A stretch of DNA of 64,000 nucleotides from Terriglobia bacterium (lineage in GTDB: Bacteria; Acidobacteriota; Terriglobia; UBA7540). Below are positions 1 to 64,000 of the stretch, piece after piece; within the stretch, counting starts at the first letter, position 1; every line of letters begins with the position of its first letter. Location: contig JBEKHR010000029.1 of NCBI GenBank assembly GCA_050012175.1, positions 1,205 to 65,204 on the forward strand, given 5' to 3'. Position numbers and translations under genes: made by a program. The notes beneath the pieces are model-generated. The model did not search any database and was not told the origin of the DNA. It saw only the letters and a program-made list of their open reading frames with translations.

Positions 1-595
1 TTAGGAGCACCAAGACATCCTCGTGGCTTACGTCGTAGTCACTGTCACTGACGAGGTCCGCAAGCGATAGAAGGGATTCAACAGAAATGATTCTCAACTG
101 GTTCGTTCTCTTCTCGGCGACAATCGCGTGCCCGAGCTGGCGCACCTCTGGGTCAGGACGGCCAACCGCATAGAGACCCAACGCGGAGTCCCACGAGGGA
201 ACCTGTTTTTGCGAGATCAACTCGTCAACATAACCGAGCAATGTGGATGTTTTAATCGCGTAGGTTTCTGTGGTCTTAACCTCTAGGATCACGTGAAGCC
301 CCGTGGGAGACTTCCAATGGCCGTCAAAACCAACCTCACCCTGAACGCCCCGATAACGGCCGAAGACAACGTCGAACCCCAAAAAGCCTCCGATGTGATT
401 GACCAAGTCCTGCAACGCGCGGTTATTCTGGTCTCCTGGAGTCCGAAGGCATTGTTCGATGTGATCGCGGAGCTCGGCCACGTTCGTCACGTTCTTCGTC
501 AGGAACCGACGGAATCGTTCGCGGGGAGTGTCGGCCCCCGCGGAATCATCGAGCGGTCCAACTAGATCAAGGATTTGATTTAGCGTCGTACTCAT
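1..595 (-). CDS. PD-(D/E)xK-type nuclease-like protein; C-terminus lies beyond the window edge; putative restriction partner of the adjacent methyltransferase
   Basis: I translated the minus strand from the ATG at 595-593: MSTTLNQILDLVGPLDDSAGADTPRERFRRFLTKNVTNVAELRDHIEQCL...GFDGHWKSPTGLHVILEVKTTETYAIKTSTLLGYVDELI... It stays open to position 1, so it has no stop in the window and is absent from the ORF track. The D-x12-E-V-K spacing fits a PD-(D/E)xK core. It lies 19 nt downstream of the methyltransferase stop on the same strand. Confidence 0.55.
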   Translation of the reverse strand, partial: MSTTLNQILDLVGPLDDSAGADTPRERFRRFLTKNVTNVAELRDHIEQCLRTPGDQNNRALQDLVNHIGGFLGFDVVFGRYRGVQGEVGFDGHWKSPTGLHVILEVKTTETYAIKTSTLLGYVDELISQKQVPSWDSALGLYAVGRPDPEVRQLGHAIVAEKRTNQLRIISVESLLSLADLVSDSDYDVSHEDVLVLL

Positions 596-613
596 CGCTG
601 TCCCCCACAAGGA

Positions 614-2227
614 CTAGAAAAGCCCCTCCTGCTCGTGTTTCGTCTTTCTCTCTGCTTTGGCGAAGGTTTCGACGCGGTGGGTCGGGTATTCGAGTTTCCT
701 TCCGGCCAGCAATTCGGCGATGGTGAGGATTTGCAGGCGCGGATAGCGGCCCGGAAAGTCTTTTGACTCGTAGAAGCCCGTGGCCGCAGCTTCCGTGAGC
801 ATGGGTTTGGTGGACTCGCGCAGTGTGATCAGCGCGCCGATGGCAGCTTTCTCGCGCTCCAGCACGCCCTTTAGGTCGCGCACGTGGTTCACGCCGACGT
901 AGCCGCTCTTCACCTGCACAATCACCTGCTTGGCTTGGCCGCCCTTGTCGTCGAAAAAGTTGATGTAGCCGTCGATGCCGGTGTCCGCGCCTTTTCTGTG
1001 GTCCTTGGCCGGCCGCGCATCCACCAGGTCCACCGCCCACCACTCGAACTGGTGCGGGCTGATTTCTTTCAGCGCCTCGGCGCCCTGCAAGTCCGTGGGC
1101 GCACCGATGATCTCATAAGTGCTAAGTTGCTCCGCAAAGCTATCCCGCAGCCGACGCTGCACCAGGTTGATGGCGAGATATGTGACGTCAATGCCGATCC
1201 AGCGGCGTTTGAGTTTCTCGGCTACGGCAATCGCGGTGCCGCAGCCGCAGAAGGGATCGAGAACTATATCGCCCTCATCGCTGCTGGCTTTGATGATCCG
1301 TTCGAGAAGTGCTTCGGGTTTCTGGGTGGGATAGCCGAGACGTTCCTGGGCGCGAGAATTGATTGGGTCGATGTCCGTCCAGACATTTCCTGCGAGAACC
1401 CCCGGCATTTCGTCAAGATAACGCTTAAGTTGTGGCCGCTTAGATTTTGAGTCCGGGTACCAGATTCGACCCTCCGCGTCCAGTCTTGCCATCGTCTCTT
1501 TGGAGTAGCGCCAACCGAGGGGAGGCGAGGGATGCCCCTTCCAGGTGTACATCATGTTCGGCCTCGGCTTCGGGCTTGTCATGTTGTCGAGTCTGTACTT
1601 ACGCCCGGCGTGGTCCGTATAGCGGTACTTGCTGGCGATGTACTCTTCGCTGTGCGGCTCGTGAAGAGGATTCCAGGTGGGGTTATCGCTTCTCCCGTAA
1701 TGAAGCAGGATGTCCGCCACCGGGCCCCATCGTTTCGCGTCGCTGTGGGTTCCCGTTCGCTTCCATGTAACTTCCGCTAGGAAATGCTCAGGGCCGAAGA
1801 TCGAATCCATCAGCAGTTTGAGGTAATGGCTCGCCGTCGGGTCGCAGTGCAGATATATGCTGCCCGTCGGCTTGAGCACGCGGTGTAATTCCACCAGGCG
1901 AATTGCCATCATCACGAGATAGGCCATCATATCGTTGCGGCCAAGGAACGCGAGCAGCGCCTGCATGAGATCGGCGAGCTTGCGCGGGCCGCTGGTGACG
2001 ATTTCCTTGTACACCGCCTCTGCTTCCACGCTCCACTGCCACGTGTCCTCAAAGGCCGTGATTTGCGCGGCGGATTCCTCGCCACTCTTTTCCTTGAAGA
2101 GGACGTTGTAGCTGGCGTTGGAGTTGAAGGGCGGGTCAAGGTAAATCAGGTCAACGCTGGCGTCCGCGACGTGGTCGCGAAGAATTTTCAGGTTATCGCC
2201 AAAATAGAGCTTGTTCTTTTCATCCAT
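614..2227 (-). CDS. Beta-class N6-adenine/N4-cytosine DNA methyltransferase fused to a C-terminal Mrr-like restriction-endonuclease domain
   Basis: Motif IV ([12 protein letters not shown]) lies near the N-terminus and motif I ([18 protein letters not shown]) lies later, which is the beta-class order. The C-terminal segment TGIDGYINF...[21 protein letters not shown] resembles the Mrr catalytic D...(Q/E)xK core. I placed the start at the internal Met ([16 protein letters not shown]). The ORF track extends to 2335. Confidence 0.85.
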
Positions 2228-2519
2228 TACGGCAAAGCATAGCACAACCTTAGCGGCTGGCGCATCCCGATACGGAGCGAGGGAGGTAGCAAGAGTAGCG
2301 CGGACCTCTGCTGCGTGAGGTCCGCGGCTTTTCACTCCCGCCAGCGCTCGCCGGCTCGGTTCACTATTGCCCCCGCAGACGGCACCTCACAATCCGGCAT
2401 CCACAATTCATAATCGCCCTTGACCTTGAGCCCATGCGGGGTTCGGCAGAGGGCTTGGCCCTCTCCCGGGGCGGGCCGCGGCGCGGTGAAGGTTCTGAGG
2501 CGGGGGAGCATCCGAGGGA

Positions 2520-2927
2520 TTATCGGCGATTTGGTTCTCCGTCAGCGCCGGGCCCTGGCTGCTTAGGCTGGGTGACCAGGCTCAGAAGAACAACCACACC
2601 CCAGCCCAAGACCGCCAGCATGAGGAAGAAGCAAATTGCCGAGATCTGTTGCTGGTTCTTGCCGACCAGATAAGACCGGTCAGCGATAATCGACTCATAG
2701 CTTTGGTGACAACTCTGGTAGCTCACCGAGAGGAATCCTGCCAGCGCCGGCAACACCAAGCCAGCGGGGAAGAGCTTTTTGAGGACGGAGGCGAGATTCC
2801 TGTTGGGGAAAGCGCTGGCGAGCCCGGCGAGCGGGCGGCGCAGAAAGGCATAAGCCGCCATGGCGATCACGATCGACAGCACGCCAACAAAGAAGTACGA
2901 GACGATCAGGTACTGTTCATTGCTCAT
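2520..2927 (-). CDS. small integral membrane protein, unknown function
   Basis: 135-aa ORF with three or four hydrophobic helices. It overlaps the upstream membrane-protein ORF by 11 nt, which suggests translational coupling. Confidence 0.55.
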   Translation of the reverse strand: MSNEQYLIVSYFFVGVLSIVIAMAAYAFLRRPLAGLASAFPNRNLASVLKKLFPAGLVLPALAGFLSVSYQSCHQSYESIIADRSYLVGKNQQQISAICFFLMLAVLGWGVVVLLSLVTQPKQPGPGADGEPNRR

Positions 2928-3276
2928 GCTTCGCTCGCAGAACGGCCACGAGGACGGTAATCAGAATGAGATAGCCCAGCAGAAATCCGAAGAAGAACTG
3001 GCAGACTTCTTGCACGCCCGCCGCGACTCTCCAAACGTACTCCATGAAGGGATCGCTCGGCTTGAAGTTGAAGGTCGTTCCGAAGCCGCCCGCGCAGGCG
3101 GCCAGCAATAGGCCGATAAGAAAGCTTCGTAGGTAGAACGTGGTGCCGTCGGGTAACTTCAGGGCTTGGTTCAGCAGGCCTTCGAGGCTCTTCGATACGA
3201 GAGCCCAGATTGCAAACGTCAGGGCGAGCGATAGCGCGAGCAGAATGACAAATCCGGCGAGGTTCTGAGGGCTCAT
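2917..3276 (-). CDS. small integral membrane protein, unknown function
   Basis: 119-aa ORF with hydrophobic helices (FVILLALSLALTFAIWALV, FLIGLLLAACAGGF, FFFGFLLGYLILITVLVAVL). It is the first gene of a two-gene pair. Confidence 0.55.
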   Translation of the reverse strand: MSPQNLAGFVILLALSLALTFAIWALVSKSLEGLLNQALKLPDGTTFYLRSFLIGLLLAACAGGFGTTFNFKPSDPFMEYVWRVAAGVQEVCQFFFGFLLGYLILITVLVAVLRAKHEQ

Positions 3277-3635
3277 ACCAGTGCTCCATCCTTAGTCTCT
3301 ACGCAGATGATCCGGTCGTCTCAGTAGTGGCTCGAGTCTCCGCGAGTGTACACCCGCCAGCCTGATGCAGCAAGAGGCGCTGGGGGAGTGATGTCATGCC
3401 AGGGTTGTGGTGTCCCTTTCCATCCTGCTCCCTGGTAGGACGTCACGTTTGTAGCGCCACCTGCACATGTGGCGGGTGTCGCGCTAACGTTACACCCGTG
3501 CGCTACGCGGCCATGGGGTAGCGTCCCAATTAGAATGCAGGGCCGCCTCTCTCCCGCCATGCCGGGACGGGCCGGCCAGGCCGGTCCCGCCTTGCGGGAC
3601 CCCGCCCTACGTCGCATATTAGGACACCACCGGCC

Positions 3636-4949
3636 ATGGGGGGAATGGACAGAAAGCAAAGCTTTCATGATATGGTGGAGTTCACGTTCCGTTTTTCCTG
3701 TGAGCAAGAGAGTTTGCTGGCGAACCCGATGATTCAAAAGAAACAAGACGACGCCACATTTGGCCGGCCGCGTATTACCTCCGGAATTCAAAAAAAGATC
3801 GTCCAGATTAACTGGGAGGTGACAATTTCGAAGCTCCTCGGCGTGGCTTGCGGATTGGTCTTAGGGGGCCTTTTGGTGGCAGGGCTCTGGCCCTTTCACT
3901 CTCCCAGGAATCAGGTGACATGGTTCGCTGGGGGCAACGGCCTGCACTTTGGTCGTCATGGGACGATACTGAGTTCCGGCAAATTCAAGGCGGCGAATGC
4001 GCCAGCGGACGCCCCATGCAGCCTGGAGATCTGGTTCGAGCCTGATCTTACTGCGGCCTCGGCCACTCTCTTCGCCTTCTACGCTCCAGGGAACCCTCGG
4101 CAGTTCTCGCTGAACCAATCCATTACTGACCTTGCCTTGCAAAATGACATTCGCGAGGGGCGCTATCGAACCCTAACCACCAGACTCTTCTATGTTGAAG
4201 ATATTTTCCGTCGGGGAAAGCCGTTGTTCGTAACGGTTACGTCAAAGGGAGGGCAGACGTCAGTCTATATTGACGGTGCGCTGGCCCGAACAGCCCCCAA
4301 GTTTCCGCTCTCCAGCCGGGATTTTGACGGCGAGCTCGTCATCGCCAACTCGCCCATAGTAGAAAGTAGCTGGTCAGGTCTTTTGCGGGGGCTTGCCTTT
4401 TATGACCAAGAGATCTCGCCGGCGCAGGTCTTTCACCACTATGAGACTTGGACAGAAAAGGGACGACCAGACGTTTCCGAAAATGAGCGTGCCGTGGCGC
4501 TTTATCTGTTTGATGAACGCGCGGGTCGTGTCATTCATAACCAAGTGCCCTCGGGAACCGACTTGTATATTCCGGACCGTTATCTGGTTTTGGACCAAGC
4601 CCTCCTACGCCCCTTCTGGGAGGAATTCCGTCCAACTTGGAGCTATTGGGGTGACGTGCTGGTCAACATTGCGGGTTTTGTTCCTTTCGGGTTCCTTTTC
4701 TGCGCCTACTTTTCGCTGGCCGGACGGATCAAAAGGCCGGCACTGGTCACAATCCTTCTAGGGTTCGCAGTCAGCCTTACGATCGAATCTCTTCAGGCAT
4801 TCCTGCCGACGCGGGATTCCGGCACCACAGATGTCATCACAAATACCTTGGGCACTTGTTTCGGAGTTTGGTTGTATCGATTGAACCTTGGGCGAGTCCT
4901 ATTCGCGAGAATCTGGACACACCTTGCGCGAAAAGGGGAATTCGGGTGA
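3636..4949 (+). CDS. membrane protein with a LamG/concanavalin-like domain and a C-terminal VanZ-like domain
   Basis: TM helix LLGVACGLVLGGLLVAGLW, then a central beta-rich region with a lectin-like pattern. The C-terminus (GFVPFGFLFCAYF...ESLQAFLPTRDSGTTDVITNTLGTCFGVWLY) is typical of the VanZ family. The start is uncertain; internal Met codons at 3672 and 3729 are alternatives. Confidence 0.7.
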   Translation: MGGMDRKQSFHDMVEFTFRFSCEQESLLANPMIQKKQDDATFGRPRITSGIQKKIVQINWEVTISKLLGVACGLVLGGLLVAGLWPFHSPRNQVTWFAGGNGLHFGRHGTILSSGKFKAANAPADAPCSLEIWFEPDLTAASATLFAFYAPGNPRQFSLNQSITDLALQNDIREGRYRTLTTRLFYVEDIFRRGKPLFVTVTSKGGQTSVYIDGALARTAPKFPLSSRDFDGELVIANSPIVESSWSGLLRGLAFYDQEISPAQVFHHYETWTEKGRPDVSENERAVALYLFDERAGRVIHNQVPSGTDLYIPDRYLVLDQALLRPFWEEFRPTWSYWGDVLVNIAGFVPFGFLFCAYFSLAGRIKRPALVTILLGFAVSLTIESLQAFLPTRDSGTTDVITNTLGTCFGVWLYRLNLGRVLFARIWTHLARKGEFG

Positions 4950-4986
4950 GGCGAGTCAGGAGACCACTGTCATAGTCCAATCCTTG

Positions 4987-5922
4987 TCACAAGCGCACGC
5001 GGTTTCGGCCTGACTGCTTGCCGCTATACAGGTGCTGATCTGCCCTCTTCAAGAGGGATTCCACCGAATCCCCAGGAGCGTCCATGGCAGCCCCCACCGA
5101 GATGGTCACCTGGATCTGCGAGCCTTCCACCCGTACTGTAGACCGAGCGACCAGTGCCCTGCATCTCTCGGACGTGTCCGCCAGGATGTCTTTCGTAATG
5201 CCGGGGAGAATCACCATGAATTCGTCGCCCCCCCAACGTCCCAGCACGTCGGACGCACGCAAACAACCGGAGACAGTCTTTGCAACGGTGACCAGCGCAG
5301 CATCTCCGGCGACATGCCCGTAGGTGTCGTTGATGTTCTTGAGCTCGTCCAAGTCGGCCAGCATGATTCCGAACGGGGTGCCGAACTTGGAACGTTGATC
5401 GAGTTGCTGAAAGAGCTGTTGCTCCAAATAGCGACGGTTTGCCACCTGGGATGTTGGATCCAGAAATGCCAACTTCGCGAGCTCCCTGGCTCTCTCTCGC
5501 ACGGCCCTCTCCCGCGAGTTGTCATTGAAAATCTCGACCACACCGACAACTTCACCGTCTCTGCCCGTAACCGGGCAGACACGAACCTCCACGGGGACCC
5601 TGTGGCCACGTTTATGGTGAAGATAGATTTCCGCCCGATGCGGGCGACCATCCGCTATGACACGGCTGAGAGGGCACTCTCCCTGACAGAGCAGGCGCCC
5701 GGAGTCGTCGACGTGCATCAGGATGTTGTCGCCACAGCGTGTCCCTACAACTTCTTCGGCGCTGTATCCGGTAAGCTGTTCCGCTGCTTGGTTCCAGTAC
5801 GTAATCCTGCGTTCCAGATCAGTGAAGTAGACAGCGTCAAAAAGGTTGTCCAAAATCCGTTTGAAGAGACTGTTCATTTCATCCGACGACGAAGCCGGAG
5901 AAGAAGGAACTGGAGACTCCAT
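4987..5922 (-). CDS. PAS-domain diguanylate cyclase (GGDEF)
   Basis: N-terminal PAS-like segment (ITYWNQAAEQLTGYSAEEVVG). Intact GGDEF active site (GRWGGDEFMVIL) with an RxxD I-site (RASD) five residues upstream. Confidence 0.9.
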   Translation of the reverse strand: MESPVPSSPASSSDEMNSLFKRILDNLFDAVYFTDLERRITYWNQAAEQLTGYSAEEVVGTRCGDNILMHVDDSGRLLCQGECPLSRVIADGRPHRAEIYLHHKRGHRVPVEVRVCPVTGRDGEVVGVVEIFNDNSRERAVRERARELAKLAFLDPTSQVANRRYLEQQLFQQLDQRSKFGTPFGIMLADLDELKNINDTYGHVAGDAALVTVAKTVSGCLRASDVLGRWGGDEFMVILPGITKDILADTSERCRALVARSTVRVEGSQIQVTISVGAAMDAPGDSVESLLKRADQHLYSGKQSGRNRVRL

Positions 5923-6158
5923 ATGTTTTCTCCCTCAGCAGGCGCCTCGCTCTGCGCAACACCTAAGGGATCAGCGCCGACGCTCTTGCGGCGCTGGTAC
6001 AGGTGGAAGCAATACTCACTCCCTTAAGCGTTAGCATTTCAACGCAGGTACCTGCCGTCTGCAATCTGTTCCAGTGTTCCGGCCAGAGTATCCTTGAAGC
6101 AGACCGTGCCGGAAAGATGGACCGCCATGGCTGATTGAAGCGACAATCCAGACCTAGG

Positions 6159-6319
6159 AGGATGCTGAAAAACCCACCTCGCCTGTCATTCCGAGGAGTC
6201 CCGCGTCCGCGGGACGACGAGGAATCTCGCCCCGATCAGATCGGGGTTTCCAGAGAGAGATTTCTCTCCCGCAGGGCGGGATCGGAATGACAACGTTCAC
6301 AAGAGTTTTTCAGCATCCT
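6159..6319. mobile_element. MITE-like element of the GTCATTCYGAG family, full copy with 15-bp terminal inverted repeats
   Basis: TIRs AGGATGCTGAAAAAC (6159-6173) and GTTTTTCAGCATCCT (6305-6319). Internal inverted GTCATTCCGAGG...TCGGAATGAC arms plus nested small hairpins. No ORF. Confidence 0.7.
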
Positions 6320-6696
6320 GCTAGACCTTGCCCTGTGTCACATACCTAAGACAATATACGAATCCAGAAAGAAAGTTCAATAGATTGTTCGTGGGTCGCC
6401 CCAAGCTATGGAACAGGTCCCAAGGGGTGTGCGACATAAAAGTGGGAGTCCTGCCGCTGGTGCTTGTGTCAAGGCAAAGTAGAAATGGGCACTGGTTCAG
6501 TTTGCCGAAAAATACACAATTCAGTAGGGAGCTATTTAGGGCGATTAGAAAGAACTCGACAACCACTTTCTCGAATCTCAAATCAGGGCGTCAATATACT
6601 TGGCTGACCAAGCCATTCCTAGCCCTACTGACGGCGATTGTAAAAAAGTGGAAAACCATAACAATGTTTGCGGTGTTCCTAATTGTCGTTACAGAC

Positions 6697-7437
6697 CTAG
6701 TCGGCGTCGTTGTGAAATTTACATTGCAGAAGGACAGTATCAGCAGAGGCAACAGATCGGTAGCCACAGTACTTGGTGAGGTGCCTCTTTCCGAAAATGT
6801 CTTCGTAAGTAACCTCCCCCCATACGTAGGTGTATCCGGCGCTTCCCAGTCGCTGCAAAATAAGGCCCGTGTATCGGGCAGGGACGGAATCCTTCGATTG
6901 ATACGGGAAATTAGGTGCCAAAACGGCAATGCTGGCGACCTTGGAATTATCGCCAAGATTGGGGTTTTGGGACGTAAGTTCCACCTCGTTGAGTTCCTTC
7001 GAGGAAAAGGACACGAGATTTCTGATGATTACCTTTTTGGCGAATGTTTTTCCCACGTTGGTTGTCGAGACTGTGAAAGAAGTGGGCTTGTCTGGTTCGA
7101 TGGCAGCTATGGATTCAGTGGTTGCTATCCAAGCGCGTTGCTCCAGACGAAACTGTTTGACGGTGGTATCCAAGGCTGCTTTGCTTTGGGATATACTGGA
7201 TTCCAGGGCAGACCTGTTTTGCGCAACGCTATTTTCGATAGATTTGGAGATTCTATCGGCTTCGGCAATGAGTTTATCGTTTTGCCTAGAGGTCCGCTCA
7301 GAACTTTCCCTCAATATGGACAGTTGAAAAATAGCCGCTCCAGCATAGAAGAGAGTACCGAAAGCCACGAGGACGCTGGTCATTACGAGCGCCTTGTTGT
7401 GAAGAGCGGTCTGTTTCCATCTCTGAATAAGCATCAT
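6697..7437 (-). CDS. hypothetical membrane-anchored protein in a low-GC island
   Basis: 246-aa ORF with a protein-like sequence: N-terminal TM (ALVMTSVLVAFGTLFYAGAAIF), a helical Ser/Glu-rich stretch, then a beta-rich domain (WGEVTYEDIFGKRHLTKYCGY). Local GC is about 45%, against about 60% in the flanks. A longer ORF lies exactly antisense to it (see findings). Confidence 0.55.
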   Translation of the reverse strand: MMLIQRWKQTALHNKALVMTSVLVAFGTLFYAGAAIFQLSILRESSERTSRQNDKLIAEADRISKSIENSVAQNRSALESSISQSKAALDTTVKQFRLEQRAWIATTESIAAIEPDKPTSFTVSTTNVGKTFAKKVIIRNLVSFSSKELNEVELTSQNPNLGDNSKVASIAVLAPNFPYQSKDSVPARYTGLILQRLGSAGYTYVWGEVTYEDIFGKRHLTKYCGYRSVASADTVLLQCKFHNDAD

Positions 7438-7806
7438 CTGGTATGCCTTCTTGCCGTCCTCTGTGGGCTAGCTAGTTGCCTTTTCTTGATGCTCAATATT
7501 TACTTTTTCGAAGGAAGCACGGCGCAACTATTCATTCGGATTATATTTTTCCTGGTAACCGCAGTTGCTTCCGCAATCATATTTTATCTAACGCTTCCAA
7601 CCCTTCTAACCATTCAACGCGCTCGACTCTCGCAGGATGCGCTTGGCAATCAAAACGAACTGAACGGATATATCCATAGCGTCCCTCTTGCATGTTCGCG
7701 CTCAGATTTGAACACAAAATGAAAGGCCGAGCAATGAGTAGATTTGCCTGTCAAATCAACAAACTTGCGTTATACTCGCTGCCTCAATTCAACAGGCGGT
7801 TGCCCA

Positions 7807-7845
7807 AGCGGGTAGCGCAGAGTCTCGTTTTTCAGAGACTCTGCG
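7807..7845. repeat. REP-like hairpin, left copy flanking the RAYT remnant
   Basis: GCGGGTAGCGCAGAGTCTCGTTTTTCAGAGACTCTGCG. It has an 11-bp stem and is the exact reverse complement of 8130-8168. Confidence 0.8.
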
Positions 7846-8092
7846 TCTTTTCCTTGATCGATTCCATTACACGCGAGATGGTGACCGGGAAACAGGGGAA
7901 TATGATGGCATGCCAGTGATCGGGCAGGAAAACCCACGCCGTAAGCAGAAAGTGATGTTTCTCTCGGCGCTCGCGCAGCACGCCGGCCAAGCACTCGAAT
8001 TCGGATTCCTCAACCATCCGCCGGTGAGGCCGGAGCCGGCAGGTGATGAAGGAGAATCGGTCAAATAAAACCAGGCGGCGCAAGCGGGACAC
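7832..8092 (-). pseudogene. truncated REP-associated tyrosine transposase (RAYT, IS200/IS605 Y1 family)
   Basis: 86-aa ORF: ...FSFITCRLRPHRR...HFLLTAWVFLPDHWHAIIFP...ISRVMESIKEKT. This matches the N-terminal half of RAYTs, including the HxH (HWH) motif. The C-terminal half carrying the catalytic Tyr is missing, and the ORF runs into the REP hairpin. Confidence 0.7.
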
Positions 8093-8129
8093 GAAAGGGG
8101 ATTATACGCCCCATTGCACATGCACAAGC

Positions 8130-8168
8130 CGCAGAGTCTCTGAAAAACGAGACTCTGCGCTACCCGCT
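8130..8168. repeat. REP-like hairpin, right copy (inverted)
   Basis: CGCAGAGTCTCTGAAAAACGAGACTCTGCGCTACCCGC, the exact reverse complement of 7807-7845. Confidence 0.8.
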
Positions 8169-8399
8169 GTCATGAATCACAACCGGGGTACTTCCGGTCA
8201 AGCCGAGAATATAGTTACCACAAGGGAAGGGTGCGGGCAATACAAAACCGCATTGCGCCAATTCGCCGATAAGGTTGTCGAATACAATAGACACTGGGTT
8301 CGGGGCGCGGGAGGTTTGCACCCACGGGCCACGCCGAGCGTAGCCCCCTTGCGCTTCGCCTGACATCAGTGTTCCAAGGCTCGCTTTACCGTCCGCTTA

Positions 8400-8885
8400 C
8401 GCTCAGCAGGGAGCACCCCCCGTAGGCGTTAAAATACGCTACCCCTTGGAGTTTTTGAGCCCCGCCAGGGGTCCCGCAAAGCGGGATAGCCCATAGCGAA
8501 AGCTATGGGGTGCGCGTAATCCACATGGTTTGGAGACCAGCCCCGGTAGGGGCGACATAACGGCGTCAGGGTCGGCCATCGCTCTTATGTCGCCCGCCGC
8601 GGCGGGCTCATGATGATTTGAATCTTGCATTCCCATCCCGCTTTGCGGGACCGTGGGCCATCCCGCAGGGCGGGATCGCCCCTATCGGGGCTTGAACCTG
8701 TGTCGAAGCTCCCTTGTTTTAACGCGTACGACCCCCGCCCTCAGACAAACCGCCCTGCCGCTTACGAGAGCGCCCGCTCACTGTCATGCTGATCCCGCCC
8801 TGCTGTTTCTCGGCAGAAAAGTCCAGAGCGACCCGCCGCGGCGGGTTCGTCCGCCAATAAGAATGGCGGACTCAGAATGACAGCC
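8400..8885. repeat. pile-up of small palindromic modules with no credible ORF
   Basis: TCCCGC-N-GCGGGA hairpins at 8471-8487, 8636-8650 and 8661-8675. GTAG-headed hairpin at 8546-8595. 16-bp palindrome ACCCGCCGCGGCGGGT at 8831-8846. Half-element 8847-8881 is the reverse complement of 23344-23378. Confidence 0.7.
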
Positions 8886-9217
8886 TGGCAGACGAGTGCA
8901 CGAATGTCAGCCAGAGGCAGCCCAAGCTAGAAAAGAGCTCTGTGCCAAAATGCCACACATTGGGCCAGGGCGCGGGCATCTTGTCCCTTGGAGTCCCTGT
9001 AATAGCCTGATTTCATTGGGCAAAAATAAATATTCACAGACGTCCCAACATTACCCACCGTTCCATTTTTATCTGATAGCCTAGTAGATTTGGCTTCCGG
9101 ACGAACCGCTGGCGGCGCCGGCGGAAACGGAGACCCGGGATCTGGCGCCGCTTCAGGGGCGGCGTTCAGGAAGCTCGCCCGCCACCGACGGGCGCCACAG
9201 AAAAAAGGAGAAACCAC

Positions 9218-10912
9218 ATGGCTAGCCAAACCGAAAACGTGACGACGGCGCAACTTGAAGCGCGCAAAGAGAACCCCCAGAAATCCACCGGCCCGCGCAC
9301 GGCGGAGGGCAAGAGGCGCTCGAGCCAGAACGCGCGCAAGCACGGCCTCTACTCAAACGCCAATTTCTTCTGGGACGCCGCCATCGCGCTGGGCGAAGAC
9401 CCGCGGGACTTCGAGCGTTTGTTGAAGGGCTTGGTCCTGGCGCGCCAGCCCGCCGACACCTTGGAGATGGTGCTGGTGGAGGACATCGCGCTGTTAGTCT
9501 GGAAGAAAGCCCGCCTGGACAGGGCGGAAGCCGCCGTGCAGGTGCGCAACCTGCAAAAGCACGACCTCGACCGGCGCAAGCAGTTCATCCAGGTGGGGCG
9601 GGAGATCAGCGACACCTTGCACTCCGAGGTGCGCGAAAAGGGCCTGCGAAGGACGCTCGATGCGCCGGGTAAATTCGAGCAGATTCTTTCCATTCTGGAC
9701 ATCCTGGTGGAGATGGTGGAGAAGAACGATTTCTCCCCCAACATGCAGGAGTTTCTGCGTGCCGTGTACGGCGAGCAACCAACCCTGCGGGGCGCCGGAC
9801 TCTACAACAACTACTTCAAGTTGTCGGAGATGAAGCCGGGCAGCCAGGAGTTCGAGGATGCCAAGACCTTGATGAGGGCGAGACTGGCGGAAGAAATCTC
9901 GGACGTCGCGCAGCAATACGAACTCTTCCTGCATGAGCACGTGGAAAACACGCGAGCGGCACGAATGGCCGCGACGGCGCCCTCACATGCTCAGTGGGCG
10001 GCGATCATCCGCCAGCAGAATGCCCTGCACCGGCAATTGCAACAAAAGATTCGTTTGCTGCAAGAGATCCAGGAGAAGCGGAAGAGAGAAGAAGAGCGCT
10101 TTCTGGATAACTGCGAAGCCTCCTTACGACGGAACCCTTCGGACGCACCGCGCGGGGGCCGGCAGGCCTCAAATCGAAAAAAGATACTAAATAGAGGGAA
10201 CGAACCTAAGACTTTATTGAAAAAAAACGAGTTAGCTGATACAGCCTCCTCAAAACAAACTCCTTTTTGCCTAGGAAAGTCAGCGATCAAAGCGAAAAAA
10301 AGGGGCGTTTCAAGGCAAGAAACAGCAGGCACAGGAGATTCACCCGCTGCCGGCGGCCAGTCCCCGGATCGGTCCGGTGGCGCGGGCCTGATTTGCAGGG
10401 CGGCAGTTCGTTCGAGGGGGAATAGCCGGAGAGCCAAAGAACAGGCCTGCGCCACGCGCTCGCCCCGGAGCGGGCTGGGATGTGGTATCGTAAGCAAGTT
10501 CATGAAGAAGCCGGGAGTCAGGAGAAGATGTCGCATCGGGAGACGGGCGAAAAGCTCGAAGTGGTTTACGGCATTCATGCGGTCATGGAGGCCGTGCGCA
10601 CTCGCCCGGTTGACTACGTGCTGGTCACGCAAGGCCAGCACAACCCACGCGTGCAGGAGATCATTGATGCCTGCCGGGCTCACGGCGTTAGCCTGCGTTT
10701 TGCTCCCCGGCCGGCAGTGGAGCGCGCGGCGGGTAACACGCAACATCAGAACGTTGTGGCGGCGTGCACGCCTCGAACCTATGACGACATCCAAACTCTT
10801 CTGGCACATTCCGCGAGGCCCCTGCTCGTTGTCCTTGACGGAGTGGAAGACCCTGCCAACCTGGGGGCCATTGTGCGCACGGCGGTGGCAGCCGGTTGTG
10901 ACGGGATTGTGA
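9218..10912 (+). CDS. hypothetical protein with an N-terminal STGPRT-EGK-x3-SS-x-NA-x-KHGL motif; 3' end doubtful
   Basis: The first ~310 aa look protein-like (helical; Gln/Glu/Arg-rich end). After an AT-rich segment containing A7/A8 runs (10170-10310), the frame continues as an Arg/Cys-rich tail that overlaps rlmB out of frame for about 430 nt. Confidence 0.5.
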   Translation: MASQTENVTTAQLEARKENPQKSTGPRTAEGKRRSSQNARKHGLYSNANFFWDAAIALGEDPRDFERLLKGLVLARQPADTLEMVLVEDIALLVWKKARLDRAEAAVQVRNLQKHDLDRRKQFIQVGREISDTLHSEVREKGLRRTLDAPGKFEQILSILDILVEMVEKNDFSPNMQEFLRAVYGEQPTLRGAGLYNNYFKLSEMKPGSQEFEDAKTLMRARLAEEISDVAQQYELFLHEHVENTRAARMAATAPSHAQWAAIIRQQNALHRQLQQKIRLLQEIQEKRKREEERFLDNCEASLRRNPSDAPRGGRQASNRKKILNRGNEPKTLLKKNELADTASSKQTPFCLGKSAIKAKKRGVSRQETAGTGDSPAAGGQSPDRSGGAGLICRAAVRSRGNSRRAKEQACATRSPRSGLGCGIVSKFMKKPGVRRRCRIGRRAKSSKWFTAFMRSWRPCALARLTTCWSRKASTTHACRRSLMPAGLTALACVLLPGRQWSARRVTRNIRTLWRRARLEPMTTSKLFWHIPRGPCSLSLTEWKTLPTWGPLCARRWQPVVTGL

Positions 10913-11274
10913 TTCCGCAGCGCCGCGCCGCAGGAATATCACCCGCCGTGGCGCGAGCTTCGGCCGGGGCGCTCGAGCACGTGAAGATCGCGCGGGTCAC
11001 CAACCTGGTACGCACGCTGGAGGAGATGAAAGAGCGCCAGGTATGGGTTTACGGATTTGAGGCCCAAGCCGGGAAGTCTTACCTCGATCTGGACTATGCG
11101 CAGGGCTGCGCGCTGGTGTTGGGCGGAGAGGGGGCGGGCTTGCACCGCTTGGTGCGGGAAGCGTGCGATGAACTGGCCCATATCCCCCTGCGCGGCCCCG
11201 TGCCTTCGCTCAATGTTTCCGTGGCAGCCGCTGTGGTGCTCTATGAGGCCCTGCGACAACGCGCCAGGGAATGA
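10480..11274 (+). CDS. rlmB: 23S rRNA (guanosine-2'-O)-methyltransferase, SpoU/TrmH family (RlmB-like)
   Basis: EVVYGIHAVMEA..., then the SpoU motifs VLDGVEDPANLGAIVRTA, LVLGGEGAGL and IPLRGPVPSLNVSVAAAVVLYE. The start may be the internal ATG at 10528. Confidence 0.85.
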   Translation: MWYRKQVHEEAGSQEKMSHRETGEKLEVVYGIHAVMEAVRTRPVDYVLVTQGQHNPRVQEIIDACRAHGVSLRFAPRPAVERAAGNTQHQNVVAACTPRTYDDIQTLLAHSARPLLVVLDGVEDPANLGAIVRTAVAAGCDGIVIPQRRAAGISPAVARASAGALEHVKIARVTNLVRTLEEMKERQVWVYGFEAQAGKSYLDLDYAQGCALVLGGEGAGLHRLVREACDELAHIPLRGPVPSLNVSVAAAVVLYEALRQRARE

Positions 11275-11333
11275 CTCGAAAATCGAAAATCGCAGTGAAT
11301 TTCAAGTTTCGATTTTCGAGTTTCGATTTTCGT
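11275..11333. repeat. heptad-repeat hairpin immediately after the rlmB stop (terminator-like)
   Basis: TCGAAAATCGAAAATCG ... CGATTTTCGAGTTTCGATTTTCG: 7-nt units arranged as an inverted pair. Confidence 0.6.
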
Positions 11334-11446
11334 GCTAACAACGCGAGGAAAGGCGAAATTCGACTGTTACTGCTGCAAATCGGCCGGCAACGCCAAGGCA
11401 CATGCACACATCTTATGAATAAGCGAGGCTGTGCGTAAAGGAGCGA

Positions 11447-12619
11447 ATGCCTGTGAATTCCACTTCTGCTTTTCTAAAGTCCGCCTTAACCCTGGTTCTC
11501 GCGGGTGGCTTTTGTGGCCTCAGCCTGTGTCCCTCTACCCGCGCCCAGGAAGGAGTAGCCGGCGATAACCCCGTGGTCTCGAAGCCCAAGCAAGAGCCGC
11601 CTGCTGACGCCAAATCGTCCAAGAACGAGCCGCAGATTCGGGTCACGTCGAACTTGGTGACAGCGCCGGTGACGGTGATTAATTCCAAAGGCGACTTCGT
11701 TTTCGACCTGGAGGAAAAGGACTTCGAGATTCTGGACAACGGCGTGCGCCAGCGCATTGAACAGTTCAGCCTGGAGCAGCACAAGCTGCTAGCGGTCATT
11801 GTGGTGGAAGCCAATAGCACCTCGGAGCCGCTGCTCGGCGAGGTCCGCCCCCTCGGCCCGGTTTTCTCCAGCCTGATGCTGGGGCCACAGGGAGAGGCTG
11901 CGGTGGTCACTTACGGCGATCAGATTCGCGTTGTCCAGGAATTGACCCAAGACAGCAATGAGCTGGAATCCGCCCTGCGCGGTCTCGAGGCGCGTGGCAG
12001 CTCGGCGCAGTTGAATGACGCCTTGGCGCGCGCCATCTCGCTGCTCGAAAGCCAGCCGAAGGAAAACCGCCGAGTGATCATAGCTTTTTCGGATGGCCAT
12101 GACTTGGGGAGCGAAACCCGTAAGGCAGAGGTCGTGCAACGCGCCGTGAACGCGGGGATCACGATCTACGGTCTGGGATTCAGCCCGGGGCGCGCGCTGC
12201 TGGCCAGGCAACCGAAGGCTCCGCCACCGGACCCCCTGGACGTCAACATGGCACGCCCCTTGCCTCCCAACACTGCGCCCACTCCCTCGAACGAGGAGAA
12301 AACCTGGGATGTGCCCACCCTCCCGATCGTTCCACTCATCCTGGCGAGCGGGGAAATGATCCGCTCCACGGTGGCCAAGAGCGCCCTGGAGTTCTATGCC
12401 GGGTACACCGGCGGGGTGTGTTATGCGCACTGGTCAACGAAGGCGGTGCAGGATGAGCTCAACCGGATTGCCGACGAAATCCAGAGCCAGTACGAAATCG
12501 CTTACGTGCCTCACGCGCCCAGCGAGAACGGTTTTCACCGCATCCAGGTGCACGTGGACCGAAGCGGGGTCAAGGTGCGGACAAGGGCAGGATATTTCTT
12601 AGGCGGGACCAGTCCCTAG
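11447..12619 (+). CDS. secreted VWA-domain protein (acidobacterial VWFA-related family)
   Basis: Signal peptide, then the conserved N-terminal module (IRVTSNLVTAPVTVINSKGDFVFDLEEKDFEILDNGVRQRIEQF). VWA core, and a C-terminal ...NGFHRIQVHVDRSGVKVRTRAGYF. The architecture is shared with 37717-38757 and 38864-39826. Confidence 0.8.
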   Translation: MPVNSTSAFLKSALTLVLAGGFCGLSLCPSTRAQEGVAGDNPVVSKPKQEPPADAKSSKNEPQIRVTSNLVTAPVTVINSKGDFVFDLEEKDFEILDNGVRQRIEQFSLEQHKLLAVIVVEANSTSEPLLGEVRPLGPVFSSLMLGPQGEAAVVTYGDQIRVVQELTQDSNELESALRGLEARGSSAQLNDALARAISLLESQPKENRRVIIAFSDGHDLGSETRKAEVVQRAVNAGITIYGLGFSPGRALLARQPKAPPPDPLDVNMARPLPPNTAPTPSNEEKTWDVPTLPIVPLILASGEMIRSTVAKSALEFYAGYTGGVCYAHWSTKAVQDELNRIADEIQSQYEIAYVPHAPSENGFHRIQVHVDRSGVKVRTRAGYFLGGTSP

Positions 12620-12627
12620 CAGTCTGG

Positions 12628-12691
12628 CTGTCAGCCGTCAGCTCTCAGCTATCAGCATGCTCGCTGAAAGCTGACGGCTGAGAGCTGACAG
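12628..12691. repeat. heptad-repeat hairpin between convergent genes
   Basis: CTGTCAGCCGTCAGCTCTCAGCTATCAGC / GCTGAAAGCTGACGGCTGAGAGCTGACAG. The units follow NTCAGCN with a 7-nt period. Confidence 0.6.
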
Positions 12692-12719
12692 CTTGGAGCG
12701 GCGGGGCCATCAGTTCCCT

Positions 12720-13217
12720 TCAAGAATAATCCTCGTAGGGCATCACCTCGACACGCTTCCCTGACTTCAGCTCGATCTCGGCAAGATAAGGGCGCATCGA
12801 AAGGGGATCGGCTCTCAAGACCACCACGTGAGTCACGCCCTGCTTTTTGCAGACAATGGTGAAATATCTATTTTGCTTGCCCGCCATCAGAATATTGGGG
12901 TAGGTCGTCCACTTGAGCTTCAGCTTGCGCACGCGGCGGCTCACATCCGGGCGAAATTGCATCAGCGCAATCGTCGAAAAAGGCATAACCACCGAGCCCC
13001 CAGGACACTTGAAAACCAGACTCTCCAGCGTGACTTCCAACTTGCCTGCACAATCTATTTCGATTTTCTCGGTTCCGCCCGCATATTGAAAAACTGCGTC
13101 CCTGGTGGGTTCAATTCCAAAAGCCGCGCTTGACGGAACTAGTATCATGAAGACCAGCGGCCAGATCTTCCGGGTTCGTTTTGCCCAATCTAATTTCATT
13201 AACCATTTGCTCCACAA
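12720..13217 (-). CDS. hypothetical secreted protein
   Basis: 165-aa ORF with an N-terminal hydrophobic signal (IWPLVFMILVPSSAAFG) and a protein-like composition. I recognise no motif. Confidence 0.55.
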   Translation of the reverse strand: MWSKWLMKLDWAKRTRKIWPLVFMILVPSSAAFGIEPTRDAVFQYAGGTEKIEIDCAGKLEVTLESLVFKCPGGSVVMPFSTIALMQFRPDVSRRVRKLKLKWTTYPNILMAGKQNRYFTIVCKKQGVTHVVVLRADPLSMRPYLAEIELKSGKRVEVMPYEDYS

Positions 13218-13328
13218 GCATCAAGGGCCACGCCGGCGGTTCACCTCCGGCTCACTTCCCAATTCTAACGCGGGATTACCCTCCGGGGGAATATTTCTCT
13301 CGCGGCCACGTCATGCTGCCTCGGGCCT

Positions 13329-14015
13329 TCACCGCCCGCTCGGCAAACGCGTGCCTGCCTGGGAGGGGGCGTTGTAGACGGGGACGTCAACCTCGAGGTA
13401 CCAAGGAACAGAGAGAGCACCCCAGCGCGCCGGCCGGAACGACCACCCCTCGATGCTCTTCCTTGCCCCTTCAAACAGAGAGGGAATGCCTTTTAGGATT
13501 GCCGAATCGATCACTTTGCCTTCCGCGTTTACGAGCAAGCGCAAGCGCACCGAAGGATCAGTGGAAGCGGTCTTCTCCGGCCCCGCCAATACTTCGGGAG
13601 GTTTGACTTGACGGCCGAAGTCGGATTCCGCCTGCAGGGGAGCAAGATCCATTTTCCTTATCCGCAGCGTGAAATTAACGTCCACCGCAGTTGCGAAAGA
13701 GGTGGCACCACCCTGTGCCACATACGGGCGATAACGCCACATTCGAACCCTGTCCAGCACGGCCGCCGCCAGAAGGGGGTTGCCGCTTAGCACGTGCGCC
13801 CCCACCACCGAACCGGCGGCGGAGACCTCAAGGCGCACGCGAACTCGGCCCTGAATGTAGTTCACCTTGGCCAGGGCGGGGTACTCCGGAGGGACTTGGT
13901 CCAAAAGCAGGCCTGTAGCTTTCTTGGCATCCAGGACCAGGAGTTGCTGCTCTCCCTCTGCACGCTGTGCCCAGGCGCACGGCAACTCAAGAAGGCAAAG
14001 CAGCGCGATGCTCAT
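13329..14015 (-). CDS. protein with two TonB C-terminal-like domains
   Basis: Signal peptide MSIALLCLLELPCAWAQ, taking the ATG at 14015; the ORF track extends to 14084 and would overlap acpS. Contains PEYPALAKVNYIQGRVRVRLEVSAAGSVVGAHVLSGNPLL and a second similar repeat near the C-terminus. Confidence 0.7.
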   Translation of the reverse strand: MSIALLCLLELPCAWAQRAEGEQQLLVLDAKKATGLLLDQVPPEYPALAKVNYIQGRVRVRLEVSAAGSVVGAHVLSGNPLLAAAVLDRVRMWRYRPYVAQGGATSFATAVDVNFTLRIRKMDLAPLQAESDFGRQVKPPEVLAGPEKTASTDPSVRLRLLVNAEGKVIDSAILKGIPSLFEGARKSIEGWSFRPARWGALSVPWYLEVDVPVYNAPSQAGTRLPSGR

Positions 14016-14049
14016 ACCTTTCAAGTAACGCCAGCCCGATTGGTGTACG

Positions 14050-14439
14050 CTAGCCATCGGCCTCAAAAATGACCTGAGCGACAACGTAACGGTCAGAGTG
14101 TGAAATCGATACCGCGGTGCGTGTCACTCCCATGCGGCGGGCAATTTCCTCCGCCCGACCCCGGAGGATCAACTCCGGCTTGCCGCTCGGCGCGTGAGTT
14201 ATTTCCACGTCCACCCAGCGTACCCCCTCACCCCAGCCGGTCCCCAAAGCCTTAAATGCCGCCTCCTTGGCTGCGAAGCGGGCGGCAAGCCGCTCCGCCT
14301 GGTTCTTGAACTTCCCGCAATACGCGATCTCCGCGGGCGTGCACACGCGCTTGGCAAAACGCTCGCCGTGCCTCTGGAGAGCTTCCTCGACGCGAGAGGT
14401 CTCCAATATATCGACGCCAGTCCCAACTATCATGACCAA
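14050..14439 (-). CDS. acpS: holo-[acyl-carrier-protein] synthase
   Basis: IVGTGVDILETSRVEEAL...FAAKEAAFKALGTG...GKPELILRG, with a length of about 125 aa. Confidence 0.9.
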   Translation of the reverse strand: MVMIVGTGVDILETSRVEEALQRHGERFAKRVCTPAEIAYCGKFKNQAERLAARFAAKEAAFKALGTGWGEGVRWVDVEITHAPSGKPELILRGRAEEIARRMGVTRTAVSISHSDRYVVAQVIFEADG

Positions 14440-14461
14440 GAAGCCGGTGGCTGCTCCGGGC

Positions 14462-14929
14462 TCAGCGCGCTCTCTTAACCGCGCCGGCCGCTTCCTTATG
14501 GTTCGCCGCGCGCTCGTAGGCCCTGACAGTGTAGTAAATGGCCTTGTCGAAAAACTGGCCTAACATGCGCTGGAGTTCCAGCGCCTGGTAAAGGTCCACG
14601 GCAGAGTCGATCAAGCCGGCAGCCCGAATATAATCTCGCAGATGATACTTGGTCAAGGTGAGAGCGTAAACGACCTCGCTCAGGGGGATTCCCTCGACCT
14701 CGCGTTCTTTTCCCAGCTCGGTGTAAGCTGCTTCGATGTCCTCCTCCGCTTTGCTGCTCAACCACAAGCCGAGATTCTTGTACACATTGTGGGTGCGATC
14801 GTGAATCGCTTTCCAGGAAAGTTGGTGGTAAGAGGCCGTACGCAGGTTAGACTGAAGGTTTTCGACCAAGGCACGCGTTAACTCATCTGCGTGTTGTTCG
14901 ATCATCCGGATCAGGCGATCAGATAACAT
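14462..14929 (-). CDS. hypothetical helical protein (RsbRD N-terminal-like?)
   Basis: 155-aa ORF, all-helical in appearance, immediately upstream of acpS on the same strand. The family assignment is only a weak impression. Confidence 0.5.
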   Translation of the reverse strand: MLSDRLIRMIEQHADELTRALVENLQSNLRTASYHQLSWKAIHDRTHNVYKNLGLWLSSKAEEDIEAAYTELGKEREVEGIPLSEVVYALTLTKYHLRDYIRAAGLIDSAVDLYQALELQRMLGQFFDKAIYYTVRAYERAANHKEAAGAVKRAR

Positions 14930-15037
14930 AGTTTCCCTTTCACTTATTCGGAGCTTCCAGCCCTGATATCCGGCTATTCAGCGTATCAGAGCGGCGGTCA
15001 AAGTTCAACTCGCCGCGCCACCTGGGGACCGTGCGGG

Positions 15038-16036
15038 GTGTGCTATATTCGGGTGTTGGCTCCTCCGGTTTCACAAACCGTTTCGCGTGGCGGGCTAGTC
15101 TGGATTGAGCACCCGCTCATCGGCCGTTATTCTTGGCTGGTCCATGCATTCAGTACCCGCTGGGGTGGGGTGAGCCGTGGTCCGTGTGCGGGGCTGAACC
15201 TCGGATTCACGCCGGGCGAGCCGCGCGCCAGGGTGCGGGAAAACCGGGAACTTTTCTTGCAGCAGCTTGGCGCGGAACACTTCGCGCTGGCGGCGCTCCG
15301 GCAAGTCCATTCCGCCAGTGTCTATCAAGTTCTGCGTGCAACCTGCGGCGAACTCGAGTACCGCTCCGGCGGGAATCGACTGCCTGAACAGCCTGGCGTT
15401 GCGCAACCCGCAGGGGATGCGCTGTTGACCGAGGAGGCTGGTATCCTGCTGTCGGTGAGAACCGCCGATTGCCTGCCCGTGCTGCTGGTGGACCCGAAAC
15501 ATCGAGCTGTGGCGGCAGTTCATGCCGGGTGGCGTGGCGCGCTGGCGCGCCTGGTGGAAAAGGCTGTGGGGGAGATGCGCCGCGGATATGGTTCTGAGCC
15601 TGAGAGCCTGCTTGCCGTGCTGGGTCCTTCCATCCGCGCGTGTTGTTATGAAGTGGGGGACGAGGTGGAGGAAGCGTTTTTGGGGCGCTTCCCGCACGCG
15701 CATAAGTTCTTTCGCAAGGTATCTGAACCCCCCGCCTCGCATCGCAAACAGCGTCCGCTCTCCTTCTTGAATGTGCAGCCGCCGGGCCACGAACCCGCCT
15801 GCGCGCCTCCCATTCATCTTGACCTGGTTGCCGTTGCCCAGGATCAGCTCCTGGCAGCAGGGCTTGCACCTCACCATGTCGCCACGGTGGATTTCTGCAC
15901 GGCCTGCCGCACGGACCTCTTCTATTCCTATCGCCAAGAGGGAAGCCGCACCGGCCGCATGCTGGCGGTCATCGGAATCTGTCCGAAGGCACGCCAGCGG
16001 GGAGCGCTCAGCTCGAGGCGCGAATCGGCGCGCTAG
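15038..16036 (+). CDS. pgeF: peptidoglycan editing factor PgeF / YfiH (DUF152, laccase-domain) family
   Basis: HAFSTRWGGVS...GLNLG...NRELF...QVHSASV...DALLT...ADCLPVLLVDP...AAVHAGWRG. The start (GTG at 15038) is uncertain. The 3' end overlaps the rlmN end by 29 nt (convergent). Confidence 0.85.
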   Translation: MCYIRVLAPPVSQTVSRGGLVWIEHPLIGRYSWLVHAFSTRWGGVSRGPCAGLNLGFTPGEPRARVRENRELFLQQLGAEHFALAALRQVHSASVYQVLRATCGELEYRSGGNRLPEQPGVAQPAGDALLTEEAGILLSVRTADCLPVLLVDPKHRAVAAVHAGWRGALARLVEKAVGEMRRGYGSEPESLLAVLGPSIRACCYEVGDEVEEAFLGRFPHAHKFFRKVSEPPASHRKQRPLSFLNVQPPGHEPACAPPIHLDLVAVAQDQLLAAGLAPHHVATVDFCTACRTDLFYSYRQEGSRTGRMLAVIGICPKARQRGALSSRRESAR

Positions 16037-17093
16037 GGTCGCCGGTTCGCATTCCTTCCAGGTGGAGTTGGCCGCAGGCGGCGCCAATATCCTGTCCCCG
16101 TGAAATGCGAATGTAGGCTGGAATGTGCCGTTCCGTCAGGAGGCGCTGAAAGGCTAGGACTCTCTCGAGAGGCGCGGGGCGATAAAGAAGCTCGGAGCCG
16201 GGATTGTAAGGGATAAGGTTGACCTTGGCGCGCATTCCTCGCAGCAGCTCCGCCACGCGCACGGCATCGGCGTCCGCGTCGTTAAAGCCGCCCAAAAGGA
16301 CGTACTCGAAAGTGAGCAGCTCTCGCGGGCGCAACGGATAGGCGCGGCAGGCGCGCATGAGCTCGCGGAGCGGGTATTTTCGGTTTATCGACATCAGCTC
16401 GGTCCTCTGCTGCTCGTTCGAAGCGTTGAGCGAGATGGCCAGCTTCGGACGTCTCGGGTCACGGGCAAGGTCGCGCACGCCGGGGACGATGCCCGAGGTG
16501 GAAATCGTAATGCGACGAAGCGGAATGCCAAGACCTTGAGGATCCGCGAAAATCCGGATGGCTTTCATCACTTGGGCGAGGTTCAGAAGCGGCTCGCCCA
16601 TTCCCATGAAGACCAGATTGAGCCTTGAACGGGGGGGAATCTCGCGGGCTTTTGCCACCGCCAGTACCTGTCCAAGAATCTCACCCGCAGAAAGGTTGCG
16701 CTTGAGTCCTAAGAGTGCGGTGAAGCAAAACCGGCAGTCCACGGCGCAGCCCGCTTGGCTGGAAAGACAAAGCGTGATCCGCTCTTCCTCGGGCATATAC
16801 ACCGTCTCAACGGCGGTGTTGTCCTGAAGACGCAGCAGGTAGCGGGCGGAGCCATCCTTCGATATGAACTCGCCCTGGACATCGGGATAGGTGATTTCAT
16901 AATGAGCCGCCAGGGCCTCTCTGAAATTCCTGTCGAGGTCCGTCAAGGCGGCCACATCCCTTTCCCGACGGTGGTAAAGCGCATGATAGAGCTGGCGACC
17001 GCGATAAGGCGCCTTCCCCAACGACCGCACCAGTCGTTCCAACTCCTGGCGATTAAGCCCCACAAGGTTATGGCCTGAAGTTCCGGCGTTCAT
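16008..17093 (-). CDS. rlmN: 23S rRNA (adenine2503-C2)-methyltransferase, radical SAM
   Basis: CAVDCRFC radical-SAM cluster motif, plus NLVFMGMGEPLLN and LAISLNA. 361 aa. Confidence 0.92.
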   Translation of the reverse strand: MNAGTSGHNLVGLNRQELERLVRSLGKAPYRGRQLYHALYHRRERDVAALTDLDRNFREALAAHYEITYPDVQGEFISKDGSARYLLRLQDNTAVETVYMPEEERITLCLSSQAGCAVDCRFCFTALLGLKRNLSAGEILGQVLAVAKAREIPPRSRLNLVFMGMGEPLLNLAQVMKAIRIFADPQGLGIPLRRITISTSGIVPGVRDLARDPRRPKLAISLNASNEQQRTELMSINRKYPLRELMRACRAYPLRPRELLTFEYVLLGGFNDADADAVRVAELLRGMRAKVNLIPYNPGSELLYRPAPLERVLAFQRLLTERHIPAYIRISRGQDIGAACGQLHLEGMRTGDPSAPIRASS

Positions 17094-17220
17094 AGGATGC
17101 CCTGATCTTAAGTCATGCTATCATGCTGACCGGAGCACCTCAAGCCATTGCTTCGAAAACGTCAGGCTAGGAGTGATTATGCGTAAGGCGTGGCTGCCAC
17201 GGAAGGGCGGCCGATTAGGG

Positions 17221-17248
17221 TTGACAAATGGTGCCAGAGATAAATAAT
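17221..17248 (+). promoter_or_regulatory. candidate sigma-70-type promoter for the TetR gene
   Basis: TTGACA (17221-17226), 16-nt spacer, AATAAT (17243-17248), about 32 nt upstream of the ATG at 17281. An AGGGGG SD lies at 17271-17276. Confidence 0.4.
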
Positions 17249-17280
17249 CCGTCCAGACGCTTTTTCCCACAGGGGGATTG

Positions 17281-17886
17281 ATGAGCCCACGCAGGGCCAA
17301 TCCGGAACTGGCAGAGCGCCGCCGCGAAGCTCTCCAGAGGGCAGGCTACGCGGAAGTCGTGGAGCGGGGGATCGAGGCTACGACGCTGGATTCCGTAGTG
17401 GCCAGGGCTGGCTCGAGCAAGGGGGGGGCTCTCTATTATTTCCGGACTAAAGAAGACCTCCTCTTCGGCGTCCTGGAGTGGCTGCTCCGCCAGTTGAACC
17501 GCAGCTTGGACGAGGTTGTCCATACTCAGGAACCCGCGCGCATCCGGCTCGTGGCCGAGCTGGAAGTTCTATTTCACAGCACCGAGGTCAATCGCAAGCT
17601 TTATTTGGTCTTCTTCGATTTTGTCAGCCGCGGTGCACGCTCCGAACGTTTTCGCAAGCTCTTTTCAGAGTTCTTCGGGAAGTGCCGGCAGAGGGATACG
17701 AGAATCGTGGAAGACGGAATCAGAGAGCAGCAATTCCGCCGGGTCAACCCGGTGGATGCATCTTCCACCATTCGTGCGCTGGTCGACGGTTACTGTCTCC
17801 AGTGGTTGATGGGCCCTGAGAACGTACCGGTGGAAGTTTACCGCGACCGCTGCCGGGCGGCGCTTGGCGCGTATCTCTTGCGTTAA
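17281..17886 (+). CDS. TetR/AcrR-family transcriptional regulator
   Basis: N-terminal HTH: RREALQRAGYAEVVERGIEATTLDSVVARAGSSKGGALYYFRTKEDLL. About 200 aa. Confidence 0.88.
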   Translation: MSPRRANPELAERRREALQRAGYAEVVERGIEATTLDSVVARAGSSKGGALYYFRTKEDLLFGVLEWLLRQLNRSLDEVVHTQEPARIRLVAELEVLFHSTEVNRKLYLVFFDFVSRGARSERFRKLFSEFFGKCRQRDTRIVEDGIREQQFRRVNPVDASSTIRALVDGYCLQWLMGPENVPVEVYRDRCRAALGAYLLR

Positions 17887-18268
17887 CCACAGAGCAGTGA
17901 TGAGTGATGCCGCAGACCGGGAACGCGTCAGGAGCGGAAACAGCGGAGACGGAAGGCAGTAGGCAGTGTTTTCCCCTCTACCACCCGCTGCCCGGCCAAA
18001 AATACCTGAACCCCTATTTCCCAAATCAACTCTTTCCTACGCAGCTTCGCGCGTCCGCTACCATCCGTGTTTATGCGGGTTTGAACGCGGTGCAAACACC
18101 ATAGAGGTGTACCCGCCGCGGCAACCTAATTGATCCGGACATTTGATGTGCTAACAACCGTCGTCGCCGACGGGCCTTGACCGTGCGCCAGGGTGGTGAG
18201 ACAATGCACGCAGCCGTCTTCCGAAATAAACCCGTCAGGCGCGGTGCGTTCGCCGCTGGATCATCGAG

Positions 18269-19165
18269 TTGGCTGATGGGGACCTGGAGGTTGTCATGAG
18301 ACGCGGTAGCGCAATTCCAAACACCTCAACTGAGTATTTCCAGCGGGAAGGTAAGTGGGCTTGGCTGGGTACGGTCTTCATGCTTGTTTATCTTTCAACT
18401 CCCGCGCCTGCGGCGCAGGTGCGTGTCATCCAAGGGCAGATGGTACGGCTCAAGCTCCACAATGTGCTGACCACGGAAAACGTGGTCAAAGGCGACCCGA
18501 TAGATTTTGATGTTGCCGAAGACGTGGTGGCGGCAACTCATGTGGTAATCCAAAAGGGAGCACCGGCGCGAGGCAAGGTGGTTGGCGTGAAGGGCGCAGG
18601 AAAGAAAAGGGCGAAGGACGCCTCGGTGACTTTCCAGTTTGTGTCTGTCCGCTCCGTTGATAGTCAAGATATTCCGCTCCGTGCACGCCCCGATAGACAC
18701 AAGAAAGCAGAATCCAAAGAGAATGAGATTGAGGCCAATGACCCACTTCCCGGCTATGCCGAACGCGTGATTGGGGCTGAGAAAGGGAAGGAATACGCAG
18801 CTTATGTCGATGTTTCAGCTACTGTGAACGTTCCTGATACCCCGGTCGCTCCGCCCCCGATCACACCCGTGCCCCCCGCACAACAAACGCCGGCGAACCC
18901 CCAGAGGGAAACTCCGCCCGCGGCTTCTACCCCTTCGATTGCAGTGCCGGAAGAGCCGGCTTTGGTGGACTTTAACAGTAATCCACCGGGAGCGGACATT
19001 CTGATTGACGGCAACTTGGTCGGGAACACCCCCTCTACGCTGCACGTTGATGCGGGGCGCCACCTCATCCAGTTGCGAATGGGTGGGTATCGCTCCTGGA
19101 CGCGCACCATGAGGGTCGAGCCGGGTTCGTCCCCTTTGATTCGCGCCACTCTGGAAAAGCAGTGA
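18269..19165 (+). CDS. secreted PEGA-domain protein
   Basis: Beta-rich N-terminal domain, a Pro/Ala/Thr linker, then a C-terminal PEGA-like module (NSNPPGADILIDGNLVGNTPSTLHVDAGRHLIQLRMGGYRSW). It is a paralog of the next gene. The start may be the ATG at 18296. Confidence 0.75.
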   Translation: MADGDLEVVMRRGSAIPNTSTEYFQREGKWAWLGTVFMLVYLSTPAPAAQVRVIQGQMVRLKLHNVLTTENVVKGDPIDFDVAEDVVAATHVVIQKGAPARGKVVGVKGAGKKRAKDASVTFQFVSVRSVDSQDIPLRARPDRHKKAESKENEIEANDPLPGYAERVIGAEKGKEYAAYVDVSATVNVPDTPVAPPPITPVPPAQQTPANPQRETPPAASTPSIAVPEEPALVDFNSNPPGADILIDGNLVGNTPSTLHVDAGRHLIQLRMGGYRSWTRTMRVEPGSSPLIRATLEKQ

Positions 19166-19235
19166 ACGGGCAGGATTGGGGTGGGACCGGGCTGCTGGAG
19201 AAATACGGAAATAATACTCGGAGCTGGAGGGTATC

Positions 19236-20123
19236 GTGAAGGTCAAGCATTCGATTGGAATGGTTCTTGTCTGCATGCTGATCCCGAGTTGCCTGGCTTT
19301 CGGCCAGCGGGTGCGCCTGCCTGAGGGGACTGCCGTGCGTGTGCGTTTGAAGGCTGACCTCGCGAGTGACCAGGTCGAGGAGGGCGCGCGCGTGGATTTC
19401 GAGGTGGCCCGTCCCGTGATCATCCAGGGAATAGCCGTGATCCCGGTAGGAGCTGTTTCGTGGGGCGCCGTGCAAAGTGTTAAGAAGGGGAAGTTCATCA
19501 AGTTTGACATCGAAGGTGTCAGGTTGCCGGACCTTACCGCCGTCAAGCTGCGCACAGTGGGCGGGAGAGCCAAGAACCCTGCGCAGGATCAGATCAAGGT
19601 TGAGGCGAGTTTTAGAGGTAGGGTTGGAGCGCCGAAAGGAAGCGAATACACGGCGTATGTCAATGAGGATCGAGAAGTGGCCGTGGCTGCGCAGCCCAAC
19701 ATCCCCGCACTCGCCCTTACGCCCACCGCTGCTGCGACCACACCTCCCACGCCTGCGCAAGTGGTAGAGCCAACGCCTTCGACAGCTACACCGGCCGTGA
19801 CCTACCCAAAGCCAGCGGCGCCACCAGCGGTAACCACCCCAGCGGCTTCTGCGACATCCCCCGCGATCTCACCGGGCGAATCGGCGGCGCCGCTCGCCAA
19901 CGTCGAGAGGACCACGGTGGAGTGTTTCTCCGATCCCTCCGCCGCCGACATCCTGATCGACGGGGAATTCTATGGCAACACCCCCTCAATCTTGAAGGTG
20001 CCGGTTGGCAAACACCAGTTGGAAATTCAGCTTTCCGGCTATAAGACTTACTCGATCCCGCTGATCCTGGAGCCAGGTACGCAGATTCGTACCATCCGCG
20101 CCAGTCTCGAACAAAAGGAATAG
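19236..20123 (+). CDS. secreted PEGA-domain protein (tandem paralog)
   Basis: GTG start preceded by GGAGGG. Signal peptide MVLVCMLIPSCLAFG. Same architecture as the previous gene; C-terminal SDPSAADILIDGEFYGNTPSILKVPVGKHQLEIQLSGYKTY. Confidence 0.8.
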   Translation: MKVKHSIGMVLVCMLIPSCLAFGQRVRLPEGTAVRVRLKADLASDQVEEGARVDFEVARPVIIQGIAVIPVGAVSWGAVQSVKKGKFIKFDIEGVRLPDLTAVKLRTVGGRAKNPAQDQIKVEASFRGRVGAPKGSEYTAYVNEDREVAVAAQPNIPALALTPTAAATTPPTPAQVVEPTPSTATPAVTYPKPAAPPAVTTPAASATSPAISPGESAAPLANVERTTVECFSDPSAADILIDGEFYGNTPSILKVPVGKHQLEIQLSGYKTYSIPLILEPGTQIRTIRASLEQKE

Positions 20124-20158
20124 TCTGCTCCTGCATCCTCACTCCAGTTGGACCGGAA

Positions 20159-20848
20159 ATGTTGCCCAGAGCACTGTCGCTTCTATTTACACTCTTCTTG
20201 GTTGTCGGCGTTCCGGTTCTTTCCTTATCAACCGCGCGCGACAGCCAAGTCCGTCAGATGCCGCGGCTCGCACTTTACATCTCTGCGGCGATTTCGCAGT
20301 GGGTGCTGGCGGGTTTGGGGCTGCTCATCTTCTTTCTCAGCTCGCTGAGTGCTTCTTCCGTAGGCTTCCGAACGCTCGGGCCCGTCGCCGCGCTCACCTG
20401 GGCAGGTGCTCTGGTTGCATTGTCTGTGGCCGGCATTCGCCTGGGCCTTTTCCTTGAACTCCGTGGGTGGTGGCCGCTGGAAGCCGAACTGGTCTACCTG
20501 TTGATTCCCAAGACCCGCCAGGAAAAGTTCTGGTCGGTGCTGCTCCTGGCGCCCACGGCCGCTCTTTGCGAGGAATTCTTGTATCGCGGCTTCCTCCTCG
20601 CTCAACTTACTCAATGGCTGCGTTCGGGCGCATGGGCGTGGGCTGCTTCATCGCTGGCCTTCGGGCTGGCGCACGTTTATCAAGGTTGGAACGGAATGGT
20701 AAGAGCGTCTCTGCTGGGAGCGCTGCTGGCATATCCCGTCATCCATTTCGGAAGCCTTTATCCTTCCATGCTGGCGCATGGGCTGATCGACGCTCTGGCG
20801 TTTGCGTGGCTAGGCCCAAAATTCCTGCCGCCAGAATCGGTTGCCTGA
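20159..20848 (+). CDS. CPBP-family intramembrane glutamic endopeptidase (CAAX protease-like)
   Basis: Multi-pass membrane protein with EEFLYRGFLL, FGLAHVYQ and LAHGLIDAL motifs. Confidence 0.85.
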   Translation: MLPRALSLLFTLFLVVGVPVLSLSTARDSQVRQMPRLALYISAAISQWVLAGLGLLIFFLSSLSASSVGFRTLGPVAALTWAGALVALSVAGIRLGLFLELRGWWPLEAELVYLLIPKTRQEKFWSVLLLAPTAALCEEFLYRGFLLAQLTQWLRSGAWAWAASSLAFGLAHVYQGWNGMVRASLLGALLAYPVIHFGSLYPSMLAHGLIDALAFAWLGPKFLPPESVA

Positions 20849-20858
20849 GCCTCCCGCT

Positions 20859-20942
20859 GTCATTCCGAGCGAAGCGAGGAATCTCGCGCTGGTCTGTGGA
20901 TCAAGGACTCAGAGCGAGATTCCTCGCTTCGCTCGGAATGAC
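20859..20942. mobile_element. GTCATTCYGAG-family palindromic element (core only)
   Basis: Perfect 29-bp inverted arms: GTCATTCCGAGCGAAGCGAGGAATCTCGC (20859-20887) and GCGAGATTCCTCGCTTCGCTCGGAATGAC (20914-20942). Confidence 0.75.
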
Positions 20943-20962
20943 ACCCTCGCGGTACGGAAGAC

Positions 20963-21020
20963 GGGACAGGGAACGGCCTAATTCTTATGCCCTCCCTGTT
21001 CCCTATTCCCTGTTCCCTGC
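20963..21020. repeat. heptad-repeat hairpin (GGGAACA units)
   Basis: GGGACAGGGAACGG ... CCCTGTTCCCTATTCCCTGTTCCC. The same unit family occurs at 38756-38857. Confidence 0.55.
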
Positions 21021-21203
21021 TTATGCCCCACCGTCGGAAACAGGCGCCAGCTTGTAAACGATTTCAGCGTCCTCGAGTAGCTCCTCCGCAACCTTCAGAC
21101 ACGCCACACGCAGGCACTTGGTGTCCAGGCAGGTCGGACAATTCACAATGATGCGATCAAAGAGGTAATCGGCAAGCTCTTGTTCCCCAAAAGTGTGGGC
21201 CAT
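21021..21203 (-). CDS. small Cys-containing hypothetical protein
   Basis: 60-aa ORF containing CPTC...C...C. It is protein-like but short. Confidence 0.35.
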   Translation of the reverse strand: MAHTFGEQELADYLFDRIIVNCPTCLDTKCLRVACLKVAEELLEDAEIVYKLAPVSDGGA

Positions 21204-21374
21204 GCGACTGGTCCTCCGCTCATAGAAAAACCCAAGAGACTGTGTGAGTCCCGCCCCCAGCGCATTATACGTCTGTTCGAGAGAATTGTGCTAATGCTTT
21301 CTCGCCGGACAAGGCGTCCCTGTTCTCAAATGCGTGTGGAGTTGCAGGAGAAATCCGGCTAAGATAGGCAAGGT

Positions 21375-21647
21375 ATGGATGAGCGCGAATTTTTTGATGA
21401 AAATGAGACTCTGAAACCTGCCACTCTCTCCTGCCTGTTTTGTCACCAGACAGATACCTACGAGATTCGGTGGTTGGTGCGCACAAAGAGGAAGAAGCTT
21501 CCAGGTCACGCGGACGAACGAGATCGGGCGCGCTTTGCCAAATCAAGGAACTATATGCTGCGGCGAGACGATTTCGTCCAATGTAAGAACCTCCGCTGCC
21601 GAAAGCGCTTTGAGATTTCAGGTATTCAGTCGGTAGTCTTTTTGTGA
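21375..21647 (+). CDS. small zinc-ribbon-like hypothetical protein
   Basis: 90-aa ORF with CLFC near the N-terminus and C-x4-C (CKNLRC) near the C-terminus. Basic. Confidence 0.45.
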   Translation: MDEREFFDENETLKPATLSCLFCHQTDTYEIRWLVRTKRKKLPGHADERDRARFAKSRNYMLRRDDFVQCKNLRCRKRFEISGIQSVVFL

Positions 21648-21713
21648 TCGTGCGCTTCCGGGGATGTGCCTGACGTATTGCTGAGAGGTCAGAGGAACCC
21701 TAGTTGCGCTCGC

Positions 21714-23198
21714 CTACTTCCCATGTGCCACGTCTTGCACGGTGGGAAGAGTCGAAGCATCCCATCCGCCGCCCAGCGCTTCGATCAGAAGGACGCTGGC
21801 GCTCATGCGGCGCGTCAGAATACTCAGGGCCTGCACCTGGTCTTGCAGAAGAATAGCTTGCTCGGTGATGACGGTGAGGTAGTTGACAGTGCCGGCCTTG
21901 TACTGGTAAGTGGAAATATCCAGCGAGTTTTGGGCGGCTTTTACGGCATTGTCCTCGGCTTGCGCTTCTTTCTCAAGCACGCGCAGCGCCGCCAGATTAT
22001 CCTCGACTTGCTGGAAGCCTGTGAGAACGGTCTGGCGATAATTGGCCACCGTGGCGTCATAGGCAGCCAGGGTCTGAGCAAGCGCGGCGCGGCGCCTGCC
22101 GGCATCGAAGAGGGTCTCCGCCAACTGCGGCCCCACGGACCAGAAGCGGCTTGGCCAGGAGATCCACTTTAAGAATTGGGAGCTTTCAACGCCTGCCGAG
22201 CCGCTGATGGTCAGGGTTGGGTAATAAGCAGCTTTGGCAATGCCGATCTGCTCGTTGGCCTGGGCCATCTGCCGTTCGGCGGCGGCGATATCCGGCCGGC
22301 GCTCCAGCAGGTTGGAAGGAAGTCCCACCGGCACGGGTGGCGGGGTGATCTTGATGGAACGGTAAGAGATGGAAAGCTCCGCGGGGGGCTTGCCCGCCAG
22401 GACGGCAATGGCGTGCTCGTACTGTGCGCGCGCCACATCGTAATCGATCAAGTGGGCCCGCGCGGTTTCCAGTTGGGTCTGCGCCTGAGCAACGTCCGAG
22501 CCCGACGCCACGCCACTATTGAACCTGTCTTGCGTGAGCTTGAGGTAATCCTGATAGGACTTCACGGTGGTATCGAGCAATTCTTTCTCGCCATCCGTGC
22601 CGCGCAACTCAAAGTAATCTTGCGCAAGTTCCGCCTGGTAGGATAGCCGTGCGTTCTCCAATTGAGCGGCGCTGACTTGTGCGGCCTCCGCGCTAGCCCG
22701 AATACTGCGGCGGATACTTCCCCAAATATCGGCTTGGTACGACACGTCCACCGGCAGGTCGTAGGCGGTGGATAGACCGGTGAGCACCGATCGCGAGTTC
22801 ACAATGGAAGGAGCAGCGGAAACGGTCGGGTACAGGTTCGAGCGCGCGATGCGCACGGCGAATTTAGCCTCGCGGAATTGCGCCTCCGCCGCCAGCAGAT
22901 TCTGGTTGGAAATACTCACCTGTTCTTCCAGGGCATTGAGCTCCGGGTCGCTATAGATTTCCCACCATTTGCCGCGTGCCAGGGCGTCGCTGGGCTGGGC
23001 TTGTTTCCAGCCCTTCATCTCCTGGGCGTTGTCGGTCGGCGGTTCCTTATACGCCGGAGGGACGGGAGCGGTGGGCCTTTGATACTTCGGTCCGATCATG
23101 CAGGCGCTCGAGAAGAGCAGTAGGCAGAAGGCGGAAAGCAGAAGGCAGCGCGAAGAGGAAAGGTGAGAGGGTAAAGGGCGCCAATGAGGGTCTGGCAT
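21714..23198 (-). CDS. RND efflux outer-membrane factor lipoprotein (NodT/OprM family)
   Basis: Lipoprotein-type signal (CLLLSAFCLLLFSSAC) if the start is the Met at 23198; the ORF track extends to 23348 through a repeat. Contains the PKYQRP motif and a two-repeat coiled alpha-barrel pattern (LDLL, AQL, YKAG). Confidence 0.88.
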   Translation of the reverse strand: MPDPHWRPLPSHLSSSRCLLLSAFCLLLFSSACMIGPKYQRPTAPVPPAYKEPPTDNAQEMKGWKQAQPSDALARGKWWEIYSDPELNALEEQVSISNQNLLAAEAQFREAKFAVRIARSNLYPTVSAAPSIVNSRSVLTGLSTAYDLPVDVSYQADIWGSIRRSIRASAEAAQVSAAQLENARLSYQAELAQDYFELRGTDGEKELLDTTVKSYQDYLKLTQDRFNSGVASGSDVAQAQTQLETARAHLIDYDVARAQYEHAIAVLAGKPPAELSISYRSIKITPPPVPVGLPSNLLERRPDIAAAERQMAQANEQIGIAKAAYYPTLTISGSAGVESSQFLKWISWPSRFWSVGPQLAETLFDAGRRRAALAQTLAAYDATVANYRQTVLTGFQQVEDNLAALRVLEKEAQAEDNAVKAAQNSLDISTYQYKAGTVNYLTVITEQAILLQDQVQALSILTRRMSASVLLIEALGGGWDASTLPTVQDVAHGK

Positions 23199-23343
23199 CT
23201 CCACGCTGTCCCCTGAACCATGTCCCCCGTGCCCCGAGAGTGCCGTCGAGAATGTGATTTCAGCTAACACATCGGTATTTGTCGTACGGTTCATGAGTGG
23301 TGTCTCGTGATATCCAGTGTTTGATGCGGACAGGTCCCGGCCT

Positions 23344-23386
23344 GTCATTCTGAGTCCGCCATTCTTATTGGCGGACGAAGAATCTC
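23344..23386. repeat. GTCATTCTGAG half-element
   Basis: GTCATTCTGAGTCCGCCATTCTTATTGGCGGACGAAGAATCTC. Positions 23344-23378 are the exact reverse complement of 8847-8881. Confidence 0.7.
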
Positions 23387-23477
23387 TGCATTCCTGGGAT
23401 CAGTAAACTGCGGGCCTGCCGCAATACTGTTCACATAAGGGGTGTTCAGGAAACTCCTTCGCAATTCGTCCCGGGGT

Positions 23478-23599
23478 GACCCCCTCACCCGTCCCGATCA
23501 GATCGGGACACCCTCTCCCCCAAGGGGGAGAGGGTAGTAGATTCAAATTAACGCCCTCCCTCTCCCCCTCGGGGGAGAGGGGCAGGGGGTGAGGGGGTT
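23478..23599. repeat. composite 'GGGGAGAGGG' palindromic element
   Basis: Outer arms GACCCCCTCACCC / GGGTGAGGGGGTT. Inner palindromes CCCTCTCCCCCAAGGGGGAGAGGG and CCCTCTCCCCCTCGGGGGAGAGGGG. Related copies at 40391-40411, 52544-52638 and 54864-54925. Confidence 0.75.
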
Positions 23600-23694
23600 C
23601 TACGGTCGAGCAGTGAACAGCCTCCTTGACAAAGCTTAAGTGAACGCCATTGCGGCTTGCCCTCATCTTGAACATGATGATTTATTCCCCACCT

Positions 23695-26600
23695 TCACGC
23701 TTCAAAGCCGCGCGGCTCGGCTTCTTCGCGGCGTCCCATACGTACCCGCTCCCACCACCAATGTTGGATGCGGTCGAAGTAGAGGTAAACCACCGGCGTG
23801 GTGTACAAGGTCAGCAACTGGCTCACAATTAGCCCGCCGATGATGGCAATTCCCAGCGGACGGCGAAACTCCGATCCAGTGCCAGTGCCGAGCGCGAGCG
23901 GTAATGCGCCCAGCATCGCCGCCATCGTGGTCATGAGAATGGGGCGGAAGCGCAGCAAGCACGCCTCATAGATAGAGTCGCGCGAATTCTTGCCTTCGTT
24001 TCGCTCGGCGGCGATCGCGAAATCGATCATTAGGATGCCGTTCTTTTTCACGAGCCCGATCAGCAGAACGATTCCGATAACGGCGATCACGGTGAGTTCA
24101 GTGTGGGTGAGCAGGAGCGCCAACAGTGCGCCAACGCCCGCCGACGGCAGCGTGGACAGAACGGTAACGGGATGGACGTAACTCTCGTAAAGAATGCCGA
24201 GCACGAGGTAGACCGACACGAGTGCGGCCGCGATCAGGAGGGGCTCGCTGCCGAGCGAATCCTGGTAGGCTTGTGCCGTCCCGGAGAATCCGGTATGGAT
24301 AGTGGGCGGAAGGCCAATCCTGCTGGCCGCCGCATTAATCGCGTCCACGGCATCTCCTAGGGCGATGCCCGGCCGCAGGTTGAAGGAGATGGTGACCGCT
24401 GGAAAGAGGCCCTGGTGGTTTACCGACAGGGGCGCGGTTATTGGGGTATAATGCGTGATAGCGCTCAAGGGAACCTGCTGCCCACTCGGCGAATGCACGT
24501 AGGTTTGGCGCAAGAAGAGCGGATTCTGCCAGTATTCGGGCGCCGCCTCCATCACCACGTGGTACTGATTCAGCGGAGTGTACATGGTGGAAACTTGGCG
24601 TTGGCCGAAGGCGTCGTAGAGCGTGTTGTCAATCAGTTGTGGCGAGATGCCGAAACGCGCCGCCGTTTCACGATCATACTGCACAAACGCTTGCAGCCCG
24701 CGGTCCTGCTGGTCGCTGTTCACGTCCGCGATGATGGAGATGGATCGCAGCTCTTGGAGCATGCGGGGAGCAAAATTCGCGAGATCCTGCAGGTTGTCGC
24801 CCCGCATGGTGTATTGATACTGGGAGGCGCCGAATCGCCCACCGACGCGCACGTCTTGCGACGCCTGCATATAAAGCGTGGCGCCCGGCACCCGGGCGAG
24901 CTTTGGCCGCAGCCGCCCGATGACGAGGTCGGCAGTGATTTTTCTTTCTTCGGGCGGTTTCAGAGCGATGAACATCCGCGCGGTGTTCATTCCGCCGCCG
25001 CCGGGACCTCCTCCTCCCGTGAATCCGTTGACCATATCAACGGCCGGGTCGGCGACGATGATATTGATCATCTGCCGCAAAATCTTGTCCATGGCTTGAA
25101 ACGAGGTGTCCTGGTCAGCTTGAATCGAGCCCATAATTCGTCCGTTATCCTGTTGCGGAAAGAACCCCTTGGGCACATAAATATAAAGGTAAACGTTGAG
25201 CGCAATCGTGGCCAGCAACACCGCCAGGGTAATTGCCGGATAGCGAAGCACTATGGACAATGTTCTCCCATACGCTTTCACGACCCCGTTGAAGCCTCGC
25301 TCGCTGGTCCGGTACAGCCAGCCATGGGACTCGTGTTCTTTTAAGAGGTGAGCGCACATCATGGGAGTCGCGGTGAGCGAGACCACCATGGAGACGGAAA
25401 TAGCGGCGGCCAGGGTTACCGCAAACTCGCGGAACAGGCGGCCCACAATCCCTCCCATGAGCAGCAAGGGAATGAACACTGCAACCAGCGAAATACTGAT
25501 CGTCAATACGGTGAAGCCGATTTCCTGAGCCCCCTTCAGGGCGGCCTGGAACGGATGCAACCCCTTTTCCAGATAGCGGGAGATGTTCTCGATGACGACG
25601 ATCGCATCGTCAACTACAAAGCCGGTGGAGATGCAGAGCGCCATCAACGACAGATTGTCGAGGCTGTAGCCCAATAGGTACATCACACCAAAAGTTCCGA
25701 TCAGCGACACGGGGACGGCGACGCTGGGGATGAAGGTGGTGCGCGGATTCCTCAGAAAGAGGAATACGACCAGAATCACCAGAATCACCGAGATGATCAA
25801 CGTTTGCTCGACATTGCTCACGGAGGCGCGGATGGTCAAGGTTTGATCGCTGGCCACTCGCACATCGATCGACTGGGGAATGGCAGCTTTAAGCTGGGGA
25901 AGAACCGCGCGGATGCCATCCACGGTATCGATAATGTTGGCGTTCGGTTGGCGCATGATGAAGATCAAAACGGAGGGCTTGCCGTTCGCATAACCCGCCG
26001 AACGAATGTCTTCAGGGGCGTCGCGCGCTTGGCCGATATCGGAGATGCGCACGGCCGATCCGTTGCGGTAAGCAACGATCAAGGGGAGGTAGTCAATGGC
26101 CTTGAAGAGCTGATCGTTGGCGCCCACTTCCCACATGCGGTGACCGTCCGAAAAGTGTCCTTTGGGTGAGTTGGCATTGGCGCTGCTTAACACGCCTCGG
26201 ACCTGCTCGAGGCCGATGCCATATTTGTTCAGGGCGGTCGGATTCAACTCGATACGAACGCCTGGCAACGCCCCTCCACCCACGCCCACCTGGCCCACGC
26301 CGCTGACCTGCGCTATTTTCTGCGCCATTATGGTGGAAGCGGCATCGTATATTTGGCTTTTGGAGAGCACGTCGGAGGTGAGCGCAAGCATGAAAATCGG
26401 AGAATCGGCCGGATTCACCTTGCGGTAGGTCGGGTTATTGGGAAGATTGGTCGGCAGGTAGCCGCGGGCGGCGTTGATAGCCGCCTGAACGTCCCTTGCC
26501 GCAGCGTTGATGTCTCGGTTCAAATCGAATTGCAGCGTGACGCTGGAGGATCCGAGGCTACTCGACGAGGTCATTTCGGTGACCGACGCAATGCGGGTAA

Positions 26601-26811
26601 ATTGGCGCTCCAGCGGAGTCGCCACCGATGAGGCCATGGTCTCGGGACTGGCGCCGGGCAAACCTGCCGACACGGAGACCGTGGGGAAATCCACCTGGGG
26701 CAGCGGTGATACGGGAAGGAGTCGGAAGGCGACGGCTCCGGCCAAAGTGATGGCGATGAGGAGGAGCGTCGTAGCAACCGGCCTGCGAATGAAAGGCTCT
26801 GAGATATTCAT
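23695..26811 (-). CDS. mdtC: RND multidrug efflux permease, AcrB/MdtC-like (HAE-1)
   Basis: 1038 aa with a 12-TM AcrB architecture. N-terminal MNISEPFIRRPVATTLL, plus the VVDDAIVVIENI motif. It is the second of two tandem RND permeases, as in mdtABC. Confidence 0.88.
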   Translation of the reverse strand: MNISEPFIRRPVATTLLLIAITLAGAVAFRLLPVSPLPQVDFPTVSVSAGLPGASPETMASSVATPLERQFTRIASVTEMTSSSSLGSSSVTLQFDLNRDINAAARDVQAAINAARGYLPTNLPNNPTYRKVNPADSPIFMLALTSDVLSKSQIYDAASTIMAQKIAQVSGVGQVGVGGGALPGVRIELNPTALNKYGIGLEQVRGVLSSANANSPKGHFSDGHRMWEVGANDQLFKAIDYLPLIVAYRNGSAVRISDIGQARDAPEDIRSAGYANGKPSVLIFIMRQPNANIIDTVDGIRAVLPQLKAAIPQSIDVRVASDQTLTIRASVSNVEQTLIISVILVILVVFLFLRNPRTTFIPSVAVPVSLIGTFGVMYLLGYSLDNLSLMALCISTGFVVDDAIVVIENISRYLEKGLHPFQAALKGAQEIGFTVLTISISLVAVFIPLLLMGGIVGRLFREFAVTLAAAISVSMVVSLTATPMMCAHLLKEHESHGWLYRTSERGFNGVVKAYGRTLSIVLRYPAITLAVLLATIALNVYLYIYVPKGFFPQQDNGRIMGSIQADQDTSFQAMDKILRQMINIIVADPAVDMVNGFTGGGGPGGGGMNTARMFIALKPPEERKITADLVIGRLRPKLARVPGATLYMQASQDVRVGGRFGASQYQYTMRGDNLQDLANFAPRMLQELRSISIIADVNSDQQDRGLQAFVQYDRETAARFGISPQLIDNTLYDAFGQRQVSTMYTPLNQYHVVMEAAPEYWQNPLFLRQTYVHSPSGQQVPLSAITHYTPITAPLSVNHQGLFPAVTISFNLRPGIALGDAVDAINAAASRIGLPPTIHTGFSGTAQAYQDSLGSEPLLIAAALVSVYLVLGILYESYVHPVTVLSTLPSAGVGALLALLLTHTELTVIAVIGIVLLIGLVKKNGILMIDFAIAAERNEGKNSRDSIYEACLLRFRPILMTTMAAMLGALPLALGTGTGSEFRRPLGIAIIGGLIVSQLLTLYTTPVVYLYFDRIQHWWWERVRMGRREEAEPRGFEA

Positions 26812-26814
26812 GGC

Positions 26815-29800
26815 TTACTTTGCCGGAACCGGTTCCGAACCCGGACTGATCTCGCGACCCCGGGAGAACCGTCTTGCCAGGCGACCGAACCAGAGATAAA
26901 TGACCGGGGTTGTGTAAAGCGTGAGTAACTGGCTCAAAAGTAGTCCTCCGACGATAGTAATGCCCAAAGGCCGGCGCAGTTCTGAGCCGGTGCCGGTGCC
27001 GAGCGCCAGCGGCACGCCGCCGAGCAGCGCCGCCATGGTCGTCATCATGATGGGGCGGAAACGCAGGAGACAGGCTTGGTAGATGGCATTGACCGGCGTC
27101 ATGCCTTCCTTGCGCTCCGCTTCCAGCGCGAAATTGATCATCATGATGGCGTTCTTCTGCACGATACCGATGAGTAGGATGATGCCGATCAACGCGATGA
27201 CGCTGAAATCGTTACCGCAGACCGAGAGAGCCAGCAACGCACCGACACCCGCCGAAGGCAGCGTGGACAGGATAGTGACGGGATGAATGTAGCTTTCATA
27301 CAAGACGCCCAAGACGATGTAGACCGTAACGATCGCCGCCAGAATCAGCAGCAGCTCGTTCGCCAACGATGCCTGGAATGCCTGGGCCATACCCTGAAAC
27401 GCCGCCTGAATACTGGGCGGCAGGCCGATCTCGTCCTTTACTTTGTTCACGGCTTTGACGGCACCCCCCAGCGACGCGTTCGGAGCCAGATTGAAAGAGA
27501 GAGTAACTACCGGAAACTGACCTTGGTGGTTCACGGTGATAGGAGCGTTCATCTCCTCCACGCGAGTGAAGGCGGCCAGCGGCACCTGGCCTCCGTTGGG
27601 AAATTTCGCAGAAGATGCAATCGGTCCCCCGCCGAAGGCGCTTTTCGAGGCGAGGGCGGAGGAGCTGGCGGAAGATGACGTGGTAGACGATAGACTCGTG
27701 TTTGCAGCGGTCAATGAGCTCGTCGGTCCGTACAATTGGTTTGCAGCGGTCCCGCCCGCAACCAGGCCCGAGGAACCGCTCGAGCCTCCAGCGTTAGTCC
27801 GTATGAATAGATGACGGAGGTCCAAAGGGTTATCCTGAAAATCGGGTTTCACTTCCAAAACCACGTGGTATTGGTTCAACTGGGTAAAAATGGTCGACAC
27901 TTCCCGCTGGCCGTAGGCGTCGTAGAGCGTTTGGTCGATGGCCGAGGGTGTGATGCCGAGGCGGTAGGCCGTTTGGCGATCGAACACCAGCCTGGCCCGA
28001 AGGCCGCCTACCTGCTGATCGCTTGCCACATCGCGTAGCTCCGGCAACGCCTTTAGCCTTTCGAGTATTCGGGGTGCGAAGGCATTCAACTCGTCCGCGC
28101 TCGGATCTTCGAGCGTGTATTGGAACTGCGTACGGCTTACCCGGTCCTCGACCGTAATATCCTGCACCGGTTGCATGAACAGGGTGATACCTGGCACCCT
28201 TGCCAGTTCCGGCTGCAAGCGGCGAATGACGTCGCTGGCGCTTATCTTGCGGACTTCGAGCGGCTTGAGGTTGATGAGAATGCGCCCGCTATTCAGGGTG
28301 GTGTTGGTGCCATCGATGCCGATGAACGATGAAAGACTCTCGACAGCGCGGTCTTTCAAGATGACTTTCGCCAACTCTTGCTGCTCGCTGGCCATTTCCG
28401 GGAAGGACACCGTCTGAGCTGCCTCGGAGACACCTTGGATAACACCCGTGTCCTGAATCGGGAAAAACCCTTTCGGAATGACGGTATAGAGCAGCACGGT
28501 CAGGCCAAGAGTGCCGATTGCGACCAGCAGAGTTTCGAACTGATGGCGGAGCACCCACTGGAGGGTTCTGTCATAAAGGGCGAGTACCGAATTCCATCCG
28601 CGTTCCGTCGCGCGATAGATTCGCGACTGCTTTTCCTCGGGTTGTTGCTTCAACAACTTGGAGCACATCATCGGTGTCAAAGTCAGCGAAACGACGGCGG
28701 AGACCAGGATGGTAACGGCCAGGGTGACGGCAAATTCTCGGAAGAGCCGGCCGACAATATCCCCCATGAACAGCAGCGGGATGAGACCGGCAATCAGGGA
28801 GATGGTGAGTGAGACGATCGTAAAGGCAATTTGTTTGGACCCTTTGAGCGCCGCTTGCAGCGCCGGCTCGCCTTCTTCGATGTAACGGGTAATGTTCTCG
28901 ATCATTACGATCGCGTCGTCGACGACGAAACCGGTGGAAATGGTCAAGGCCATCAGCGTTAAGTTGTTCAGGCTGTAGCCGAGCACATACATCACCCCGA
29001 AGGTGCCGACCAAGGAGAGCGGAACGGCGACACTGGGGATGACGGTGGCGGAAAGATTGCGCAGGAACAGGAAGATAACCATCACAACTAACACTACCGT
29101 CAGCATCAACGAGAACTGCACGTCCCTCACCGATGCCCGAATGGTATTGGTCCTGTCGGTCAAGATGCTGACGTGAACCGATGAGGGCAGGGACGAGGTG
29201 AGCTGCGGCAGCAGTGTCTTGATGCGATCGGCGACAGTGATGATGTTCGCGCCCGGCTGCCGCTTAATGTTGACAATGACGCCAGGAGCATCGTTCATCC
29301 AGGCCGCTTGGTGAACGTTTTCAGCGTCGTCGGCGACCGTGGCGACATCAGTCAATTTGACGGGAGAGCCGTTCCGGAACGCGATGATGAGCGGAGCATA
29401 GTCGCTGCTGGAGAGCAACTGGTCGTTGGCGCCGATCTGGTACGACTGGTGGGGGCCGTCAAAGTTGCCTTTCGCCTGGTTGACGTTGGCGGCGACGATG
29501 GCGCTGCGGAGATCCTCCAGGTTGAGGCCGTAAGATGCCAGCAAGGTGGGATTCGCCCGAATCCGAACGGCGGGTTTCTGCCCGCCGCTGATACTGACCA
29601 GACCGACGCCGGCCAATTGCGAAATCTTGGGCGCCAACCTGGTGTCGGCGAGGTCCTCGACCTTGGAAAGCGGGAGGTCTTTTGAGGTCAGCGCCAGCGT
29701 CAGGATCGGCGCATCGGCCGGATTGCTCTTGCTATAGATCGGTGGGGTCGGAAGGTCCGGGGGAAGGTAGGTTCCGGAAGCATTGATCGACTGCTGCACT

Positions 29801-30120
29801 TCCTGCTCTGCCACGTCGATGTTAAGGCTGAGGTTGAACTGCAAGGTGATGACCGAGCAACCGTCGGAACTAGTGGAGGTCATCTGCTGGAGTCCCGGGA
29901 CTTGGCCGAACTGCCGCTCCAGCGGAGCGGTCACCGAAGACGCCATCACGTCAGGGCTTGCACCGGGATAGAACGTAATCACTTGAATGGTGGGATAATC
30001 CACCTCTGGTAGCGCCGATACCGGTAACCCCTTATATGCAACTGCGCCCGCCAGCAGGATGGCCACCATCAGCAGGGAGGTGGCTACGGGCCGGAGAATA
30101 AATGTCCGTGAGGGGCTCAT
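26815..30120 (-). CDS. mdtB: RND multidrug efflux permease, MdtB-like, with an unusual low-complexity periplasmic insertion
   Basis: 1101 aa. N-terminal [17 protein letters not shown], plus [12 protein letters not shown]. Directly follows the adaptor gene with a 0-nt gap. Confidence 0.88.
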
Positions 30121-31359
30121 TTAGCTTCCCTTCTGGGCCTTTTCGTCGTACATCTGCACCCTGACCTTACTCCCTTCTTGGAGTTTGTCGACGCCGGTCA
30201 TGACGATGACATCGCCAGGGGAAAGACCAGAGAGGACCTCGGAGTCATAGCCTTCCGTCGTGCCTATAGTTATCTGACGGACGGTCGCCGTTGAATCTGG
30301 TTTCACTAGGAACACATAAGTTGTTTGCGAGTTGCGCTGCACAGCGGCTGTGGGCACCAGCGTCACCTCGTGCTTCTCCTCGACCAGCAATCGGGCGTTG
30401 ACGAACTGATTGGGGAACAGCGCCCCGTCCCGATTGTCGAAGTTCGCGCGCAATTTGACGGTGCCGGTTTCCGGGTCGATCTGATTATCTATCGTTGACA
30501 ACCACCCTTGGGCAATTTTTGTCTTCATTTCCCGATCATAGGCTTCCACCTTTAACCGCGCCCCCGCATGCATCTTGGCGAGGATGGCGGGAAGCTGGTC
30601 CTCGGGAAGAGTGAAAATCACGGTGATGGGTTCGACCTGCGTGATGACGACTAGTCCAGTAGAGTCGTTCGCCGTCACGTAATTTCCAGGATCGACGAGC
30701 CGAAGGCCCACGCGGCCCGTAATCGGGGCGGTGATATGGCAATAGACAAGATCAAGTTTGGCGATATCAATCAGCGCTTGATCCGTTTGCACGATTCCCT
30801 CGTCCTGCTTGACCGTGGCTTCCTGCGTCGCCAGTTGCTGTTCTGGAACGGCTTTCAGGGGGGTCAGGATCTGGTAGCGCTTCAAATCCACCTTCGCGTT
30901 CTCCAGGTTGGCTTCATCTCTGGCGAATCCCGCTTGGGCCTGCTCCAGCATGACTTGATATGGCCGTGGATCAATTTCCGCCAGCGAATCGCCCTTACGA
31001 ACGGTCTGGCCTTCCTTATACAATACCTGCATCAGATATCCGGAGATTTGACTCTTGATGGTGACCGTATAGATCGGGGTCACCGCACCCAGGCCCGTAT
31101 AATAGACGCCGATGTCGCCCTTTCGAGTTTTCGCCGCGACCACGGGCACGCTTGGTAACCTGAGATTCGCCCCCTGTGCGGCGGTCGTCGCTTGCGGGGC
31201 TACCATCCCCTTCCGCACGCGGTACCCGCCGTAGCCCAAAACCGCGAGCGCCAGCAACCAAACCCACCAACGGCGCTTCGGCTCCTTCCCCGGGAGTCCG
31301 GGCGAAATGCCTGGTCGAACCTGGACTTCATTTCTTTCTATCGTCGTACGCGTGCTCAT
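30121..31359 (-). CDS. mdtA: RND efflux periplasmic adaptor (membrane fusion protein), MdtA-like
   Basis: N-terminal TM, then lipoyl/hairpin/beta-barrel pattern (ISGYLMQVLYKEGQTVRKGDSLAEIDPRPYQ..., ITAPITGRVGL). It is the first gene of the operon. Confidence 0.88.
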   Translation of the reverse strand: MSTRTTIERNEVQVRPGISPGLPGKEPKRRWWVWLLALAVLGYGGYRVRKGMVAPQATTAAQGANLRLPSVPVVAAKTRKGDIGVYYTGLGAVTPIYTVTIKSQISGYLMQVLYKEGQTVRKGDSLAEIDPRPYQVMLEQAQAGFARDEANLENAKVDLKRYQILTPLKAVPEQQLATQEATVKQDEGIVQTDQALIDIAKLDLVYCHITAPITGRVGLRLVDPGNYVTANDSTGLVVITQVEPITVIFTLPEDQLPAILAKMHAGARLKVEAYDREMKTKIAQGWLSTIDNQIDPETGTVKLRANFDNRDGALFPNQFVNARLLVEEKHEVTLVPTAAVQRNSQTTYVFLVKPDSTATVRQITIGTTEGYDSEVLSGLSPGDVIVMTGVDKLQEGSKVRVQMYDEKAQKGS

Positions 31360-31935
31360 GTTTCTATCCTTATTCGATGGTTAAACCGCAGCAAAATGAC
31401 GGCTGCCATACCCGTCGAAATCAGCGGAGTTATTTCGGCCAAACCTGAAGGCCAGCAATGGTCATCTGGATTGTCTGAAGACCTTCTACGACTGACCCCT
31501 TCCGAGTTCGGGTAAGCCCCTGCTCCTTCTGTAAACCGCTCAGCTATTGGGGCTTGGAGGCTGCCTGACAGCTTTGTGTCAAAGTCCTTCCTTCCCCCGA
31601 GTCGCGGCCGCGCGCCAAGCCACTCATTGATGAGCGTCACCCTATTAATGGACGGCCGAAACGGCGGCTTGGTTACGAACGCCGTTAGCCGACAATGTTT
31701 TAGCACCGAAAGAGGCGTGAGGGTGGCCAGACAGTCTCTTTGTGGTCGACCCCCCGCAGGCAAAATGAACAAGCCAACACCACGGGGTGGCTCACCGCCC
31801 TGCCCTATACCGTACGGTACAGGGCCCTGCCCGGCGGACAGCTTGGGAAAGGAGGTGCTTCGCGTTGGTGGTCGATTAACTGGTTGCACAGGAATCTCAA
31901 GATAACCGAGTCCCGATTTGAAGGTCAACCATAAT

Positions 31936-32155
31936 ACAGGATTCAGGAGTCAGGATTCAGGATTCAGGGAAGCGCGGTGGTGGTGTTTGTCCGATTCCTG
32001 ATGGGAAGGACAGGATTCAAGATACAGGATTCACGATTCGGGGAACTGCGCTGGTGGTGCTTCCCTGGTTCCTGGGGGAAGGACAGGATTTGGGATTCAG
32101 GCAAGTGCGATTGTGGTTTTTCCCTGAATCCCGAATCCTGACTCCTGAATCCTGT
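31936..32155. repeat. 35-bp inverted heptad arms (GGATTCA units) enclosing about three degenerate ~55-70-bp tandem units
   Basis: Left arm ACAGGATTCAGGAGTCAGGATTCAGGATTCAGGGA (31936-31970). The right arm (32121-32155) matches the reverse complement of the left arm at 34/35 positions. The inner units each contain G(A/C)GCG...GTGGTG...TTCCTG...GGGAAGGACAGGATT. Confidence 0.7.
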
Positions 32156-32364
32156 CTCACCAGCGGCCTGAAAGGGAGGCCCACGCGCGAGAAAACATGG
32201 GGACAGCGCGCGCGCGGATGCTAGAATGGCTTCTTTCAGCAGCATGGTGGATTGGCGGCGCCCGCACGAAGGCACGGTTTCTTTGGGTTGGAATCGGGGC
32301 AACTTGCCACCCGCTTTTCCTGTCAGTCCACTTTCGACCATCGACTGTCGACTTGGTTGCTTTC

Positions 32365-35300
32365 ATGTTGAAGCTCAACTCGGAACAGCTCCAGGCGGTT
32401 GAACACCACGATGGGCCGCTGCTCGTCATTGCGGGCCCGGGAAGCGGCAAGACACGAGTCATCACGCAACGTATTGTCCATTTGCTCGAGCACGCCCCCG
32501 GACTCGAACCGCAAAACATTCTGGCCTTAACCTTCACGGAGAAGGCTGCCGGAGAGATGAAGTACCGTGTAGGCCAGGCCCTGCCTGACCTCGCCACCTT
32601 CCCACACGTCTCCACTTTTCACGCCTTCGCTTACGAAGTCATCTGCAACCAAGGGGCGGATCATGACGTAACCCCTCAGTCTCGGGTGGCAACGCACGTA
32701 GCGCCGGTCCCGCGCACGGCGGGACCGGCACCTGCCGCCCTAAAGGGCGGCGCTACACCACCTGAGACCGAGGGATCACATCATCAGCAGGCCGGGGAGC
32801 GCATGTTGCTGGACAAGGAGGATGTGTGGGTTTTCCTCAGGCAACGCATGGAGCAACTCCAGCTCGAGTTCTACCAAAAGCTGGCTGAGCCCGGGGCCTT
32901 CCTACACGCCCTGAGTGAGTTCTTCTCTCGTTGCCAGGACGAGCTCATCGAGCCGGAGGACTTCGAGAAATATGCCCAAGAGGCTGAAAGAACTTTTCTG
33001 GAGAATGCCGCCAGGCTGAAGCCCGAGGAGCGCACCCTCGAAGACGAGGAGATTCAAAAGAAAAAGGAGTTGTCGCGGGTCTTCCGCAACAGCCGCCGGC
33101 TGATCGAGCGGGCGGGTAGTTCCAGTCTTGGCAGCCTGATTCCAGAGGCAGTGCACCTGTTCGACCGCCGTGCGGAAATCCTCCAGCGTTACCGCGCGCA
33201 ATTCCGTTTTGTCCTGGTCGATGAGTTTCAGGACACCAACTACGCCCAGTTGGAGCTGCTCAAGCGGCTGGTGGCGCCACCCTTCAACATTACCGCCGTC
33301 GGCGACGACGACCAGGCCATCTACCGCTTCCGTGGCGCCTCACACGGCGCCTTCGACATGTTTGGGCAAGTATTCCCAGGACACCGGACCATCTTTTTGA
33401 ATCGCAATTACCGCTCCACCGAGCGCGTGCTGCGGGTTGCCGATGTGGTCATCAAGAGGAATGAGGACCGATATCCTTCCAAGCCGGAGCTGAAACCTGA
33501 GCGCGAAGAAGGCTGCCCAGTTTATCTGCTGGGCAGCCCGGACTATGTGAGCGAGGCGAATTGGGTTGCCGGAGAAATACAGCGGCTCGTGGCTAAGGGC
33601 TCTTCGTATCGCGACATTGCCGTCCTGTACCGGGCGCATAACTATCGCGACCGACTCGTGGAGGAATTTCAGCGCCGGGGCATACCGTTCGCTATTCGTG
33701 GCCTTTCGGTTCTTTCCACAGTGATTATTCGGGACCTCTTCGCCTACCTTAACTTGGTCCTTTCCCCCCACGACAATATCAGCCTGACGCGGGTACTCCT
33801 GGTGCCGCGATGGAACTTTCGGGAAGAAGTCGCCCTGCAAGTCCGGGTGGAAGCAGAGAAGCAGCGCTGCTCGCTTTATGACGTCCTCACCTCCTGGGAA
33901 AAGGGTCCGAACCCTACCCTCCTCCGAACCACCCACTGGGAGGCCTTGAAACGGCTTCTCCACGACTTGCACTGGGCGGCGCAAAACGGGACGGTAACGA
34001 CGCTGTTCAAGCTCCTCCGCGAGCGGCTCCAACTGCAATCGTTTCTTGGCGAGCGTGACCTGGGGTATGTAAATGCTTTCGAGGGATTCCTCCGGGAGTG
34101 GGAGGAAAAGATCTCGAAATTCCCGCCGCTGGCCGGGCCGGAGTGGGAGGATGCAGGCGCGGAAAAGAAGCCCAGGAAGAATCTGCGCGAATTCATTTAT
34201 TACTTCCGGCATTACCTCGAGGCGGGAGGAAAGATTGAAGCGCCTGACCTGGGAGAACGTGCCGACGCCGTCCAGATGATGAGCGTGCACGCTGCCAAGG
34301 GGCTGGAGTTTCCCGTCGTCTTCCTGCTCAGCGTGGCCTCACGCCGTTTTCCGGCCACGGAGCGCAGGGCCGTCATCGAGTTCCCTGACGAACTTCGCAA
34401 GGGGCCTCTGCCGCCGCAGAATATTCACATGCAAGAGGAACGCCGGCTGTTCTTTGTGGCCCTCACGCGCGCCAAGGACCGCCTCTACGTATCCAGCGTG
34501 GCTGCGCCGGGGAAGAAGCCGTCAAAATTCATCGATGACTTGCTCGCCGACCGGGTGGTTGAGGCTCGGGACATCGAGCGCCTCCAGGCGAAGGAAGTCA
34601 CACAACTCCCCGCCCCGGCTATTCAACTGCCACGTGCCGAAGAGCATAGTCCTCAGCGAAGACTATTCGGGGAGATAGCCGAGGCGGCCGGGGTTCATCC
34701 TCCGATTGCGGAATGGGCCGCGCGCGAACCTGAAATCAAGCCGGGGGAAAAACTGCGCCTGAGCGCTTCGTCGATTGAGGATTACGAGGACTGCCCGCTG
34801 AAGTTCAAGTTCGGCCATTACCTCAAAATCCCCACAGGTCCACAGGCCGCCCTCACCTTTGGAAATATCATGCACCGCTCGGTAAGGCACTATTTCGAGT
34901 TGCGGGCCAAGGGAGAAGCAAACTTCGAGGCCGTAAAGAGGTTTTACGAGTTGTCGTGGAGGAAGACCGAGTTCGAGGACGAATACCAGGAGCAAGCCTA
35001 CAAGCAAGCGGGGCTGGAGCAATTGCGCGCCTTCGTGGAAAAGCAGGAAAGCAGTGAAACGCTGCCCCTGAGCATGGAAAGCTCCTTCTCACTGGACCTG
35101 GGCGAAGTATGGTTGCAAGGCCGCATTGACCAGATTAGTCCCCTGGCCCCGCACACGCGGGAGGGCGAGCGCGCCGTCGAACTGGTTGACTACAAGACCG
35201 GCAAGCCCCGCTCGCAGAAGGATGCCGACAAGAGCTTGCAGCTCTCCGTTTACGCCCTGGCCGCGCAGGAACAAATGAAGCTGAGACCGGTGCGCTTGAC

Positions 35301-35490
35301 GTTTTATTGCCTCACCAACAACGAGCCTGTCCACACCGTCAGGACCGAACAGGACCTTAAAGCCGTCAAGACTGAGATCCTGACGGTAGCCGGCCGGATC
35401 CGCCAGAACCATTTCCCCGCTGCGCCCGGTTTTGTGTGTAAGTTCTGCGATTACCAGCCCATCTGTCCTGCGCACGAGGAGAACTTCTAG
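32365..35490 (+). CDS. UvrD/PcrA-type superfamily-1 helicase fused to a C-terminal PD-(D/E)xK nuclease with a Cas4/AddB-type Fe-S cluster
   Basis: Start at [30 protein letters not shown] (motif I). Also [41 protein letters not shown] and [17 protein letters not shown]. The nuclease part has ...[10 protein letters not shown]...GRIDQI...[11 protein letters not shown]...QLSVYALA...[11 protein letters not shown]. Confidence 0.88.
32673..32774. repeat. 102-nt nested palindrome embedded in frame in the helicase gene
   Basis: Outer arms CCCTCAGTCTCGGGTGG (32673-32689) and CCACCTGAGACCGAGGG (32758-32774), matching at 15/17. Inner GTAGCGC...GCGCTAC (32698-32756) encloses a 10-bp hairpin (32704-32728) and a 7-bp hairpin (32734-32751). 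Confidence 0.7.
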
Positions 35491-35509
35491 AAACACTGAG
35501 GTGAACCAA

Positions 35510-37027
35510 ATGAACGCAATTTTACTGCTCGTGATCGGTATTGTGTTGGGAATTGTGGTCGGCTGGCTGTGGGTGACAGTTCGCTCAAAGGCCGAACTCG
35601 CAAAAGCACAAATAGAAGCGGAGGGGCGCGTCAAAGCGGCAGAAAGCACCTTGAGCGAGGTGCGGGTGCAACTCAACGCGCTCCAGACTTCGTTGGACGC
35701 CAAAGAGAAGGAGATTTCAGGCCTTCAGCAATTGCTGCGCGGAGAAGGCGAGCAAAAGGTGAAGGCACAGACAGAAGTGGAGCAGTTGAAGGGCACGCTG
35801 GAAGACCTTGATGCCTTGCGCGGCCGGATAAAGATAGAAGGCGAACTCCGTGTTGCAGCGGAGACCAAACTCGAGGAAGCGCAGGCGAGCCTCGAAGAAC
35901 AGAAGAAGTTGTTGGAAGACGCCAAGAAAGACCTGGTGGATACGTTTCAAGCGTTGTCCGCTGAAGCGCTCAAGAGCAACAACCAAGCGTTTATCACTCT
36001 GGCCAGGAGCACCTTCGAGACCATTCAAGCCCGTGCGAAAGGAGACCTCGAGACGCGCCAGCAGGCCATCGACGCGCTGGTGGCTCCTTTGAGGGAATCC
36101 CTCACCCGTTATGAGAAGCAGATCCAGGAGATGGAGAAGGCCCGTCAAAGCGCTTACGGCACGCTCGAAGAGCAACTCCGCACCCTGGCCACCACCAACC
36201 AGCAATTGCAGGAAAAGACCTCAGCCCTGACGATTACACTCAAGGGAGGACCCCAGGTACGCGGCCGTTGGGGGGAAATGACCCTTCGGAATGTGGTCGA
36301 GTTGGCGGGCATGTCGAAGCATTGCGATTTCACCGAGCAGGAAACCTTCTCGTCCGAGTCAGGCCGGCTCCGCCCCGACATGATCGTGAGATTGCCCGGC
36401 AACCGACGTATTGCAGTGGATGCCAAGGTGTCGCTACAGGCGTTCCTCGAGGCCTCCGCCGCCGCCAAGGACGAAGAGCGAAAAACGGCGCTCGACAAGC
36501 ATGCCCAAAACGTTCGTGCATATATGAATCAGTTGGCCAGTCGAAGTTATTGGGAGCAGTTGGAGCCGGCCCCGGAGTTTGTGGTCCTGTTTCTTCCCGG
36601 CGAGTCATTCTTCAGCGCGGCGCTGGAACAGGATCGCACACTGATTGAAGACGGAATGCAGAAGCGGGTGGTGTTGGCCACTCCCACGACGCTTATTGCC
36701 TTGCTTCGCGCCGTGGCGTATGGGTGGAGGCAGGAGCAAATCGCCGAGAATGCTCGCCTCATCAGCGAACTGGGCAAGGAACTCTACGACCGCATTCGGC
36801 CCTTCGTTTCTCACTTCCAAGGGATTGGATCAGCTCTCCAGAAGGCCGTCGATACTTACAATAAGGCGGCGGGTTCACTGGAAGGACGGGTCCTGCCCTC
36901 CGCCAGGAAGCTAAAAGAACTTGGCGCGACCGCAGGCGATGAGATCCCTGAGATTGAGCCGGTGGATGAGGCGCCCCGGGCGCTGACCGCAGCCGAGCGC
37001 GACGCGGCTGAGAATAGCAGTTCCTAG
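35510..37027 (+). CDS. rmuC: DNA recombination protein RmuC
   Basis: ATG at 35510 preceded by GAGGTG. N-terminal TM ([17 protein letters not shown]), a long coiled coil, then the conserved C-terminal region ([22 protein letters not shown]...[17 protein letters not shown]...[16 protein letters not shown]). Confidence 0.88.
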
Positions 37028-37030
37028 TCG

Positions 37031-37078
37031 ACCCGCCGCGGCGGGTCAGCTCTCAGCTATCAGCCGTCAGCTTTCAGC
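37031..37078. repeat. 16-bp perfect palindrome followed by an NTCAGCN heptad tract, right after the rmuC stop
   Basis: ACCCGCCGCGGCGGGT (37031-37046; an identical 16-mer is at 8831-8846), then GTCAGCTCTCAGCTATCAGCCGTCAGCTTTCAGC. The unit family is the same as at 12628-12691. Confidence 0.65.
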
Positions 37079-37108
37079 GCTTGAAAAATCGGGGCTAGGC
37101 GCTGGGCC

Positions 37109-37234
37109 AATTCTGAATAGTGAGTAGTAAATTCTGAATTGTGAATTGAGGAAGTGCAGCAGTCAGACGCCTTGGGCGCGGGGCGCAAAGCCAGTTCGGC
37201 GTCCCCAATTCACCATTCACTATTCACAATTCTG
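37109..37234. repeat. inverted heptad arms (GTGAATN units) around a GC-rich hairpin
   Basis: Left: AATTCTGAATAGTGAGTAGTAAATTCTGAATTGTGAATTGAGG. Right: CCCCAATTCACCATTCACTATTCACAATTCTG. The central part contains GACGCC...GGCGTC. Confidence 0.6.
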
Positions 37235-37254
37235 CCAAGAGAAAATGGCCCCCT

Positions 37255-37289
37255 AAAAAAACTTCGGGGATGCATCGCTGCATCCCCGA
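37255..37289 (-). terminator. intrinsic (rho-independent) terminator of the micro-ORF unit
   Basis: On the minus strand: UCGGGGAUGCAGCGAUGCAUCCCCGA (stem 37264-37289) followed by AGUUUUUUU (U-run 37255-37261). Confidence 0.65.
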
Positions 37290-37316
37290 TAGTTCCTTTC
37301 GGATTTGTTGAAGAGC

Positions 37317-37352
37317 TTACCTCTTCTTCTTGGCTTTCTTTTTCGCTGCCAT
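37317..37352 (-). CDS. 11-codon Lys-rich micro-ORF (MAAKKKAKKKR); the unit may alternatively act as an sRNA
   Basis: ATG at 37352-37350 is preceded by GGAGGAG at a 6-nt spacing. TAA at 37319-37317. An in-frame stop lies 10 codons upstream. The ORF sits between a near-consensus promoter and a strong terminator. Confidence 0.3.
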   Translation of the reverse strand: MAAKKKAKKKR

Positions 37353-37418
37353 TCTATTCTCCTCCAGACTTCTTGAATCTCACGCCAGCGTTGCTGGCGG
37401 AGCGCGTATTCAATCTCA

Positions 37419-37447
37419 TGTATAGTGACACCGATTTATCTTGTCAA
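37419..37447 (-). promoter_or_regulatory. candidate sigma-70-type promoter of the micro-ORF unit
   Basis: On the minus strand: TTGACA (37447-37442), 17-nt spacer, TATACA (37424-37419). The predicted transcript is about 155-160 nt and includes the hairpin CGCCAGCGTTGCTGGCG (37383-37399). Confidence 0.45.
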
Positions 37448-37716
37448 GAAGAAAGTGAGGTTCGCGACAAAAAAAATGAAATTTCGATACCCGAAACTGG
37501 AAAATTAGAATGCGCGGAGACATCTGCGAGGATTATTCTCCACCTCCGGTCAGTACGGAACAACCATCGCGAAGGCAACGACGGGATTGCGGACTCACCT
37601 CAGCCGCATGTTCAGCAGAAAACTCGAGGCGCAGGGTATGTGGATGGAGTCATCTCCGGACCGGGTATGCCTATAATGGGCAAAAACGCGGAGCTTGGCC
37701 GCTGCATCTAAGAAGC

Positions 37717-38757
37717 ATGGCGAGAAAATTGAAGATTAGAGATCGTCACCGTACCCCATATCTCCCTCCGCTGGCAGGCAGGACGTACACGCCCATCATT
37801 CTCGGGGTGGTCTTCCTGGCGCTGGCAAGTGTTCCGGGTTTGAGCCAGGAGAAAGCTGAGCAGGAACCGCCGGCCACCATAAGAGTATCGACGGAAGTCG
37901 TGAGCGTGTACGCCGTGGTGGAGGATAAGAAGAAGCACCTGATCCCGGACTTGAAGAAAGAGGATTTCGAACTCGAGGAAGACGGGAGACCCCAGGAGAT
38001 TCGCTACTTCTCGCGTGAAGCTGACACCCCTATTACCATGGGAATCATGGTGGACACCAGCCCCAGCCAAGGAAAGGTGCTGGGCATTGAGCAGGAAGAG
38101 GCAAAGGCCTTTCTGCATCAGGTGATGCGTGTCAAGGACTTGGCTTTTGTCCTGCATTTTGATGTGGAGGTAGAACTCCTCCAGGATTTCACGGCCGATC
38201 AGCGATTGCTCGGACACGCCATCGATGAGACAGTGATCAATGGCGGCGCGCATGGCGTGCTGCCGTCACCCCTGCCCACGGGCGACTCCGGCGGCGCCAC
38301 CCACCTTTACGACGCCGTCTATTTAGCCTCCAACGAGCTTCTGAAGAACGAAGTGGGGCGCAAGGTACTTATCCTCCTGACGGACGGCGAAGACCAGGGG
38401 AGCAAGGTCAAGCTGCAGACCGCCCTGGAGGCCGCGCAAAAATCGGATGTGATCAACTATTCCGTCGCCATCATTGACCGCTCCTTCTATTGGGGACACG
38501 CGATGGGCTTCGGTGGGGATTCCGTATTGAAAAAGCTCTCGGACGACACCGGTGGAAGCGTTCTCGAAGTGAACCGCGCCAAAGATACCTCGGCGGCGTT
38601 TCAGCAAATTGCCCGCGAATTGCGAACTCAATACCTGCTCGGATATACGCCTACGAACACCAAGCACGATGGGTCTTATCGCAAGATCCGGGTGCAAGTT
38701 CGCAATGGGGACTACAGAGTTCAGGCCCGGCGGGGTTATTACGCACCCACACAGTAG
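37717..38757 (+). CDS. secreted VWA-domain protein (acidobacterial VWFA-related family)
   Basis: Start at MARKLKIRDRH... followed by a TM/signal segment. IRVSTEVVSVYAVVEDKKKHLIPDLKKEDFELEEDGRPQEIRYF; C-terminal ...DGSYRKIRVQVRNGDYRVQARRGYYA. The ORF track start at 37510 is judged too far upstream. Confidence 0.8.
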   Translation: MARKLKIRDRHRTPYLPPLAGRTYTPIILGVVFLALASVPGLSQEKAEQEPPATIRVSTEVVSVYAVVEDKKKHLIPDLKKEDFELEEDGRPQEIRYFSREADTPITMGIMVDTSPSQGKVLGIEQEEAKAFLHQVMRVKDLAFVLHFDVEVELLQDFTADQRLLGHAIDETVINGGAHGVLPSPLPTGDSGGATHLYDAVYLASNELLKNEVGRKVLILLTDGEDQGSKVKLQTALEAAQKSDVINYSVAIIDRSFYWGHAMGFGGDSVLKKLSDDTGGSVLEVNRAKDTSAAFQQIARELRTQYLLGYTPTNTKHDGSYRKIRVQVRNGDYRVQARRGYYAPTQ

Positions 38758-38857
38758 GGAACAGGGAACAGGGAATAGGGAACAGGGAGTGCGCACCCAC
38801 GGAGTAGGGATCAGGTTACGGGTTAACAGGAATGACAGGCTTTTCCCTGTTCCCTGG
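38756..38857. repeat. heptad-repeat hairpin (GGGAACA units) between the convergent VWA genes
   Basis: TAGGGAACAGGGAACAGGGAATAGGGAACAGGGA ... TCCCTGTTCCCTGG. CGCACCCAC(A/G)(C/G)AGTAGGGA is also duplicated directly, at 38741 and 38791. Confidence 0.6.
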
Positions 38858-38863
38858 CACCTG

Positions 38864-39826
38864 CTATTGAGACAGCGCGAAATAACCGTTCTTGGCCCGC
38901 ACGCGCAGGCTTTTATCGACAGGCTGGATGGTGATGCTGCGGAATGTCCCATCGTGGGCAGCGTTCGTTGAAACGTAGGCCAAGCTGTATTGATTGCGGA
39001 GCTCGCGGGCGATTTCATGAAAATCCGCGGCCAAATCACCTGCCTCGAAGGGAAAGAAGGCATGGCCCCCGGTTACCTCCGCCAGCCGGTGCAGGACTTT
39101 GTCCCCCCGTCCCTCCGAGCCCGTGCGGTTGGTGCTGATGGTGAAAACTGTAACCTCAGCACGCTGCGCCATGGCCAGTGCCTCTTCCCGAGTATGCACG
39201 CTCTGATTATCCTCCCCGTCGCTGACGATGATCATGACCCGGCGCAGGTAAGGTTCAGGCGGCGGAAAGAAGAGCATCTTCTCCTTGCATGAGAAAAAGA
39301 CAGCATCGAAGAGGCTCGTAACACCCCCGGCCTGAAGGCCCTGAATGGCGTTCGAGAGTTTCTCGATGTCGTCCGTGTAATCCTGGACAAGCTGGGGTTC
39401 CACGTCAAAAGCCACCACGAAGGCGAGGTCTTTGCCGGGGCGCACCGCTATGTTCAAGAAATCGATAGCTGCTTCCTGTTCAAAGTGTAGCCGGGCGCGA
39501 ATACTGTTGCTGGCGTCGACCAAGATCCCGATGCGTAAGGGGAGGTCGGTCTCGCGGCTGAAGAAGCGGATGTCTTGGGGCTTGCCGTCCTCGAAGATTC
39601 GGAAGTCGTCTTTGGTGAGGTCGGTGACGAGCCGGTTCTTCTTGTCGGTAACGGTCGTGAGTACGTTGACCAGTTCAACGCGCACCTTGATTCGATTCTG
39701 GTCGTTGGAAGACTGAGAATTATTGCTGTTTGACCCACCGGCGGTGTCTTGTGCGAAGAGTCCTGCCCCCGGGACGCAGAAGAGTAAGAGGAAGAAGAGC
39801 GGTTTTTTCATCCTTGAGTTCTCCAC
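38864..39826 (-). CDS. secreted VWA-domain protein (acidobacterial VWFA-related family)
   Basis: Signal peptide KKPLFFLLLFCVPGAGLFA. IKVRVELVNVLTTVTDKKNRLVTDLTKDDFRIFEDGKPQDIRFF; C-terminal DGTFRSITIQPVDKSLRVRAKNGYFA. Confidence 0.82.
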   Translation of the reverse strand: MENSRMKKPLFFLLLFCVPGAGLFAQDTAGGSNSNNSQSSNDQNRIKVRVELVNVLTTVTDKKNRLVTDLTKDDFRIFEDGKPQDIRFFSRETDLPLRIGILVDASNSIRARLHFEQEAAIDFLNIAVRPGKDLAFVVAFDVEPQLVQDYTDDIEKLSNAIQGLQAGGVTSLFDAVFFSCKEKMLFFPPPEPYLRRVMIIVSDGEDNQSVHTREEALAMAQRAEVTVFTISTNRTGSEGRGDKVLHRLAEVTGGHAFFPFEAGDLAADFHEIARELRNQYSLAYVSTNAAHDGTFRSITIQPVDKSLRVRAKNGYFALSQ

Positions 39827-39954
39827 TAACCATAATAATTATAGGGACGGCAGGCGCGACAGTCAATGAAGGCAAGGCGCGCAGGCACGGCTCCGTCAAA
39901 GTCAGGGTGGTCGGAGGCACCGAAACTGGCGCCGCGATCCCATCCGCGCGGGCT

Positions 39955-40124
39955 GCGGCTCTGCCGCCTGCTGTGCGGAAAGCCTCCGGCTTTCCGGCCG
40001 AGCCCGCCTTATTCCACCTCTCGGCTCAGGCTGGAAGGCTCAGCCTTCCAGCCTGAGCCGAGGGGTGCAGGGCGGAAGCGCACGGAAAGGCAAAGCCTTT
40101 CCGCACAGCAGGCGGCAGAGCCGC
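39955..40124. repeat. 170-bp nested cruciform element
   Basis: 28-bp perfect outer arms GCGGCTCTGCCGCCTGCTGTGCGGAAAG (39955-39982) and CTTTCCGCACAGCAGGCGGCAGAGCCGC (40097-40124). A 43-bp perfect inner palindrome lies at 40020-40062, with two GGAAAG...CTTTCC mini-hairpins. Confidence 0.75.
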
Positions 40125-40251
40125 GTCGAATGTTACACCTCGGGGACTTTGACGCAACCCTGGGCGCGCGAGAAGAGCCGTCTGCCGAAGACACGCGCCG
40201 GCTTTTGCCGGGAGCCGGGATTCAAGACTGGGCGGAAGCAACGAGGGGAAT

Positions 40252-40523
40252 AGCGCCCGGGTCCTGGACCCCTTTAAGGTACGACGTCGCCCCCGCGCAA
40301 GCCTGAGCGTGTCCCACATCTCTCGCTGGACACAGCGGTCCCACGTCTGTCTTCTGCCTCTTTCCCGTGGAGAAAGGGACACGGTCCTTGCCCTCTCCCC
40401 AAGGGAGAGGGCTAAGTTTCTGACTTCTGTCCCCTGTGCCCAGCCCAACATGTGGGTAAAGACCAGGCGCAAGCGGGGGTCTACCTGCCGCCAACAGCGC
40501 CCGGGTCCTGGACCGCTTTAAGG
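40252..40523. repeat. 28-bp direct repeats (27/28 identical) bracketing a 216-bp segment at the 3' end of thiI
   Basis: AGCGCCCGGGTCCTGGACC(C/G)CTTTAAGG at 40252-40279 and 40496-40523. The second copy encodes the last residues of ThiI. The enclosed segment carries a GGGAGAGGG palindrome (40391-40411). Confidence 0.6.
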
Positions 40524-41761
40524 GCGGGCAGTAGCTTTTCAAAGCGCCGAGGCAGCCCCTCCCGCGTGGTCACCGACCCTCGCTCGAACTTGAAACTCCT
40601 TACGGTTGTGGCCTCGAGACCCATCCTGAGCAAGGCAGCAACGTCGAGCCCCGCCTCGGCCCGGTCGAGCTGCTCGGGCTGAGCAAAGATGGCAGGCGCG
40701 CGCGGCATGAAGCGAGGGCAGCAGTCCTCAAAGGGTTCGCAGGAGATCTTGTAAGTCCCGATCTGCCGGGCCAGGCGCAGTATCTCCGACTTGTCGTCGC
40801 CCGCCAGGGGGCGATAGATGGGGAAGTCAAGGCCGTGGTCAATGGCCGCCAAGTTATGCAGCGTCTGTGAGGCTACCTGCGAGACGCTGTCTCCGGTCAC
40901 GAGCCCCATCGCGTGCTCAGCCCGGGCAATCTCTCGCGCGATGCGCGCCATCATGCGGCGGTAAAGCAGCACGCGAAAGCTCTCCGGCGCTGCCGCAACG
41001 ATTTGGCGCTGCACGGCGTCAAAGGGAACCAAGTAAAGCCGTGAGGTGAACTGGTAGGGTGTGAGGGTCCTAACAATTTCTTCCGCCACGCCCCTTGATG
41101 AATCCCGTGAGGGAGAGGGGCTTCCGAAGAAGTGCGCGAAAGCAGCGTGGCAGCCGCGCCGCATCATCTTGTAGGCAGCCACCGCGGAATCAAACCCGCC
41201 GGAAAGCAAGACGACGAGCCGGCCACTCGTGACGGCAGGCAGGCCGCCGGCTCCTTCCACCCGATCTGAATAGATAAGAGCTTTCCCAGGGACAACCTCG
41301 ACCCAACACGTTACCTCCGGGTTCGTGAGTTTCACCTGGACGCTCGGGTCCCTCGCTCGCAAAGAGTCCAGGATGACCCGCCCGAGCTGGCGCTCCAACT
41401 CCATGGAATTCATGCCATATCCTGTCTCGGCGATCTTGGCGCGTACGGCGAAATTGCGCGGGTTCTTTTCCGCCATCATGGCGCAAGCCGCAGGACCCAA
41501 TTCAGCAAGCGAACTCGGAACCTCGCGGGCCAGTGCAATGTAGGCGAGACCAAAAACCCGGCGTAAACGCTCCAGGATAGCAGGCGCTGCGGATTCGTCC
41601 CCAGGGACAAGCAGGAAGCGTTCTGCAGTGCGGCCGAGCGATTGGACCGGCAAGTCACAGACACTCTGCTTGATGGCGGAGTGTAGGCGGCTGAGGAAGT
41701 AGTTCTTGTTCCCACCTTTAAGCCAGATTTCGTGGTAGTGAAGAATGAAAACTCGGTTCAT
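40481..41761 (-). CDS. thiI: tRNA 4-thiouridine(8) synthase / sulfurtransferase ThiI (no rhodanese domain)
   Basis: MNRVFILHYHEIWLKGGNKNYF (THUMP-type N-terminus) and the PP-loop LLSGGFDSAVAAY. Confidence 0.88.
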   Translation of the reverse strand: MNRVFILHYHEIWLKGGNKNYFLSRLHSAIKQSVCDLPVQSLGRTAERFLLVPGDESAAPAILERLRRVFGLAYIALAREVPSSLAELGPAACAMMAEKNPRNFAVRAKIAETGYGMNSMELERQLGRVILDSLRARDPSVQVKLTNPEVTCWVEVVPGKALIYSDRVEGAGGLPAVTSGRLVVLLSGGFDSAVAAYKMMRRGCHAAFAHFFGSPSPSRDSSRGVAEEIVRTLTPYQFTSRLYLVPFDAVQRQIVAAAPESFRVLLYRRMMARIAREIARAEHAMGLVTGDSVSQVASQTLHNLAAIDHGLDFPIYRPLAGDDKSEILRLARQIGTYKISCEPFEDCCPRFMPRAPAIFAQPEQLDRAEAGLDVAALLRMGLEATTVRSFKFERGSVTTREGLPRRFEKLLPALKAVQDPGAVGGR

Positions 41762-42399
41762 GCGCTTCTGACCGCCTTTTTCTGCTTTCTAGTTTCTGAT
41801 TTCTCTTTTGCTTCTGGGCGGCCCCGTGGTCGTTCTTTCCCCCAGCGCTTGAAGGCCTCGCGCATTTCAGGTTCGGGGTCAATGCCCAGGGCGTCGGCAA
41901 CTCGATTGATGTAGTTGAAGTAGGAAATGACCTCGACGGCGTCCAGGATGTCGCGGTCCGTGAGTCCAAATTTGCGCAGGCTTTCCACTTCTCGGCGGCG
42001 CACCGCAGCGGGCGTGCGCGCCACCCGCACGGCGAACTTGCACAGCGCCTTTTGGCGGGCGGAAAGTTTCGCCCGGCGGTAATCATGCTTGACGTGCTCG
42101 GCCAGCTTTTCGTCTCCTGTTTCCTGACGGAGATCCTCCCCGTGCGCCTCGATTCAATAGAAGCAGTGGTTGGCCTGGGAGACAACCGTGGCCAGCATTT
42201 CGCGTTCGGCGCGCGAAAGACCTGAAGGACCGTGCATCGTGGCCAGATACAAATTCATGGACGCGCACAGGCTCTCGGGGTTCAGGCTTTGAACCTTCAG
42301 GATGTTGAAAACCTTGCCGGCCCGTTTCATCGCCTTGTCATACTCAAGCTTCAGTCCGCCTGTGGCGTCCTCGGGTTCGATGGTTTTGATCCACGGCAT
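41758..42399 (-). CDS. AhpD/carboxymuconolactone-decarboxylase-family 'peroxidase-related' protein with an in-frame TGA (42156-42154) at the second Cys of CxxC; candidate selenoprotein or recent pseudogene
   Basis: MPWIKTIEPEDATGGL...LSRAEREMLATVVSQANHCFY-TGA-IEAHGEDLRQ...LSARQKALCKFAVRVARTPAAV...LTDRDILDAVEVISYFNYINRVADALGI. The two ORF-track pieces (42154-42504 and 41758-42030) are in the same frame, with no other stop between them. The stop overlaps the thiI ATG (ATGA). Confidence 0.6.
42127..42143 (-). promoter_or_regulatory. SECIS-like hairpin downstream of the in-frame UGA
   Basis: mRNA ACGGGG-AGGAU-CUCCGU: a 6-bp stem (one G-U pair) with a G-containing apical loop. The loop lies about 20 nt 3' of the UGA. 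Confidence 0.35.
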
Positions 42400-42536
42400 G
42401 TCGATACCCTCATTACGAGGCTGGATTTCGAGAATTGGGGCGCAACGCTCGTATTGTAACCCTGCGCCTCTTCCGGAAGGGACAATCCTCGAAAAGCCAC
42501 GCATCCAGCCCAGAACCCGCGCACGATTCGTACAAT

Positions 42537-42702
42537 CCGAATTCGAAAGTTCGCAGCCGCCGTTCGAGCCGAATCACTTGATTCGAGGCCCGTTTGACGC
42601 AGATACCGGAGGAACAAAATCGTGCGGCGCCGGGCGTAGGGGCACAGCGCGCTGTGCCCCTACAAGATGCACATCACACCCACGCTAACTTCCGAATTCG
42701 GG
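42537..42702. mobile_element. MITE-like element with CCGAATTCGAAAGTT / AACTTCCGAATTCGG terminal inverted repeats (copy 1)
   Basis: 166 bp. Carries an internal GTAGGGGCACAGCGCGCTGTGCCCCTAC hairpin (42636-42663). A second, longer copy lies at 57763-58010. Confidence 0.75.
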
Positions 42703-42769
42703 TGCAATGAATCACTGAATCAATTCCTCGAGCCTGCCCGGGTTGTCCGGTCGGCATAGACAGAGTAGA

Positions 42770-43675
42770 ATGACAGGAATGAGTGATTTGGTCCAGATTG
42801 CCTCAGCTCCCGCCCAGGTGCGCAAGCCCGAATGGCTGAAGGTGCGCGTTCCCGCCGGGGAGAACTACTTTGAGCTGAGGCATTTGATGCGCGGGCTCGG
42901 GTTGCATACGGTGTGTGAAAGCGCGCGTTGCCCGAACGTCGGCGAGTGCTGGGCGCATCGAACCGCCACTTTCATGATACTTGGCGAGCTTTGCACCCGC
43001 CGCTGCGGCTTCTGCGCCGTGCCCAAAGGCCTCCCACAGGGTGAGGTTGACTGGGAGGAACCGGAAAGAGTGGCGGAAGCGGCGTCGAAGATGGGTTTGA
43101 AGTATGTCGTGGTCACTTCCGTCGACCGGGACGACTTGAAAGATGGTGGGGCCACGATATTCGCCCGGACGATTGCGGCCCTTCGCCGGCACATTGCCGG
43201 GTGCCAGGTAGAAGTTCTGATCCCCGACTTCCGCGGGTCTGACGAAGCTCTGGAAACCGTGCTGCGTGCTCAACCCGACATCCTGAACCACAACACCGAA
43301 ACTGTCCCTCGCCTTTACCCGGTGGCGCGGCGTGGTTCCCGCTACGAGCGGTCCCTGCGCTTGCTTCGACGCTCACGTCAAATCGCTCCTTCCATCTCAA
43401 CCAAGTCCGGCCTCATGGTGGGCCTTGGGGAAACGTTTGAAGAACTGCTGGCGGTGCTGAGGGATTTAAGTGTTGTGGGGGTCGATATCGTCACGATTGG
43501 CCAGTATTTGCGCCCCTCCGGTGAGCAGTTGCCTGTGGCGCGCTTTTATTCCCCCCAAGAATTTTCCACTCTTAAGCAGGAAGGTCTCCGCCTGGGGATC
43601 CGTCACGTCGAGTCCGGCCCTCTCGTTCGCAGCTCCTACCACGCCCACGAGCAAACCCAAAAACTGAATCGATAA
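42770..43675 (+). CDS. lipA: lipoyl synthase
   Basis: KPEWLKVRVP...CESARCPNVGECW...CTRRCGFCAV...SGLMVGLGET. The ATG at 42770 is preferred over the TTG at 42743. Confidence 0.93.
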   Translation: MTGMSDLVQIASAPAQVRKPEWLKVRVPAGENYFELRHLMRGLGLHTVCESARCPNVGECWAHRTATFMILGELCTRRCGFCAVPKGLPQGEVDWEEPERVAEAASKMGLKYVVVTSVDRDDLKDGGATIFARTIAALRRHIAGCQVEVLIPDFRGSDEALETVLRAQPDILNHNTETVPRLYPVARRGSRYERSLRLLRRSRQIAPSISTKSGLMVGLGETFEELLAVLRDLSVVGVDIVTIGQYLRPSGEQLPVARFYSPQEFSTLKQEGLRLGIRHVESGPLVRSSYHAHEQTQKLNR

Positions 43676-43692
43676 GTCAGTGAACCAAGGGC

Positions 43693-44709
43693 CTAATGTC
43701 CCGACCGGCGCGCCAGAGCTTGCTCGGCTTCCTGGTGGAGAGGTTTCCATACCTCCGATTTGGGATGGGCGGTTTCGTCGATCACCTGCCGGTAGAGTGC
43801 CTCGCCCTCCTTGACCTGTCCCATGCGGATCTCAATGCTCCCAGCAAGCAATTTCCAAAGCGGGTTGTGGGGATACTGCTGCTCCATCTGGCGAAGCAGT
43901 TCCAGGGATCTTGCGAACTGCCGATCGATCGGACGGGAGTAGTTCTTGGCAAGGTGGAATTTCGCCTCCGAAGACACGAGTTGCCCTTTTTCCATTGCCT
44001 CCTGGATTTGGCGGAGACCTTCAAGGCGGTCGCCGCCCGGAAGCAGAATCAAAAAGCGCAGCATCTTCACATAGGTTGGCAACGTGTCCTCGAAGTAGTT
44101 GTACAGCCCGACTCCAAAGTAGGCATCCTTAAGGTTGGGATCGAGCTTCAGCGCGGCGAGAGAAAAACTCCGCAACTTCTTGCCGCTGCGGGCAGTTGCC
44201 AGGACGTGGTCCCGTAAAGCTTCCAACCGCGCCCGCAGTCCGTAGGCCAAGCCCTCGTAAAAGTAACTGCGCGCTTCATCCTGATGCGCGTGGAGGCGCG
44301 TTTCGGCTTTGCGGATTGCCAGTTCATCCAACCGCCTGAAATCGCCGTCGTAAGGAGTGACGGCTTCGGAAAGAGCCTCGAAAACGTCCGGGTCAATCAG
44401 ATTGGCCTCGGTCAAGTAAATCTTCCACCAGTTCGCATCGGCCTCGAGAAGGTAGCCGAGAGGCGACTCGGGATCGGACTTCTGGATCTGGCGGAAGATT
44501 CCCATCGCATGGTCGAAGTCGCCGTCCATGAGTTTATTCATCCCGCGGACGGCAATCTCCTGGTTTCTCACTTCGTCTGCCGTCCCGGCCCCCCAAGCAA
44601 ACTTCACAGTTCCACAACTAACGGTGACCCACAAAAGGATCAGTGCCAGCAGATTCGGTAGTTGAATTCTTCTCATTGAGGCTGCACTCGTGTCCAAAGA
44701 CCCTGCCAC
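43693..44709 (-). CDS. secreted TPR-like repeat protein, unknown function
   Basis: Signal-like N-terminus (LLALILLWVTVSCG), then helical repeats resembling TPR (AYFGVGLYNYF, EAKFHLAKNY, GEALYRQVI). The start could be the Met at 44676. Confidence 0.6.
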   Translation of the reverse strand: MAGSLDTSAASMRRIQLPNLLALILLWVTVSCGTVKFAWGAGTADEVRNQEIAVRGMNKLMDGDFDHAMGIFRQIQKSDPESPLGYLLEADANWWKIYLTEANLIDPDVFEALSEAVTPYDGDFRRLDELAIRKAETRLHAHQDEARSYFYEGLAYGLRARLEALRDHVLATARSGKKLRSFSLAALKLDPNLKDAYFGVGLYNYFEDTLPTYVKMLRFLILLPGGDRLEGLRQIQEAMEKGQLVSSEAKFHLAKNYSRPIDRQFARSLELLRQMEQQYPHNPLWKLLAGSIEIRMGQVKEGEALYRQVIDETAHPKSEVWKPLHQEAEQALARRSGH

Positions 44710-45604
44710 GAAGGCCGAGCAGAAACTCGTACATCACCAAGCATTCTAGCGCGAACGGAGGAAAACCAAGGAATCCCGGTACAGGCATTTCAAAGACCTT
44801 CCAATTTTGCCACATCGGAAAGACGTATAACCACTTGGCGCTGGCCCAGTAGTTCCAGAACTCCCAGAGGATTCCACACACAAGCCCGGAACAGAGGTAG
44901 GCATTGAGCCGGCTTATTTCACCCTGTTCCAGGTCACGCAACAAGGAGCGCCCTCCCCAGGAATAATTGATGGGGTCGAGCACCAGGATGAACCCTACCC
45001 AAACTGCCCCGAACAAACAGCCTCCTATGCGTGGAGGCGCGAGCAGGGGAAGCGTAAGGCATGCCAAGCCAAGGGAAAAAAAGGCGATGTGTCTGGAAGG
45101 GCGAAAGGCACATGCGGCTTCCCGTTTATCTCGACTCAAACCCAGCGCCGAAATCAGGTCCGCGGTCTCGAAGACGGCGGGCCAGATGGTCGCAAATGAC
45201 CAGGTGAAACCCAGTCCGCGAAGGAGCGGATTTTGAGGCAGTCCGACGTAAGTCCAGTTTCCAAGGCGCAGGTTGTAGGCCTCAAAAACCAACCACAGGG
45301 GTACAGAACAACAAGCCAGGCCCAAAAAACTGCGCAGTGAGTTACGGATGCGAGACGAACCCTTCAGGCTGCACACCAGCGAATCGGCAAAGAGCAGATA
45401 GCCCGTCCACACGATGGGCGTAAAGAAGACTTCGACCCAGCGAACGCGCAAGAACAGCAGCAACTCTGCGAGCAGAATAATTGCAAGTCCCGACCAACCC
45501 CACGCCGGGACGGAAGCTTTTTTCTGAGTGGAGTATCTCCAGCCCAGCGTGCCTAGCGTCGCCGTCAGCATCACGATGCCTAAAAGGATGTGATTCCCGT
45601 TCAT
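44618..45604 (-). CDS. polytopic integral membrane protein, unknown function
   Basis: About 8 hydrophobic helices; Trp-rich motif WEFWNYWASAKWLYVFP. Start placed at MNGNHILLGIVML; the ORF track extends to 45658. The 3' end overlaps the next gene. Confidence 0.6.
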   Translation of the reverse strand: MNGNHILLGIVMLTATLGTLGWRYSTQKKASVPAWGWSGLAIILLAELLLFLRVRWVEVFFTPIVWTGYLLFADSLVCSLKGSSRIRNSLRSFLGLACCSVPLWLVFEAYNLRLGNWTYVGLPQNPLLRGLGFTWSFATIWPAVFETADLISALGLSRDKREAACAFRPSRHIAFFSLGLACLTLPLLAPPRIGGCLFGAVWVGFILVLDPINYSWGGRSLLRDLEQGEISRLNAYLCSGLVCGILWEFWNYWASAKWLYVFPMWQNWKVFEMPVPGFLGFPPFALECLVMYEFLLGLRGRVFGHECSLNEKNSTTESAGTDPFVGHR

Positions 45605-46073
45605 GAGGTTGGGTAGGTGTATCGCGAACAGGATAGACGACTCAAACTCAAAAGGCAATCGCGGTATCGAGACATCATCAAGGCAACCGATGGGGTGGGC
45701 GTCAAGACGTTGGAGATGTCGAGTTTCTCAGACTCTTCCGGGAGGTCGAACGCCATGTGCGCGCGGGGCACACGCTCGCGGCCCCGGCTGATGGCTCTGA
45801 ACTCCAAGTGCAATCCCGACAGGAAAATAGGCGGAGATTTCTTTTGTGGTCGCCGGAGGCGGGATCCTATGGCGAATTCCGCGCGGTGAGAACTCATACC
45901 AGCGACTAAGGCCGGCAAACTCCGTTAAGACGGTGGCAGAAAATCACCGCCAGGCGCCGATCAGTCACGACCCGCGCGTTGCCACCTTGTTGTAATGGCC
46001 CCGCTTGTGTCTGCCCGCGTGATAACGAAACAAATGCGGCTACAAGACCCGTCCCTTAGAAAAGGGAAGCGGG

Positions 46074-46505
46074 CTAATCTTTGTAAAGCCAGCCTGCCAC
46101 CAGCGACGCCATGATCGCTCCCAGCCAGAGGTCGAGCATCCACCAGAGCGGTAAGAAGCGGCTTATCGGCAACCACGAGGCGATTGTCAGGTTCATGGGA
46201 AACCCTGCCGCGAAGCCCACCAGCAGCCCGACCGTCAGCGCCGTGCCCGGGCCGGCGCCGCGCGTCGCACGCACTGAAGAGTAGAGCCAGGCGACAACGT
46301 AGGAGAGAAGGAAGATCGTGACGAACCAATAAACCAGGAACAAGGGAAAGGGATATCGCCCTTTGCTGAGCATCGTTCCCGATCTCGACGCAGCCGTATG
46401 CCACGGTTCGAGAATCACCATGTTGACGATAGTGCTCCAGATGCACCAGACCACGCCTCCGGCCAGAGCACCCAGGGCTACTCGACGTGTGTTGACTGTT
46501 GCCAT
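46074..46505 (-). CDS. small integral membrane protein, unknown function
   Basis: 143 aa with four hydrophobic helices. Confidence 0.55.
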   Translation of the reverse strand: MATVNTRRVALGALAGGVVWCIWSTIVNMVILEPWHTAASRSGTMLSKGRYPFPLFLVYWFVTIFLLSYVVAWLYSSVRATRGAGPGTALTVGLLVGFAAGFPMNLTIASWLPISRFLPLWWMLDLWLGAIMASLVAGWLYKD

Positions 46506-46637
46506 GCATCACCTCTACTGAATTGAAAGTCTCGGGGAAAAACTCCAACGGACGCTCATGTTACGCGCCCAACTTCGGGAGGTCAAGCAATAGCACCATT
46601 TTCGAAAATCTTCGTGCCTTGCGACGAATTTCTGCAA

Positions 46638-48317
46638 TCATGGCACCCGCGTAATGGCTCCTTCCGATGCGGAGGAGACCAGCGCGGCATATTTGGCAAA
46701 CACACCTGTTTTGTACCGCGGCTCGGGCTCACGCCAGTTGGCCAGTCTATTCTTGATCTCCTCATCGGCCAGTTCAACATCGAGGCGTCGCTTCTCGATA
46801 TCGAACACTACAACATCGCCATCGGCGACCGCTGCAACGGGACCGCCGCGGGCGGCCTCGGGAGCCACGTGACCCACCATCAGTCCATGCGTCGCGCCGC
46901 TGAACCGGCCGTCGGTGAGCAACCCGACCGAGTCGCCCAATCCCTCCCCCACCAGCGCTCCCGTCACGCCCAGCATCTCGCGCATGCCCGGGCCGCCCCG
47001 CGGGCCTTCGTAACGGATCACCAGCACGTCTCCCGCCTGGATGCTCTTGCTCATCACAGCACGCATGGCGTCTTCTTCACAGTCAAACACCCGCGCGGGC
47101 CCACGATGGTAAGTCCTTTCGTACCCCGCCACCTTGACGACGCAGCCTTCCGGTGCGAGGTTCCCTTTCAGGATAACTAGCCCTCCGGTTCTTTTAATCG
47201 GATTGGAGACAGGCCTGATCACGTCCTGGCCCGGCGTCTCAATGGCACGGCGGGCTTCCTCAGCAACTGTTCGCCCGCTGGGAGTCATTTGAGACCCGTC
47301 GATGAGTCCCGCTTCCAGGAGCTTCTTGGCAATCAGGGGGATTCCGCCTGCCCGATGGACATCTACAGCAAGGTACCGCCCACCCGGCTTCAGATCAGCA
47401 ATGATGGGCGTGCGCGAACTGATGGCGTCAAAGTCGTCGATCGTAAGCGGAACTCCAGCCTCGCGAGCCATGGCCAGCAGGTGGAGCACGGCGTTGGTTG
47501 AACCACCCGTCGCCGCCACACTCGCAATGGCGTTCTCAAACGCTTTCCTCGTAAGGATGTCGAGTGGCCGCACGCCTCGCCGGAGCAAATCCATCACCAT
47601 CTCGCCGGTGCGGTAAGCAACTTCATTCTTCAGGGGGTCCAGGGCCGGCACGCTATTCCCGCCCATGGGCGAAAGGCCGATGAATTCCATCACCGTGGAC
47701 ATAGTATTGGCCGTGTATTGGCCGCCGCAGGCGCCGGCGCCAGGACAGGCATGGTCCTCGAGGTCCTTAAGCTCGGCGTCCGTCATCTTCCCCGCGGCAT
47801 GTGCGCCCACGGCTTCGTACACGTCCCCAATCGCAACGTCGTGACCCTGGAACCGTCCTGGGGCAATCGACCCGCCGTACAGGACAATGCCCGGCACGTT
47901 TAGGCGAATCAGCGCCATCGCGCCTCCGGGGATTGTCTTGTCGCATCCGACCAGCGCCACCATGGCGTCAAACATGTGGCCGCGGCCCAGCAACTCGATC
48001 GAGTCGGCGATGACTTCGCGGCTCACCAGCGAAGCCTTCATACCTTCCGTGCCCATCGTCACGCCGTCGGAAATCGCAATGGTGTTGAACTCCATGGGCG
48101 TTCCACCCGCCGCGCGCACGCCTTCTTTCACTTTTGCGGCCAGCTCGCGGAGATGGAAATTGCAAGGCATGGTTTCAATCCAGGTATTCGCGATTCCAAC
48201 TATCGGCTTCGCCAAGTCGGCATCCGTGAAACCAATTGCCTTTAACATGGACCGAGCGCCCGCCCGGTCTCGTCCGTCGGTGATGGTGCGACTGCGGTGC
48301 TTTGGATCAAGCGGCAT
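46638..48317 (-). CDS. ilvD: dihydroxy-acid dehydratase
   Basis: [30 protein letters not shown]...GCDKTIPG...[13 protein letters not shown]. Start at the internal Met; the ORF track extends to 48404. Confidence 0.95.
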
Positions 48318-48433
48318 TATTGCCTCCAGGGTAATCAGCCTACGAAATGAAACCTGACGCAGTGCTGAGCTGCAAATGTTCGCAGATTCGCCCCGAGGGA
48401 GCAAGCATCGTTTTCATAAGGAGGGTGAGGGAG

Positions 48434-49870
48434 CTAACTGAGTTGTTTTCGAGCCTCGTCGAGCGCGCCAATTAAGGCTGCGATGTCATCTCCGCTTGTC
48501 CGGTAGTTGGTGATGCAGGCCCGAAGCACGGGCACTGAGTTGGCCAGGCGGGTAGTTGAAATCCAGGCTTTTCCAGAGCCGACAACTTTCATGGCCACCG
48601 CGTGCAGGTAGGCAGCGGAGCGGCCCTCCGCATGGCGCCGGTCAATGAAGCAACAGAGGGGCAATGGCGTTTCGTTAACAACCTGCCAGCCCGAGGCTTC
48701 GAGTTGCTCCCGCAGCAGCGCGCCCATGGCCACCATCTGGCGGATGGCCGTGGCGTATCCCTCCCAACCAGCTACGGCCAGCGAGAGAAACACCTTCAGA
48801 CCGATGGCCCGGCGGGACCACTGGATCGAGTGCATAAAAGGATCGACCACGTCCAATTCCGCCGCCTCGCGCGGCATATACGTTACGGCGGTGCGGAATG
48901 TTCGATCGAGGATATCGGTGTGCCGGGTGATGTAGATTCCCGCGCCCATGGGCACAGAAAGCCACTTGTGCGCGTCGAAGGTAAGGGAATCAGATCGCTC
49001 GATGCCCTCCAATAGAGAACGCATTTCGGGGACCAATGCTGCCGCCCCGCCCCACGCCGCGTCCACGTGAAGCCATAGTTTTTCGCGCGCGGCCACCTCT
49101 GCGAGGGCGGCAAGGGGATCAATCACTCCCGCGTTGGTGGTTCCCGCAGTTGCGACCACCATGAAAGGCGCGAAGCCCTGGCCACGGTCCTGGGCGATTC
49201 TCGAAACTAGGACTTCCGGATTCATGCGCAGGCTGTCATCCACTGGAATCTCGTGCACGGCATCCGTCCCCAGCCCGCACAGTCGAGCCACCTTCAGCAA
49301 GGAATGATGCGCCTCTGCGGAAACGTAGAGAACGGGCTGAGCGGCAAGCGCTCGGACGCCACGGCAGGAGAATTCCGGAAACGTCTGCACCAAAGCGGTG
49401 AGGACCGCCGTATGGTTGGCTTCCATGCCACCTGAAGCAAAAGTTCCATCGGTCTGCGCGGGGTCGTAACCAAATCGAGCACCGAAGGCACGCACCAGAT
49501 GCTGTTCAACCTCGATGGCCAGTGGGCTGTGGCTCCAGGCGGCGAGTTGGGGGTTAAAGGCCGCAACCAGGGCGTCCCCAGCGATGCCCATGGTAGTCGG
49601 TGCGGGGTTGAATAGTCCGTAATAGCGGGGATGCGGTGTGTGGGTTTGAAACTTCCACAGACCCTCGACAAGAAAATCGAGGGCCTCGAAAGCATCCATC
49701 GGCGCGGAGAAATCGAAGCGCGAGAGCAAGGCGCGGAGCTTCACGGGATCGAGCGGAGGGGTGACTCGGCCGGTCTCCAGCTTTGTGGCGTAGGTTTCAA
49801 TAGCGTCCACCAATTGCCGCCAAAGTCTGGCGCGAGTCTCAGCATCAAGCATCAAAGGCGGGGCAGCCAT
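48434..49870 (-). CDS. pyridoxal-phosphate-dependent decarboxylase (group II family)
   Basis: 478 aa. GGMEANHTAV..., with the PLP-lysine context SLTFDAHKWLSVPMGAGI. The substrate cannot be determined from the sequence. Confidence 0.75.
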   Translation of the reverse strand: MAAPPLMLDAETRARLWRQLVDAIETYATKLETGRVTPPLDPVKLRALLSRFDFSAPMDAFEALDFLVEGLWKFQTHTPHPRYYGLFNPAPTTMGIAGDALVAAFNPQLAAWSHSPLAIEVEQHLVRAFGARFGYDPAQTDGTFASGGMEANHTAVLTALVQTFPEFSCRGVRALAAQPVLYVSAEAHHSLLKVARLCGLGTDAVHEIPVDDSLRMNPEVLVSRIAQDRGQGFAPFMVVATAGTTNAGVIDPLAALAEVAAREKLWLHVDAAWGGAAALVPEMRSLLEGIERSDSLTFDAHKWLSVPMGAGIYITRHTDILDRTFRTAVTYMPREAAELDVVDPFMHSIQWSRRAIGLKVFLSLAVAGWEGYATAIRQMVAMGALLREQLEASGWQVVNETPLPLCCFIDRRHAEGRSAAYLHAVAMKVVGSGKAWISTTRLANSVPVLRACITNYRTSGDDIAALIGALDEARKQLS

Positions 49871-49873
49871 GTG

Positions 49874-50728
49874 TTATTCCGATTCTCCATTCTTGCGCGC
49901 CGCTTCCCACGCAAGGATAGCCTTCTTTCGAGCCGCTCCCCAATGATAATCACCGGTAATCCCCATCTTGCGGATAGCCCTGTGGCAAGGAATGAGGAAA
50001 GATATGGGGTTCCGGCCCACCGCGCTGCCCACAGCCCGTGCGGCCGACGGCTTCCCAAGTTGGCGCGCCAGGTCTTCATAGCACACCATGGAACCCGGCG
50101 GAATCCTGAGCAGGGCTTCCCAGACTTTGACTTGGAAGTTTGTGCCCATCAACAACAGCTTCACAGGATTACTGCCGTTTCTTTTCTTGGGACTGAAAAC
50201 TCTATCGATAGTGATCCGGGTCTTCCGCGGATTCTGTTGAAACTCTGCCGCCGGCCATCTTCGCTTGAAGTCCTCGAGAGCTTCTGCGCGACCCCCTTGC
50301 CCCACGAAACCCAATCCGCAAATCCCACGCTCGGTAACCGCGAGAAGACACTCACCGAAGGGGCTGGGGTGGTATCCGTAACTGATCTTGCAGCCTGCCC
50401 CTTTGGCCTTGAACTCTCCAGGAGTCATTGCCTCGACATTCACGAAAAGGTCGTGCAGGCGGCTTGGGCTGGACAACCCGGCATCATAGGCGGCGTCCAG
50501 CACGCTCCGGGATTCCTCGAGGACCTTCTTGGCATGTTCCAGTGTCAGAAACTGTACCAAGCGCTTGGGACTGATGCCTGCCCAGCGCCGAAAGAGCCGC
50601 TGGAAGTGATATTCGCTCAGGTTGACGTTCCGCGCCACCTCGTCCAAACTCGGCTGGTGGTGATAGTTCTCCGCTAGAAACTGTATGGTTTTCTCGATGC
50701 GTCGATAATCTTCCGCCTTCGTTTGCAT
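49874..50728 (-). CDS. AraC-type HTH domain fused to methylated-DNA-protein-cysteine methyltransferase (Ada/Ogt-like)
   Basis: AraC HTH (LDEVARNVNLSEYHFQRLFRRWAGISPKRLVQ) plus the Ogt active site (LIPCHRAIR). ATG at 50728 preceded by GGGAGGGAAA. Confidence 0.85.
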   Translation of the reverse strand: MQTKAEDYRRIEKTIQFLAENYHHQPSLDEVARNVNLSEYHFQRLFRRWAGISPKRLVQFLTLEHAKKVLEESRSVLDAAYDAGLSSPSRLHDLFVNVEAMTPGEFKAKGAGCKISYGYHPSPFGECLLAVTERGICGLGFVGQGGRAEALEDFKRRWPAAEFQQNPRKTRITIDRVFSPKKRNGSNPVKLLLMGTNFQVKVWEALLRIPPGSMVCYEDLARQLGKPSAARAVGSAVGRNPISFLIPCHRAIRKMGITGDYHWGAARKKAILAWEAARKNGESE

Positions 50729-51153
50729 TTTCCCTCCCTGCCATCCTGATCCATCATCGCTAGGATGGAGCGTCGGCGCAACCCGATTCTTGCTGCCGGA
50801 GGATGTTTGAACCCCAATTCGAAGGTTGGAGTTGTTACCGTAGTCCACGGGCGCGCCCAATGCTGTCATCCTAAGTGCCCATGGTCTGATGTGGACGGGA
50901 TTTCAATTCGTCTCACGCGTCTCGCTTTTTTGAAGTGTTCTGCACCAGCAAGATCAAGTTTTCATGTGTTTTCAATGGATTAGAAGAACGCCGGGGATAT
51001 GCGCCGAAGCGCATGAATGTGGCATTTTGAGACACTTGGCGGTTCGCCCGCTTAATAGTACGCTACATTGATAGCCCATCGGTGCAAGGAAACTGCCGGG
51101 ATGCTTCGTCCCCCAAAGAGCGGCGTCCTCAGCATGACATGGGGCTGCACGGC

Positions 51154-51301
51154 AAGTCAAAAGTCAAAAGTCGAAGGTCGAGAGTAGGCTAACTGGAAAC
51201 GAGCGCGACGAATTTCGGATATTCCAGACTGAAAATTAGAAGCTCGACCACAAGGCCGCCAATTTCGATTTTCCAGTTTCTAGTTTCCAGTTTCTAGTTT
51301 C
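51154..51301. repeat. heptad-repeat tracts (AGTCAAA units and GTTTCYA units) with partial inverted pairing
   Basis: AAGTCAAAAGTCAAAAGTCGAAGGTCGAGAG ... TTCGATTTTCCAGTTTCTAGTTTCCAGTTTCTAGTTTC. A related tract in the opposite orientation lies at 58051-58087. Confidence 0.6.
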
Positions 51302-52268
51302 AGCTTTCTGGTCTTTGCGCCGGAAGGCCTTCCGTGTCCGGGGTGACGGCGACGGGACTTGGCCGGTGGGTGATGATGAGCGCTACACCGGCGATGATGG
51401 TGGCGCTGGCAAGCAACTCACGAGCCGTCAATGCCTCGCCGCCTCCAGCCCAACCGAGGAAGACCGCCACGGCCGGGTTCACAAAAGCATAAGTGGAAAC
51501 CCGCGCCGTGGCTACCGTGCGCAACAACCAGATGTAAGCAGTGAAACCGAGCAGCGAGCCCGCCACAATCAGATAGAAAAGACCCAGCAAGGAGCGGAGG
51601 GCGACATCGTGGATATGGAGCTGCCTCCCCTCCCCGCTCAGGACGCCCAGCAACAAGAGCAAGGCGCCGCCGGCCAACATCTCCATGGCCGCCGCCAGAA
51701 AGGGCGAAGGGGGCAATTTCAGCTTGTGCGAGAGAATGGAGCCGAATGACCAGGAAAACGACGAGAACATCAGTACTCCCGCGCCGGCAAGATCCACGCG
51801 CGAGCTACCCCACAGGTGGGCCGGACCCACCAGCAAGGCAAGTCCGGCCCCACCGATAGCCATTCCGCCAACCACCCGCCCCTCCAGCTTCGTGCCGCCT
51901 TTCCTTAAGCTATCGAGCAGGACCATCCAGATGGGGATGGTCGCCAGCAGCAAAGCGGCGAGTCCGGAAGGCACTCGCTGCTCCGCCCAGCACAACCCTC
52001 CATTGCCAATCACCAGGAGCAAAGCCCCTAAAATGGCTGCGCCGGCCCAATGCCGACGGGAGGGCGCGGTCGCCCCACCAGCGCGCGTCAACAGGTACAA
52101 CGTGGCGCCGGCCATAACGAACCGGCACCCCGCCATGAACAACGGAGGGATTGTTTCAACGGCGTATCGGATGGCGAGGTAAGTGGACCCCCAGATGAGG
52201 TAAACGGCTGCGAAGGCGAGCAGAATCTTGGCTCGAGAGGGATGCGCGGTTGGTGTTGTTTCAGACAA
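51300..52268 (-). CDS. EamA/DMT-superfamily transporter
   Basis: 322 aa, 10 predicted TM helices, two EamA-like halves (AVYLIWGSTYLAIRYA...). Confidence 0.8.
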   Translation of the reverse strand: MSETTPTAHPSRAKILLAFAAVYLIWGSTYLAIRYAVETIPPLFMAGCRFVMAGATLYLLTRAGGATAPSRRHWAGAAILGALLLVIGNGGLCWAEQRVPSGLAALLLATIPIWMVLLDSLRKGGTKLEGRVVGGMAIGGAGLALLVGPAHLWGSSRVDLAGAGVLMFSSFSWSFGSILSHKLKLPPSPFLAAAMEMLAGGALLLLLGVLSGEGRQLHIHDVALRSLLGLFYLIVAGSLLGFTAYIWLLRTVATARVSTYAFVNPAVAVFLGWAGGGEALTARELLASATIIAGVALIITHRPSPVAVTPDTEGLPAQRPES

Positions 52269-52293
52269 TGAGCCTCCCCACTTCTCCAGTTCA

Positions 52294-52770
52294 CAGTTGA
52301 CAGTCGACAGTCGACAGTTAACAGATTGCCAATCGTATCGACGTGAACCGAACGGATTATGATGCGGGGAAAAAGTGACGGAGTAAATAGGTTTCAGGGG
52401 CCAGGTGTCAGGGGCCAGGTGTCAGGGGCTGGGGGCTTGGGTCCGGGCCAATCTTGAATTCTGAATTCAGGACTGCACTCTCTCACCACGTCGTCCCTAG
52501 TGTCCTGTCCCGCCTTATTGTTGACAACGAGCAGCTTGGCAGGAACCCCCTCACCCGGCCCGCCTCCCGATGAAGTACATCGGGACGGCGGTCCACCCTC
52601 TCCCCCAAGGGGGAGAGGGGCGGGGGAGCGAGGGGGTATTGTGAACAATTAAGTGGGACAGGACACTAGCTCCCAGCCACTAGCCCCCAGCACCATCTTT
52701 TTGAAAGCTGGAAACCAATGGCCGAGAATGAATAACGGACCACTGACAACTGACAACTTCTCTCAGACTG
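52294..52770. repeat. nested ('onion') repeat region: heptad tracts outside, a 163-bp TIR element inside
   Basis: GACAGTC heptads at 52294-52324 and 52751-52770. CAGGGGC/CAGGTGT heptads at 52395-52435. Perfect 15-bp TIRs CTAGTGTCCTGTCCC (52497-52511) and GGGACAGGACACTAG (52645-52659) enclose a GGGGAGAGGG-type palindrome (52544-52638). Confidence 0.7.
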
Positions 52771-52797
52771 ACATGCCGAAACGACCCCCCGATTCAA

Positions 52798-55026
52798 TCA
52801 CATATTCTTCAGCACCCACTGAACGCGCTGCACGGTTGGTTTGGCGACGGCGGGTGCGGGGCCGGTGGCGGTGACGGTGGTTGAGGGGAACCACGGCGGC
52901 GCAAATCCTTGGGTGGCGGCAAACCGTTGGTCGAAGTACACGTTGAAGGTAGTTATGTTGACTCCGTGAGCCGCATTCTCAATCCGACCGCCCACATTGG
53001 TCACGGTGTTGATGGAGCCTTCGTTTGTACTGAAGCCATAATTCTGACCTGCCTTAAGCGCCGCCATAGATGCATCAATCTCCAGGTTGTTGTTTGAATA
53101 ATTGCTGTTGAGGTTGATGTTTCCGTTGGCCGTAAAAAGGCCCAGCACCTGGCCGTTATTGTGCCCGGGGATCAAGGTATCGGCGGGGTCCCCATTGCAA
53201 CAAGCCGGGTTCGTTCCTGCCACAACTTGGTTCTGTGTCGTAGTGACAGGTTCGGTTTTGTAAATCAAATCACCCTCGATATCGATATCGCCATTGGCTG
53301 CAATGGTGATGGCATTGTAATCTTGAATGCCCGCCTGCCCCTGACCTGGGCCGCTCAAACCACCGGGGCAGTTGCTACCATACGAGCAAGAGGCGATATC
53401 GCCGTTCACGTAAATCATGGTGCCTGGCTGCGGCGTACTTCCGCTTAGGTTCATGGGGGCAGCGCAGAAGTTGACGGTAGTGGTCGAACCTGATCCCACC
53501 TTGGTCCCCACCGTAGTAGTGCCGGTCGTTCCCGCAGGACAGTTCCAGGCAGTTGGTGGGGTCGCGAGCGGATCAACCGTGATGGTCGTGGTTGTAGTGT
53601 TACTCCAACTACTCTGTGAAATGGTAAAAACCTGCGCGGACGTTCCGCTGGTCGAAAGCGTTATGCTCGCGTCTCCCTGCACATAGAAGCCGCCCCCATC
53701 GAAGGTGTTAACGCTGCCAGTCGTGGTGTAGGGAATATAAACCCCAGAGGAGGATCCGCTTGGCGGATTGGGATAGGCAGTTCCGGAAGCGGTTTGAAGC
53801 GGAGGGTAATTCGGAGAGCTACCGCTAAGGTTACCGTTGTGCATTTGAGTGGAATTGGGAGCGAGGGAACCCTCGCCCGTGCCTTTGCCATCAAGCACCG
53901 CCCACTGCTGGCTGAAATCATTCGGCGGCAGGGCCTCGGTGTTGAGTCCGACGCTGAAGGGCGGGTTTCCTTCAAAGGTGGGCTTAATCGTCTGCGCTTG
54001 GCTTCCGCTCCCGTACTTGTAACTGCTGGTTGGAGACTGAATGCAGGTGTTTCCAAACCAGAAGTCTGCATCGGCGTTCGCCTGCCCCACGGGGTCGGTA
54101 AAGATATAAGAGCCGCTGGTGCCAAACTGCCAGGCGCCATTCGTAAACTGGGGGCCCGTCAAGGTGCCGGGGACCAGCGGCCCGAGGCAGGGCGGGAACT
54201 GGTCAATGAAGGCACCATAAGCGGCGAAGCTGGGCGTGGAGGTTGGCTGTAGGCCGCTGACAGCCAAAATGATACTTCCAGTCTCGGATACGGTGGTCTG
54301 CTCCGAACCCTGGGCCATTCCCCTGACGCAGAGTTGGTAGTTATAAATATATTTATACCCATTTGGGTTATTATTAGAGTCGTAAGAGGTTATAGTGGGC
54401 GAATTGGGTGCGAGGGAAAAGGTGGTCGGGCACCCCGTAGTGTTAGGAATCACGAAGCTCTCGACCCATGAGTTGGCAGCCTGGCCGGCATTGAGAGAAG
54501 TGGAACTCGCGTACGCCGTCAAAACGCTGCTCAAAACTGTCGCCGCTGCGCCCGCGGGGATCGGATTCGTCGTGAAGGTGCTGGGAACCTGAGCAACGAT
54601 CTGGCTTTGCAACTGTTGCCGGGCGATGTTGAGTCCGGAGTCCGCAGCGTAGAACGATCCTCGGGCGTTGCGGTAATAACCGTTGATCAACATGTCGGAG
54701 CTCGAGGAAAAGACCATCGCCAGGGCCATGAGGCTCATCATGCTCAAGAGCAGCAGGGTGAAGACGAGCGCAAACCCGTGATCTCCATAATGCTGCTTTC
54801 GCAGCCCCGTCAGGGGCGGAATCCCGCGGACGCGGGACCAGGGCGCCAGCCCTGGGTGGAGGGCCCTCACCCCGCCTTCGACACCCCTCTCCCGCGCGAG
54901 CGGGAGAGGGGACGGGGGTGAGGGAGGGTTCGCTGACCCATCCCGCACTGCGGGACCGTGGGCTACATTCTTTCGCCCCGACACGTCGGGGCTGATTTCA
55001 TCAACGAATTCCCCTCTGCCGTTCAT
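52798..55026 (-). CDS. giant PilX-N-domain minor-pilin-like protein (742 aa) with a large Ser/Thr/Gly/Asn-rich extracellular region
   Basis: GFALVFTLLLLSMMSLMALAMVF...SFYAADSGLNIARQQL is a PilX N-terminal-type segment. It is the last gene of the pilin operon. The start is uncertain: the only in-frame ATG (55026) lies upstream of repeat modules that would be translated. Confidence 0.7.
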   Translation of the reverse strand: MNGRGEFVDEISPDVSGRKNVAHGPAVRDGSANPPSPPSPLPLARERGVEGGVRALHPGLAPWSRVRGIPPLTGLRKQHYGDHGFALVFTLLLLSMMSLMALAMVFSSSSDMLINGYYRNARGSFYAADSGLNIARQQLQSQIVAQVPSTFTTNPIPAGAAATVLSSVLTAYASSTSLNAGQAANSWVESFVIPNTTGCPTTFSLAPNSPTITSYDSNNNPNGYKYIYNYQLCVRGMAQGSEQTTVSETGSIILAVSGLQPTSTPSFAAYGAFIDQFPPCLGPLVPGTLTGPQFTNGAWQFGTSGSYIFTDPVGQANADADFWFGNTCIQSPTSSYKYGSGSQAQTIKPTFEGNPPFSVGLNTEALPPNDFSQQWAVLDGKGTGEGSLAPNSTQMHNGNLSGSSPNYPPLQTASGTAYPNPPSGSSSGVYIPYTTTGSVNTFDGGGFYVQGDASITLSTSGTSAQVFTISQSSWSNTTTTTITVDPLATPPTAWNCPAGTTGTTTVGTKVGSGSTTTVNFCAAPMNLSGSTPQPGTMIYVNGDIASCSYGSNCPGGLSGPGQGQAGIQDYNAITIAANGDIDIEGDLIYKTEPVTTTQNQVVAGTNPACCNGDPADTLIPGHNNGQVLGLFTANGNINLNSNYSNNNLEIDASMAALKAGQNYGFSTNEGSINTVTNVGGRIENAAHGVNITTFNVYFDQRFAATQGFAPPWFPSTTVTATGPAPAVAKPTVQRVQWVLKNM
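54864..54925. repeat. GGGGAGAGGG-type palindromic module inside the 5' end of the pilX-like ORF
   Basis: CCCTCACCCC...CCCTCTCCCGCGCGAGCGGGAGAGGGGACGGGGGTGAGGG, followed by the TCCCGCGGACGCGGGA hairpin at 54822-54837. Confidence 0.7.
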
Positions 55027-55035
55027 GACATCACC

Positions 55036-56223
55036 TCAGTCATTCATGCTCAAGTTCCGTGGGTTGACCACCACAGAGGCGCCCTGCACTACGTAAGGCC
55101 CGCCATCAAATGGATTACGGAAAGTGAAGGAAGGGTCCGTGCTGGGTTGGGTGCGCGCGATCAGGGAAACGCGCACGGACCTCACCCGAGAGAACAGATA
55201 GGCCGAATCATAGGGCGGTGGACTTGTGTTGTTGGCGTTGTATTGGGCCGCGTTGTAATTGTATTGGGTTGGCAACGAGTCGGTAACGCTGTTCCAAATC
55301 GTCACTCCGACCTTGAACCCAAGGATCTGGTCCATAACGACCGTGGTGGTGCCCCCTTGGACCCGTTGGAGCTGTGGATCGCTCTGATTCGCAGTACTCA
55401 CCTGGTAGGTGATGGGGGCCAACTGGAGAATCCAATCGCCGCCACAGAACTGAGCTCCAAAATTATTGGGTGTTGGGCAAGTATTACCGTCGCAAGCCGT
55501 GATGTCCAGGGGGTCGTTAGTCTTCCAGTTGGCGCCGGTGTTGGTGCCATCGCTGTTGGTGGCATTGAAGGTGAACTTGACGGCCGACCCCACAACCGTC
55601 GGGGCTGCGGTCAGAACCACCGCCGTCACGCTCTGGCCCGTGCTGGTTAGAAAGAGCAGTTGAGCACCGCTGACGTATTTGGCCGCCGTCGCCGCGAGCG
55701 TAAGCCCGGTGGCAGCTTGACCGTAGGCCACCCCCTTCGATGTGTTTGAGCAGTTCGACGTCCCATTGGCTCCGGTGCTGTCCGTGGCGTTAATAGGGGG
55801 GTAGGTGGTGGAATTGGCGACTGCAAGGATATTGATCTGATCGAAGCAGTTAGTGCCATAGGTGTTGGTCGTGGCGTTGTAACAGGACGTGCCCGCCGCC
55901 GGCACGTTGTTGATGATGGTGGCGCCGATCGGCCAGCTTGGGATGTTGTACCCGACGTAGTATCCTGTGCCTGCATTGGCCAGGTCGAGCTGCAATTGTC
56001 CGACCGCATTGCGGATCCCAATATTGAGACCGACCATGCCTTGTTGCTGGCCGGCGGTCGTACGCATGCGGGAGAAAAGCATGAGGCCGCTGGCGCTCGC
56101 CAAAAGGAAGATGGCCATCGCCACTACCAATTCCAAGAGCGAAAAACCCTTGTCGCGCCGCCCAACCTTGGGGACGTGCCGTGGACCACGGCTCATTGAG
56201 AAAGTTCCTTTCCTTGTCCTCAT
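55036..56223 (-). CDS. prepilin-type N-terminal cleavage/methylation domain protein (PilW-like minor pilin)
   Basis: ...GRRDKG/FSLLELVVAMAIFLLASASGLMLF class-III signal. The ATG at 56223 overlaps the upstream stop (ATGA). Confidence 0.8.
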   Translation of the reverse strand: MRTRKGTFSMSRGPRHVPKVGRRDKGFSLLELVVAMAIFLLASASGLMLFSRMRTTAGQQQGMVGLNIGIRNAVGQLQLDLANAGTGYYVGYNIPSWPIGATIINNVPAAGTSCYNATTNTYGTNCFDQINILAVANSTTYPPINATDSTGANGTSNCSNTSKGVAYGQAATGLTLAATAAKYVSGAQLLFLTSTGQSVTAVVLTAAPTVVGSAVKFTFNATNSDGTNTGANWKTNDPLDITACDGNTCPTPNNFGAQFCGGDWILQLAPITYQVSTANQSDPQLQRVQGGTTTVVMDQILGFKVGVTIWNSVTDSLPTQYNYNAAQYNANNTSPPPYDSAYLFSRVRSVRVSLIARTQPSTDPSFTFRNPFDGGPYVVQGASVVVNPRNLSMND

Positions 56224-56915
56224 GGGCGCACCATGCTCATTTGAAAGCTCACCGTCGGCTGGGTGGAATTGCTGTTCATCTGTACGGACAGGTCCATCAG
56301 GGTCACCAGAACCGTCACGCGTCGCGTGCCGGAAAGGCAAATCGCGCTTACGCCGGCCACCGGAGTGTTGGCTTCGATAATCCAGCGTCGGTGAAACGTG
56401 GGGGAAGGCATCGTAGTCGGGTTAGTGACCGTTATGGTTCCGTCCGGAGCGTGGGTGGTGGTGGTGAAGATCGTGCTGCCACTGCCGGGGCTGCTCACCG
56501 TCTCGGAGAAGCAGCCGTAGGTCGGGTTCGGGCAGTCGGTGCTGTTGACCGTGGCCATGCAGACGTCGTCATAGTAGCTCACGACGGCCGAGTTTCCTGT
56601 CGACGAGCACATGTTGAGAGGCGGCGGACAAGTAGTAGGGTTTCCAATAATGTCCTGGGTCAGACTGCCTATAGACGAGCTTGCCGCTGGCACGCAAATC
56701 TGCGGATCGTCGACGTCCCACCGGTTCAGGTCCTCCAACTTTTCCGAGGCCAATTCTGCCGCCAGGTTCATGTACTTCGACTGGTGACTGGTGTTCATGC
56801 AGCGCCCGGCCAGGAGGGCAGTCGCTAGCACTCCTATCAGAAGGACGATGAGCGCCACAAGGGTCTCCAAGAGGGTGAACCCATGGTCCGAAGCAGCTCT
56901 AGTTGGACGAAACAT
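56220..56915 (-). CDS. prepilin-type minor pilin (PilV-like)
   Basis: MFRPTRAASDHG/FTLLETLVALIVLLIGVLA class-III signal. 231 aa. Confidence 0.8.
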   Translation of the reverse strand: MFRPTRAASDHGFTLLETLVALIVLLIGVLATALLAGRCMNTSHQSKYMNLAAELASEKLEDLNRWDVDDPQICVPAASSSIGSLTQDIIGNPTTCPPPLNMCSSTGNSAVVSYYDDVCMATVNSTDCPNPTYGCFSETVSSPGSGSTIFTTTTHAPDGTITVTNPTTMPSPTFHRRWIIEANTPVAGVSAICLSGTRRVTVLVTLMDLSVQMNSNSTQPTVSFQMSMVRP

Positions 56916-57420
56916 CGCCGACTCCTGTCACGCTAATGGTCTTCGTCAAAAGGCCGTTGCTGATCGTAAAACTCAAAGTGCCTGTAGTAGCCGAAACCGT
57001 GCCGTTGGCGTTGAATTGAAGCGTGGTGGTCGTGTTGATTGTGACGTCGTGAACACCACTGATCGGGATAGCGGTGCCTACGTTCGTAAAGCTCGTCGCC
57101 GGGGGCGGCTCGCTTGCTACCTGATAGTTGCCATTCGTGCTGAACGTTATATTGTACGGGTAAGCGTGCATGATGGCCTGGTAGCGGGTGGCCGAAATCG
57201 CTCCGGTGGCGGCGGACACGGCCGCGATCAGCCGATAATTGCGCAAGGCATTCACGGTTGTTGGGACCGCCGTGGCTACCAGCGTGCTCACCACCACAAG
57301 AGTGATGACGATCTGGAGCAAACTATAACCGTCGCTCCTTTGGGCTGCGCTTCGTCTGGCACGGCTTGCCACCGCCCTATTCACGTCATTCACCACAATG
57401 GGCCGCCTTCCCTGCTTCAC
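56899..57420 (-). CDS. GspH/FimT-like pseudopilin with a degenerate class-III signal
   Basis: ...AAQRSDG/YSLLQIVITLVVVSTLVATAVP followed by ...ISATRYQAI... The position and size fit the first gene of a fimT-pilVWX operon. The canonical Phe+1 and Glu+5 are replaced by Tyr and Gln. Confidence 0.6.
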   Translation of the reverse strand: MKQGRRPIVVNDVNRAVASRARRSAAQRSDGYSLLQIVITLVVVSTLVATAVPTTVNALRNYRLIAAVSAATGAISATRYQAIMHAYPYNITFSTNGNYQVASEPPPATSFTNVGTAIPISGVHDVTINTTTTLQFNANGTVSATTGTLSFTISNGLLTKTISVTGVGDVSSN

Positions 57421-57762
57421 ATTACTGTGCTCATTATTAATCTATTTGCAAACCATCCTCCCGCATCGCGCCTGAGCGGCAGATGACACCGCCCCCGAAA
57501 CACTCTTTCCGCTACAATGGTGGTGGTGTCAGTGCCTGGGGGGACAGCCTTCGTGTAGTTGTTGATAGCAGTCCGAATGCGCTCTCCCGCAACGCCACGT
57601 GACTGCCGGCGTGTCACCAAGTGCTCTGCACGTGGTGTCACCTCCCCGCTAGTTTCCATCCAGTGCTGTCTGTTGCCAACAGTACGGGGGTACTAGGGAC
57701 GTATTCTCCTCTGGTCCTGGCCCATTACCATCGCTTCTGGTTGCCGCAAAGTGCAGCTTGAG

Positions 57763-58010
57763 CCCGAATTCGAAAGTTGGGAGCCGCCGGTCGAGCCGAA
57801 TCAATTGATTCGAGGCCCGTTTGACGGAGATACCGGAGGAACAAAATGGTGCGGGGTCGGGCGTAGGGGCACAGCGCGCTGTGCCCCTACAAGAGGCCCG
57901 TTTGACGGAGATACCGGAGGAACAAAATGGTGCGGGGTCGGGCGTAGGGGCACAGCGCGCTGTGCCCCTACAAGATGTACGTCGCACCCACGCTAACTTC
58001 CGAATTCGGG
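57763..58010. mobile_element. MITE-like element (copy 2 of the 42537-42702 family) with an internal 81-bp tandem duplication
   Basis: Same TIRs as copy 1 (CCCGAATTCGAAAGTT ... AACTTCCGAATTCGGG). Units 57813-57893 and 57894-57974 are identical, and each contains the GTAGGGGCACAGCGCGCTGTGCCCCTAC hairpin. Confidence 0.8.
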
Positions 58011-58226
58011 TTGAGTGGTTGCGCTAAGGATGACGGTTGCCTTCGCAATCAGAAAGCGGAAATCGGAAACTGGAAATTAGAAACTGGCAGCTAACGCAAT
58101 GGAGTTTTAGCGGGTTGTCCCCAACGAGGGCGGAGAATCCCGCGCTTCGCCCCGGTCGAGCGTCGTGTGGCCCTACATGCACAGGGGCCGGGGGCTGCGG
58201 CAGTAGGGGCGGTTCGCGAACCGCCC

Positions 58227-59666
58227 CTACTTCAGTACCACATTGCCCAGGTATCCGCAGTTCTCGCCGTCAATATCTTTCACGAAGACGCTCACACGGA
58301 AGGTGCCTGCGGGCGCCGGGATGGACTTATCGAGTCGGACAACCTCTCGGGGATCGACGGTCTGCAAGGTCGCCTGACCCAGTTCCTCTCCCATTACATT
58401 GTAGAAGTTAGCGACCAGAGTTCCTGGGGTGAAGACGCCGAAGACGCCCTTCAGACTAACCTGCCCACCTTCCAGGTTACCGGCAAGCGGCTCGTTGATG
58501 GCGCCTGCCCATACGGCGTTCAGCACGGGGTTCGGGACACTGGTGGGTGACCAATAGACCGGGAACGAGTATTCCTCGCCGGGGTTAAGTGTCGCATAGG
58601 GGCTTAGCACCTCGGTTTCGAGGATGTAGGGATTTTGCTTCGGGTCGTCAGGAAGAGTCTGGTCCCAAGGGCCGCGGGAAATTATACCGGGGCCGTTATT
58701 CCAGGTTTCCACGGCGGCGCCGTCGGGATATTCCTTTTCGGGGAAACAAGTGAAGTTCTCGACGAAGCCGATGTTTTTCTGTCCGTTGACCACCGCGTAC
58801 CAGCCTCGGTCCGTGTCGGCTGCGGCCTTCCCGACGCGGTAGAGATAATGGGCGCGCAGCATGTGGCCCCCGTGCAGGAGCTCGTAGCTTGGGTGTCGAG
58901 CGTCACCATACGGGTTGTAGTAGCCCCGGGGATACTTGCTGTGGGGATTGAGCGGGAGATACATGAACAGGTCGGGGTTTGGTTTCGAAGGGTCGTGGGC
59001 GTCCGCAGCATCGTTCTGAATTAAGTGCCAGATCCCCCAACGAATCTGCCGGCGGCTGATGTTGCGCATCACCTGGTCGACCTTAAGGCGCGTGGTCCCG
59101 GCATAAACGTGATACGTCCGCACAAATTGCACACCGGTGCGCGGGTCCGCAGGACTGGTCACGCGGACGGCGACCTCGGCGGGCGTCTCCGTGACCAACT
59201 CGGCCGTATACTTGCTGCCGTCCAGTATGTAGTAGGGAATGCTGGGCCATTGATCCTCGCTCATCCAACCTTCCGGTCCGGGCCAGACTTTGTCACCGCC
59301 GTAGTTCGCCCAGCCGGCCTTGAGGTTGTTCTGTTCAGGCGGCAGGACTTTCCCGGCCAAGTCTTTATTCACAAAGAAGAACCCCTTCTCGCCAAGCTGC
59401 AACTGGATGGCGCGGCCCCCGATGTCCGGAGCGACATAAAGGGTGACGATGCCATTGGTCAGGCGATAGGCGTTCCAGCCGTTGAATTGAGTCTTTTCAA
59501 GGCTTGCGGAAAAGGAATTATTCTGAGTTGCCATGGCAAACCTCGCTGAAAATAAGGTTGTCGGATTTGTTGTTAAATAATTGTGCCGCGATCCGGTTGC
59601 TACGCCAATTGATGCCAGCAAAGTGCCGAGGGCGCAGCCAATCAGCATCCTCTGAACTCGTCCCAT
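58227..59666 (-). CDS. secreted hypothetical protein (possibly a galactose-mutarotase-like/DUF4380-type fold)
   Basis: 479 aa with signal peptide MLIGCALGTLLASIGVATG. It is the last gene of the sugar cluster. The family impression is weak. Confidence 0.55.
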   Translation of the reverse strand: MGRVQRMLIGCALGTLLASIGVATGSRHNYLTTNPTTLFSARFAMATQNNSFSASLEKTQFNGWNAYRLTNGIVTLYVAPDIGGRAIQLQLGEKGFFFVNKDLAGKVLPPEQNNLKAGWANYGGDKVWPGPEGWMSEDQWPSIPYYILDGSKYTAELVTETPAEVAVRVTSPADPRTGVQFVRTYHVYAGTTRLKVDQVMRNISRRQIRWGIWHLIQNDAADAHDPSKPNPDLFMYLPLNPHSKYPRGYYNPYGDARHPSYELLHGGHMLRAHYLYRVGKAAADTDRGWYAVVNGQKNIGFVENFTCFPEKEYPDGAAVETWNNGPGIISRGPWDQTLPDDPKQNPYILETEVLSPYATLNPGEEYSFPVYWSPTSVPNPVLNAVWAGAINEPLAGNLEGGQVSLKGVFGVFTPGTLVANFYNVMGEELGQATLQTVDPREVVRLDKSIPAPAGTFRVSVFVKDIDGENCGYLGNVVLK

Positions 59667-59684
59667 GACCTTCTACCCCCCTTT

Positions 59685-59847
59685 GTCATTCCGATCCCGC
59701 AGTCGCGGGAGAGGAATCTCGCTCTGTTCTTTCTTCCTCCTGTCCCCAGGTCACCTTGAGCGCCGGTCCGCAGGCAGAGCGAGATTCCTCCCCTTCGCTC
59801 CGCTCTGGGTCGGAATGACAACGTTCACGAAGGTCTTTCAGCATCCT
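59685..59847. mobile_element. GTCATTCYGAG-family element lacking the left terminal repeat
   Basis: GTCATTCCGATCCCGCAGTCGCGGGAGAGGAATCTCGC ... GCGAGATTCCTC...GGTCGGAATGACAACGTTCACGAAGGTCTTTCAGCATCCT. The right end is near-identical to that of 6159-6319. Confidence 0.7.
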
Positions 59848-59870
59848 GCTGCGCCGAACGCGGTTCGGCC

Positions 59871-61400
59871 CTACGCCAAATTCGCCAGCGTGTGCGCCAA
59901 ATCCCGGACGGCGGGATAAAGGTCGCGATACACCTGGTAATAGCGGTCATAAGCTTTGACGTTTTCCGCCAGGGGCGTCATGCTCTCTTTCACCTGTATG
60001 GCTTCTGCCGCTGCTTCCGAAACGCTCGAATAGGTCTTTGCCGCGACGCCGGCGAGCAAGGCAGCGCCGAAGGCAGAGCCTTCCGAGGTTCGGAGGGTCA
60101 CGAGTTCGGTGCCAAATATATCCGCCTGGATTTCTCGCCAAGTGAAGTTGCGCGAGCCGCCGCCCGAGGAGCGAATCTGCTCGACCGGAATTTTCAGCTC
60201 TCTGAATATCTCGATCGAGTCGCGCAGGCTGAACGCCACCCCTTCCAGGATGGAGCGGATGAGGTGTGCTCGCGTGTGAACAGCGGTCAGACCGAACCAC
60301 ATGCCGCGCGCCTGGGCGTCGAGGTGAGGCGTCCGCTCGCCCATCAGGTAGGGCAGCCACAAGACGCCGCCACTTCCAGGGGGAATTTCCCGGGCCTCGT
60401 TGATAATGAGGTCGTAAGCATCGGCGTCCGTGTGGCGGGCGTACCAGCTCTCCGAAGCTGCAAAGTTGTCGCGGAACCAGCGCAGGGAGAGTCCGGCGCC
60501 CTGAGTGACCCCCATCACGTGCCATTTGCCGGGAACGGCGTGGCAGAACGTATGGATGCGACCACGGGGGTCGAGCTTGGGCGCCTCGGTGTAGGCAAAG
60601 ATCACACCCGAGGTGCCCAGCGTGGCGGAGGTCAGCCCGGGCTCGACGATCCCATTGCCCACGGCGCTTGCGGCTTGGTCGCCTGCACCGCCCACCACCG
60701 GCGTCCCGGCGCTCAAGCCGGTGAGTACGGCGGCCTCGGGTGTGATCTGTCCCGTGATTTCGACAGACTCGTAGGCGCGCGGCAGGAGCTTGGCGTCCAA
60801 ATCAAGCGCCGACAACATCTCGCGCGACCACCGGCGGTTGGTCACATCAAAAAGCAAAGTGCCCGAGGCGTCCGAGACGTCGGTGGCAAATTCACCCGTA
60901 AGACGGAAACGCACAAAATCCTTGGGCAGGAGGAAGTGAGCGGCGCGCTCGAAAATCTTCGGCTCCTCATCGCGGATCCAAAGCAGCTTGGGCGCGCTGA
61001 AGCCTGTGAGGGCGGGATTGGAGACCAGCTTGATCAATCGCTCCGCCCCGACCGTTGCGGTGATCCAGTCGCATTGGGCTTGGCTGCGTTGGTCGCACCA
61101 GATCAAGGAGGGCCGCAGGACCGCCGGCGTGCTGTCCATCAGAACCACGCCATGCATTTGGCCGGAAAACCCCACGGCGTCAATGTCGCCGCCCTTGAGC
61201 TGGGCTTGCTCGAGGGCCCCACGGATGGCCACCAGAGTCGCGCGCCACCAGTCCTCAGGCTCCTGCTCTGCCCAACCGGGCTTGGCCATTTTCATGGGCT
61301 GGTGATCGCCCGTGGCAGCTCCCACAATATGACCATCCGGGCGGACGATGATTGCCCGTGTCCCGGTGGTTCCAACGTCAATTCCCATCATGTAGGCCAT
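59871..61400 (-). CDS. xylB: xylulokinase (FGGY carbohydrate kinase)
   Basis: MMGIDVGTTGTRAII...GWAEQEPEDWW...FSGQMHG...GGAGDQAASAVGNG...GGGSRN. Confidence 0.88.
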   Translation of the reverse strand: MAYMMGIDVGTTGTRAIIVRPDGHIVGAATGDHQPMKMAKPGWAEQEPEDWWRATLVAIRGALEQAQLKGGDIDAVGFSGQMHGVVLMDSTPAVLRPSLIWCDQRSQAQCDWITATVGAERLIKLVSNPALTGFSAPKLLWIRDEEPKIFERAAHFLLPKDFVRFRLTGEFATDVSDASGTLLFDVTNRRWSREMLSALDLDAKLLPRAYESVEITGQITPEAAVLTGLSAGTPVVGGAGDQAASAVGNGIVEPGLTSATLGTSGVIFAYTEAPKLDPRGRIHTFCHAVPGKWHVMGVTQGAGLSLRWFRDNFAASESWYARHTDADAYDLIINEAREIPPGSGGVLWLPYLMGERTPHLDAQARGMWFGLTAVHTRAHLIRSILEGVAFSLRDSIEIFRELKIPVEQIRSSGGGSRNFTWREIQADIFGTELVTLRTSEGSAFGAALLAGVAAKTYSSVSEAAAEAIQVKESMTPLAENVKAYDRYYQVYRDLYPAVRDLAHTLANLA

Positions 61401-61432
61401 AGCATTGAGTCCTGTAAGAGTATTTTCAAGAG

Positions 61433-61556
61433 CAGGATTCAGGATTCAGGGGAAAGAAATGTGCCGGAGGGTGAGTGCTAAGGGTTTGCTCCTCCCTAGA
61501 TTCCAGCCCCTGTTAATCCCTGGCTCCTGAATCCCGAATCCTGAATCCTGAATCCT
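61433..61556. repeat. inverted heptad arms (GGATTCA units) between xylB and the oxidoreductase gene
   Basis: CAGGATTCAGGATTCAGGGG ... CTCCTGAATCCCGAATCCTGAATCCTGAATCCT. The unit family is the same as at 31936-32155 and 62941-62968. Confidence 0.65.
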
Positions 61557-62715
61557 AGATCTTCACTTTCTCCCACCGCCCTGACTTTGCCGAGCGCTCC
61601 ACAGCGTCCAGGACGGCTTGAACCTTCACGCCTTCGCCAAACCCGGGCTGGGCAGGCTGGCCCTTCTCCAATCCCGTCAGGAAGTCGTGGAGGGCATGGA
61701 CGAACGTGTGCTCGTAACCAATGATGTGGCCTGGTGGCCACCATGCGCCGACGTAAGGATGGTTGCCCTCTGTCACCATGATCGTCTTGAAGCCCTGCTG
61801 CTCATTGGGCTCCGTGCGATCATAGAATTCCAGCTCGTTCATCCTTTCCATGTTGAAAGCCAGACTGCCTTTGCTGCCGTAGATTTGGAAGGTGTTGTAA
61901 TTCCTCCGGCCCCCGGCGAAGCGTGACGACTCAAAGACTCCCACGGCGCGGTTCTTGAAGCGGGCGAGAAAGTTCGAGTCATCATCCACTGTGACCTTGC
62001 CTTTCTTCCCTTCTGCTCCTTTGGCTCCCCAGGCGCCTTCACCGGTGCCGGGCAAAGGCCGCTCCCTAATGAACGTGGTCATCTGGCCGGCGACTGATTC
62101 GATGTAACCATTCAGGAACTGGGCTAGGTCGGCGGCGTGTGCCCCGATGTCTCCCAGGGCGCCGCTGCCCGCGTATTTTTTTTCCAGGCGCCAGACCAGG
62201 GGGAAGTCTGGATCCATGATCCAGTCCTGGAGGTACGCGCCGTGATAATGATAGACCTGCCCCAGGCGGCCCTCTTCGATGAGCTTCTTGGCGAAGGCTA
62301 CCGCGGGCACCCGGCGATAATTAAAGTTCACCATGTGGGAGACACCGGCTTTTTCCACCGCGCGGAGCATCTCCTTGGCCTGAGCCAGATTGTTGGCCAG
62401 GGGCTTCTCGCAGATAACGTGCTTGCCAGCCTCGGCGGCGGCTATGGCCATGGGGTGGTGAAGGTACCCCGGCGTCGAGATATCCACGAGGTCAATATCC
62501 TTACGTTCGATTACCCGGCGCCAGTCGCAGTCGGACTCTTCCCAGCCCAACTGCTGCGCCGTGGCCTCGAGTTCTTCGCTGCAAGCCTTCCCACAGAGCA
62601 CTTTCATGCGCGGCCGATACTTGCCGGGAAAGAACCTGCTGACCTGCCGGTAAGCGTTTGAATGGGCCTTGCCCATGAATTGGTGACCGATTAGAGCAAC
62701 GTTGATTTCTGGCAT
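61555..62715 (-). CDS. Gfo/Idh/MocA-family NAD(P)-dependent oxidoreductase
   Basis: MPEINVALIGHQFMGKAHSNAY (Rossmann N-terminus) ...EKPLA... ATG at 62715 preceded by AAAGAGGTG. Confidence 0.85.
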   Translation of the reverse strand: MPEINVALIGHQFMGKAHSNAYRQVSRFFPGKYRPRMKVLCGKACSEELEATAQQLGWEESDCDWRRVIERKDIDLVDISTPGYLHHPMAIAAAEAGKHVICEKPLANNLAQAKEMLRAVEKAGVSHMVNFNYRRVPAVAFAKKLIEEGRLGQVYHYHGAYLQDWIMDPDFPLVWRLEKKYAGSGALGDIGAHAADLAQFLNGYIESVAGQMTTFIRERPLPGTGEGAWGAKGAEGKKGKVTVDDDSNFLARFKNRAVGVFESSRFAGGRRNYNTFQIYGSKGSLAFNMERMNELEFYDRTEPNEQQGFKTIMVTEGNHPYVGAWWPPGHIIGYEHTFVHALHDFLTGLEKGQPAQPGFGEGVKVQAVLDAVERSAKSGRWEKVKI

Positions 62716-62737
62716 CTTCGGATTCACCTCTTTCCAT

Positions 62738-62968
62738 AAGTGACAAGTGACGAGTGACAAGTGACCAGCGGGAACTACAGGAGTCAGAGGAGAAGGGGCT
62801 GGGGACTAGGGGCTGGGGAAGCACGGAAGGCAACTGGCAGTCAGCAGCCGCCCAAAAGAAACCGCGATCTGGTGTTGGTGATTTGCCCTTCACTGCTCCC
62901 TAGCACGCACTCCCTGCTCTTCTGCCTACCTCCTACTGACCCCTGACTCCTGAATCCTGAATCCTGCT
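62738..62968. repeat. intergenic heptad tracts (AGTGACA, GGGGCTG and GGATTCA units)
   Basis: AAGTGACAAGTGACGAGTGACAAGTGACC (62738-62766); GGGGCTGGGGACTAGGGGCTGGGG (62795-62818); CTGACTCCTGAATCCTGAATCCTG (62944-62967). Confidence 0.6.
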
Positions 62969-62972
62969 CTTC

Positions 62973-63932
62973 TCACGCCCACCACATCTCCTTGAGTTTT
63001 TCTTTGATAATGACTTGGTTCAAGAAATTGGCCGCTTTGGTCAGACCCTCGTCCACAGACATCAGGCTGTCTTCGTGTTCGATGGACAGCACATCGTCGT
63101 AACCCACCATCTGGAGCGTGGAGACAAAGTCCGCCCAGAAATCCAAGTCGTGACCGTAACCGACGGTGCGGAAGATAAACGAGCGGTTTTTCTCGTCGCT
63201 ATAGGGTTTGGTGTCGAGCACGCCATTCACCATGATGTTGACATTGTAAAGGCGCGTGTCCTTGGCGTGGATGTGAAATACTGCTTCGCCCAGCTTGCGC
63301 ACCGCAGCACAGGGGTCAATACCTTGCCAGAACATGTGGCTGGGATCGAAGTTGCAACCGATGGCAGGTCCGGCGGCTTCCCTAAGGCGGAGCATGGTTT
63401 CCGGGTTGTAAACCACGAATCCCGGATGCATTTCGATGCCGATCCGTACCCCGTGGTCCTGCGCAAACTTGGCGCGCTTCGTCCAGAAGGGGATAACTTT
63501 TTTCTCCCACTGCCATTTCAAGATTTCCAGGAAATCCGGCGGCCAGGGCGTGGTGGACCAATTCGGGTATTGAGCATTATCCGAATCGCCAGGACAACCG
63601 GAAAAATCGATCACCCGCGTAACGCCCAGTTTTTCCGCCATCAAAATCGTCTTGCGGTTGATTTCGGCGTGCGCCTCCGCAATCTTCTTGTTGGGATGAA
63701 GCGGGTTGCCATGGCAACTCAAGGCGCTGATGCTGATGCCCTGGTCCTCGAGCTTTTGCTTGAACTCTTTAATCTTGGAGGGTTGGCTCATCCAGTCCAG
63801 CTTCAGATGCGGGTCGCCAGGGTAGTTCCCGGTTCCCAACTCGACGGTGCGGATGCCGAGAGGCTTTATCTTTTCGATGACCTCGTCCAAACTGAGCCTA
63901 GCCAGGAGCGCCGTAAAGAGTCCGACCTTCAT
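62973..63932 (-). CDS. sugar phosphate isomerase/epimerase (xylose-isomerase-like TIM barrel)
   Basis: 319 aa. MKVGLFTALLARLSLDEVIEKIKPLGIRTVELGTGNYPG...IEMHPG...SIEHED pattern. Confidence 0.82.
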   Translation of the reverse strand: MKVGLFTALLARLSLDEVIEKIKPLGIRTVELGTGNYPGDPHLKLDWMSQPSKIKEFKQKLEDQGISISALSCHGNPLHPNKKIAEAHAEINRKTILMAEKLGVTRVIDFSGCPGDSDNAQYPNWSTTPWPPDFLEILKWQWEKKVIPFWTKRAKFAQDHGVRIGIEMHPGFVVYNPETMLRLREAAGPAIGCNFDPSHMFWQGIDPCAAVRKLGEAVFHIHAKDTRLYNVNIMVNGVLDTKPYSDEKNRSFIFRTVGYGHDLDFWADFVSTLQMVGYDDVLSIEHEDSLMSVDEGLTKAANFLNQVIIKEKLKEMWWA

Positions 63933-64000
63933 ATCAGGTCTCCTTTTCTTGAATGTTAGCGTGGGCGCCGCCGGTCAGGCATGTTGCCAGTACTGACGTC

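Follow-up and report, generated by a model that had tools for sequence, protein, structure and literature searches.

Bacterial tandem repeats of seven-nucleotide units have been on record since 1990 and, according to later accounts, were shown in 2007 to be the commonest class of long SSR. The cyanobacterial STRR heptanucleotides (Mazel 1990; Vioque 1997, in RNase P RNA; described in PMC2670836) have been suggested to act in transcript stability, translational coupling or termination (PMC2670836). As summarised in PMC4679880 and PMC4692102, the survey of Mrazek (2007) found that period 7 dominates the long SSRs of many bacterial genomes, and proposed as its cause slippage with a polymerase contact of ~7 nt. 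Further cases are the 'global regulator binding sites' of classes 1-3 in Geobacter metallireducens (Aklujkar et al. 2009, PMC2700814), the GGGAATC repeats of Xanthomonas and GGGGAYT repeats of Nostoc (Rehm et al. 2015, PMC4692102), and the TAACTGA direct repeats of marine Beggiatoaceae, cyanobacteria and Bacteroidetes (MacGregor 2015, PMC4679880). A sequence-only reading of the DNA analysed here had regarded its heptamer tracts as a class of which it knew no description. That view cannot be kept in the face of the cyanobacterial STRR hairpins (PMC2670836), the 2007 survey as relayed in PMC4679880 and PMC4692102, the Xanthomonas/Nostoc GGGNATC repeats and the Geobacter metallireducens sites (PMC2700814): the arrays belong to the heptanucleotide class already described.

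The window, by which we mean the whole 64,000-nt stretch analysed, belongs to a MAG lineage of Terriglobia (Acidobacteriota) found in peat, and its closest genomes are Terriglobia MAGs. TRF and a separate self-match scan both found period-7 arrays at essentially all the positions where the earlier reading had placed intergenic heptamers of differing sequence (11276-11332; 12627-12693; 20993-21019; 31937-31968 / 32123-32158; 37046-37078; 37109-37148 / 37206-37232; 38756-38788; 41779-41804; 51154-51181 / 51259-51301; 52287-52324 / 52734-52758; 52389-52429 / 52664-52691; 58047-58087; 61433-61450 / 61525-61556; 62738-62765; 62936-62966). By the strict score of the self-match scan, the window contains 9 period-7 arrays, whereas 30 dinucleotide shuffles yield 0; the other periods between 2 and 21, multiples of 7 aside, have 0-1 arrays each. 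Its intergenic DNA (9,322 nt) holds 19 period-7 arrays, where shuffles give a mean of 0.04 and a maximum of 1, and none at periods 4-6 or 8-12, in agreement with the predicted excess of period 7 over periods 6 and 8. The non-coding 15% of the window accounts for 20 of the 21 arrays; the sole coding-region array (23117-23148) is weak and lies within a signal-peptide coding stretch. The period-7 pattern is therefore real, and its tandem 7-nt units, longer and commoner than chance, are those of heptanucleotide long SSRs of STRR-like type.

Many of the arrays form hairpins. Two nucleotides past the stop of a SpoU-methylase gene (10480-11274), (TCGAAAA)x2.4 and (TTTCGAK)x4.7 face each other across an 8-nt loop (11276-11332; -20.2 kcal/mol, z -3.4). 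The convergent spacer between a VWA gene (stop 12619) and a 159-aa gene (stop 12720) carries (GTCAGCY)x4 and (GCTGANN)x4.4 with a 6-nt loop (12627-12693; -48.9 kcal/mol, z -7.8). At 20963-21019 a short left arm, GGGACAGGGAAC, is matched by a right arm (TCCCTGT)x3.9 (z -3.6); the hairpin adjoins a palindrome at 20857-20945 which, like others in 57.8-58.2 kb, is REP-like and separate from the arrays. Larger structures also occur. In a divergent spacer (31936-32158), (CAGGATT)x4.6 and (GAATCCY)x4.6 are the outer arms of a 230-nt structure with a 74-nt repeat in its inner part (-115 kcal/mol, z -9.6). At 52287-52758, a nested palindrome has outer arms (CAGTYGA)x5 (52287-52324) and (GACAACT)x3 (52734-52758), and inner arms (CAGGGGC/CAGGTGT)x5.4 (52389-52435 and 52664-52691), between which a 220-nt core pairs strongly with itself; z is -8.4 for the palindrome as a whole and -7.3 for its inner part. 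At 61433-61556, (CAGGATT)x2.6 and (TCCTGAA)x4.6 are separated by 75 nt (-51.8 kcal/mol, z -4.3), the right array overlapping the stop of a Gfo/Idh/MocA gene and the left lying 33 nt upstream of an FGGY kinase start. Pairing is imperfect between the (GTGAATN)-type arrays at 37109-37148 and 37206-37232 (z -2.6). In the convergent spacer at 38756-38857 (z -2.2), (AGGGAAC)x4.7 starts inside the TAG stop of the upstream gene and has a two-unit partner, TCCCTGTTCCCTG, at 38843-38857. Pairing is weak (51154/51263; z +1.0 for 51154-51301) between (AAGTCRA)x4 at 51154-51181 and (TTTCYAG)x6 at 51259-51301, the latter overlapping the stop of an EamA gene.

The remaining arrays stand alone. Neither (TCAGCNN)x4.7 on the plus strand at 37046-37078, 19 nt past the stop of an RmuC gene, nor (GAAANYG)x4-6 at 58047-58087 gives a significant fold (z -0.1 and +1.1); the latter shares its unit family with 51259-51301, in the opposite orientation to the flanking genes. 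Three unpaired arrays occupy one spacer (62738-62966). The first, (AAGTGAC)x4 at 62738-62765, stops 22 nt before the real ATG (62715), directly 5' of its Shine-Dalgarno; the second, GGGGCTG/GGGACTA at 62795-62818, is a repeat as claimed, though a period of 14 fits it better than 7; the third, (CTGAMTC)x4 at 62936-62966, begins 7 nt past the stop of the upstream gene. On the minus strand, a degenerate (CTRGAAA)-type array at 41779-41804 encodes the C-terminal tail (…EAKEKSETRKQKK…) of a 90-aa ORF ending at 41758. The suspicion that this tail is a heptad tract was well founded: it is the left arm of a heptamer hairpin that is complete at the equivalent position of the relative L008 (L008:18575-18635), where GAAATCAGAAACTAGAAAGCAGAAACTAGAA / CAGTTTCTAGTTTCTG are followed by an insert of ~470 nt.

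We distinguished 139 different unit families without a shared core, and about 12 families occur in the 64-kb window. This agrees best with the earlier proposal of a common generating process acting on unshared sequence, and with its corollary that no single mobile family is involved. Within families the sequence is nevertheless shared, as each family is itself dispersed: CAGGATT is found at 3 loci, and GGGAACA, TCAGCNN and CTRGAAA at 2-3 loci each, with variant patterns in common. Thus, 37046-37078 is identical to 12663-12693 at 30/32 nt in reverse complement and to 12637-12656 at 20/20 nt in direct orientation, and the right arm of 20963-21019 matches 38756-38786 at 30/31 nt in reverse complement, variant unit included. 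Separate loci of one family have the same variant-position pattern and the same defined ends; arrays of the CGAAANT family always start with RGCCGAAAC, a few nt past a stop codon. The window thus has the several dispersed families of STRR-like heptanucleotide SSRs. Beyond it, (RAGTGAC)n occurs in >120 metagenome contigs and in the Pyrinomonadaceae loci L024, L034 and L042, and its position upstream of a Shine-Dalgarno and start codon recurs in Pyrinomonadaceae and in the window. Period 8 accompanies period 7 in related Blastocatellia/Pyrinomonadaceae loci. Among the units, CAG/CTG (z 3.7) and AGT/ACT (z 3.0) triplets are mildly enriched.

Comparison with related genomes, which the sequence-only reading had proposed as a check, revealed the expected variation in unit number. 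Relatives differ in length within arrays, in every case by a multiple of 7. In the orthologues of 11276-11332 in L214-L216 and L218, the loop CGCAGTGAG is kept while the arms have anything from 2 to 9 units and change independently (3 vs 9 units in L216); in L217 the hairpin is precisely absent, leaving an empty site flanked by CGA. The spacer at 12627-12693 has no hairpin in L214 and one of a different family (CGAAANT) in L215-L218, so that a single orthologous convergent spacer is found in four states: empty, TCAGC family, CGAAANT family, and CGAAANT with a 90-nt cargo. L007 has an array at 51259-51301 that is shorter by exactly 14 nt (2 units), and a right outer arm of the 52287-52758 palindrome that is longer by 28 nt (4 units), with the core swapped for an unrelated REP-like sequence; L015 retains both 51154-51181 and 51259-51301. 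The 58047-58087 array is absent from L007 and L008, and the same 21 kb holds 6 arrays in L007 vs 1 in L010. One hairpin persists across relatives at 83-92% protein identity, and no unit-number change was seen within one strain across 7 metagenomes: the arrays are not hypermutable. The ±7n differences, together with the independent change of the arms, therefore point to slippage.

Paired arrays also have a polarity. On both strands the 5' arm is the G/purine-rich one, in 113:9 pairs overall and 39:7 when one pair per family is counted, as against 145:132 for non-array hairpins. The bias is present in co-directional, convergent and divergent spacers, as judged from crude, ORF-based gene calls in the pooled loci, and is constant within a family, an RAGTGAC arm preceding a GTCACTY arm in 53:0 cases. 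We know of no earlier report of a G/purine-rich 5' arm on both strands in such repeats. This polarity shows that the genesis or survival of the pairs is filtered by a process that polymerises 5'->3'; we would guess, as the favoured possibility, that C-rich-first hairpins expose a Rho-loading site and are eliminated for that reason.

On balance, we think it probable, though far from settled, that the arrays are STRR-like heptanucleotide microsatellites, a non-coding, DNA-level class arising by slippage on a ~7-nt ruler, with a copied inverted partner and confinement to spacers. Replication slippage with such a putative ruler, following the DNA-polymerase-contact idea of Mrazek 2007, would create the arrays and alter their length; the inverted partner may come from fold-back or template-switch copying, or be copied from another locus. 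Purifying selection would keep the products in spacers, where they could expand until a stop codon or ribosome-binding site is reached. Transcripts across a pair would form a long hairpin without a U-tract, which may be tolerated, and perhaps occasionally co-opted, as a side effect and not the cause of the arrays. The restriction to period 7, the want of a common core, the ±7n indels, the dispersed copies, their turnover, the polarity and the absence of an RNA-level signal argue for this account. Against it, a smooth slippage model leaves the total absence of periods 6 and 8 here unexplained when the related Blastocatellia/Pyrinomonadaceae loci have 8 beside 7, the dispersal of homologous copies would need an additional copying mechanism, and the arrays of one strain are stable across the 7 metagenomes. 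The polarity, the hairpin persistence and the tight placement at stop codons could instead be caused by function.

One such function, which we regard as unlikely, would be that of RNA hairpins: the paired arrays would serve as U-tract-free bidirectional terminators or attenuators, or as REP-like barriers to 3' exonucleases. About 9 pairs (18 arrays, about two thirds of all) have inverted partners, and those at 37046, 41779, 58047, 62738, 62795 and 62936 make up the 6-7 unpaired arrays. The expected predominance of inverted pairs is thus upheld, although the supposed spacing of 10-150 nt is exceeded by two partners 235-420 nt apart. The clear pairs fold stably (z -3.4 to -9.6), a pair is present in 3/4 convergent spacers, arrays adjoin stop codons at a median of 5 nt, and canonical hairpin-plus-U terminators are at chance level in positions 1-20,000 (21 found vs 21.6 expected), all as RNA hairpins would have it. 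A pyrimidine-rich 3' arm would give a weak RNA:DNA hybrid in place of a U-tract, and the purine-first polarity on both strands would suit such an rPy:dPu hybrid; the same role has been suggested for STRR hairpins (PMC2670836). However, pairs also occur in divergent spacers and before start codons, so that the location after stops or between convergent genes claimed earlier is only part of the picture (the arrays at 31937-32154 lie in a divergent spacer, and the unpaired array at 62738-62765 upstream of a Shine-Dalgarno and start). Arm unit numbers drift independently, one third of the arrays have no partner, L217 and L214 can do without the hairpin, and the period of 7 nt is not explained by a role in structure. 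Arm mismatches show no sense-strand G·U excess (G·U 21 vs A·C 19) and arrays occupy every spacer type; a dedicated terminator role is therefore unsupported, as is the mRNA stabilisation suggested with it earlier. Nor, by sequence and position, do they match intrinsic (Rho-independent) terminators, whose GC-rich stem-loop directly precedes a U-tract at the 3' end of a transcription unit: pairs also lie at divergent and 5' positions, and a U-tract is present only in the CGAAAAT family, whose 3' arm has T4 runs and which is the one exception to the earlier statement that U-tracts are lacking. Rfam gave 0 matches at the gathering score for the whole window, and none at E<=1 for 50700-52900.

It is distinctly unlikely, in our judgement, that the arrays are non-autonomous, REPIN/MITE-like mobile elements served by a trans-acting enzyme, with the 7-nt register reflecting its binding register or staggered cut and not slippage. 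The dispersed families with common variant patterns and defined ends, the precise CGA-flanked empty site in L217, the replacement of one family by another at one spacer, and the constant within-family polarity (53:0) would suit mobility. So would the arms, which act like the terminal inverted repeats of a MITE around variable cargo, and, in Geobacter, the constant spacing between IS elements and such sites (PMC2700814). Yet no target-site duplication is convincing, the single case seen being an ambiguous CGA where L217 is empty, and the GTAG/CGTC REP tag is absent. The search for autonomous copies was negative: in about 2 Mb, inverted pairs with a spacing of 0.4-6 kb (62) do not outnumber direct ones (66). 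Moreover, 139 unrelated units would need many enzymes or a sequence-blind one, and slippage is simpler for the within-array ±7n changes.

We see a slim chance that the arrays, instead of being passive products of slippage, come from a dedicated process blind to sequence, which advances in fixed steps of 7 nt (8 nt in some lineages) and builds polar palindromes across several bacterial phyla, for example by reiterative 3'-end synthesis followed by fold-back, or as footprints of an unrecognised enzyme. The G/purine-rich strand would always run 5'->3' towards the dyad, the geometry of two telomeres fused head to head, and the polarity rule, absent from ordinary hairpins, would be its signature. 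That the arrays are multi-site binding platforms, whether a nucleoid or global regulator (IHF/HU) occupies them as DNA or a ring-shaped protein (HutP-like, Csp, CsrA) binds their RNA in a 7-nt register, is very improbable: the even spacing and inverted pairs look like operator arrays, the units are mildly enriched in the above triplets, (RAGTGAC)n recurs before Shine-Dalgarno and start, and binding was proposed for the Geobacter (IHF/HU, PMC2700814) and TAACTGA (PMC4679880) repeats, but the 139 families have no shared core, unit number and sequence drift freely, and close relatives lose arrays without replacement.

The present analysis adds a host lineage rich in such arrays, the Acidobacteriota, together with orthologous spacers whose natural alleles show 'before and after' states, and the rule that the G/purine-rich arm comes first. 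Any mechanism has to meet this rule, which the complete genomes of Nostoc, Xanthomonas and Geobacter would allow to be checked immediately. In practice, arrays lengthen ORFs (the tail at 41779), mislead start calls (62760 vs 62715) and break short-read assemblies.

Among known systems, REP/BIME/REPIN elements are likewise small palindromes dispersed outside genes, frequently as inverted pairs past stop codons, without U-tracts and varying in copy number between strains, but they lack an internal 7-nt periodicity and have a GTAG/CGTC tag and a tie to RAYT transposases (PMC3116915, PMC3733652); the array arms do not have the GTAG or CGTC head of these 20-40 nt imperfect palindromes. The TAACTGA repeats resemble (RAGTGAC)n in that one heptamer occurs in distant phyla without an evident transfer mechanism, and in their frequent position directly upstream of start codons; they differ in being nearly all direct (1 indirect in 170 sets), with one dominant unit instead of many (PMC4679880). 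The SSRs of Mrazek 2007 are also intergenic with diverse units, whereas inverted pairing, arm polarity and Acidobacteriota do not figure in the summaries in PMC4679880 and PMC4692102. The Xanthomonas/Nostoc repeats are likewise arrays of heptamers in spacers, in part as inverted pairs where genes converge, and vary much in length and sequence among close relatives at conserved positions (PMC4692102). That study centred on G-quadruplex-forming units, whereas GGG runs occur here only in some families (AGGGAAC, CAGGGGC): judged by sequence (at least 4 G3+ runs, short loops), 38756-38788 fits, 52389-52435 fits in part and most families do not. STRRs have the same tandem 7-bp units, several families per genome, intergenic dispersal and frequent hairpins (hupS-hupL; PMC2670836), but in heterocystous cyanobacteria and not Acidobacteriota (Terriglobia); the units and the Terriglobia relatives set the arrays apart from STRRs sensu stricto (CCCCAGT, TTGGTCA, CAACAGT), and HIP1 is not enriched in the window (1 occurrence vs 2.3 expected). 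The Geobacter sites, from another phylum and read as putative IHF/HU sites, likewise consist of 3-5 tandem hepta-, octa- or nonanucleotide units in opposite-strand pairs at variable distance, in spacers such as proB-proA, with periods 7 and 8 together as in the Pyrinomonadaceae loci (PMC2700814). Compared by consensus, their class 3 (MTYCTGA) equals the ATCCTGA/CTCCTGA (CAGGATT) family of the window, which forms such pairs, 75-158 nt apart, at 31937-31968 / 32126-32154 and 61433-61450 / 61525-61556.

TRF analysis of the window returned about 30 rows of period 7 or 14, with other periods only scattered. A self-match scan detected nine strong period-7 arrays (tandem imperfect heptamers), compared to none in 30 dinucleotide shuffles and to 0-1 for each other period that is not a multiple of 7; at a lenient score the figures were 21 arrays versus 0-4 for the other periods between 4 and 12. 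On a gene map mended with JGI gene calls and Pfam, the 9,322 nt of intergenic DNA contain 19 arrays at period 7 and none at the remaining periods in the 4-12 range, 6 and 8 included, against a shuffled mean of 0.04, while coding DNA displays the expected periods 6 and 9 in place of 7. The sole clearly coding array (23117-23148) is weak and was left out of the class, as an outer-membrane efflux lipoprotein has its Leu-rich signal peptide encoded there. The 62738-62765 array lies in intergenic DNA, the Gfo/Idh/MocA gene truly starting at ATG 62715 and not at TTG 62760. ORF-based starts were misled by arrays both in this gene (61555-62760) and in the OEP lipoprotein (21714-23348), for which a long N-terminal extension ahead of the lipobox (…FSSAC) is doubtful.

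About nine inverted pairs of arrays are present in the window, the clear ones folding far better than shuffled sequence, with z-scores of -3.4 (11270-11340), -7.8 (12622-12700), -3.6 (20955-21025), -9.6 (31930-32160), -8.4 (52280-52765) and -4.3 (61428-61560). Folding beyond shuffles was absent at 37046, 58047, 51150-51305 and the entire 62730-62972 spacer. Together, the period-7 excess and this folding confirm, with small corrections, the strict intergenic 7-nt periodicity described in the sequence-only reading; alongside the inverted pairs, 6 or 7 arrays are unpaired. The inner arrays enclose a 310-nt core (52385-52695) that forms a nested palindrome of extreme stability (-164 kcal/mol, z -7.3); in L007 other sequence takes the place of this core throughout. 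Neither this core nor the rest of the window matched a known RNA family in Rfam.

Arrays occupy 3/4 convergent, 7/23 co-directional and 1/5 divergent spacers. They touch or overlap stop codons at 38756, 51301 and 61556, and lie 2-19 nt from one at 11276, 12630, 37046 and 62966. A location after stops or between convergent genes is frequent, but arrays also occur in a divergent spacer, at 31937, 32154, 52287 and 61433, where a start codon is 9-43 nt away, and, at 62738, directly 5' of a Shine-Dalgarno sequence. Canonical hairpin-plus-U terminators appear only at chance frequency in the first 20 kb of the window.

The window derives from an uncultured Terriglobia lineage (Acidobacteriota) of peat, as indicated by exact-protein look-up and a genome scan; several peat metagenomes (JGI and ENA) contain contigs identical to it, and the nearest genome bins, 'Terriglobia bacterium SPRUCE 311/596', share 96-97% amino-acid identity with the probe protein. 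Its GC content is 56-61% and it carries no tRNA genes. These nearest genomes, together with the lack of enrichment of the cyanobacterial HIP1 octamer in the window, rule out a cyanobacterial origin.

In strains of about 95-97% nucleotide identity (L006-L008), the arrays are kept at the same positions. Unit numbers nonetheless vary between orthologous spacers, as the earlier reading had proposed to examine: in L007 the array at 51259-51301 has lost 14 nt relative to the window and that at 52734-52758 is longer by 28 nt, both whole-unit differences, and unrelated REP-like sequence takes the place of 52441-52660, between the inner arms. Array number also differs, with one in L010, a closer relative by gene content, versus six in L007. 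We then compared the two spacers flanking the VWA gene in five relatives (83-92% protein identity), collected through homologues of the VWA protein and their contigs. The upstream hairpin (CGAAANT family, 11276-11332) is orthologous in 4/5, with a conserved loop (CGCAGTGAG) and arms that vary independently (about 2-5 units on the left, 2-9 on the right), and it is precisely missing from L217 (GAGCCGA|CGGCC). In the convergent downstream spacer, L214 has no hairpin, the window a TCAGC-family hairpin (12627-12693), L215 a CGAAANT hairpin, and L216-L218 CGAAANT arms enclosing a 90-nt insert. No change of any kind was found in one strain sampled across seven metagenomes, which gave no sign of population-level hypervariability. 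The arrays change over the time in which species diverge and are not hypermutable.

Other palindromes accompany the arrays. Those of the form GTAGGGGCGG…CCGCCCCTAC recur in spacers, at times inserted between heptamer arms, and a second, unrelated dispersed family (GCTGTCATTCCGAGCGAAGCGAGGAATCTCGC… / …GAGATTCCTCGCTTCGCTCGGAATGACA) is found at 20857-20945, 50.85 kb and 51.13 kb and in inserts of L007 and L008. A perfect 81-nt tandem duplication (57812-57975; 2.0 copies, 100% identical) holds the REP-like palindrome GTAGGGGCACAGCGCGCTGTGCCCCTAC; L006 has only one copy of this unit. Relative to the window, L008 carries an insertion of about 510 nt (18600-19112) consisting of REP-like palindromes, exactly where the CTRGAAA array (41779-41804; junction at 41778/41779) faces the loop. 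The CMD/AhpD-like ORF at this site (41758-42399, minus strand) has an in-frame TGA (42154-42156) exactly at the second Cys of CxxC (…SQANHCFY-TGA-IEAHGEDL…), past which it runs into a 90-aa ORF ending at 41758; a modest hairpin (-15.3 kcal/mol) lies 3' of the TGA, and the ORF is a candidate selenoprotein.

Across the inverted pairs pooled from L007-L218 and the window, the 5' arm is the G/purine-rich one on both strands, in a ratio of 113:9; the measure is unaffected by reverse complementing. The bias persists without the RAGTGAC family (62738-62765 in the window; 53:8), with one pair per family (39:7, p about 2e-6) and in loci not chosen for RAGTGAC (18:5). RAGTGAC itself stands ahead of GTCACTY in 53:0, and CGANTTT is always preceded by CGAAANT. 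Ordinary exact hairpins of the same sequences lack this polarity (145:132). Every spacer type shows it, with 40:2 in co-directional, 18:5 in convergent and 13:2 in divergent spacers, and coding-strand GC skew is just 0.008, so that it is not a by-product of that skew or of neighbour-gene orientation. In addition, unpaired arrays beside stop codons tend to be G-rich in the sense direction (28:11). To our knowledge, this G/purine-rich-5'-arm rule has not been published before.

Polarity could be read in favour of the arrays acting as dedicated terminators or mRNA stabilisers, a possibility raised earlier. Selection of the hairpins as sense RNA would, however, favour G·U mismatches, and sense-strand mismatches in co-directional spacers are 21 G·U versus 19 A·C, showing no sign of RNA-structure selection by this measure. 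Since, moreover, arms drift independently, arrays occur in every spacer type and relatives lose them without replacement, we find no positive support for such a role, which the arrays may still have.

Within one family, variant positions follow the same order at separate loci. The tract 12663-12693 matches 37046-37078 at 30/32 nt as the reverse complement, 12637-12656 matches 37046-37065 at 20/20 nt in direct orientation, and 20993-21019 matches 38756-38786 at 30/31 nt; the CGAAANT copies all begin RGCCGAAAC, 2-6 nt past a stop codon. Families therefore consist of copies and not of independent local inventions. No autonomous element was found. Inverted same-family pairs are in strong excess only below 100 nt (103 inverted versus 34 direct) and equal direct pairs in number at 0.4-6 kb, which speaks against an autonomous transposon with the arrays as its terminal inverted repeats.

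Among 80 loci of other genomes, period-7 arrays are concentrated in the clade to which the window belongs and in bins of Blastocatellia/Pyrinomonadaceae; the latter bins also contain period-8 and period-9 arrays in inverted, sometimes nested, pairs. In three such loci (L020, L024, L042) period-8 arrays are as common as period-7, some are of period 9, and the inverted pairing is the same; at L042:3543-3679 an 8-mer pair is nested around a 7-mer pair. A metagenome scan with a 27-mer of (RAGTGAC)n matched at least 120 contigs; those listed (L087-L206) span GC 0.37 to 0.72 and contain 297 period-7 arrays versus 17 of period 8. Among these listed matches, (RAGTGAC)n arrays reach more than 20 units, often adjoin other heptamer arrays (e.g., CCTRAAA, AGAAGTC, TAATGGC) and frequently form hairpins extended by the flanks TAAGAGC…GCTCTTA. 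An identical 28-mer (AAGTGAC, AAGTGAC, GAGTGAC, AAGTGAC) is shared by the window and Pyrinomonadaceae; because (RAGTGAC)n arrays mixing A and G at the first base abound in the metagenome matches, this sharing is not improbable, which weakens the case for recent transfer. Pooled unit families numbered 104 in a first tally and 139 at a more lenient score. The 139 share no core, CAG/CTG and AGT/ACT being only mildly enriched, and many units have no stop trinucleotide, which speaks against a common core motif or all-frame stop codons.

The pattern is real and striking, and the earlier proposal of a shared generating mechanism is a sensible one. Our best explanation is that slippage probably drives the formation of STRR-like heptanucleotide palindromes, that these are dispersed and probably tolerated in spacers only, and that a 5'->3' polymerising process would impose the arm polarity; our preferred guess for that process is a Rho-avoidance filter.

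The class, of which the sequence-only reading knew no description, has been described repeatedly. Cyanobacterial STRR are 7-bp repeats forming hairpins between genes, of unknown function (PMC2670836). According to Mrazek 2007, as relayed in PMC4679880 and PMC4692102, the long SSR found most abundantly in most genomes is heptanucleotide, and the stretch of DNA contacting polymerase may be 7 nt long. Rehm 2015 (PMC4692102) reported inverted pairs and length variation among Xanthomonas species. In Geobacter metallireducens, Aklujkar 2009 (PMC2700814) described site pairs on opposite strands at variable distance, e.g., between proB and proA, comprising tandem octanucleotides (GTTGCTYN x4), TCTCCGTS[Y] x3 and heptanucleotides (MTYCTGA x5), which the authors guessed to be IHF/HU sites; MTYCTGA is the ATCCTGA/CTCCTGA family of the window. 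These matches place the arrays in an already known class, to which the present analysis adds an acidobacterial host, data on turnover and the polarity rule.

Follow-up and report, generated by a model that had tools for sequence, protein, structure and literature searches.

The coding sequence of a helicase-nuclease gene from an uncultured Terriglobia bacterium contains a nested palindrome (positions 32673-32774 of the window, by which we mean the whole 64-kb stretch of DNA that was analysed), and the segment around it is most probably one copy of a palindromic, non-autonomous repeat, which entered the gene by insertion and is translated as part of it. This is a clear new example of an event known from other bacteria and not a new phenomenon. 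The UvrD/PcrA-type host gene is intact and encodes a product of 1041 aa from the ATG, starting MLKLNSEQ. All domains are present, as judged by the Pfam matches to UvrD-helicase (4.6e-62), UvrD_C (6.5e-51) and PDDEXK_1 (9.6e-39), and full-length orthologs of the protein show up to 96% identity; no NCBIfam equivalog named the gene at or above its cut-off.

The sequence-only reading had placed a nested 102-nt palindrome in this gene, and the palindrome was located as claimed; its 102 nt correspond to 34 codons in the frame of the gene, with the translation given there. The single-stranded DNA of positions 32660-32790 folded at -40.2 kcal/mol, compared with -22.7 ± 2.6 kcal/mol for shuffled sequences (z = -6.7), and none of 200 shuffles matched the DNA fold energy of the palindrome. 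The RNA fold gave -80.2 kcal/mol (z = -9.3). The palindromy is thus far beyond chance expectation. The element is a composite: an outer hairpin (GTAACCCCTCAGTCTCGGGTGG ... CCACCTGAGACCGAGGGATCAC) carries in its loop the core, a GTAG-REP doublet (Table 1). Outer arms of 17 bp had been proposed at 32673-32689 (CCCTCAGTCTCGGGTGG) and 32758-32774 (CCACCTGAGACCGAGGG); both are found at these positions and 15 of their 17 positions are complementary, but they are nested inside longer arms and the outer palindrome reaches further out, to GTAAC... at 32668 and ...GATCAC at 32780. Within the core, the GTAGCGC...GCGCTAC clamp had been correctly positioned at 32698-32756, but it is 9 bp long and not 7 bp (GTAGCGCCG / CGGCGCTAC, 32698-32706 and 32748-32756, paired in the minimum-free-energy structure). 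The two inner hairpins are also present, with stems one base pair longer (11 and 8 bp) than the 10 and 7 bp first assigned to them; their stem arms lie at 32703-32713 / 32719-32729 and at 32734-32741 / 32744-32751. GTAG precedes hairpin 1 (32698-32701) and CTAC follows hairpin 2 (32753-32756). An nhmmer model of the core matched the window core at E = 5.5e-8, and an Rfam scan of 32300-33100 at E <= 1 matched no family.

Table 1. Features of the helicase-nuclease locus and a related module, in window coordinates
Feature	Position	Strand	Sequence or basis
Host gene, SF1 UvrD/PcrA-type helicase with C-terminal PD-(D/E)XK nuclease	32365-35490	+	Pfam
Inserted segment, 120 nt (40 codons), absent from empty alleles	32667-32786	+	alignment with empty alleles
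Imperfect 7-nt direct repeat	left 32660-32666, right 32780-32786	+	ATCATGA (left), ATCATCA (right); 6/7 match
Left outer arm	32668-32689	+	GTAACCCCTCAGTCTCGGGTGG; pairs with 32758-32780 in the fold
Core, REPIN-like unit	32698-32756	+	head-to-head GTAG-tagged REP hairpin doublet, GTAGCGCC...GGCGCTAC
Hairpin 1 of doublet	32703-32729	+	GCCGGTCCCGC / GCGGGACCGGC, 11-bp stem, 5-nt loop
Hairpin 2 of doublet	32734-32751	+	GCCGCCCT / AGGGCGGC, 8-bp stem, 2-nt loop
Right outer arm	32758-32780	+	CCACCTGAGACCGAGGGATCAC; DNA and RNA folds
Related intergenic module	3583-3601	+	GGTCCCGC-CTT-GCGGGACC, then CCCGCCCTAC (GTAG head, other strand)

Comparison of the aligned sequences showed the segment to be an insertion relative to near-identical empty alleles. 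Between identical anchor codons the window contains 177 nt, whereas the empty alleles L001, L013 and L019 contain 57 nt, with clean junctions. The inserted length is therefore 120 nt and the 102 nt assumed before was too short; since the insert is flanked by a direct repeat, its boundaries can equally be written as 32660-32779. The lineage-specific character of the segment, which the sequence-only reading had expected, was borne out by orthologs that lack it. The empty allele L013 shows 95-97% DNA identity to the window on both flanks, and the filled allele L200 is equally close (95.8%). Filled and empty states were also both present within single 90%-identity protein clusters. Counted as residues between TFHxF and VWxFL, the interval measures 29 in distant orthologs, 35 in close orthologs and 75 in the window. 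Of the six frames of the 120-nt insert, five contain stops, and the single open one is that of the gene itself. An artefact of assembly, or a pseudogene in which the repeat is no part of an expressed gene, seemed to us a scarcely credible explanation. The source is apparently metagenome-assembled and repeats can cause mis-joins; however, the ORF runs uninterrupted over its 1041 codons with every domain, the same or derived filled alleles with identical junctions were found in independent NCBI, ENA and JGI assemblies, and the gene order around the helicase locus is conserved. An intein, an intron or an intervening sequence excised from RNA was considered as well and rejected, as all filled alleles measure 3n nt without stops, the insert of 40 residues has no splicing domain and a single frame is open.

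An AlphaFold2 model of the protein shows residues 100-143 as coil with pLDDT below 50, between a helix (85-99) and a strand (147-149), and the alignment to PcrA is interrupted between PcrA residues 100 and 131. From these data the insert, which encodes a Pro/Ala/Gly/Thr-rich peptide, is predicted to form an unstructured loop between the helix just after motif Ib and the next strand, in agreement with the loop position that had been anticipated. Such a loop would tolerate extra residues, and the structure prediction suggests that the insert may survive as a passenger that is neutral or almost so. Any version that was out of frame or contained a stop would be eliminated by selection acting on the helicase.

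The doublet was shown to belong to a family dispersed through Terriglobia genomes, mostly between genes. A genome scan with a 23-nt pattern of the right-hand module found at least 121 sites in at least 119 loci; 117 of the 119 loci among the matches listed carry the label Acidobacteriota or Terriglobia, and single MAGs contain several of them. Most copies are intergenic, and about 8% of the sampled copies lie inside Pfam-supported ORFs. The family consensus of the 50-nt doublet is GTAGCGCCGGGCTTTAGCCCGGCAYGTGCCGCCCTAAAGGGCGGCGCTAC, and complete doublets with a spacer of <= 7 nt account for 39 of the 121 sampled copies. One stem pair of hairpin 2 covaries (100 G:C, 20 A:T, 1 G:T and 0 A:C in the 121 sampled copies), the search pattern having permitted all four combinations at this pair. 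The majority of copies have GGGCTTnAGCCC at hairpin 1, and the stem found in the window is a minority variant that occurs also in the loci L083, L132 and L176, in protein P0157 and in the P0128 ortholog cluster. The composite of doublet and outer arms was detected in another MAG, where L083 lies in an intergenic position between convergent ORFs and is about 88% identical over 113 nt; its left outer arm differs by 2 mismatches in 30 nt and is also found in L081. Partial composite copies are present in L081 and L132, the 34-residue peptide encoded by P0156 was counted as a composite copy elsewhere, and L149 contains the same outer arms around an unrelated GTAG doublet. Nesting is frequent in the family: inverted repeats of >= 10 nt flank 11 of the 39 doublets, compared with 11 of 189 controls in which flanks were paired from different copies.

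The existence of further copies was thus established in relatives, both by the module count and by the near-complete intergenic composite. No second copy of the element or of its doublet was detected within the 64-kb window by BLASTN of the 102-mer or by the nhmmer core model, and, because 64 kb of the source genome were read, with a single copy, multi-copy status is shown for relatives and not for the source. The modules of the palindrome had also been said to match intergenic REP-like hairpins of the window. The only exact shared module present in the window (3583-3601) has exact stems, with 0 matches expected by chance, and lies within a cluster of REP-like hairpins at 3430-3640. GTAGCGC heads occur in the window at about chance frequency. 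An origin of the palindrome within the gene, by template switching or hairpin-templated repair and with no mobile element involved, is very improbable. Perfect nested symmetry is the expected product of such a process, hairpin 1 has been exchanged between alleles of otherwise identical context, and the window is without a second copy. Yet the same 50-nt doublet is present at more than 100 unrelated loci, none of these unrelated copies is a fragment of the helicase gene, the whole composite recurs in the intergenic spacer of the other MAG and in P0156, and Y1 transposase genes flanked by repeats exist; the unrelated copies already bring this explanation close to being refuted.

Copies of the family were found in frame in several unrelated genes of related MAGs, encoding a GH38 mannosidase, AcrB (at the same site in two MAGs), a Ser/Thr kinase, the B-family polymerase PolB, UvrA and a LolA-like protein. 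These copies are read as a 17-residue peptide, or as VAPPFRAA... in the reverse orientation. The sequence-only reading had likened the palindrome to the in-frame palindromic elements (RPEs) of Rickettsia, and for the behaviour of the element this comparison stands. Searches with peptides returned few matches: only 15 short hypothetical ORFs were obtained with a concatenated query of 57 aa, and the 49-aa insert peptide had 3 matches when searched exhaustively. Since short, low-complexity peptide queries are underpowered, prevalence was estimated from the ORFs that span DNA matches.

The distribution of these copies also bears on whether the insert is useful to the helicase, as a flexible linker that tunes the 1A/1B domains or as a stable mRNA or DNA hairpin that regulates expression of a repair gene. 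The insertion has been retained in frame in lineages with protein identities as low as about 80%, its RNA hairpin has a very high stability (-80 kcal/mol), and the copies in uvrA and polB echo a published excess of repair genes among the REP-tagged ORFs (PMC3733652), whose authors speculated that REP-tagged repair proteins could give mutator phenotypes. We nevertheless consider a function of this kind unlikely. Near-identical relatives do without the insert, its peptide shows no conservation at the amino-acid level (fillings range from 9 to 56 residues) and is predicted to be disordered, and the Rfam scan gave no family. The same element is also present in a mannosidase, an efflux pump, a kinase and LolA, which speaks against a role specific to repair.

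The helicase site itself was found to exist in a series of allelic states. About 19 close orthologs were obtained among the matches listed in a metagenome locus scan, and further allele DNA was retrieved by four exact look-ups. At least three different types of nested filling are present among the orthologs between common outer arms, interleaved with empty alleles, and these fillings are wholly unlike each other in sequence as well as in length. Although their interiors differ, the window, L200, L202 (type C) and L203 (type B) can be aligned over the right outer arm; the left junction GATCATGACGTaAC is common to the window and L201, and the right junction GGGATCACATCATCAGCAGG to the window and L200. 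The alleles L200 and L201 resemble deletion derivatives of a window-like allele. Hairpin 1 differs between co-linear alleles, being GGTCCCGC... in the window and GGGCTTTAGCCC in L200, and in L002 and L003 the GTAGCGCC...GGCGCTAC elements abut a TGC codon directly, at a slightly different junction.

Two histories can be drawn from this series. According to the one that we prefer, the outer hairpin would have been gained once in the ancestor of the clade, would have become a landing site for more hairpin modules, and would have been trimmed or lost repeatedly by in-frame deletions; nesting at the landing site combined with such deletions is proposed to account for the several filling types and for the empty alleles interleaved with them. 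The right outer arm is homologous over types A, B and C, in keeping with a single founding insertion that was later modified by nesting and deletion. According to the other, the site is a true insertion hotspot, into which different repeats were inserted independently several times within the same few nucleotides, the empty alleles being ancestral. The interleaving of empty with filled alleles on the ortholog tree and in the 90% clusters, the three or more filling types, the slightly different junction in L002 and L003 and the known role of REPs as targets of further insertions (PMC3733652) all speak for a hotspot. The patchy empty alleles require many precise deletions or an exchange of alleles between lineages, and a single-insertion history needs an extra conversion step because hairpin 1 is not the same in the window and in L200. 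The shared left and right junctions, the homologous right arm and the apparent derivation of L200 and L201 by deletion stand against a hotspot, which we therefore regard as a rather doubtful but serious alternative to a single founding insertion.

A Y1 (IS200-like) transposase is a possible mobiliser of the family, as suggested by the genes found beside its copies in two MAGs. The locus L154 carries a Y1_Tnp ORF about 120 nt from a doublet; it has its own, different terminal inverted repeats and for this reason resembles a TIRYT. A frameshifted Y1_Tnp ORF (32.1 bits, cut-off 23) has doublets on both sides in L106. The window contains a truncated Y1_Tnp relic at 7812-8163, between GTAGCGC-headed hairpins, whose match (7835-8092) scored 22.3 bits, just below the cut-off. 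No intact transposase was detected in the 64-kb window by tblastn with the L154 protein and an approximate E. coli RAYT probe, the matches of which were then checked against Pfam. The link with Y1 transposases thus comprises 2 of the 119 loci among the matches listed and one relic in the window. We suppose that a Y1 (HUH) transposase of RAYT/TIRYT type would mobilise, or formerly mobilised, the family in the form of single-stranded hairpin DNA. The 7-nt direct repeat at the insert may be a target-site duplication or deletion microhomology. The Y1-type mechanism of IS200/IS605 elements is not known to make a target duplication, so the former would not fit it. No matching flanking repeat was seen when the sequence of the intergenic copy L083 was inspected by eye.

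A bolder proposal would make the helicase loop a self-perpetuating landing pad, in which a Y1 transposase inserts GTAG-REP doublets specifically into single-stranded hairpin loops so that palindromes grow by nesting, and in which the recurrence of the element in the helicase-nuclease, uvrA and polB is non-random and reflects a functional interplay. Such interplay might, for example, weaken or retarget enzymes that process REP hairpins, or couple insertion to repair-associated single-stranded DNA. We give this proposal a slim chance.

The element shares most of its properties with described repeats. GTAG-REPs are defined by GTAG at one end of a short imperfect palindrome with a stem of 5-13 bp and a loop of 2-20 nt (PMC3733652, Table 1), and the two units of the core consist of GTAG with an 11-bp stem and 5-nt loop and of an 8-bp stem and 2-nt loop with CTAC. 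The units are inverted and head to head and can be folded into one larger hairpin, as in a REPIN. A GTAG head beside a GC-rich hairpin with a stem of 8-11 bp is common to the element, GTAG-REPs, REPINs (Bertels and Rainey 2011, PMC3116915) and the BIMEs of E. coli. As with GTAG-REPs (PMC3733652), related genomes contain many dispersed copies, which are mainly intergenic and frequently follow convergent genes, and the Y1 transposase genes near repeats may be a further parallel; a minority of the copies lie inside ORFs and encode 20-40 residues, with repair and replication genes (UvrD/Rep helicase, uvrA, polymerases) prominent among the hosts. Like the IS200/IS605 Y1 transposases, RAYTs and TIRYTs, the family has Y1_Tnp (PF01797) genes beside or between its copies (L154, L106), but, unlike RAYT systems, the window holds only a truncated relic. 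The family differs from published GTAG-REPs in its lineage, the uncultured Terriglobia, in that no published sequence family was matched to it, in the nesting of the doublet within a further hairpin and in the collection of several nested fillings at one codon position, of which we found no description.

Similarity to the RPEs of Rickettsia (Ogata et al. 2000, via PMC10969869 and PMC3733652) lies in the size of the palindromic repeat, about 100-150 nt, and in its in-frame insertion in many unrelated genes; RPE host products appear to remain functional, and the RPE peptides appear to lie where the fold would accept them (PMC10969869, PMC3733652). The host in the present case is, however, a free-living GC-rich soil bacterium and not a reduced intracellular genome, and the intragenic fraction is apparently much lower, at about 8% of sampled copies against nearly half in some RPE families. 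RPE-4 and RPE-6 are CGTC-type REPs (PMC3733652), so the GTAG-tagged Terriglobia element is not expected to belong to these families. A GTAG-tagged REP doublet nested in a second hairpin is a better description of it than an RPE. With ORF-carrying MITEs such as ERIC/YPAL, Nezha and QMITE (reviewed in PMC10969869) the element has in common its terminal inverted repeats, here the outer arms conserved in L083, as well as small size, the absence of transposase coding capacity, in-frame fusion and, possibly, a short direct repeat at its flanks; it differs from them in a core with REP (GTAG) features rather than IS-derived ends. No parent insertion sequence with the same termini was seen in the window or among the other loci retrieved. 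The view that nothing comparable had been described for this kind of genome holds in so far as no report for Acidobacteria was found in the literature searched, where the 2013 survey gives only TIR-associated Y1 transposases for Acidobacteria (PMC3733652). It does not hold for other phyla, as in-frame GTAG-REPs are reported in repair genes (UvrD/Rep helicases, uvrA, recBCD) of Opitutus, Thauera, Thioalkalivibrio and Rickettsia (Di Nocera, De Gregorio and Rocco 2013, BMC Genomics 14:522, PMC3733652).

The finding extends the in-frame decoration of proteins by REP- or RPE-like elements to uncultured Terriglobia of peat and soil, a major soil lineage. For annotation it means that 17-residue peptides of this type in Terriglobia proteins should be taken as repeat-encoded and not as domains, and it makes it possible to ask whether chance explains the known bias of intragenic REPs towards repair genes. 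A single protein loop here provides a natural series of empty alleles, the outer hairpin, the outer hairpin with three fillings and deletion derivatives, some of these states being only about 3-5% apart in DNA divergence, and this series can be used to study how disordered protein loops are created and remodelled by selfish palindromes.

The nested palindrome that the sequence-only reading had described at 32673-32774 was found with its arms, clamp and two inner hairpins, and its in-frame translation in the long ORF matched the peptide reported there. The outer arms, read directly from the sequence, are complementary at 15 of 17 positions, and the palindrome runs slightly beyond them, as far as GTAAC (32668) on the left and GATCAC (32780) on the right. 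Folding of 32660-32790 as ssDNA gave -40.2 kcal/mol, compared with -22.7 ± 2.6 kcal/mol for 200 dinucleotide shuffles, none of which was as good (z = -6.7); the RNA fold reached -80.2 kcal/mol (z = -9.3). The fold of the palindrome exceeds chance expectation by far.

Positions of the insert, its parts and other repeat features in the window
Feature	Position	Sequence
Segment absent from empty alleles (120 nt)	32667-32786	
Imperfect direct repeat bounding it	32660-32666 / 32780-32786	ATCATGA / ATCATCA
Left outer arm (sequence-only reading)	32673-32689	CCCTCAGTCTCGGGTGG
Right outer arm (sequence-only reading)	32758-32774	CCACCTGAGACCGAGGG
Clamp, 9 bp	32698-32706 / 32748-32756	GTAGCGCCG / CGGCGCTAC
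Inner hairpin 1, 11-bp stem	32703-32713 / 32719-32729	GGTCCCGC...GCGGGACC
Inner hairpin 2, 8-bp stem	32734-32741 / 32744-32751	
Exact module shared with the insert	3583-3601	GGTCCCGC-CTT-GCGGGACC
Intergenic cluster of REP-like hairpins	3430-3640	
Element within this cluster	3451-3506	GTAGCGCC...GCGCTAC
Perfect 28-nt palindrome, three copies	42636-42663; 57863-57890; 57944-57971	GTAGGGGCACAGCGCGCTGTGCCCCTAC
Long inverted repeats (34-nt arms, 97% complementary)	20858-20943; 59708-59793	TGTCATTCCGAGCGAAGCGAGGAATCTCGC
Inverted heptamer arrays	32084-32156; 61433-61556	CAGGATT / AATCCTG
Relic of Y1 (IS200-like) transposase gene, minus strand	7812-8163	
Relic ORF, 86 aa, minus strand	7835-8092	
Inverted GTAG-headed hairpins bracketing the relic	7812-7845; 8130-8163	GTAGCGCAGAGTCTC-GTTTTTCA-GAGACTCTGCG

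In an alignment of 120 homologs, the interval between TFHxF (motif Ib) and VWxFL comprised 29 residues in distant orthologs (~60% identity), 35 in many close orthologs (75-92% identity) and 75 in the window protein. At the DNA level, a shared pair of anchor codons is separated by 177 nt in the window and by 57 nt in the empty alleles L001, L013 and L019, orthologs without the repeat; the window's surplus is exactly 120 nt, or 40 codons, and has an imperfect direct repeat at its borders. The ortholog alignment that the sequence-only reading had asked for showed the segment to be lineage-specific, and on these alignments it is an insertion; the nested structure claimed for it held, while its extent had to be corrected from 102 to 120 nt. 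Empty allele L013 matches the window at 95.4% and 97.2% identity in the two flanks, on a par with the filled allele L200 (95.8%), and filled and empty states coexist within single 90%-identity protein clusters, so that presence or absence varies at approximately species-level divergence.

The modules had also been said to match intergenic hairpins elsewhere in the window. One exact module was indeed shared, but no second copy of the element was found in the 64 kb. The intergenic cluster of REP-like hairpins also contains a relative of the outer-arm family GGTAGTGTCCTAATT...AATTAGGACACTACC, and this relative encloses a GTAGGGCGG-GGTCCCGC hairpin. A search for the 23-nt right-hand module GCCRCCCTWWAGGGYGGCGCTAC in a set with a single genome for each GTDB species returned at least 121 matches in at least 119 stretches, bearing out the expectation of a dispersed family: 117 of the 119 records listed carry an Acidobacteriota, Terriglobia or Acidiferrales label, and single MAGs hold several loci. 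The other two contigs listed, L166 and L184, come from MAGs labelled Patescibacteria and Actinocrinis; since all other listed records are Acidobacteriota, these contigs may be mis-binned. The 50-nt family consensus, GTAGCGCC-GGGCTTTAGCCC-GGCAYGT-GCCGCCCTAAAGGGCGGC-GCTAC, consists of two GTAG-headed hairpins inverted relative to each other. At one stem pair the search pattern admitted each of the four combinations, and among the 121 copies listed this pair was G:C in 100 and A:T in 20 versus G:T in one and A:C in none, so pairing is maintained. Complete doublets made up 39 of the listed copies (36 with the common hairpin and 3 with the window's variant); the left unit was degenerate in 19, and 63 had no adjacent left unit and are thus singletons or have long spacers. 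Hairpin 1 of the window is a minority variant, present also in L083, L132, L176 and protein P0157. The 28-nt palindromes, two of them 53 nt apart, represent a further REP family of this genome, the second of GTAG...CTAC form, and the TGTCATTCCGAGCGAAGCGAGGAATCTCGC motif is nested in a GTAGCGC...GCGCTAC element of L002 and adjoins a REP in L130.

Stop-free ORFs were sought across each of the 121 copies listed, and 11 had an open frame of at least 200 nt on both sides. Pfam-confirmed hosts were a GH38 alpha-mannosidase (L178), an AcrB-type transporter (L089), a Ser/Thr protein kinase (L138), a B-family DNA polymerase (L099), UvrA (L116) and a LolA-like protein (L106), whose ORF (6333-7268) carries two doublets in tandem between the LolA and DUF2092 matches. 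In L089 and L175, from different Acidobacteriota MAGs, the doublet lies in frame at the same site of the AcrB-type RND transporter gene (read as a stretch of 22 residues in one MAG and of 21 in the other; the L175 ORF is truncated by the locus end), and in the TPR protein of L199 it lies close to the C-terminus. The element gives a 17-residue reading in one orientation and VAPPFRAA... in the other. Of the six reading frames across the window's 120 nt, five are interrupted by stops, and the sixth is the one that the gene uses; inside a gene under selection, only insertions in that frame can survive. The likeness to Rickettsia palindromic elements (RPEs) is borne out in behaviour by copies in frame in several unrelated genes.

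The REP doublet of the window lies in the loop of an outer hairpin, and this composite recurs. L083, from another Terriglobia MAG, has the outer arms, the doublet with the same hairpin 1 variant and GTAAY/RTTAC tips in the spacer of two convergent ORFs, ~88% identical to the window's composite over 113 nt. Another copy is encoded in protein P0156 (a 34-residue stretch), partial copies occur in L081 and L132, and L149 has the same outer arms around a different GTAG doublet. Of the 39 complete doublets listed, 11 have flanking inverted repeats of 10 nt or more, compared with 11 of 189 controls in which flanks were paired from different copies; GGTAGTGTCCTAATTT...AAATTAGGACACTACC is an outer pair that recurs. 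The whole composite is a repeated unit, with nesting common in the family.

After masking of the variable segment, a neighbour-joining tree of ~65 close orthologs shows empty alleles, each with 9 residues, interleaved with several fillings. Type A (with a stretch of 37 residues) was seen at the DNA level in the window, L200 and L201; type B, ASRVAPTLLSMSA...GAYINGNVCATRETEG... with two other hairpins inside, in L203; and type C, a translated (CAGGATT)n array read as GFRIQDSGFR... in frame at the hotspot of ortholog P0010, in L202. One type B hairpin is also intergenic in L178, (CAGGATT)n arrays are intergenic in the window and L200 too, and P0012, P0029 and P0037 have peptides resembling that of P0010 at the protein level. 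One CAGGATT array immediately precedes the helicase start codon. All three types can be aligned in the right outer arm; the window shares its left junction with L201 and its right junction with L200. On the left side 45 nt are absent from L200, and L201 has no right arm; both remain in frame. We read this as a single founding insertion of the outer hairpin in the helicase gene, which would have been followed by nested insertions and in-frame deletions, with empty alleles arising by repeated precise loss or allele exchange. Independent insertions at a hotspot are possible, as suggested by the slightly different junction in L002 and L003 and by a hairpin 1 that is not the same in the window and L200. 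Gene order near the helicase (22246-45658) is kept in relatives (compared with L200, L201, L202 and L203): upstream, an RND efflux operon (OEP, two AcrB-type genes, MFP) is encoded on the opposite strand, and rmuC is the next gene downstream. L203 differs on the downstream side, where gidA, toxin-antitoxin genes and an IS66 transposase are found instead.

The host ORF starts, as in orthologs, with ATG at 32365, encodes 1041 residues and has Pfam matches to UvrD-helicase, UvrD_C and, at the C-terminus, the nuclease domain PDDEXK_1; its nearest proteins are from metagenome-assembled genomes of Terriglobia (Acidobacteriota). Because no NCBIfam equivalog reached its cut-off with this protein, the name UvrD/PcrA-type helicase-nuclease was chosen. 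With phmmer, residues 3-93 aligned to PcrA 11-100, and the alignment resumed at query 192 and PcrA 131. In an AlphaFold2 model (59 homologs as input, mean pLDDT 74), a helix at 85-99 and a strand at 147-149 enclose residues 100-143, a stretch devoid of secondary structure with pLDDT <50 (block means 26-31). On this basis the insert is predicted to form an unstructured excursion at the start of putative domain 1B, which we take this region to be from PcrA and UvrD structures, and it is presumably tolerated there.

Y1_Tnp (PF01797) genes accompany family copies in two MAGs. In L154 such an ORF, with its own terminal inverted repeats, lies ~120 nt from a composite doublet, and in L106 a frameshifted one (32.1 bits, cut-off 23) has family doublets on both sides (3872-4706), in the same 8-kb locus as the LolA-like ORF. 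No intact Y1 transposase gene was found in the 64-kb window; the relic is truncated, and its ORF contains PDHWHAII and scores 22.3 bits, slightly below the cut-off of 23. These genes fit, and do not prove, the RAYT/TIRYT picture of Y1 transposases associated with REPs or TIRs, and would be candidate mobilisers.

Di Nocera et al. 2013 (PMC3733652) defined REPs with a GTAG tag, the head-to-head dimers that these form, and an association with Y1 transposases; in its predicted hairpins the element has the structure that defines a GTAG REP doublet. The same work described REPs wholly within ORFs, encoding 20-30 or more residues, many in replication or repair genes (UvrABC, UvrD/Rep helicase, PolI, RecBCD, DnaE2) of Opitutus terrae, Thauera, Thioalkalivibrio and Rickettsia conorii, and reported only TIR-associated Y1 transposases for Acidobacteria. 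RPEs are the classical in-frame case (PMC10969869), and the element behaves alike within protein genes. Rfam gave no match for it, and a literature search for in-frame REP/RPE-like elements in Acidobacteria or Terriglobia found no description. On that search the claim of novelty would stand for this lineage, but not for in-frame GTAG-REPs in repair genes as such; what this locus adds is the lineage, the nesting of the element and a hotspot with several states in one loop. The results support the interpretation of the sequence-only reading, after its boundaries were corrected and the element was identified more precisely. Although its kind is already known, the locus offers a clear example and a natural series for the study of loop evolution by selfish palindromes.

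Follow-up and report, generated by a model that had tools for sequence, protein, structure and literature searches.

Very small, very basic proteins and histone-H1-like polycations are already known as a kind. The KPAA-repeat tails of AlgP and PhaF from Pseudomonas bind DNA, RNA and polyphosphate granules, with the number of repeats varying between species (PMC9239181, PMC12818456), and the size of Hc2 of Chlamydia varies by lysine-rich pentamers (PMC2848022). Very small basic proteins are also found in ribosomes, namely bL37 (24 aa) and bS22 (33 aa) in Actinobacteria (bS22 also in Bacteroidota), Thx in Thermus and the eukaryotic eL41 (25 aa). Very short functional ORFs of bacteria include those of the leader peptides trpL and pheL and the 7-codon mccA, and among small RNAs the Hfq-binding class II sRNAs and the dual-function SgrS/SgrT offer themselves for comparison.

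The stretch of ~160 bases considered here, which lies between two ordinary genes, is very likely a genuine gene, missed by annotation, that has a promoter and a terminator to itself, encodes the peptide MAAKKKAKKKR and counts among the shortest protein genes known to stand alone. With the tails of AlgP, PhaF and Hc2 its family shares the character of a Lys/Ala/Pro low-complexity polycation, a tetra- or pentapeptide periodicity and a variable number of repeats; those tails, however, are regions of 150-200 aa carried on folded domains, whereas the product of the mini-gene is the tail alone. The peptide of the window, i.e. of the whole 64-kb stretch of DNA that was analysed, has 11 aa with neither proline nor a tandem repeat and so does not itself meet the criterion of repetition, the (AKPK/AKAK)n repeats being limited to relatives of 19-74 aa, and no sequence homology of the family to the AlgP, PhaF or Hc2 tails was detectable. 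Like bL37, bS22, Thx and eL41, the product is very small, basic, stand-alone, lineage-restricted and of a sort that often goes unannotated, but each of these proteins is of fixed length, with a conserved sequence that is Arg-rich and without repeats, whereas the mini-gene family runs from 9 to 74 aa of Lys/Ala low-complexity sequence. The ORF is similar in length to trpL, pheL and mccA and has a dedicated Shine-Dalgarno (SD) sequence, as mccA does; trpL and pheL, however, act in cis on a downstream operon, none of which is conserved at the mini-gene, and mccA lies inside an operon for maturation and export, none of which is present there. Finally, the unit resembles the Hfq class II sRNAs and SgrS/SgrT in being a compact RNA of ~160 nt with a 5' hairpin, an A-R-N-rich segment and a U-tailed terminator, from which it differs in that it varies like coding sequence, is without an Rfam match and is not known to have a target. 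The literature was searched for the peptide string, for lysine-rich small proteins of Acidobacteria and for polycationic small ORFs, with nothing relevant found, and as far as these searches go a lineage-conserved, stand-alone version of 9-11 codons has not been described.

Architecture of the unit and of its RNA

The flanking genes are rmuC (35432-37027, + strand; Pfam RmuC, E = 8e-106) and a VWA-domain gene (ORF 37510-38757, + strand). Between them the initial annotation had proposed a self-contained transcription unit on the minus strand, whose promoter, 5' hairpin, SD, ORF and terminator were all found in place when the minus strand of 37100-37600 was read. The features are as follows.

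37466..37475, minus strand: T-rich tract, UP-element-like, upstream of the promoter, about -54 to -63 from the predicted start
37448..37458, minus strand: box TCACTTTCTTC, immediately 5' of the -35, nearly invariant in the family (CACTTTCYTC)
37442..37447, minus strand: -35 hexamer TTGACA, invariant across all family members
37419..37424, minus strand: -10 hexamer TATACA, 17 nt after the -35
37400..37407, minus strand: 5'-UTR box ACGCGCUC, just 5' of the hairpin, identical or >=90% conserved in 74 distinct 5' UTRs
37383..37399, minus strand: 5'-UTR hairpin CGCCAGC-AAC-GCUGGCG, 7 bp, supported by covariation
37359..37365, minus strand: Shine-Dalgarno sequence GGAGGAG, 6 nt 5' of the ATG
37317..37352, minus strand: coding sequence of MAAKKKAKKKR, 11 codons and TAA, with the ATG at 37352 and the TAA ending at 37317
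37294..37303, minus strand: small 3'-UTR hairpin UCC-GAAA-GGA, 3 bp, -2.7 kcal/mol, a weak remnant of a second hairpin
37255..37289, minus strand: intrinsic terminator, an 11-bp stem at 37289-37264 followed by AG and T7 at 37261-37255

The promoter had been called near-consensus, which is true for the -35, perfect against the sigma-70 consensus, and for the spacer of 17 nt, and only in part for the -10, where TATACA matches at 4/6 positions and is without the conserved final T. It is missing from the list produced by a consensus scan because its -10 ends in A and not in T. In the family, the -10 occurs at fixed spacing as TATACA, TAAACA, TATAGA or TATACC. The T-run at 37466..37475 is retained at its position by most close relatives in the alignment, its function being inferred only. 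The box TCACTTTCTTC matches the window once against 0.14 matches expected, and it could possibly be an extended promoter or the site of a regulator, although no explanation for it is at hand; the near-invariance of CACTTTCYTC before the -35 and of ACGCGCUC before the 5' hairpin remains unexplained. The SD and the 11-codon Lys-rich ORF (codons ATG GCA GCG AAA AAG AAA GCC AAG AAG AAG AGG TAA) were confirmed as annotated, the SD region, GAGGAGAA, being invariant in 74/74 distinct 5' UTRs and the ATG likewise. An ORF on the plus strand which overlaps the unit (37154-37711, 185 aa) has no Pfam match, lies in non-conserved spacer and was treated as spurious.

The predicted RNA of 158 nt folds at -57 kcal/mol (z = -5.2), and none of 200 shuffles folds as well. 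Its two principal stems are supported by comparison. For the 5' hairpin, which had been annotated correctly except that the plus-strand complement of its sequence was given, 98.8% of the cells are paired, and 4 of the 7 pairs change on both sides (e.g. C-G to U-A in 9 sequences), values reached by 0/500 shuffles, while control stems slid along the alignment pair in 18-66% of cells. The terminator meets the criterion of a GC-rich stem-loop immediately 5' of a U-tract and was detected by a terminator scan; its stem, originally put at 10-12 bp and here corrected to 11, contains 7 G-C pairs and closes a 4-nt loop. Among 77 sequences, 99.7% of the cells of this stem are paired, with double changes from A-U to G-C in 11 sequences; apart from these, its sequence, GGGGAUGCAGCGAUGCAUCCCC, hardly varies. 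In 51/77 members a second hairpin, at -3 kcal/mol or stronger, follows the stop codon and precedes the terminator; its sequences differ (CUCUUCA/UGAAAGAG, GCUUCAG/CUGAAGC, CUCC/GGAG), and in the window it is reduced to UCC-GAAA-GGA. Sequestration of the SD by the invariant GCUCC box was considered and rejected, only 4 pairs being possible and absent from the MFE fold, with both sides invariant and therefore without covariation. An Rfam scan of 36800-37800, with E-values up to 10 admitted, gave best scores of 10-18 bits against gathering thresholds of 39-87 bits (E >= 2.5). The conservation of ACGCGCUC and the nearly invariant terminator stem hint at a function at the level of the RNA which a peptide-only model does not explain.

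The unit is present in metatranscriptomes. Logan contigs from three peat or wetland metatranscriptomes span 37256, 37257 or 37259 to 37396 or 37399, and none of the contigs from them lies on the adjacent 3' end of rmuC or 5' end of the VWA gene. One RNA contig runs past the T-tract into unlike sequence. It has to be noted that these contigs are unstranded, of low depth and possibly with DNA content, and that they are not direct data on 3' ends; in a 19-kb view, other genes are covered by contigs just as sparsely. They fit an RNA that ends at the T-tract and starts at or slightly upstream of the 5' hairpin, and they show presence only, not abundance or exact ends. Their stopping at the hairpin (37396-37399), and not at the predicted start near 37412, counts against the unit as proposed, as does the absence of the final T from the -10, the 5' end being unmapped. 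Contig depth was rejected as a measure of expression level, because the conserved unit collects contigs from a number of related species and depth cannot be compared between genes.

Spread of the unit and selection on its reading frame

Retrieval on the basis of rmuC, with one genome taken per species, yielded relatives that are MAGs of Terriglobia (Acidobacteriota) from peat and soil, e.g. from the SPRUCE bog, and the sequencing runs that contain DNA of the region are peat and wetland metagenomes. The unit was found in 17/17 Terriglobia loci fetched by RmuC alone (RmuC amino-acid identity of 60-96%), which is an unbiased estimate of its spread in the clade because the loci were retrieved without reference to it. 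When the 483-bp spacer was compared with those 17 loci by BLASTN, the segment 37250-37477 of the window was matched at 73-98% nucleotide identity, while the remaining half of the spacer (37028-37250) was common only to the two closest relatives; conservation of the unit therefore exceeds that of the protein-coding genes beside it. The proposal that it is self-contained held, with promoter, 5' hairpin, SD, ORF and terminator being conserved as one block.

Pattern scans extended the family further. The SD-ATG pattern returned many Terriglobia loci with K-rich mini-ORFs, and the promoter pattern CACTTTCYTCTTGACA-N17-TATACAT returned 82 loci, all from Acidobacteriota/Terriglobia and including MAGs labelled subdivision 13. 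All matches to the latter whose downstream sequence lies inside the contig precede a Lys-rich mini-ORF, the exception, L180, being at a contig end. A third pattern, taken from the 5' UTR, brought the family to 113 loci, all of them in uncultured Acidobacteriota/Terriglobia assemblies, with no cultured strain among the matches of the family pattern scans. In this uncultured lineage the gene is single-copy per genome. An apparent second copy in the MAG MFD03323.bin.2.41 (L171 as against L007/L047) probably reflects a mixed bin rather than paralogy, because both copies have the same rmuC and VWA neighbours at different identities. Besides this ORF, neither strand of the 64-kb window has another of 8-85 codons with >=45% Lys and a preceding SD, and 178 kb of rmuC loci belonging to other lineages contain no SD-preceded ORF with >=45% Lys. 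The unit is not a chance arrangement.

As for its surroundings, the unit is always divergent from the gene of the secreted VWA-domain protein, a link that is constant across 47-96% RmuC divergence, and most loci have it convergent with rmuC, itself located after a gene for an AddA-like helicase-nuclease. In the MPAKKKAKAKKKR clade rmuC is absent there and other genes are found instead, and at one locus (L176) the strand of the unit carries a VTT/DedA-type gene ~350 nt downstream of it. The neighbours being VWA, RmuC and AddA-like proteins, no modifying enzyme, transporter or signal peptide was found nearby, and ribosomal genes are not linked to the mini-gene.

The shortest peptide of the family is MPKKKKKKR, of 9 aa, and the longest an (AKPK/AKAK)n protein of 74 aa, all changes of length being in frame. 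MAAKKKAKKKR, of 11 aa, is the commonest; others are MAAKKKAKKKKR, MPAKKKAKAKKKR, MAAKKKAKPKAKAKAKKKR and MAVAKKKSKAKPKAKGKSKAKAKKKKR, together with longer forms up to 74 aa. What is kept throughout is an N-terminal MA or MP, a body of Lys and Ala (and Pro), and a C-terminal KKK(K)R, with K or S rarely taking the place of the final Arg. Ala or Pro after the initial Met permits the removal of the latter.

The reading frame meets the criterion of a protein-coding sequence, i.e. purifying selection on the amino acids together with preservation of the frame. The identical peptide MAAKKKAKKKR is encoded by 14 distinct DNA sequences which differ at synonymous sites only (GCA/GCC/GCG/GCT for Ala, AAA/AAG for Lys, and AGG/AGA/CGG for Arg, including the first-position change to CGG). 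Across 73 distinct ORF sequences, each compared with the consensus of the same length, 143 codon differences are synonymous and 56 non-synonymous, that is 72% synonymous against the 19% expected from random single-base changes in this sequence, and third positions carry 166/255 base differences. Where the length changes, by up to 190 nt, the ORF stays in frame and still ends in KKKR and a stop codon. The ORF is thus under selection as a protein, and a motif acting solely in the RNA, such as A-R-N repeats, fails to explain the synonymous variation, the in-frame length changes and the invariant SD and ATG. The comparison of related genomes that the initial annotation had suggested as a check hence gave a clear answer, with the ORF varying mostly synonymously and the stems by compensatory substitutions. 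That the ORF is a real, translated gene is very likely (a probability of ~0.85-0.9), on comparative evidence and without Ribo-seq or proteomics. For the peptide itself there is no direct evidence: the organisms are uncultured, neither Ribo-seq nor proteomic data exist for them, and trypsin would destroy the peptide.

Searches of databases did not connect the family with anything described. Five family forms of 24-47 aa gave nothing meaningful and no ribosomal model in Pfam and NCBIfam (the 11-mer is below the minimum length of these tools), an exact look-up of ten family peptides of 21-74 aa in a collection of 15 billion proteins found none of them present (the 11-mer being below the minimum of 20 aa), and a phmmer-type search with the 47-aa form had no match at E-value <=1e-3.

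Proposed function and competing explanations

In the model that we consider best, the product is a free-standing polycationic peptide that binds polyanions, i.e. DNA, RNA or the ribosome, or polyphosphate. Given that the gene is real, we put the probability of this reading at ~0.5; it is drawn by analogy, without binding data. A sigma-70-type promoter (TTGACA-17-TATACA with the upstream box and the T-tract), whose strength and start site are inferred, would drive the synthesis of an RNA of ~155-160 nt, bracketed by the 5' stem-loop and the strong terminator hairpin, which probably protect and stabilise this very short mRNA. The invariant strong SD would direct the translation of 11 codons into MAAKKKAKKKR, from which the Met is likely removed, as inferred, to leave a peptide of 10 residues with a charge of about +7/+8. 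This peptide would act in trans as a genetically encoded polycation, neutralising or condensing nucleoid DNA, RNA or ribosomes, or polyphosphate, and would be the minimal free-standing counterpart of the histone-H1-like K/A/P tails of AlgP, PhaF and Hc2.

A polyanion binder is favoured because the property that is conserved is charge and not sequence or length, because the long forms are Lys/Ala/Pro tetrapeptide repeats, and because the closest known systems are AlgP, PhaF and Hc2. Against it stands the expectation that an 11-mer binds polyanions weakly and non-specifically in comparison with H1-like tails of 150 aa, and the whole molecular function is inferred, resting solely on composition and analogy. 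Of the readings first offered for the locus, that of a tiny polycationic peptide is supported to the extent that a translated peptide is indicated by the synonymous variation and the in-frame length change, while the ribosome association suggested along with it remains possible, there being no association data.

The alternative that survives best, though it is unlikely, is a lineage-specific miniature ribosomal protein that occupies a pocket of the rRNA in the manner of bL37, bS22, Thx and eL41. The peptide is tiny and extremely basic, its stand-alone gene has strong expression signals (the perfect -35, the invariant strong SD and the strong terminator) and occurs once in each genome of the clade, and lineage-specific ribosomal proteins of 24-33 aa have precedents (e.g. 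PMC10085706, PMC10081302). However, the eight-fold range of lengths (9-74 aa) and the low-complexity repeats are unlike the fillers of a fixed rRNA pocket, the forms long enough to be tested have no similarity to NCBIfam or Pfam ribosomal models, and linkage to ribosomal genes is lacking, as are data on association with the ribosome.

Also unlikely is a regulatory sRNA, possibly with a dual function, in which the A-R-N triplets and the U-tailed terminator would form a platform for Hfq or the UTR boxes would pair with targets, translation being of secondary importance. In its favour, ACGCGCUC, the 5' hairpin and the nearly invariant terminator stem are conserved as well as the ORF, the ORF consists of successive A-R-N triplets (AAA/AAG/AGG), and the RNA is compact and strongly folded. 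Against it, the variation tracks the genetic code, with GCN third positions free and AGG replaced by CGG, the in-frame AKPK expansions provide A-R-N in every second triplet only, the SD and ATG are invariant with optimal spacing, and neither an Rfam match nor complementarity to a target was identified. The earlier suggestion of an sRNA with an incidental ORF therefore fails as regards "incidental", and an additional role of the RNA is not excluded.

The third possibility is a leader peptide or attenuator, in which the progress of the ribosome on the Lys codons would determine whether transcription passes the terminator and enters a downstream gene or runs antisense to rmuC. The Lys-codon run is situated 27 nt 5' of the terminator hairpin, and one RNA contig continues beyond the T-tract. 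This reading, which the initial annotation had also listed, is nevertheless very unlikely because there is no constant co-oriented downstream gene, with rmuC pointing towards the unit in most loci and missing there in the MPAKKKAKAKKKR clade, and because the spacer past the terminator is not conserved. Moreover, the MFE, centroid and consensus folds contain no anti-terminator pairing, the spacer from the stop codon to the terminator in most members folds into a small hairpin by itself, and the Arg and Ala codons are kept at the level of the amino acid, with repeat expansions that would be pointless for a sensor. Finally, a precursor or substrate peptide that is modified or exported like the 7-aa product of mccA, perhaps together with the divergent secreted VWA protein, is likewise very unlikely: such precursors typically come from very short ORFs that stand alone, and the linkage to the divergently transcribed VWA-domain gene is constant, but no modifying enzyme, transporter or signal peptide is nearby, and neither so wide a range of lengths nor low-complexity repeats are typical of precursor peptides.

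Implications for Terriglobia and for very small proteins

The polyanion-binding reading can be put more boldly, with the peptide as a trans-acting, genetically encoded "polyamine" or minimal H1-like tail and its gene as a core single-copy gene of an entire lineage of Terriglobia, or else with the peptide as an unrecognised component of the ribosome of Acidobacteria, and we regard this bolder version as no better supported than its negation. If true, it would make the unit the shortest conserved free-standing protein gene of bacteria with its own promoter and terminator, and the series from 9 to 74 aa would show histone-H1-type K/A/P tails arising and evolving as independent genes. If the peptide is bound to the ribosome, it would be a new lineage-specific ribosomal protein.

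The family also forms a natural series of lengths, with charges from +7 to about +35, which bears on how much polycation a cell needs, and it may serve as a minimal system for the H1-like interaction with DNA, RNA and polyphosphate. The conserved promoter, UTR and terminator are ready-made and probably strong expression parts for Acidobacteria, for which few genetic tools exist. ORFs as short as these are ignored by gene callers and by protein databases, and the looked-up forms of up to 74 aa are absent from the collection of 15 billion proteins too. A gene that is conserved, with clear selection at the protein level, in >100 species of a phylum that is among the most abundant in soil and peat means that proteins of ~10 residues can be core genes.

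Conserved boxes and the convergent VWA genes

Two short boxes on the minus strand, one next to the promoter of the mini-gene and one in its 5' UTR, are nearly invariant over approximately 110 species:

37448-37458, minus strand: CACTTTCYTC box, abutting the -35 element
37400-37407, minus strand: ACGCGCUC box, where the 5' UTR begins

Possibly they serve as a site for a regulator and as one to which a protein or RNA binds.

In nearly all loci of the family the mini-gene is adjoined by a conserved gene pair:

37510-38757 (plus strand) and 38864-39826 (minus strand): convergent, paralogous VWA-domain genes

The two paralogues share approximately 40% identity, and both proteins may be akin to the Acidobacteria-specific secreted VWFA-related proteins (TIGR03436). 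As inferred from the sequence alone, codons 1-70 of the first ORF (415 aa), which span 37510-37720 and begin MRGDICEDYSPPPV..., are probably not genuine, and Met71 (ATG at 37718-37720) is a more plausible start. From this residue the protein reads MARKLKIRDRH..., after which comes a hydrophobic stretch resembling a signal or anchor; with the start at Met71, the divergent promoters would be separated by approximately 270 nt.

The repair gene pair and a block present twice in one bin

On the other side of the mini-gene, a second pairing is kept across the family loci:

32197-37027: AddA-like gene and rmuC, a DNA-repair and recombination gene pair

The AddA-like gene encodes a UvrD-helicase/PD-(D/E)XK nuclease of 1097 aa and overlaps the start of rmuC. 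In the MAG MFD03323.bin.2.41 the whole rmuC/mini-gene/VWA block occurs twice, on separate contigs:

CAWJHY010000053 and CAWJHY010000002: block copies, fetched as loci L171 and L007/L047

The copies encode the peptides MATKKKAKKKR and MAAKKKAKKKR and differ in their identities to the window, the simplest and likely reading being that the bin mixes two related strains or species.

Heptamer arrays and the spacer after rmuC

Intergenic spacers of the window just 3' of gene ends hold short arrays of 7-nt tandem repeats:

37046-37078, 37109-37148, 37206-37232 and 38756-38788: heptamer arrays

The array after rmuC consists of TCAGCTA (x4.7) and that after the VWA gene of AGGGAAC (x4.7), while those of the AATTGTG/GTGAAT type form an inverted pair, giving an imperfect palindrome of approximately 125 bp. 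In kind, these arrays are similar to the heptameric STRR repeats known from cyanobacteria. The same heptamer arrays are very abundant in metatranscriptome contigs that stem from many other loci (bin depth reaching 275 in X29).

Apart from the window itself, only the two closest relatives (L014 and L003) have the array-bearing half of the spacer between rmuC and the mini-gene (37028-37250); other genomes whose RmuC is 95-96% identical lack it. This restricted distribution indicates that 37028-37250, adjoining the mini-gene terminator, is a recent insertion or expansion.

Follow-up and report, generated by a model that had tools for sequence, protein, structure and literature searches.

Selenoproteins of the AhpD-like type (COG2128 / TIGR01926) that carry a CxxU motif are listed in the literature (PMC1088965, PMC2398784, PMC13188914), and a 2026 review assigns TIGR01926 to the known "AhpD-like, CxxU" selenoprotein family. 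The initial annotation of the gene described here pointed to such reports, and this is borne out. The use of selenocysteine (Sec) has also been reported in Acidobacteria (PMC1794560).

We identified a gene with an in-frame TGA codon in a 64-kb stretch of Acidobacteriota (Terriglobia-like) DNA, referred to here as the window. Our preferred reading, to which we assign a probability of about 0.9 on the basis of sequence comparisons, is that this is one intact gene in which the UGA is read as Sec, and that its product of 213 residues is an AhpD-like thiol/selenol oxidoreductase belonging to the 'peroxidase-related' subfamily TIGR01926. The features for which coordinates are given below lie on the minus strand.

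An AhpD-like gene with an internal TGA codon

The open reading frame list contains two pieces in the same frame, 42154-42504 and 41758-42030. Translation of 41758-42504 is open except for a single TGA at 42156-42154, so that one frame spans both pieces as initially annotated. The complete gene (41758-42399, 642 nt) comprises 213 codons and a stop, running from an ATG at 42399 to a terminal TGA at 41760-41758, and the internal TGA is codon 82. In the translated frame this codon follows VVSQANHCFY and precedes IEAHGEDLRQETGDEKLAEHVKHDYRRAKLSARQKALCKFAVRVARTP (NHCFY-TGA-IEAHGEDLR). The start was placed at ATG 42399-42397 because homologues begin with MPWIKTIEP or MAWIKTIEP. A GAGGG at 42407-42411, read off the sequence 7 nt 5' of this ATG, may be a Shine-Dalgarno-like element for the gene. 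The window protein has a basic C-terminal tail.

The protein matches TIGR01926 (NCBIfam; cutoff 81.8 bits) with a score of 174.2 bits, its residues 2-178 covering model positions 1-178 of 178, and the Pfam CMD family PF02627 with 58 bits against a gathering cutoff of 23 (E = 9.3e-16). It falls below the cutoff for canonical AhpD (TIGR00777; 17.5 bits vs 191.95) and for NF041238 AhpD_rel_CFYUT (74.5 bits vs 175), where only positions 152-344 of the 357-position model are matched. AhpD-like structures in the PDB are matched over their full length with E values from 1e-35 to 1e-32, and their CxxC aligns with the CxxU of the window protein. The TGA column corresponds to the second Cys of CxxC both in Cys-type homologues and in solved structures (NRCVYCAVSHG in 6k40; NHCYYCLTAHG in 3c1l), as had been proposed. 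The description of the replaced residue as the resolving Cys, however, appears to be reversed, as the second Cys is the attacking one in M. tuberculosis AhpD (PMC6626918).

The proton-relay layout of AhpD-like proteins, Glu-x11-Cys-x-x-(Cys/Sec)-x-x-x-His, is found in full. The putative Sec (U82; 42154-42156) closes the redox motif C79-F-Y-U82, where it holds the place of the second Cys. The first residue of the motif, Cys79, is encoded by TGC at 42163-42165, a column at least 90% conserved in the protein alignment (A2). The proton-relay glutamate, Glu67 (42199-42201), lies 12 residues before Cys79 and is invariant in A2, as is His86 (CAC, 42142-42144), the histidine of CxxUxxxH, whose codon is also invariant at the nucleotide level in alignments A3 and A4. 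The same spacing occurs in PA0269, with Glu36, Cys48, Cys51 and His55 (PMC3141380).

The gene ends in an ATGA overlap (41758-41761) with a downstream gene, thiI (40481-41761), which encodes a tRNA uracil 4-sulfurtransferase (TIGR00342; 297 bits, cutoff 264.5). The terminal TGA at 41760-41758 and the thiI ATG at 41761-41759 lie exactly where the initial annotation had seen them. One gene would therefore use TGA both for Sec and as a stop. We also considered coupling to thiI as a family feature and rejected it, as thiI is absent from the 3-kb flanks of all 80 relatives examined. Within these flanks an upstream lipA is common only to the window and one relative (L004).

Conservation of the TGA codon and alternative readings

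Codons were compared in a set of 81 genes, consisting of the window gene and 80 genomic relatives from more than ten phyla. One relative, L003 on the complete Terriglobia chromosome OY762429.1, has a gene 66-70% identical to that of the window. TGA is present at the Sec column in 80 of the 81, and the remaining gene (L064) has TGC. TGA-bearing genes come from Acidobacteriota, Actinomycetota, Planctomycetota, Chloroflexota, Gemmatimonadota, Latescibacterota, Poribacteria, Verrucomicrobiota and other phyla, so that close and distant relatives alike have TGA rather than TGC or TGT. Amino-acid identity is about equal upstream and downstream of the TGA. Against the four closest relatives, the downstream portion has a dN/dS of 0.09-0.24 at dS > 1. 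The TGA is followed by 41 codons before any further start is possible, and in these pN is 0.12-0.29 compared with a pS of 0.48-0.75. The impression that the downstream half still resembles the family is thus confirmed as protein-level conservation under purifying selection 3' of the TGA. Judged by these comparisons, we consider it established that the UGA at 42156-42154 is conserved family-wide and that the sequence past it is translated.

Of the readings that compete with Sec insertion, the one that survives best, though we regard it as improbable, is readthrough of the UGA without Sec, either by a near-cognate Trp or Cys tRNA or through a lineage-wide reassignment of TGA, giving CxxW or CxxC. 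Several public entries (P0001-P0029) do give W at this codon. However, the W stems from a gene caller's table in which TGA is Trp, and L083 has TGA under table 11. Reassignment is further opposed by genes of the window that end in TGA, at least five of them confident (ilvD, rlmN, yedA, an RND-type efflux transporter gene and the selenoprotein gene itself), and by TGA as the stop of 39 of the 80 homologues. In addition, the column holds the catalytic Cys in Cys-type homologues, and a Trp at this position would be inactive.

The lack of Sec machinery within the window could be taken to favor non-Sec readthrough. An NCBIfam scan of 30 of the larger ORFs in the 64 kb found no selA, selB or selD; those of sel-like size were identified as ilvD, ada and a gene for a PLP-dependent decarboxylase. 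No tRNA-Sec was found in the window, in which ARAGORN detects no tRNA whatever. However, such genes do adjoin other members of the family. Five actinomycete loci have a tRNA-Sec (anticodon TCA) at a distance of 0.1-2 kb from the family gene, and in one of these (L016) selB and selA adjoin as well. We also screened the window for a second selenoprotein gene by considering all in-frame TGAs flanked on each side by 40 or more open codons and with high third-position GC. None was found, and only the AhpD-like site has a Cys in CxxU-type spacing beside the TGA.

It is very unlikely that a recent nonsense mutation inactivated a Cys-type AhpD-like gene and left the two ORF pieces as its decaying remains. 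This possibility draws on the same lack of Sec machinery in the window and on public gene callers, which cut the gene into products of 81 and 90 amino acids. A pseudogene is not expected to share its TGA with 79 relatives' genes in more than ten phyla, to keep a frame without further stops or frameshifts, to show the low dN/dS given above, or to retain a hairpin at synonymous sites, and at the level of sequence comparison the conservation data already contradict it. A true split is just as improbable; the TGA would then close an N-terminal protein of 81 residues, and the GTG present at 42030 would open a C-terminal protein of its own. The invariant His86 falls among the 41 codons from the TGA to this GTG, purifying selection acts on these codons, neither a start codon nor a ribosome-binding site follows the TGA, and the solved homologues are single chains across both halves. 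Finally, a sequencing or assembly error hiding a true TGC or TGT, for which only the prior for metagenome assemblies speaks, is already contradicted by the whole 642-nt gene being identical in two independent assemblies (JGI and ENA, different samples), by the thiI neighbor appearing in 55 blocks of the sequence collection, and by the TGA in relatives.

A candidate SECIS hairpin in two registers

The motif downstream of the UGA consists of a 7-bp stem, ACGGGGA/UCUCCGU, closed by a GGA triloop (42136-42134). The hairpin occupies 42127-42143, in agreement with the initial annotation. However, it does not begin thirteen nucleotides after the UGA as stated there; it begins 10 nt after the A, and 13 is the count from the U. 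RNAfold predicts an energy of -7.5 to -8.1 kcal/mol, and the apical loop starts 17 nt after the UGA. The 3-nt loop with G at positions 1 and 2, the 7-bp stem, the 17-nt spacing and the energy agree with all four criteria of the published bacterial SECIS model (PMC13188914), although the energy does so only narrowly and stability is borderline. The SECIS reading first offered for this hairpin is upheld by the predicted fold and by the constraint on its synonymous sites.

Only 70 of the 9216 synonymous encodings of residues 85-92 (0.76%) give a hairpin that fits the bacterial SECIS criteria. In the window gene's comparison with 10 relatives, the codons of the hairpin residues H-G-E-D-L-R have an identity of 0.91, compared with 0.41 at 33 other columns with invariant residues (permutation p < 1e-5). 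In contrast, the 10 sequences that have the window-type hairpin show no covariation in it, the pairs being either invariant or changed on one side only. Support for the window hairpin is conservation, not covariation. Folded over 71 nt, the region around the hairpin does not exceed shuffled sequence in stability (z = +0.64), and a scan of the whole window with Rfam at gathering thresholds matched no family. A 5-bp helix formed by UCUCC...GGAGA around an 11-nt loop was considered as an alternative and set aside, as it is not kept in the closest relatives.

In most other members of the family the hairpin lies 7 nt further downstream than in the window gene. The two registers share a conserved string, GAYCUCCG, which encodes Asp-Leu-Arg. 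In some 70 members spread over many phyla this string forms the 5' arm and the start of the loop and is paired with a downstream GAGGUC (hairpin GACCUC-CGUGCC-GAGGUC), whereas in the window gene and nine mostly Acidobacteriota relatives it forms the 3' arm and is paired with an upstream ACGGGGA. The loop is accordingly spaced 24 nt from the UGA in the former register and 17 nt in the latter. The hairpin of the other 70 Sec members has compensatory changes in five of its six pairs, and none of 500 shuffles reaches the observed score. On the question of a single origin for the window-type hairpin, a neighbor-joining tree gave a star-like topology. Within this one selenoprotein family the SECIS hairpin may have shifted its place in a conserved coding sequence through an exchange of arms, a tentative proposal to which we give slightly less than even odds. 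Two registers in one family allow the evolution of a SECIS within a coding region to be tested on a small scale. If both work, they would be a natural example of SECIS remodelling under protein-coding constraint and would suggest that the SelB of these lineages tolerates varied spacing.

Sec insertion at this gene can be pictured as follows. The hairpin at 42143-42127, which starts 10 nt past the UGA and has a GGA loop, would serve as a bacterial SECIS, and SelB carrying GTP and Sec-tRNA(Sec) would bind it while the ribosome stands at the UGA. Sec would be inserted in place of termination, and translation would run on to the terminal TGA that overlaps the thiI start codon. In the product, the predicted active site is E67...C79-F-Y-U82-x-x-x-H86, with Sec standing where M. 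tuberculosis AhpD has its exposed attacking Cys, Cys133. The Sec could attack an oxidised partner, for example a peroxiredoxin sulfenate or disulfide, or could act directly on peroxide, after which Cys79 would resolve the adduct, presumably to a selenenylsulfide. The view from the outset that the locus is a single selenoprotein gene and not two fragments is supported by the TGA kept in relatives, the conserved downstream half, a hairpin that fits the SECIS model and identical assemblies.

Comparison with known systems

The practical gain from the window gene is correct annotation, as it is public in the form of two fragments and its relatives are mistranslated with an active-site Trp. Read correctly, the gene makes the use of selenium probable in an uncultured lineage of Acidobacteriota. 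General knowledge of selenoproteins is unchanged by it.

Like the SECIS of E. coli fdhF, the candidate hairpin closely follows the UGA at a set distance, inside the reading frame, and has a small apical loop with a G followed by G or U (PMC13188914). However, it bears no sequence similarity to the fdhF element, is shorter (7 bp with a triloop), and is without an evident bulged U or lower stem.

The M. tuberculosis AhpD protein (Cys130-x-x-Cys133, Glu118, His137) has the same proton-relay layout, E-x11-C-x-x-C/U-x-x-x-H (PMC3141380). Its Cys133, which cross-links to Cys61 of AhpC, is the residue whose place is taken by Sec in the window protein (PMC6626918). The window protein differs in lying outside the canonical family (as the TIGR00777 score indicates), in having no adjoining ahpC, and in having Tyr rather than His at the x position of the motif. 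The 'peroxidase-related' AhpD-like structures 6k40, 3c1l (Mlr4105), 2pfx and 2oyo match the window protein over their full length with the CxxC helix aligned. However, all are Cys-Cys forms without a Sec codon. The NF041238 AhpD_rel_CFYUT family has the C-F-Y-U core and an AhpD-like domain in common with the window protein, but it is a larger and distinct family, of which the window protein matches only the portion noted above.

The closest described system is 'AhpD-like 1' of the Sargasso Sea and GOS surveys, which has in common with the window gene its membership in TIGR01926, a CxxU motif with Sec second, and a SECIS-like hairpin with a small G-containing apical loop just downstream (PMC1088965, PMC2398784, PMC13188914). 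The window copy stems from an Acidobacteriota/Terriglobia lineage of soil type and not from marine plankton, its hairpin stands 7 nt nearer the UGA than in most members, and it has a basic C-terminal tail and the thiI overlap. With it, a family described chiefly on the basis of marine metagenomes gains a soil-type member. The AhpD-like selenoprotein family has been known since 2005, and the window gene is an ordinary further member of it.

The AhpD-like reading frame and its surroundings

We identified a minus-strand reading frame (41758-42504) with a single internal stop, a TGA at 42156-42154. The initial annotation had described two same-frame pieces (42154-42504 and 41758-42030) separated by an open gap; both are present in the ORF list, the gap is open, and all of its other statements on the sequence are correct. 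The translation reads ...VVSQANHCFY*IEAHGEDLRQETG...FAVRVARTP... around the stop and ends in ...KAVRSA*. Because homologues begin with MPWIKTIEP or MAWIKTIEP, we place the true start at the ATG 42399-42397, which has a GAGGG 7 nt upstream. The product is 213 residues long, and the special codon falls at position 82. At the 3' end of the gene, the final stop TGA (41760-41758) shares nucleotides with the ATG (41761-41759) of thiI (TIGR00342, 297 bits).

At its C terminus the protein carries a Lys/Arg-rich tail of ~29 residues (RWGKERPRGRPEAKEKSETRKQKKAVRSA; 41758-41845) that is absent from most homologues and present in a few close relatives (P0028, P0057); the final codons of this tail run into the start region of thiI. 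Beyond the thiI stop, the intergenic stretch that leads to a downstream VWA-domain gene contains an imperfect palindrome of ~290 nt (39878-40170), which occurs once in the window and consists of nested inverted repeats with 26-, 54- and 26-nt arms centered at ~40041. Folded as RNA, it gives a single long hairpin (-213.6 kcal/mol, z = -12.9 compared with shuffles); it may represent a terminator, the remnant of a mobile element or another kind of feature. A 31-nt direct repeat (40249-40279 and 40493-40523, 94% identity, 244 nt apart) has its second copy within the 3' end of thiI.

For the family searches, residue 82 was set to Cys. The resulting sequence matches Pfam CMD (PF02627, 9e-16) and, from end to end, the NCBIfam 'peroxidase-related enzyme' model TIGR01926 (174.2 bits versus a cutoff of 81.8). 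It does not reach the cutoffs for canonical AhpD (TIGR00777, 17.5 versus 192) or the larger CFYUT (seleno)protein family (NF041238, 74.5 versus 175). The CxxC of the solved AhpD-like structures 6k40, 3c1l, 2pfx and 2oyo (E = 1e-35 to 1e-32) aligns with C79-F-Y-[TGA], placing the TGA at the second Cys as originally proposed. In an alignment of homologues (A2) E67 and H86 are invariant and C79 is at least 90% conserved, the same layout as the Glu-x11-Cys-x-x-Cys-x-x-x-His proton relay of AhpD-like proteins (PMC3141380).

Conservation of the TGA and translation beyond it

Among 80 loci from relatives (one genome per species), which span Acidobacteriota/Terriglobia, Actinomycetota, Planctomycetota, Chloroflexota, Gemmatimonadota, Latescibacterota, Poribacteria, Verrucomicrobiota and others, the aligned codon is TGA in 79. 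The sole exception, from Calditrichaeota (L064), carries TGC; counting the window, TGA occurs in 80 of 81 genes. More distant homologues (≤45% identity) have Cys in this column. Many database proteins show Trp, since the gene callers used a table that reads TGA as Trp; the contig encoding P0001 (L083 322-897) has TGA at the codon so translated. Public protein collections misrepresent the family in two ways, with Trp at the Sec position (P0001-P0029) or as split 81-aa and 90-aa fragments (L081, L082 2363-3004).

TGA is an ordinary stop codon in this organism, since it terminates ilvD, rlmN, yedA, an RND-type efflux transporter gene and the gene itself in the window, as well as 39 of the 80 homologues. 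The frame might be read as a split gene, with the second product restarting downstream, or as a pseudogene. The first possible restart is the GTG at 42030, and the 41 codons between it and the TGA show pN of 0.12-0.29 versus pS of 0.48-0.75. Additionally, homologues match the window about equally well on either side of the TGA (for L001, identity is 0.80 upstream and 0.79 downstream), and downstream dN/dS is 0.09-0.24 (dS 1.2-1.5) against the four closest relatives. The gene is therefore neither split nor a pseudogene. The 642 nt of the gene recur unchanged in two assemblies, one from JGI and one from ENA (L081, L082).

Putative SECIS hairpins in two registers

Bacterial SECIS elements have an apical loop of 3–9 nt with G within its first two positions, usually followed by G or U, a stem of 4–16 bp, a UGA-to-loop spacing of 16–37 nt and a folding energy ≤-7.5 kcal/mol (PMC13188914). 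The hairpin at 42143-42127 on the minus strand (ACGGGGA-GGA-UCUCCGU; 7 bp, GGA loop, 17-nt spacing, -7.5 to -8.1 kcal/mol) agrees in all four respects, in energy narrowly, bearing out the geometry initially suggested. Of the 9216 synonymous ways to encode residues 85-92, just 70 produce such a hairpin. The 71-nt fold of the site is not unusually stable (z = +0.64), and Rfam gave no match for the element.

The same type of hairpin is found in nine relatives, mostly Acidobacteriota (L001-L005, L019, L036, L057, L080), and no compensatory changes were found among these and the window. Pairwise identity of the six His-Gly-Glu-Asp-Leu-Arg codons is 0.91, compared with an average of 0.41 in 33 other invariant-residue columns (permutation p < 1e-5), and the fixed codons GGG, GAT, CTC and CGT differ from those preferred elsewhere in the same genes. 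Selection at the nucleotide level therefore acts exactly on the hairpin.

The other 70 Sec-type members (among L006-L079) carry GACCUC-CG(U/G)NNN-GAGGUC (GACCUC-CGKNNN-GAGGUC) at columns 22-27 and 34-39, where numbering starts from the U of the UGA codon; the loop lies 24 nt past this codon. Five of the six pairs show compensatory changes (21 cells; for example GAU...AUC, CUG...CAG and UUG...CAA), and the observed covariation score was reached by none of 500 shuffles. The loop Arg codon is CGU or CGG, giving the consensus G followed by G or U; a few sequences are shifted by 1 nt. In most lineages the GAYCUCCG string thus serves as the 5' arm. In the window's group this same string (GAUCUCCG) is the 3' arm instead, and the hairpin lies 7 nt closer to the UGA. 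A neighbor-joining tree gave no indication whether this switch happened once.

Host lineage and comparison with known selenoproteins

The window is Acidobacteriota-like. Its closest relatives are Terriglobia MAGs, and two ORFs matching the Acidobacteria-specific VWA-domain model acidobact_VWFA (TIGR03436; 11447-12619, 150 bits; 37510-38757, 257 bits) support an origin in this phylum. Selenoproteins have been reported from Acidobacteria (PMC1794560, Table 2). The 64-kb window contains no tRNA of any kind, and no sel genes occur among 30 of its larger ORFs. In five loci from actinomycete MAGs (L016, L017, L020, L023, L026) the AhpD-like gene and tRNA-Sec (anticodon TCA) are 0.1-2 kb apart, and in L016 the AhpD-like gene sits between tRNA-Sec and adjacent selB/selA (1952-2044, 3859-6451), so the family belongs to the Sec-machinery neighborhood in that lineage.

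Sequence comparison shows that the UGA is conserved, that the region after it is translated, that a constrained hairpin occupies a position at SECIS distance and that Sec genes neighbor the family in other lineages. SelB with Sec-tRNA(Sec) would bind the hairpin and Sec would be inserted at residue 82, where it may stand in for the exposed attacking Cys; Cys79 would then resolve the adduct, yielding a selenenylsulfide. The replaced Cys had been labeled as resolving. This appears to be reversed, since in M. tuberculosis AhpD it is Cys133, not Cys130, that cross-links to Cys61 of AhpC (PMC6626918), and Cys133 probably corresponds to the Sec position. No peroxiredoxin gene is adjacent to the window gene.

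The interpretation as a single selenoprotein gene is well supported, with a probability of roughly 90%, and the gene has all the testable features of AhpD-like CxxU selenoproteins. In line with the initial annotation, such proteins have been reported in prokaryotic surveys: a 2005 study of the Sargasso Sea described 27 AhpD-like (COG2128) CxxU sequences (PMC1088965), and the family is among the most abundant in GOS data, with 299 selenoproteins versus 902 Cys homologues (PMC2398784). It is also listed as 'AhpD-like protein, TIGR01926, CxxU' in a 2026 review (PMC13188914) and included in a dedicated database (PMC13326102). The alternative hairpin register of the Acidobacteriota group is the only mildly new aspect; the gene is a further member of an already known selenoprotein family, and to a specialist an ordinary one.
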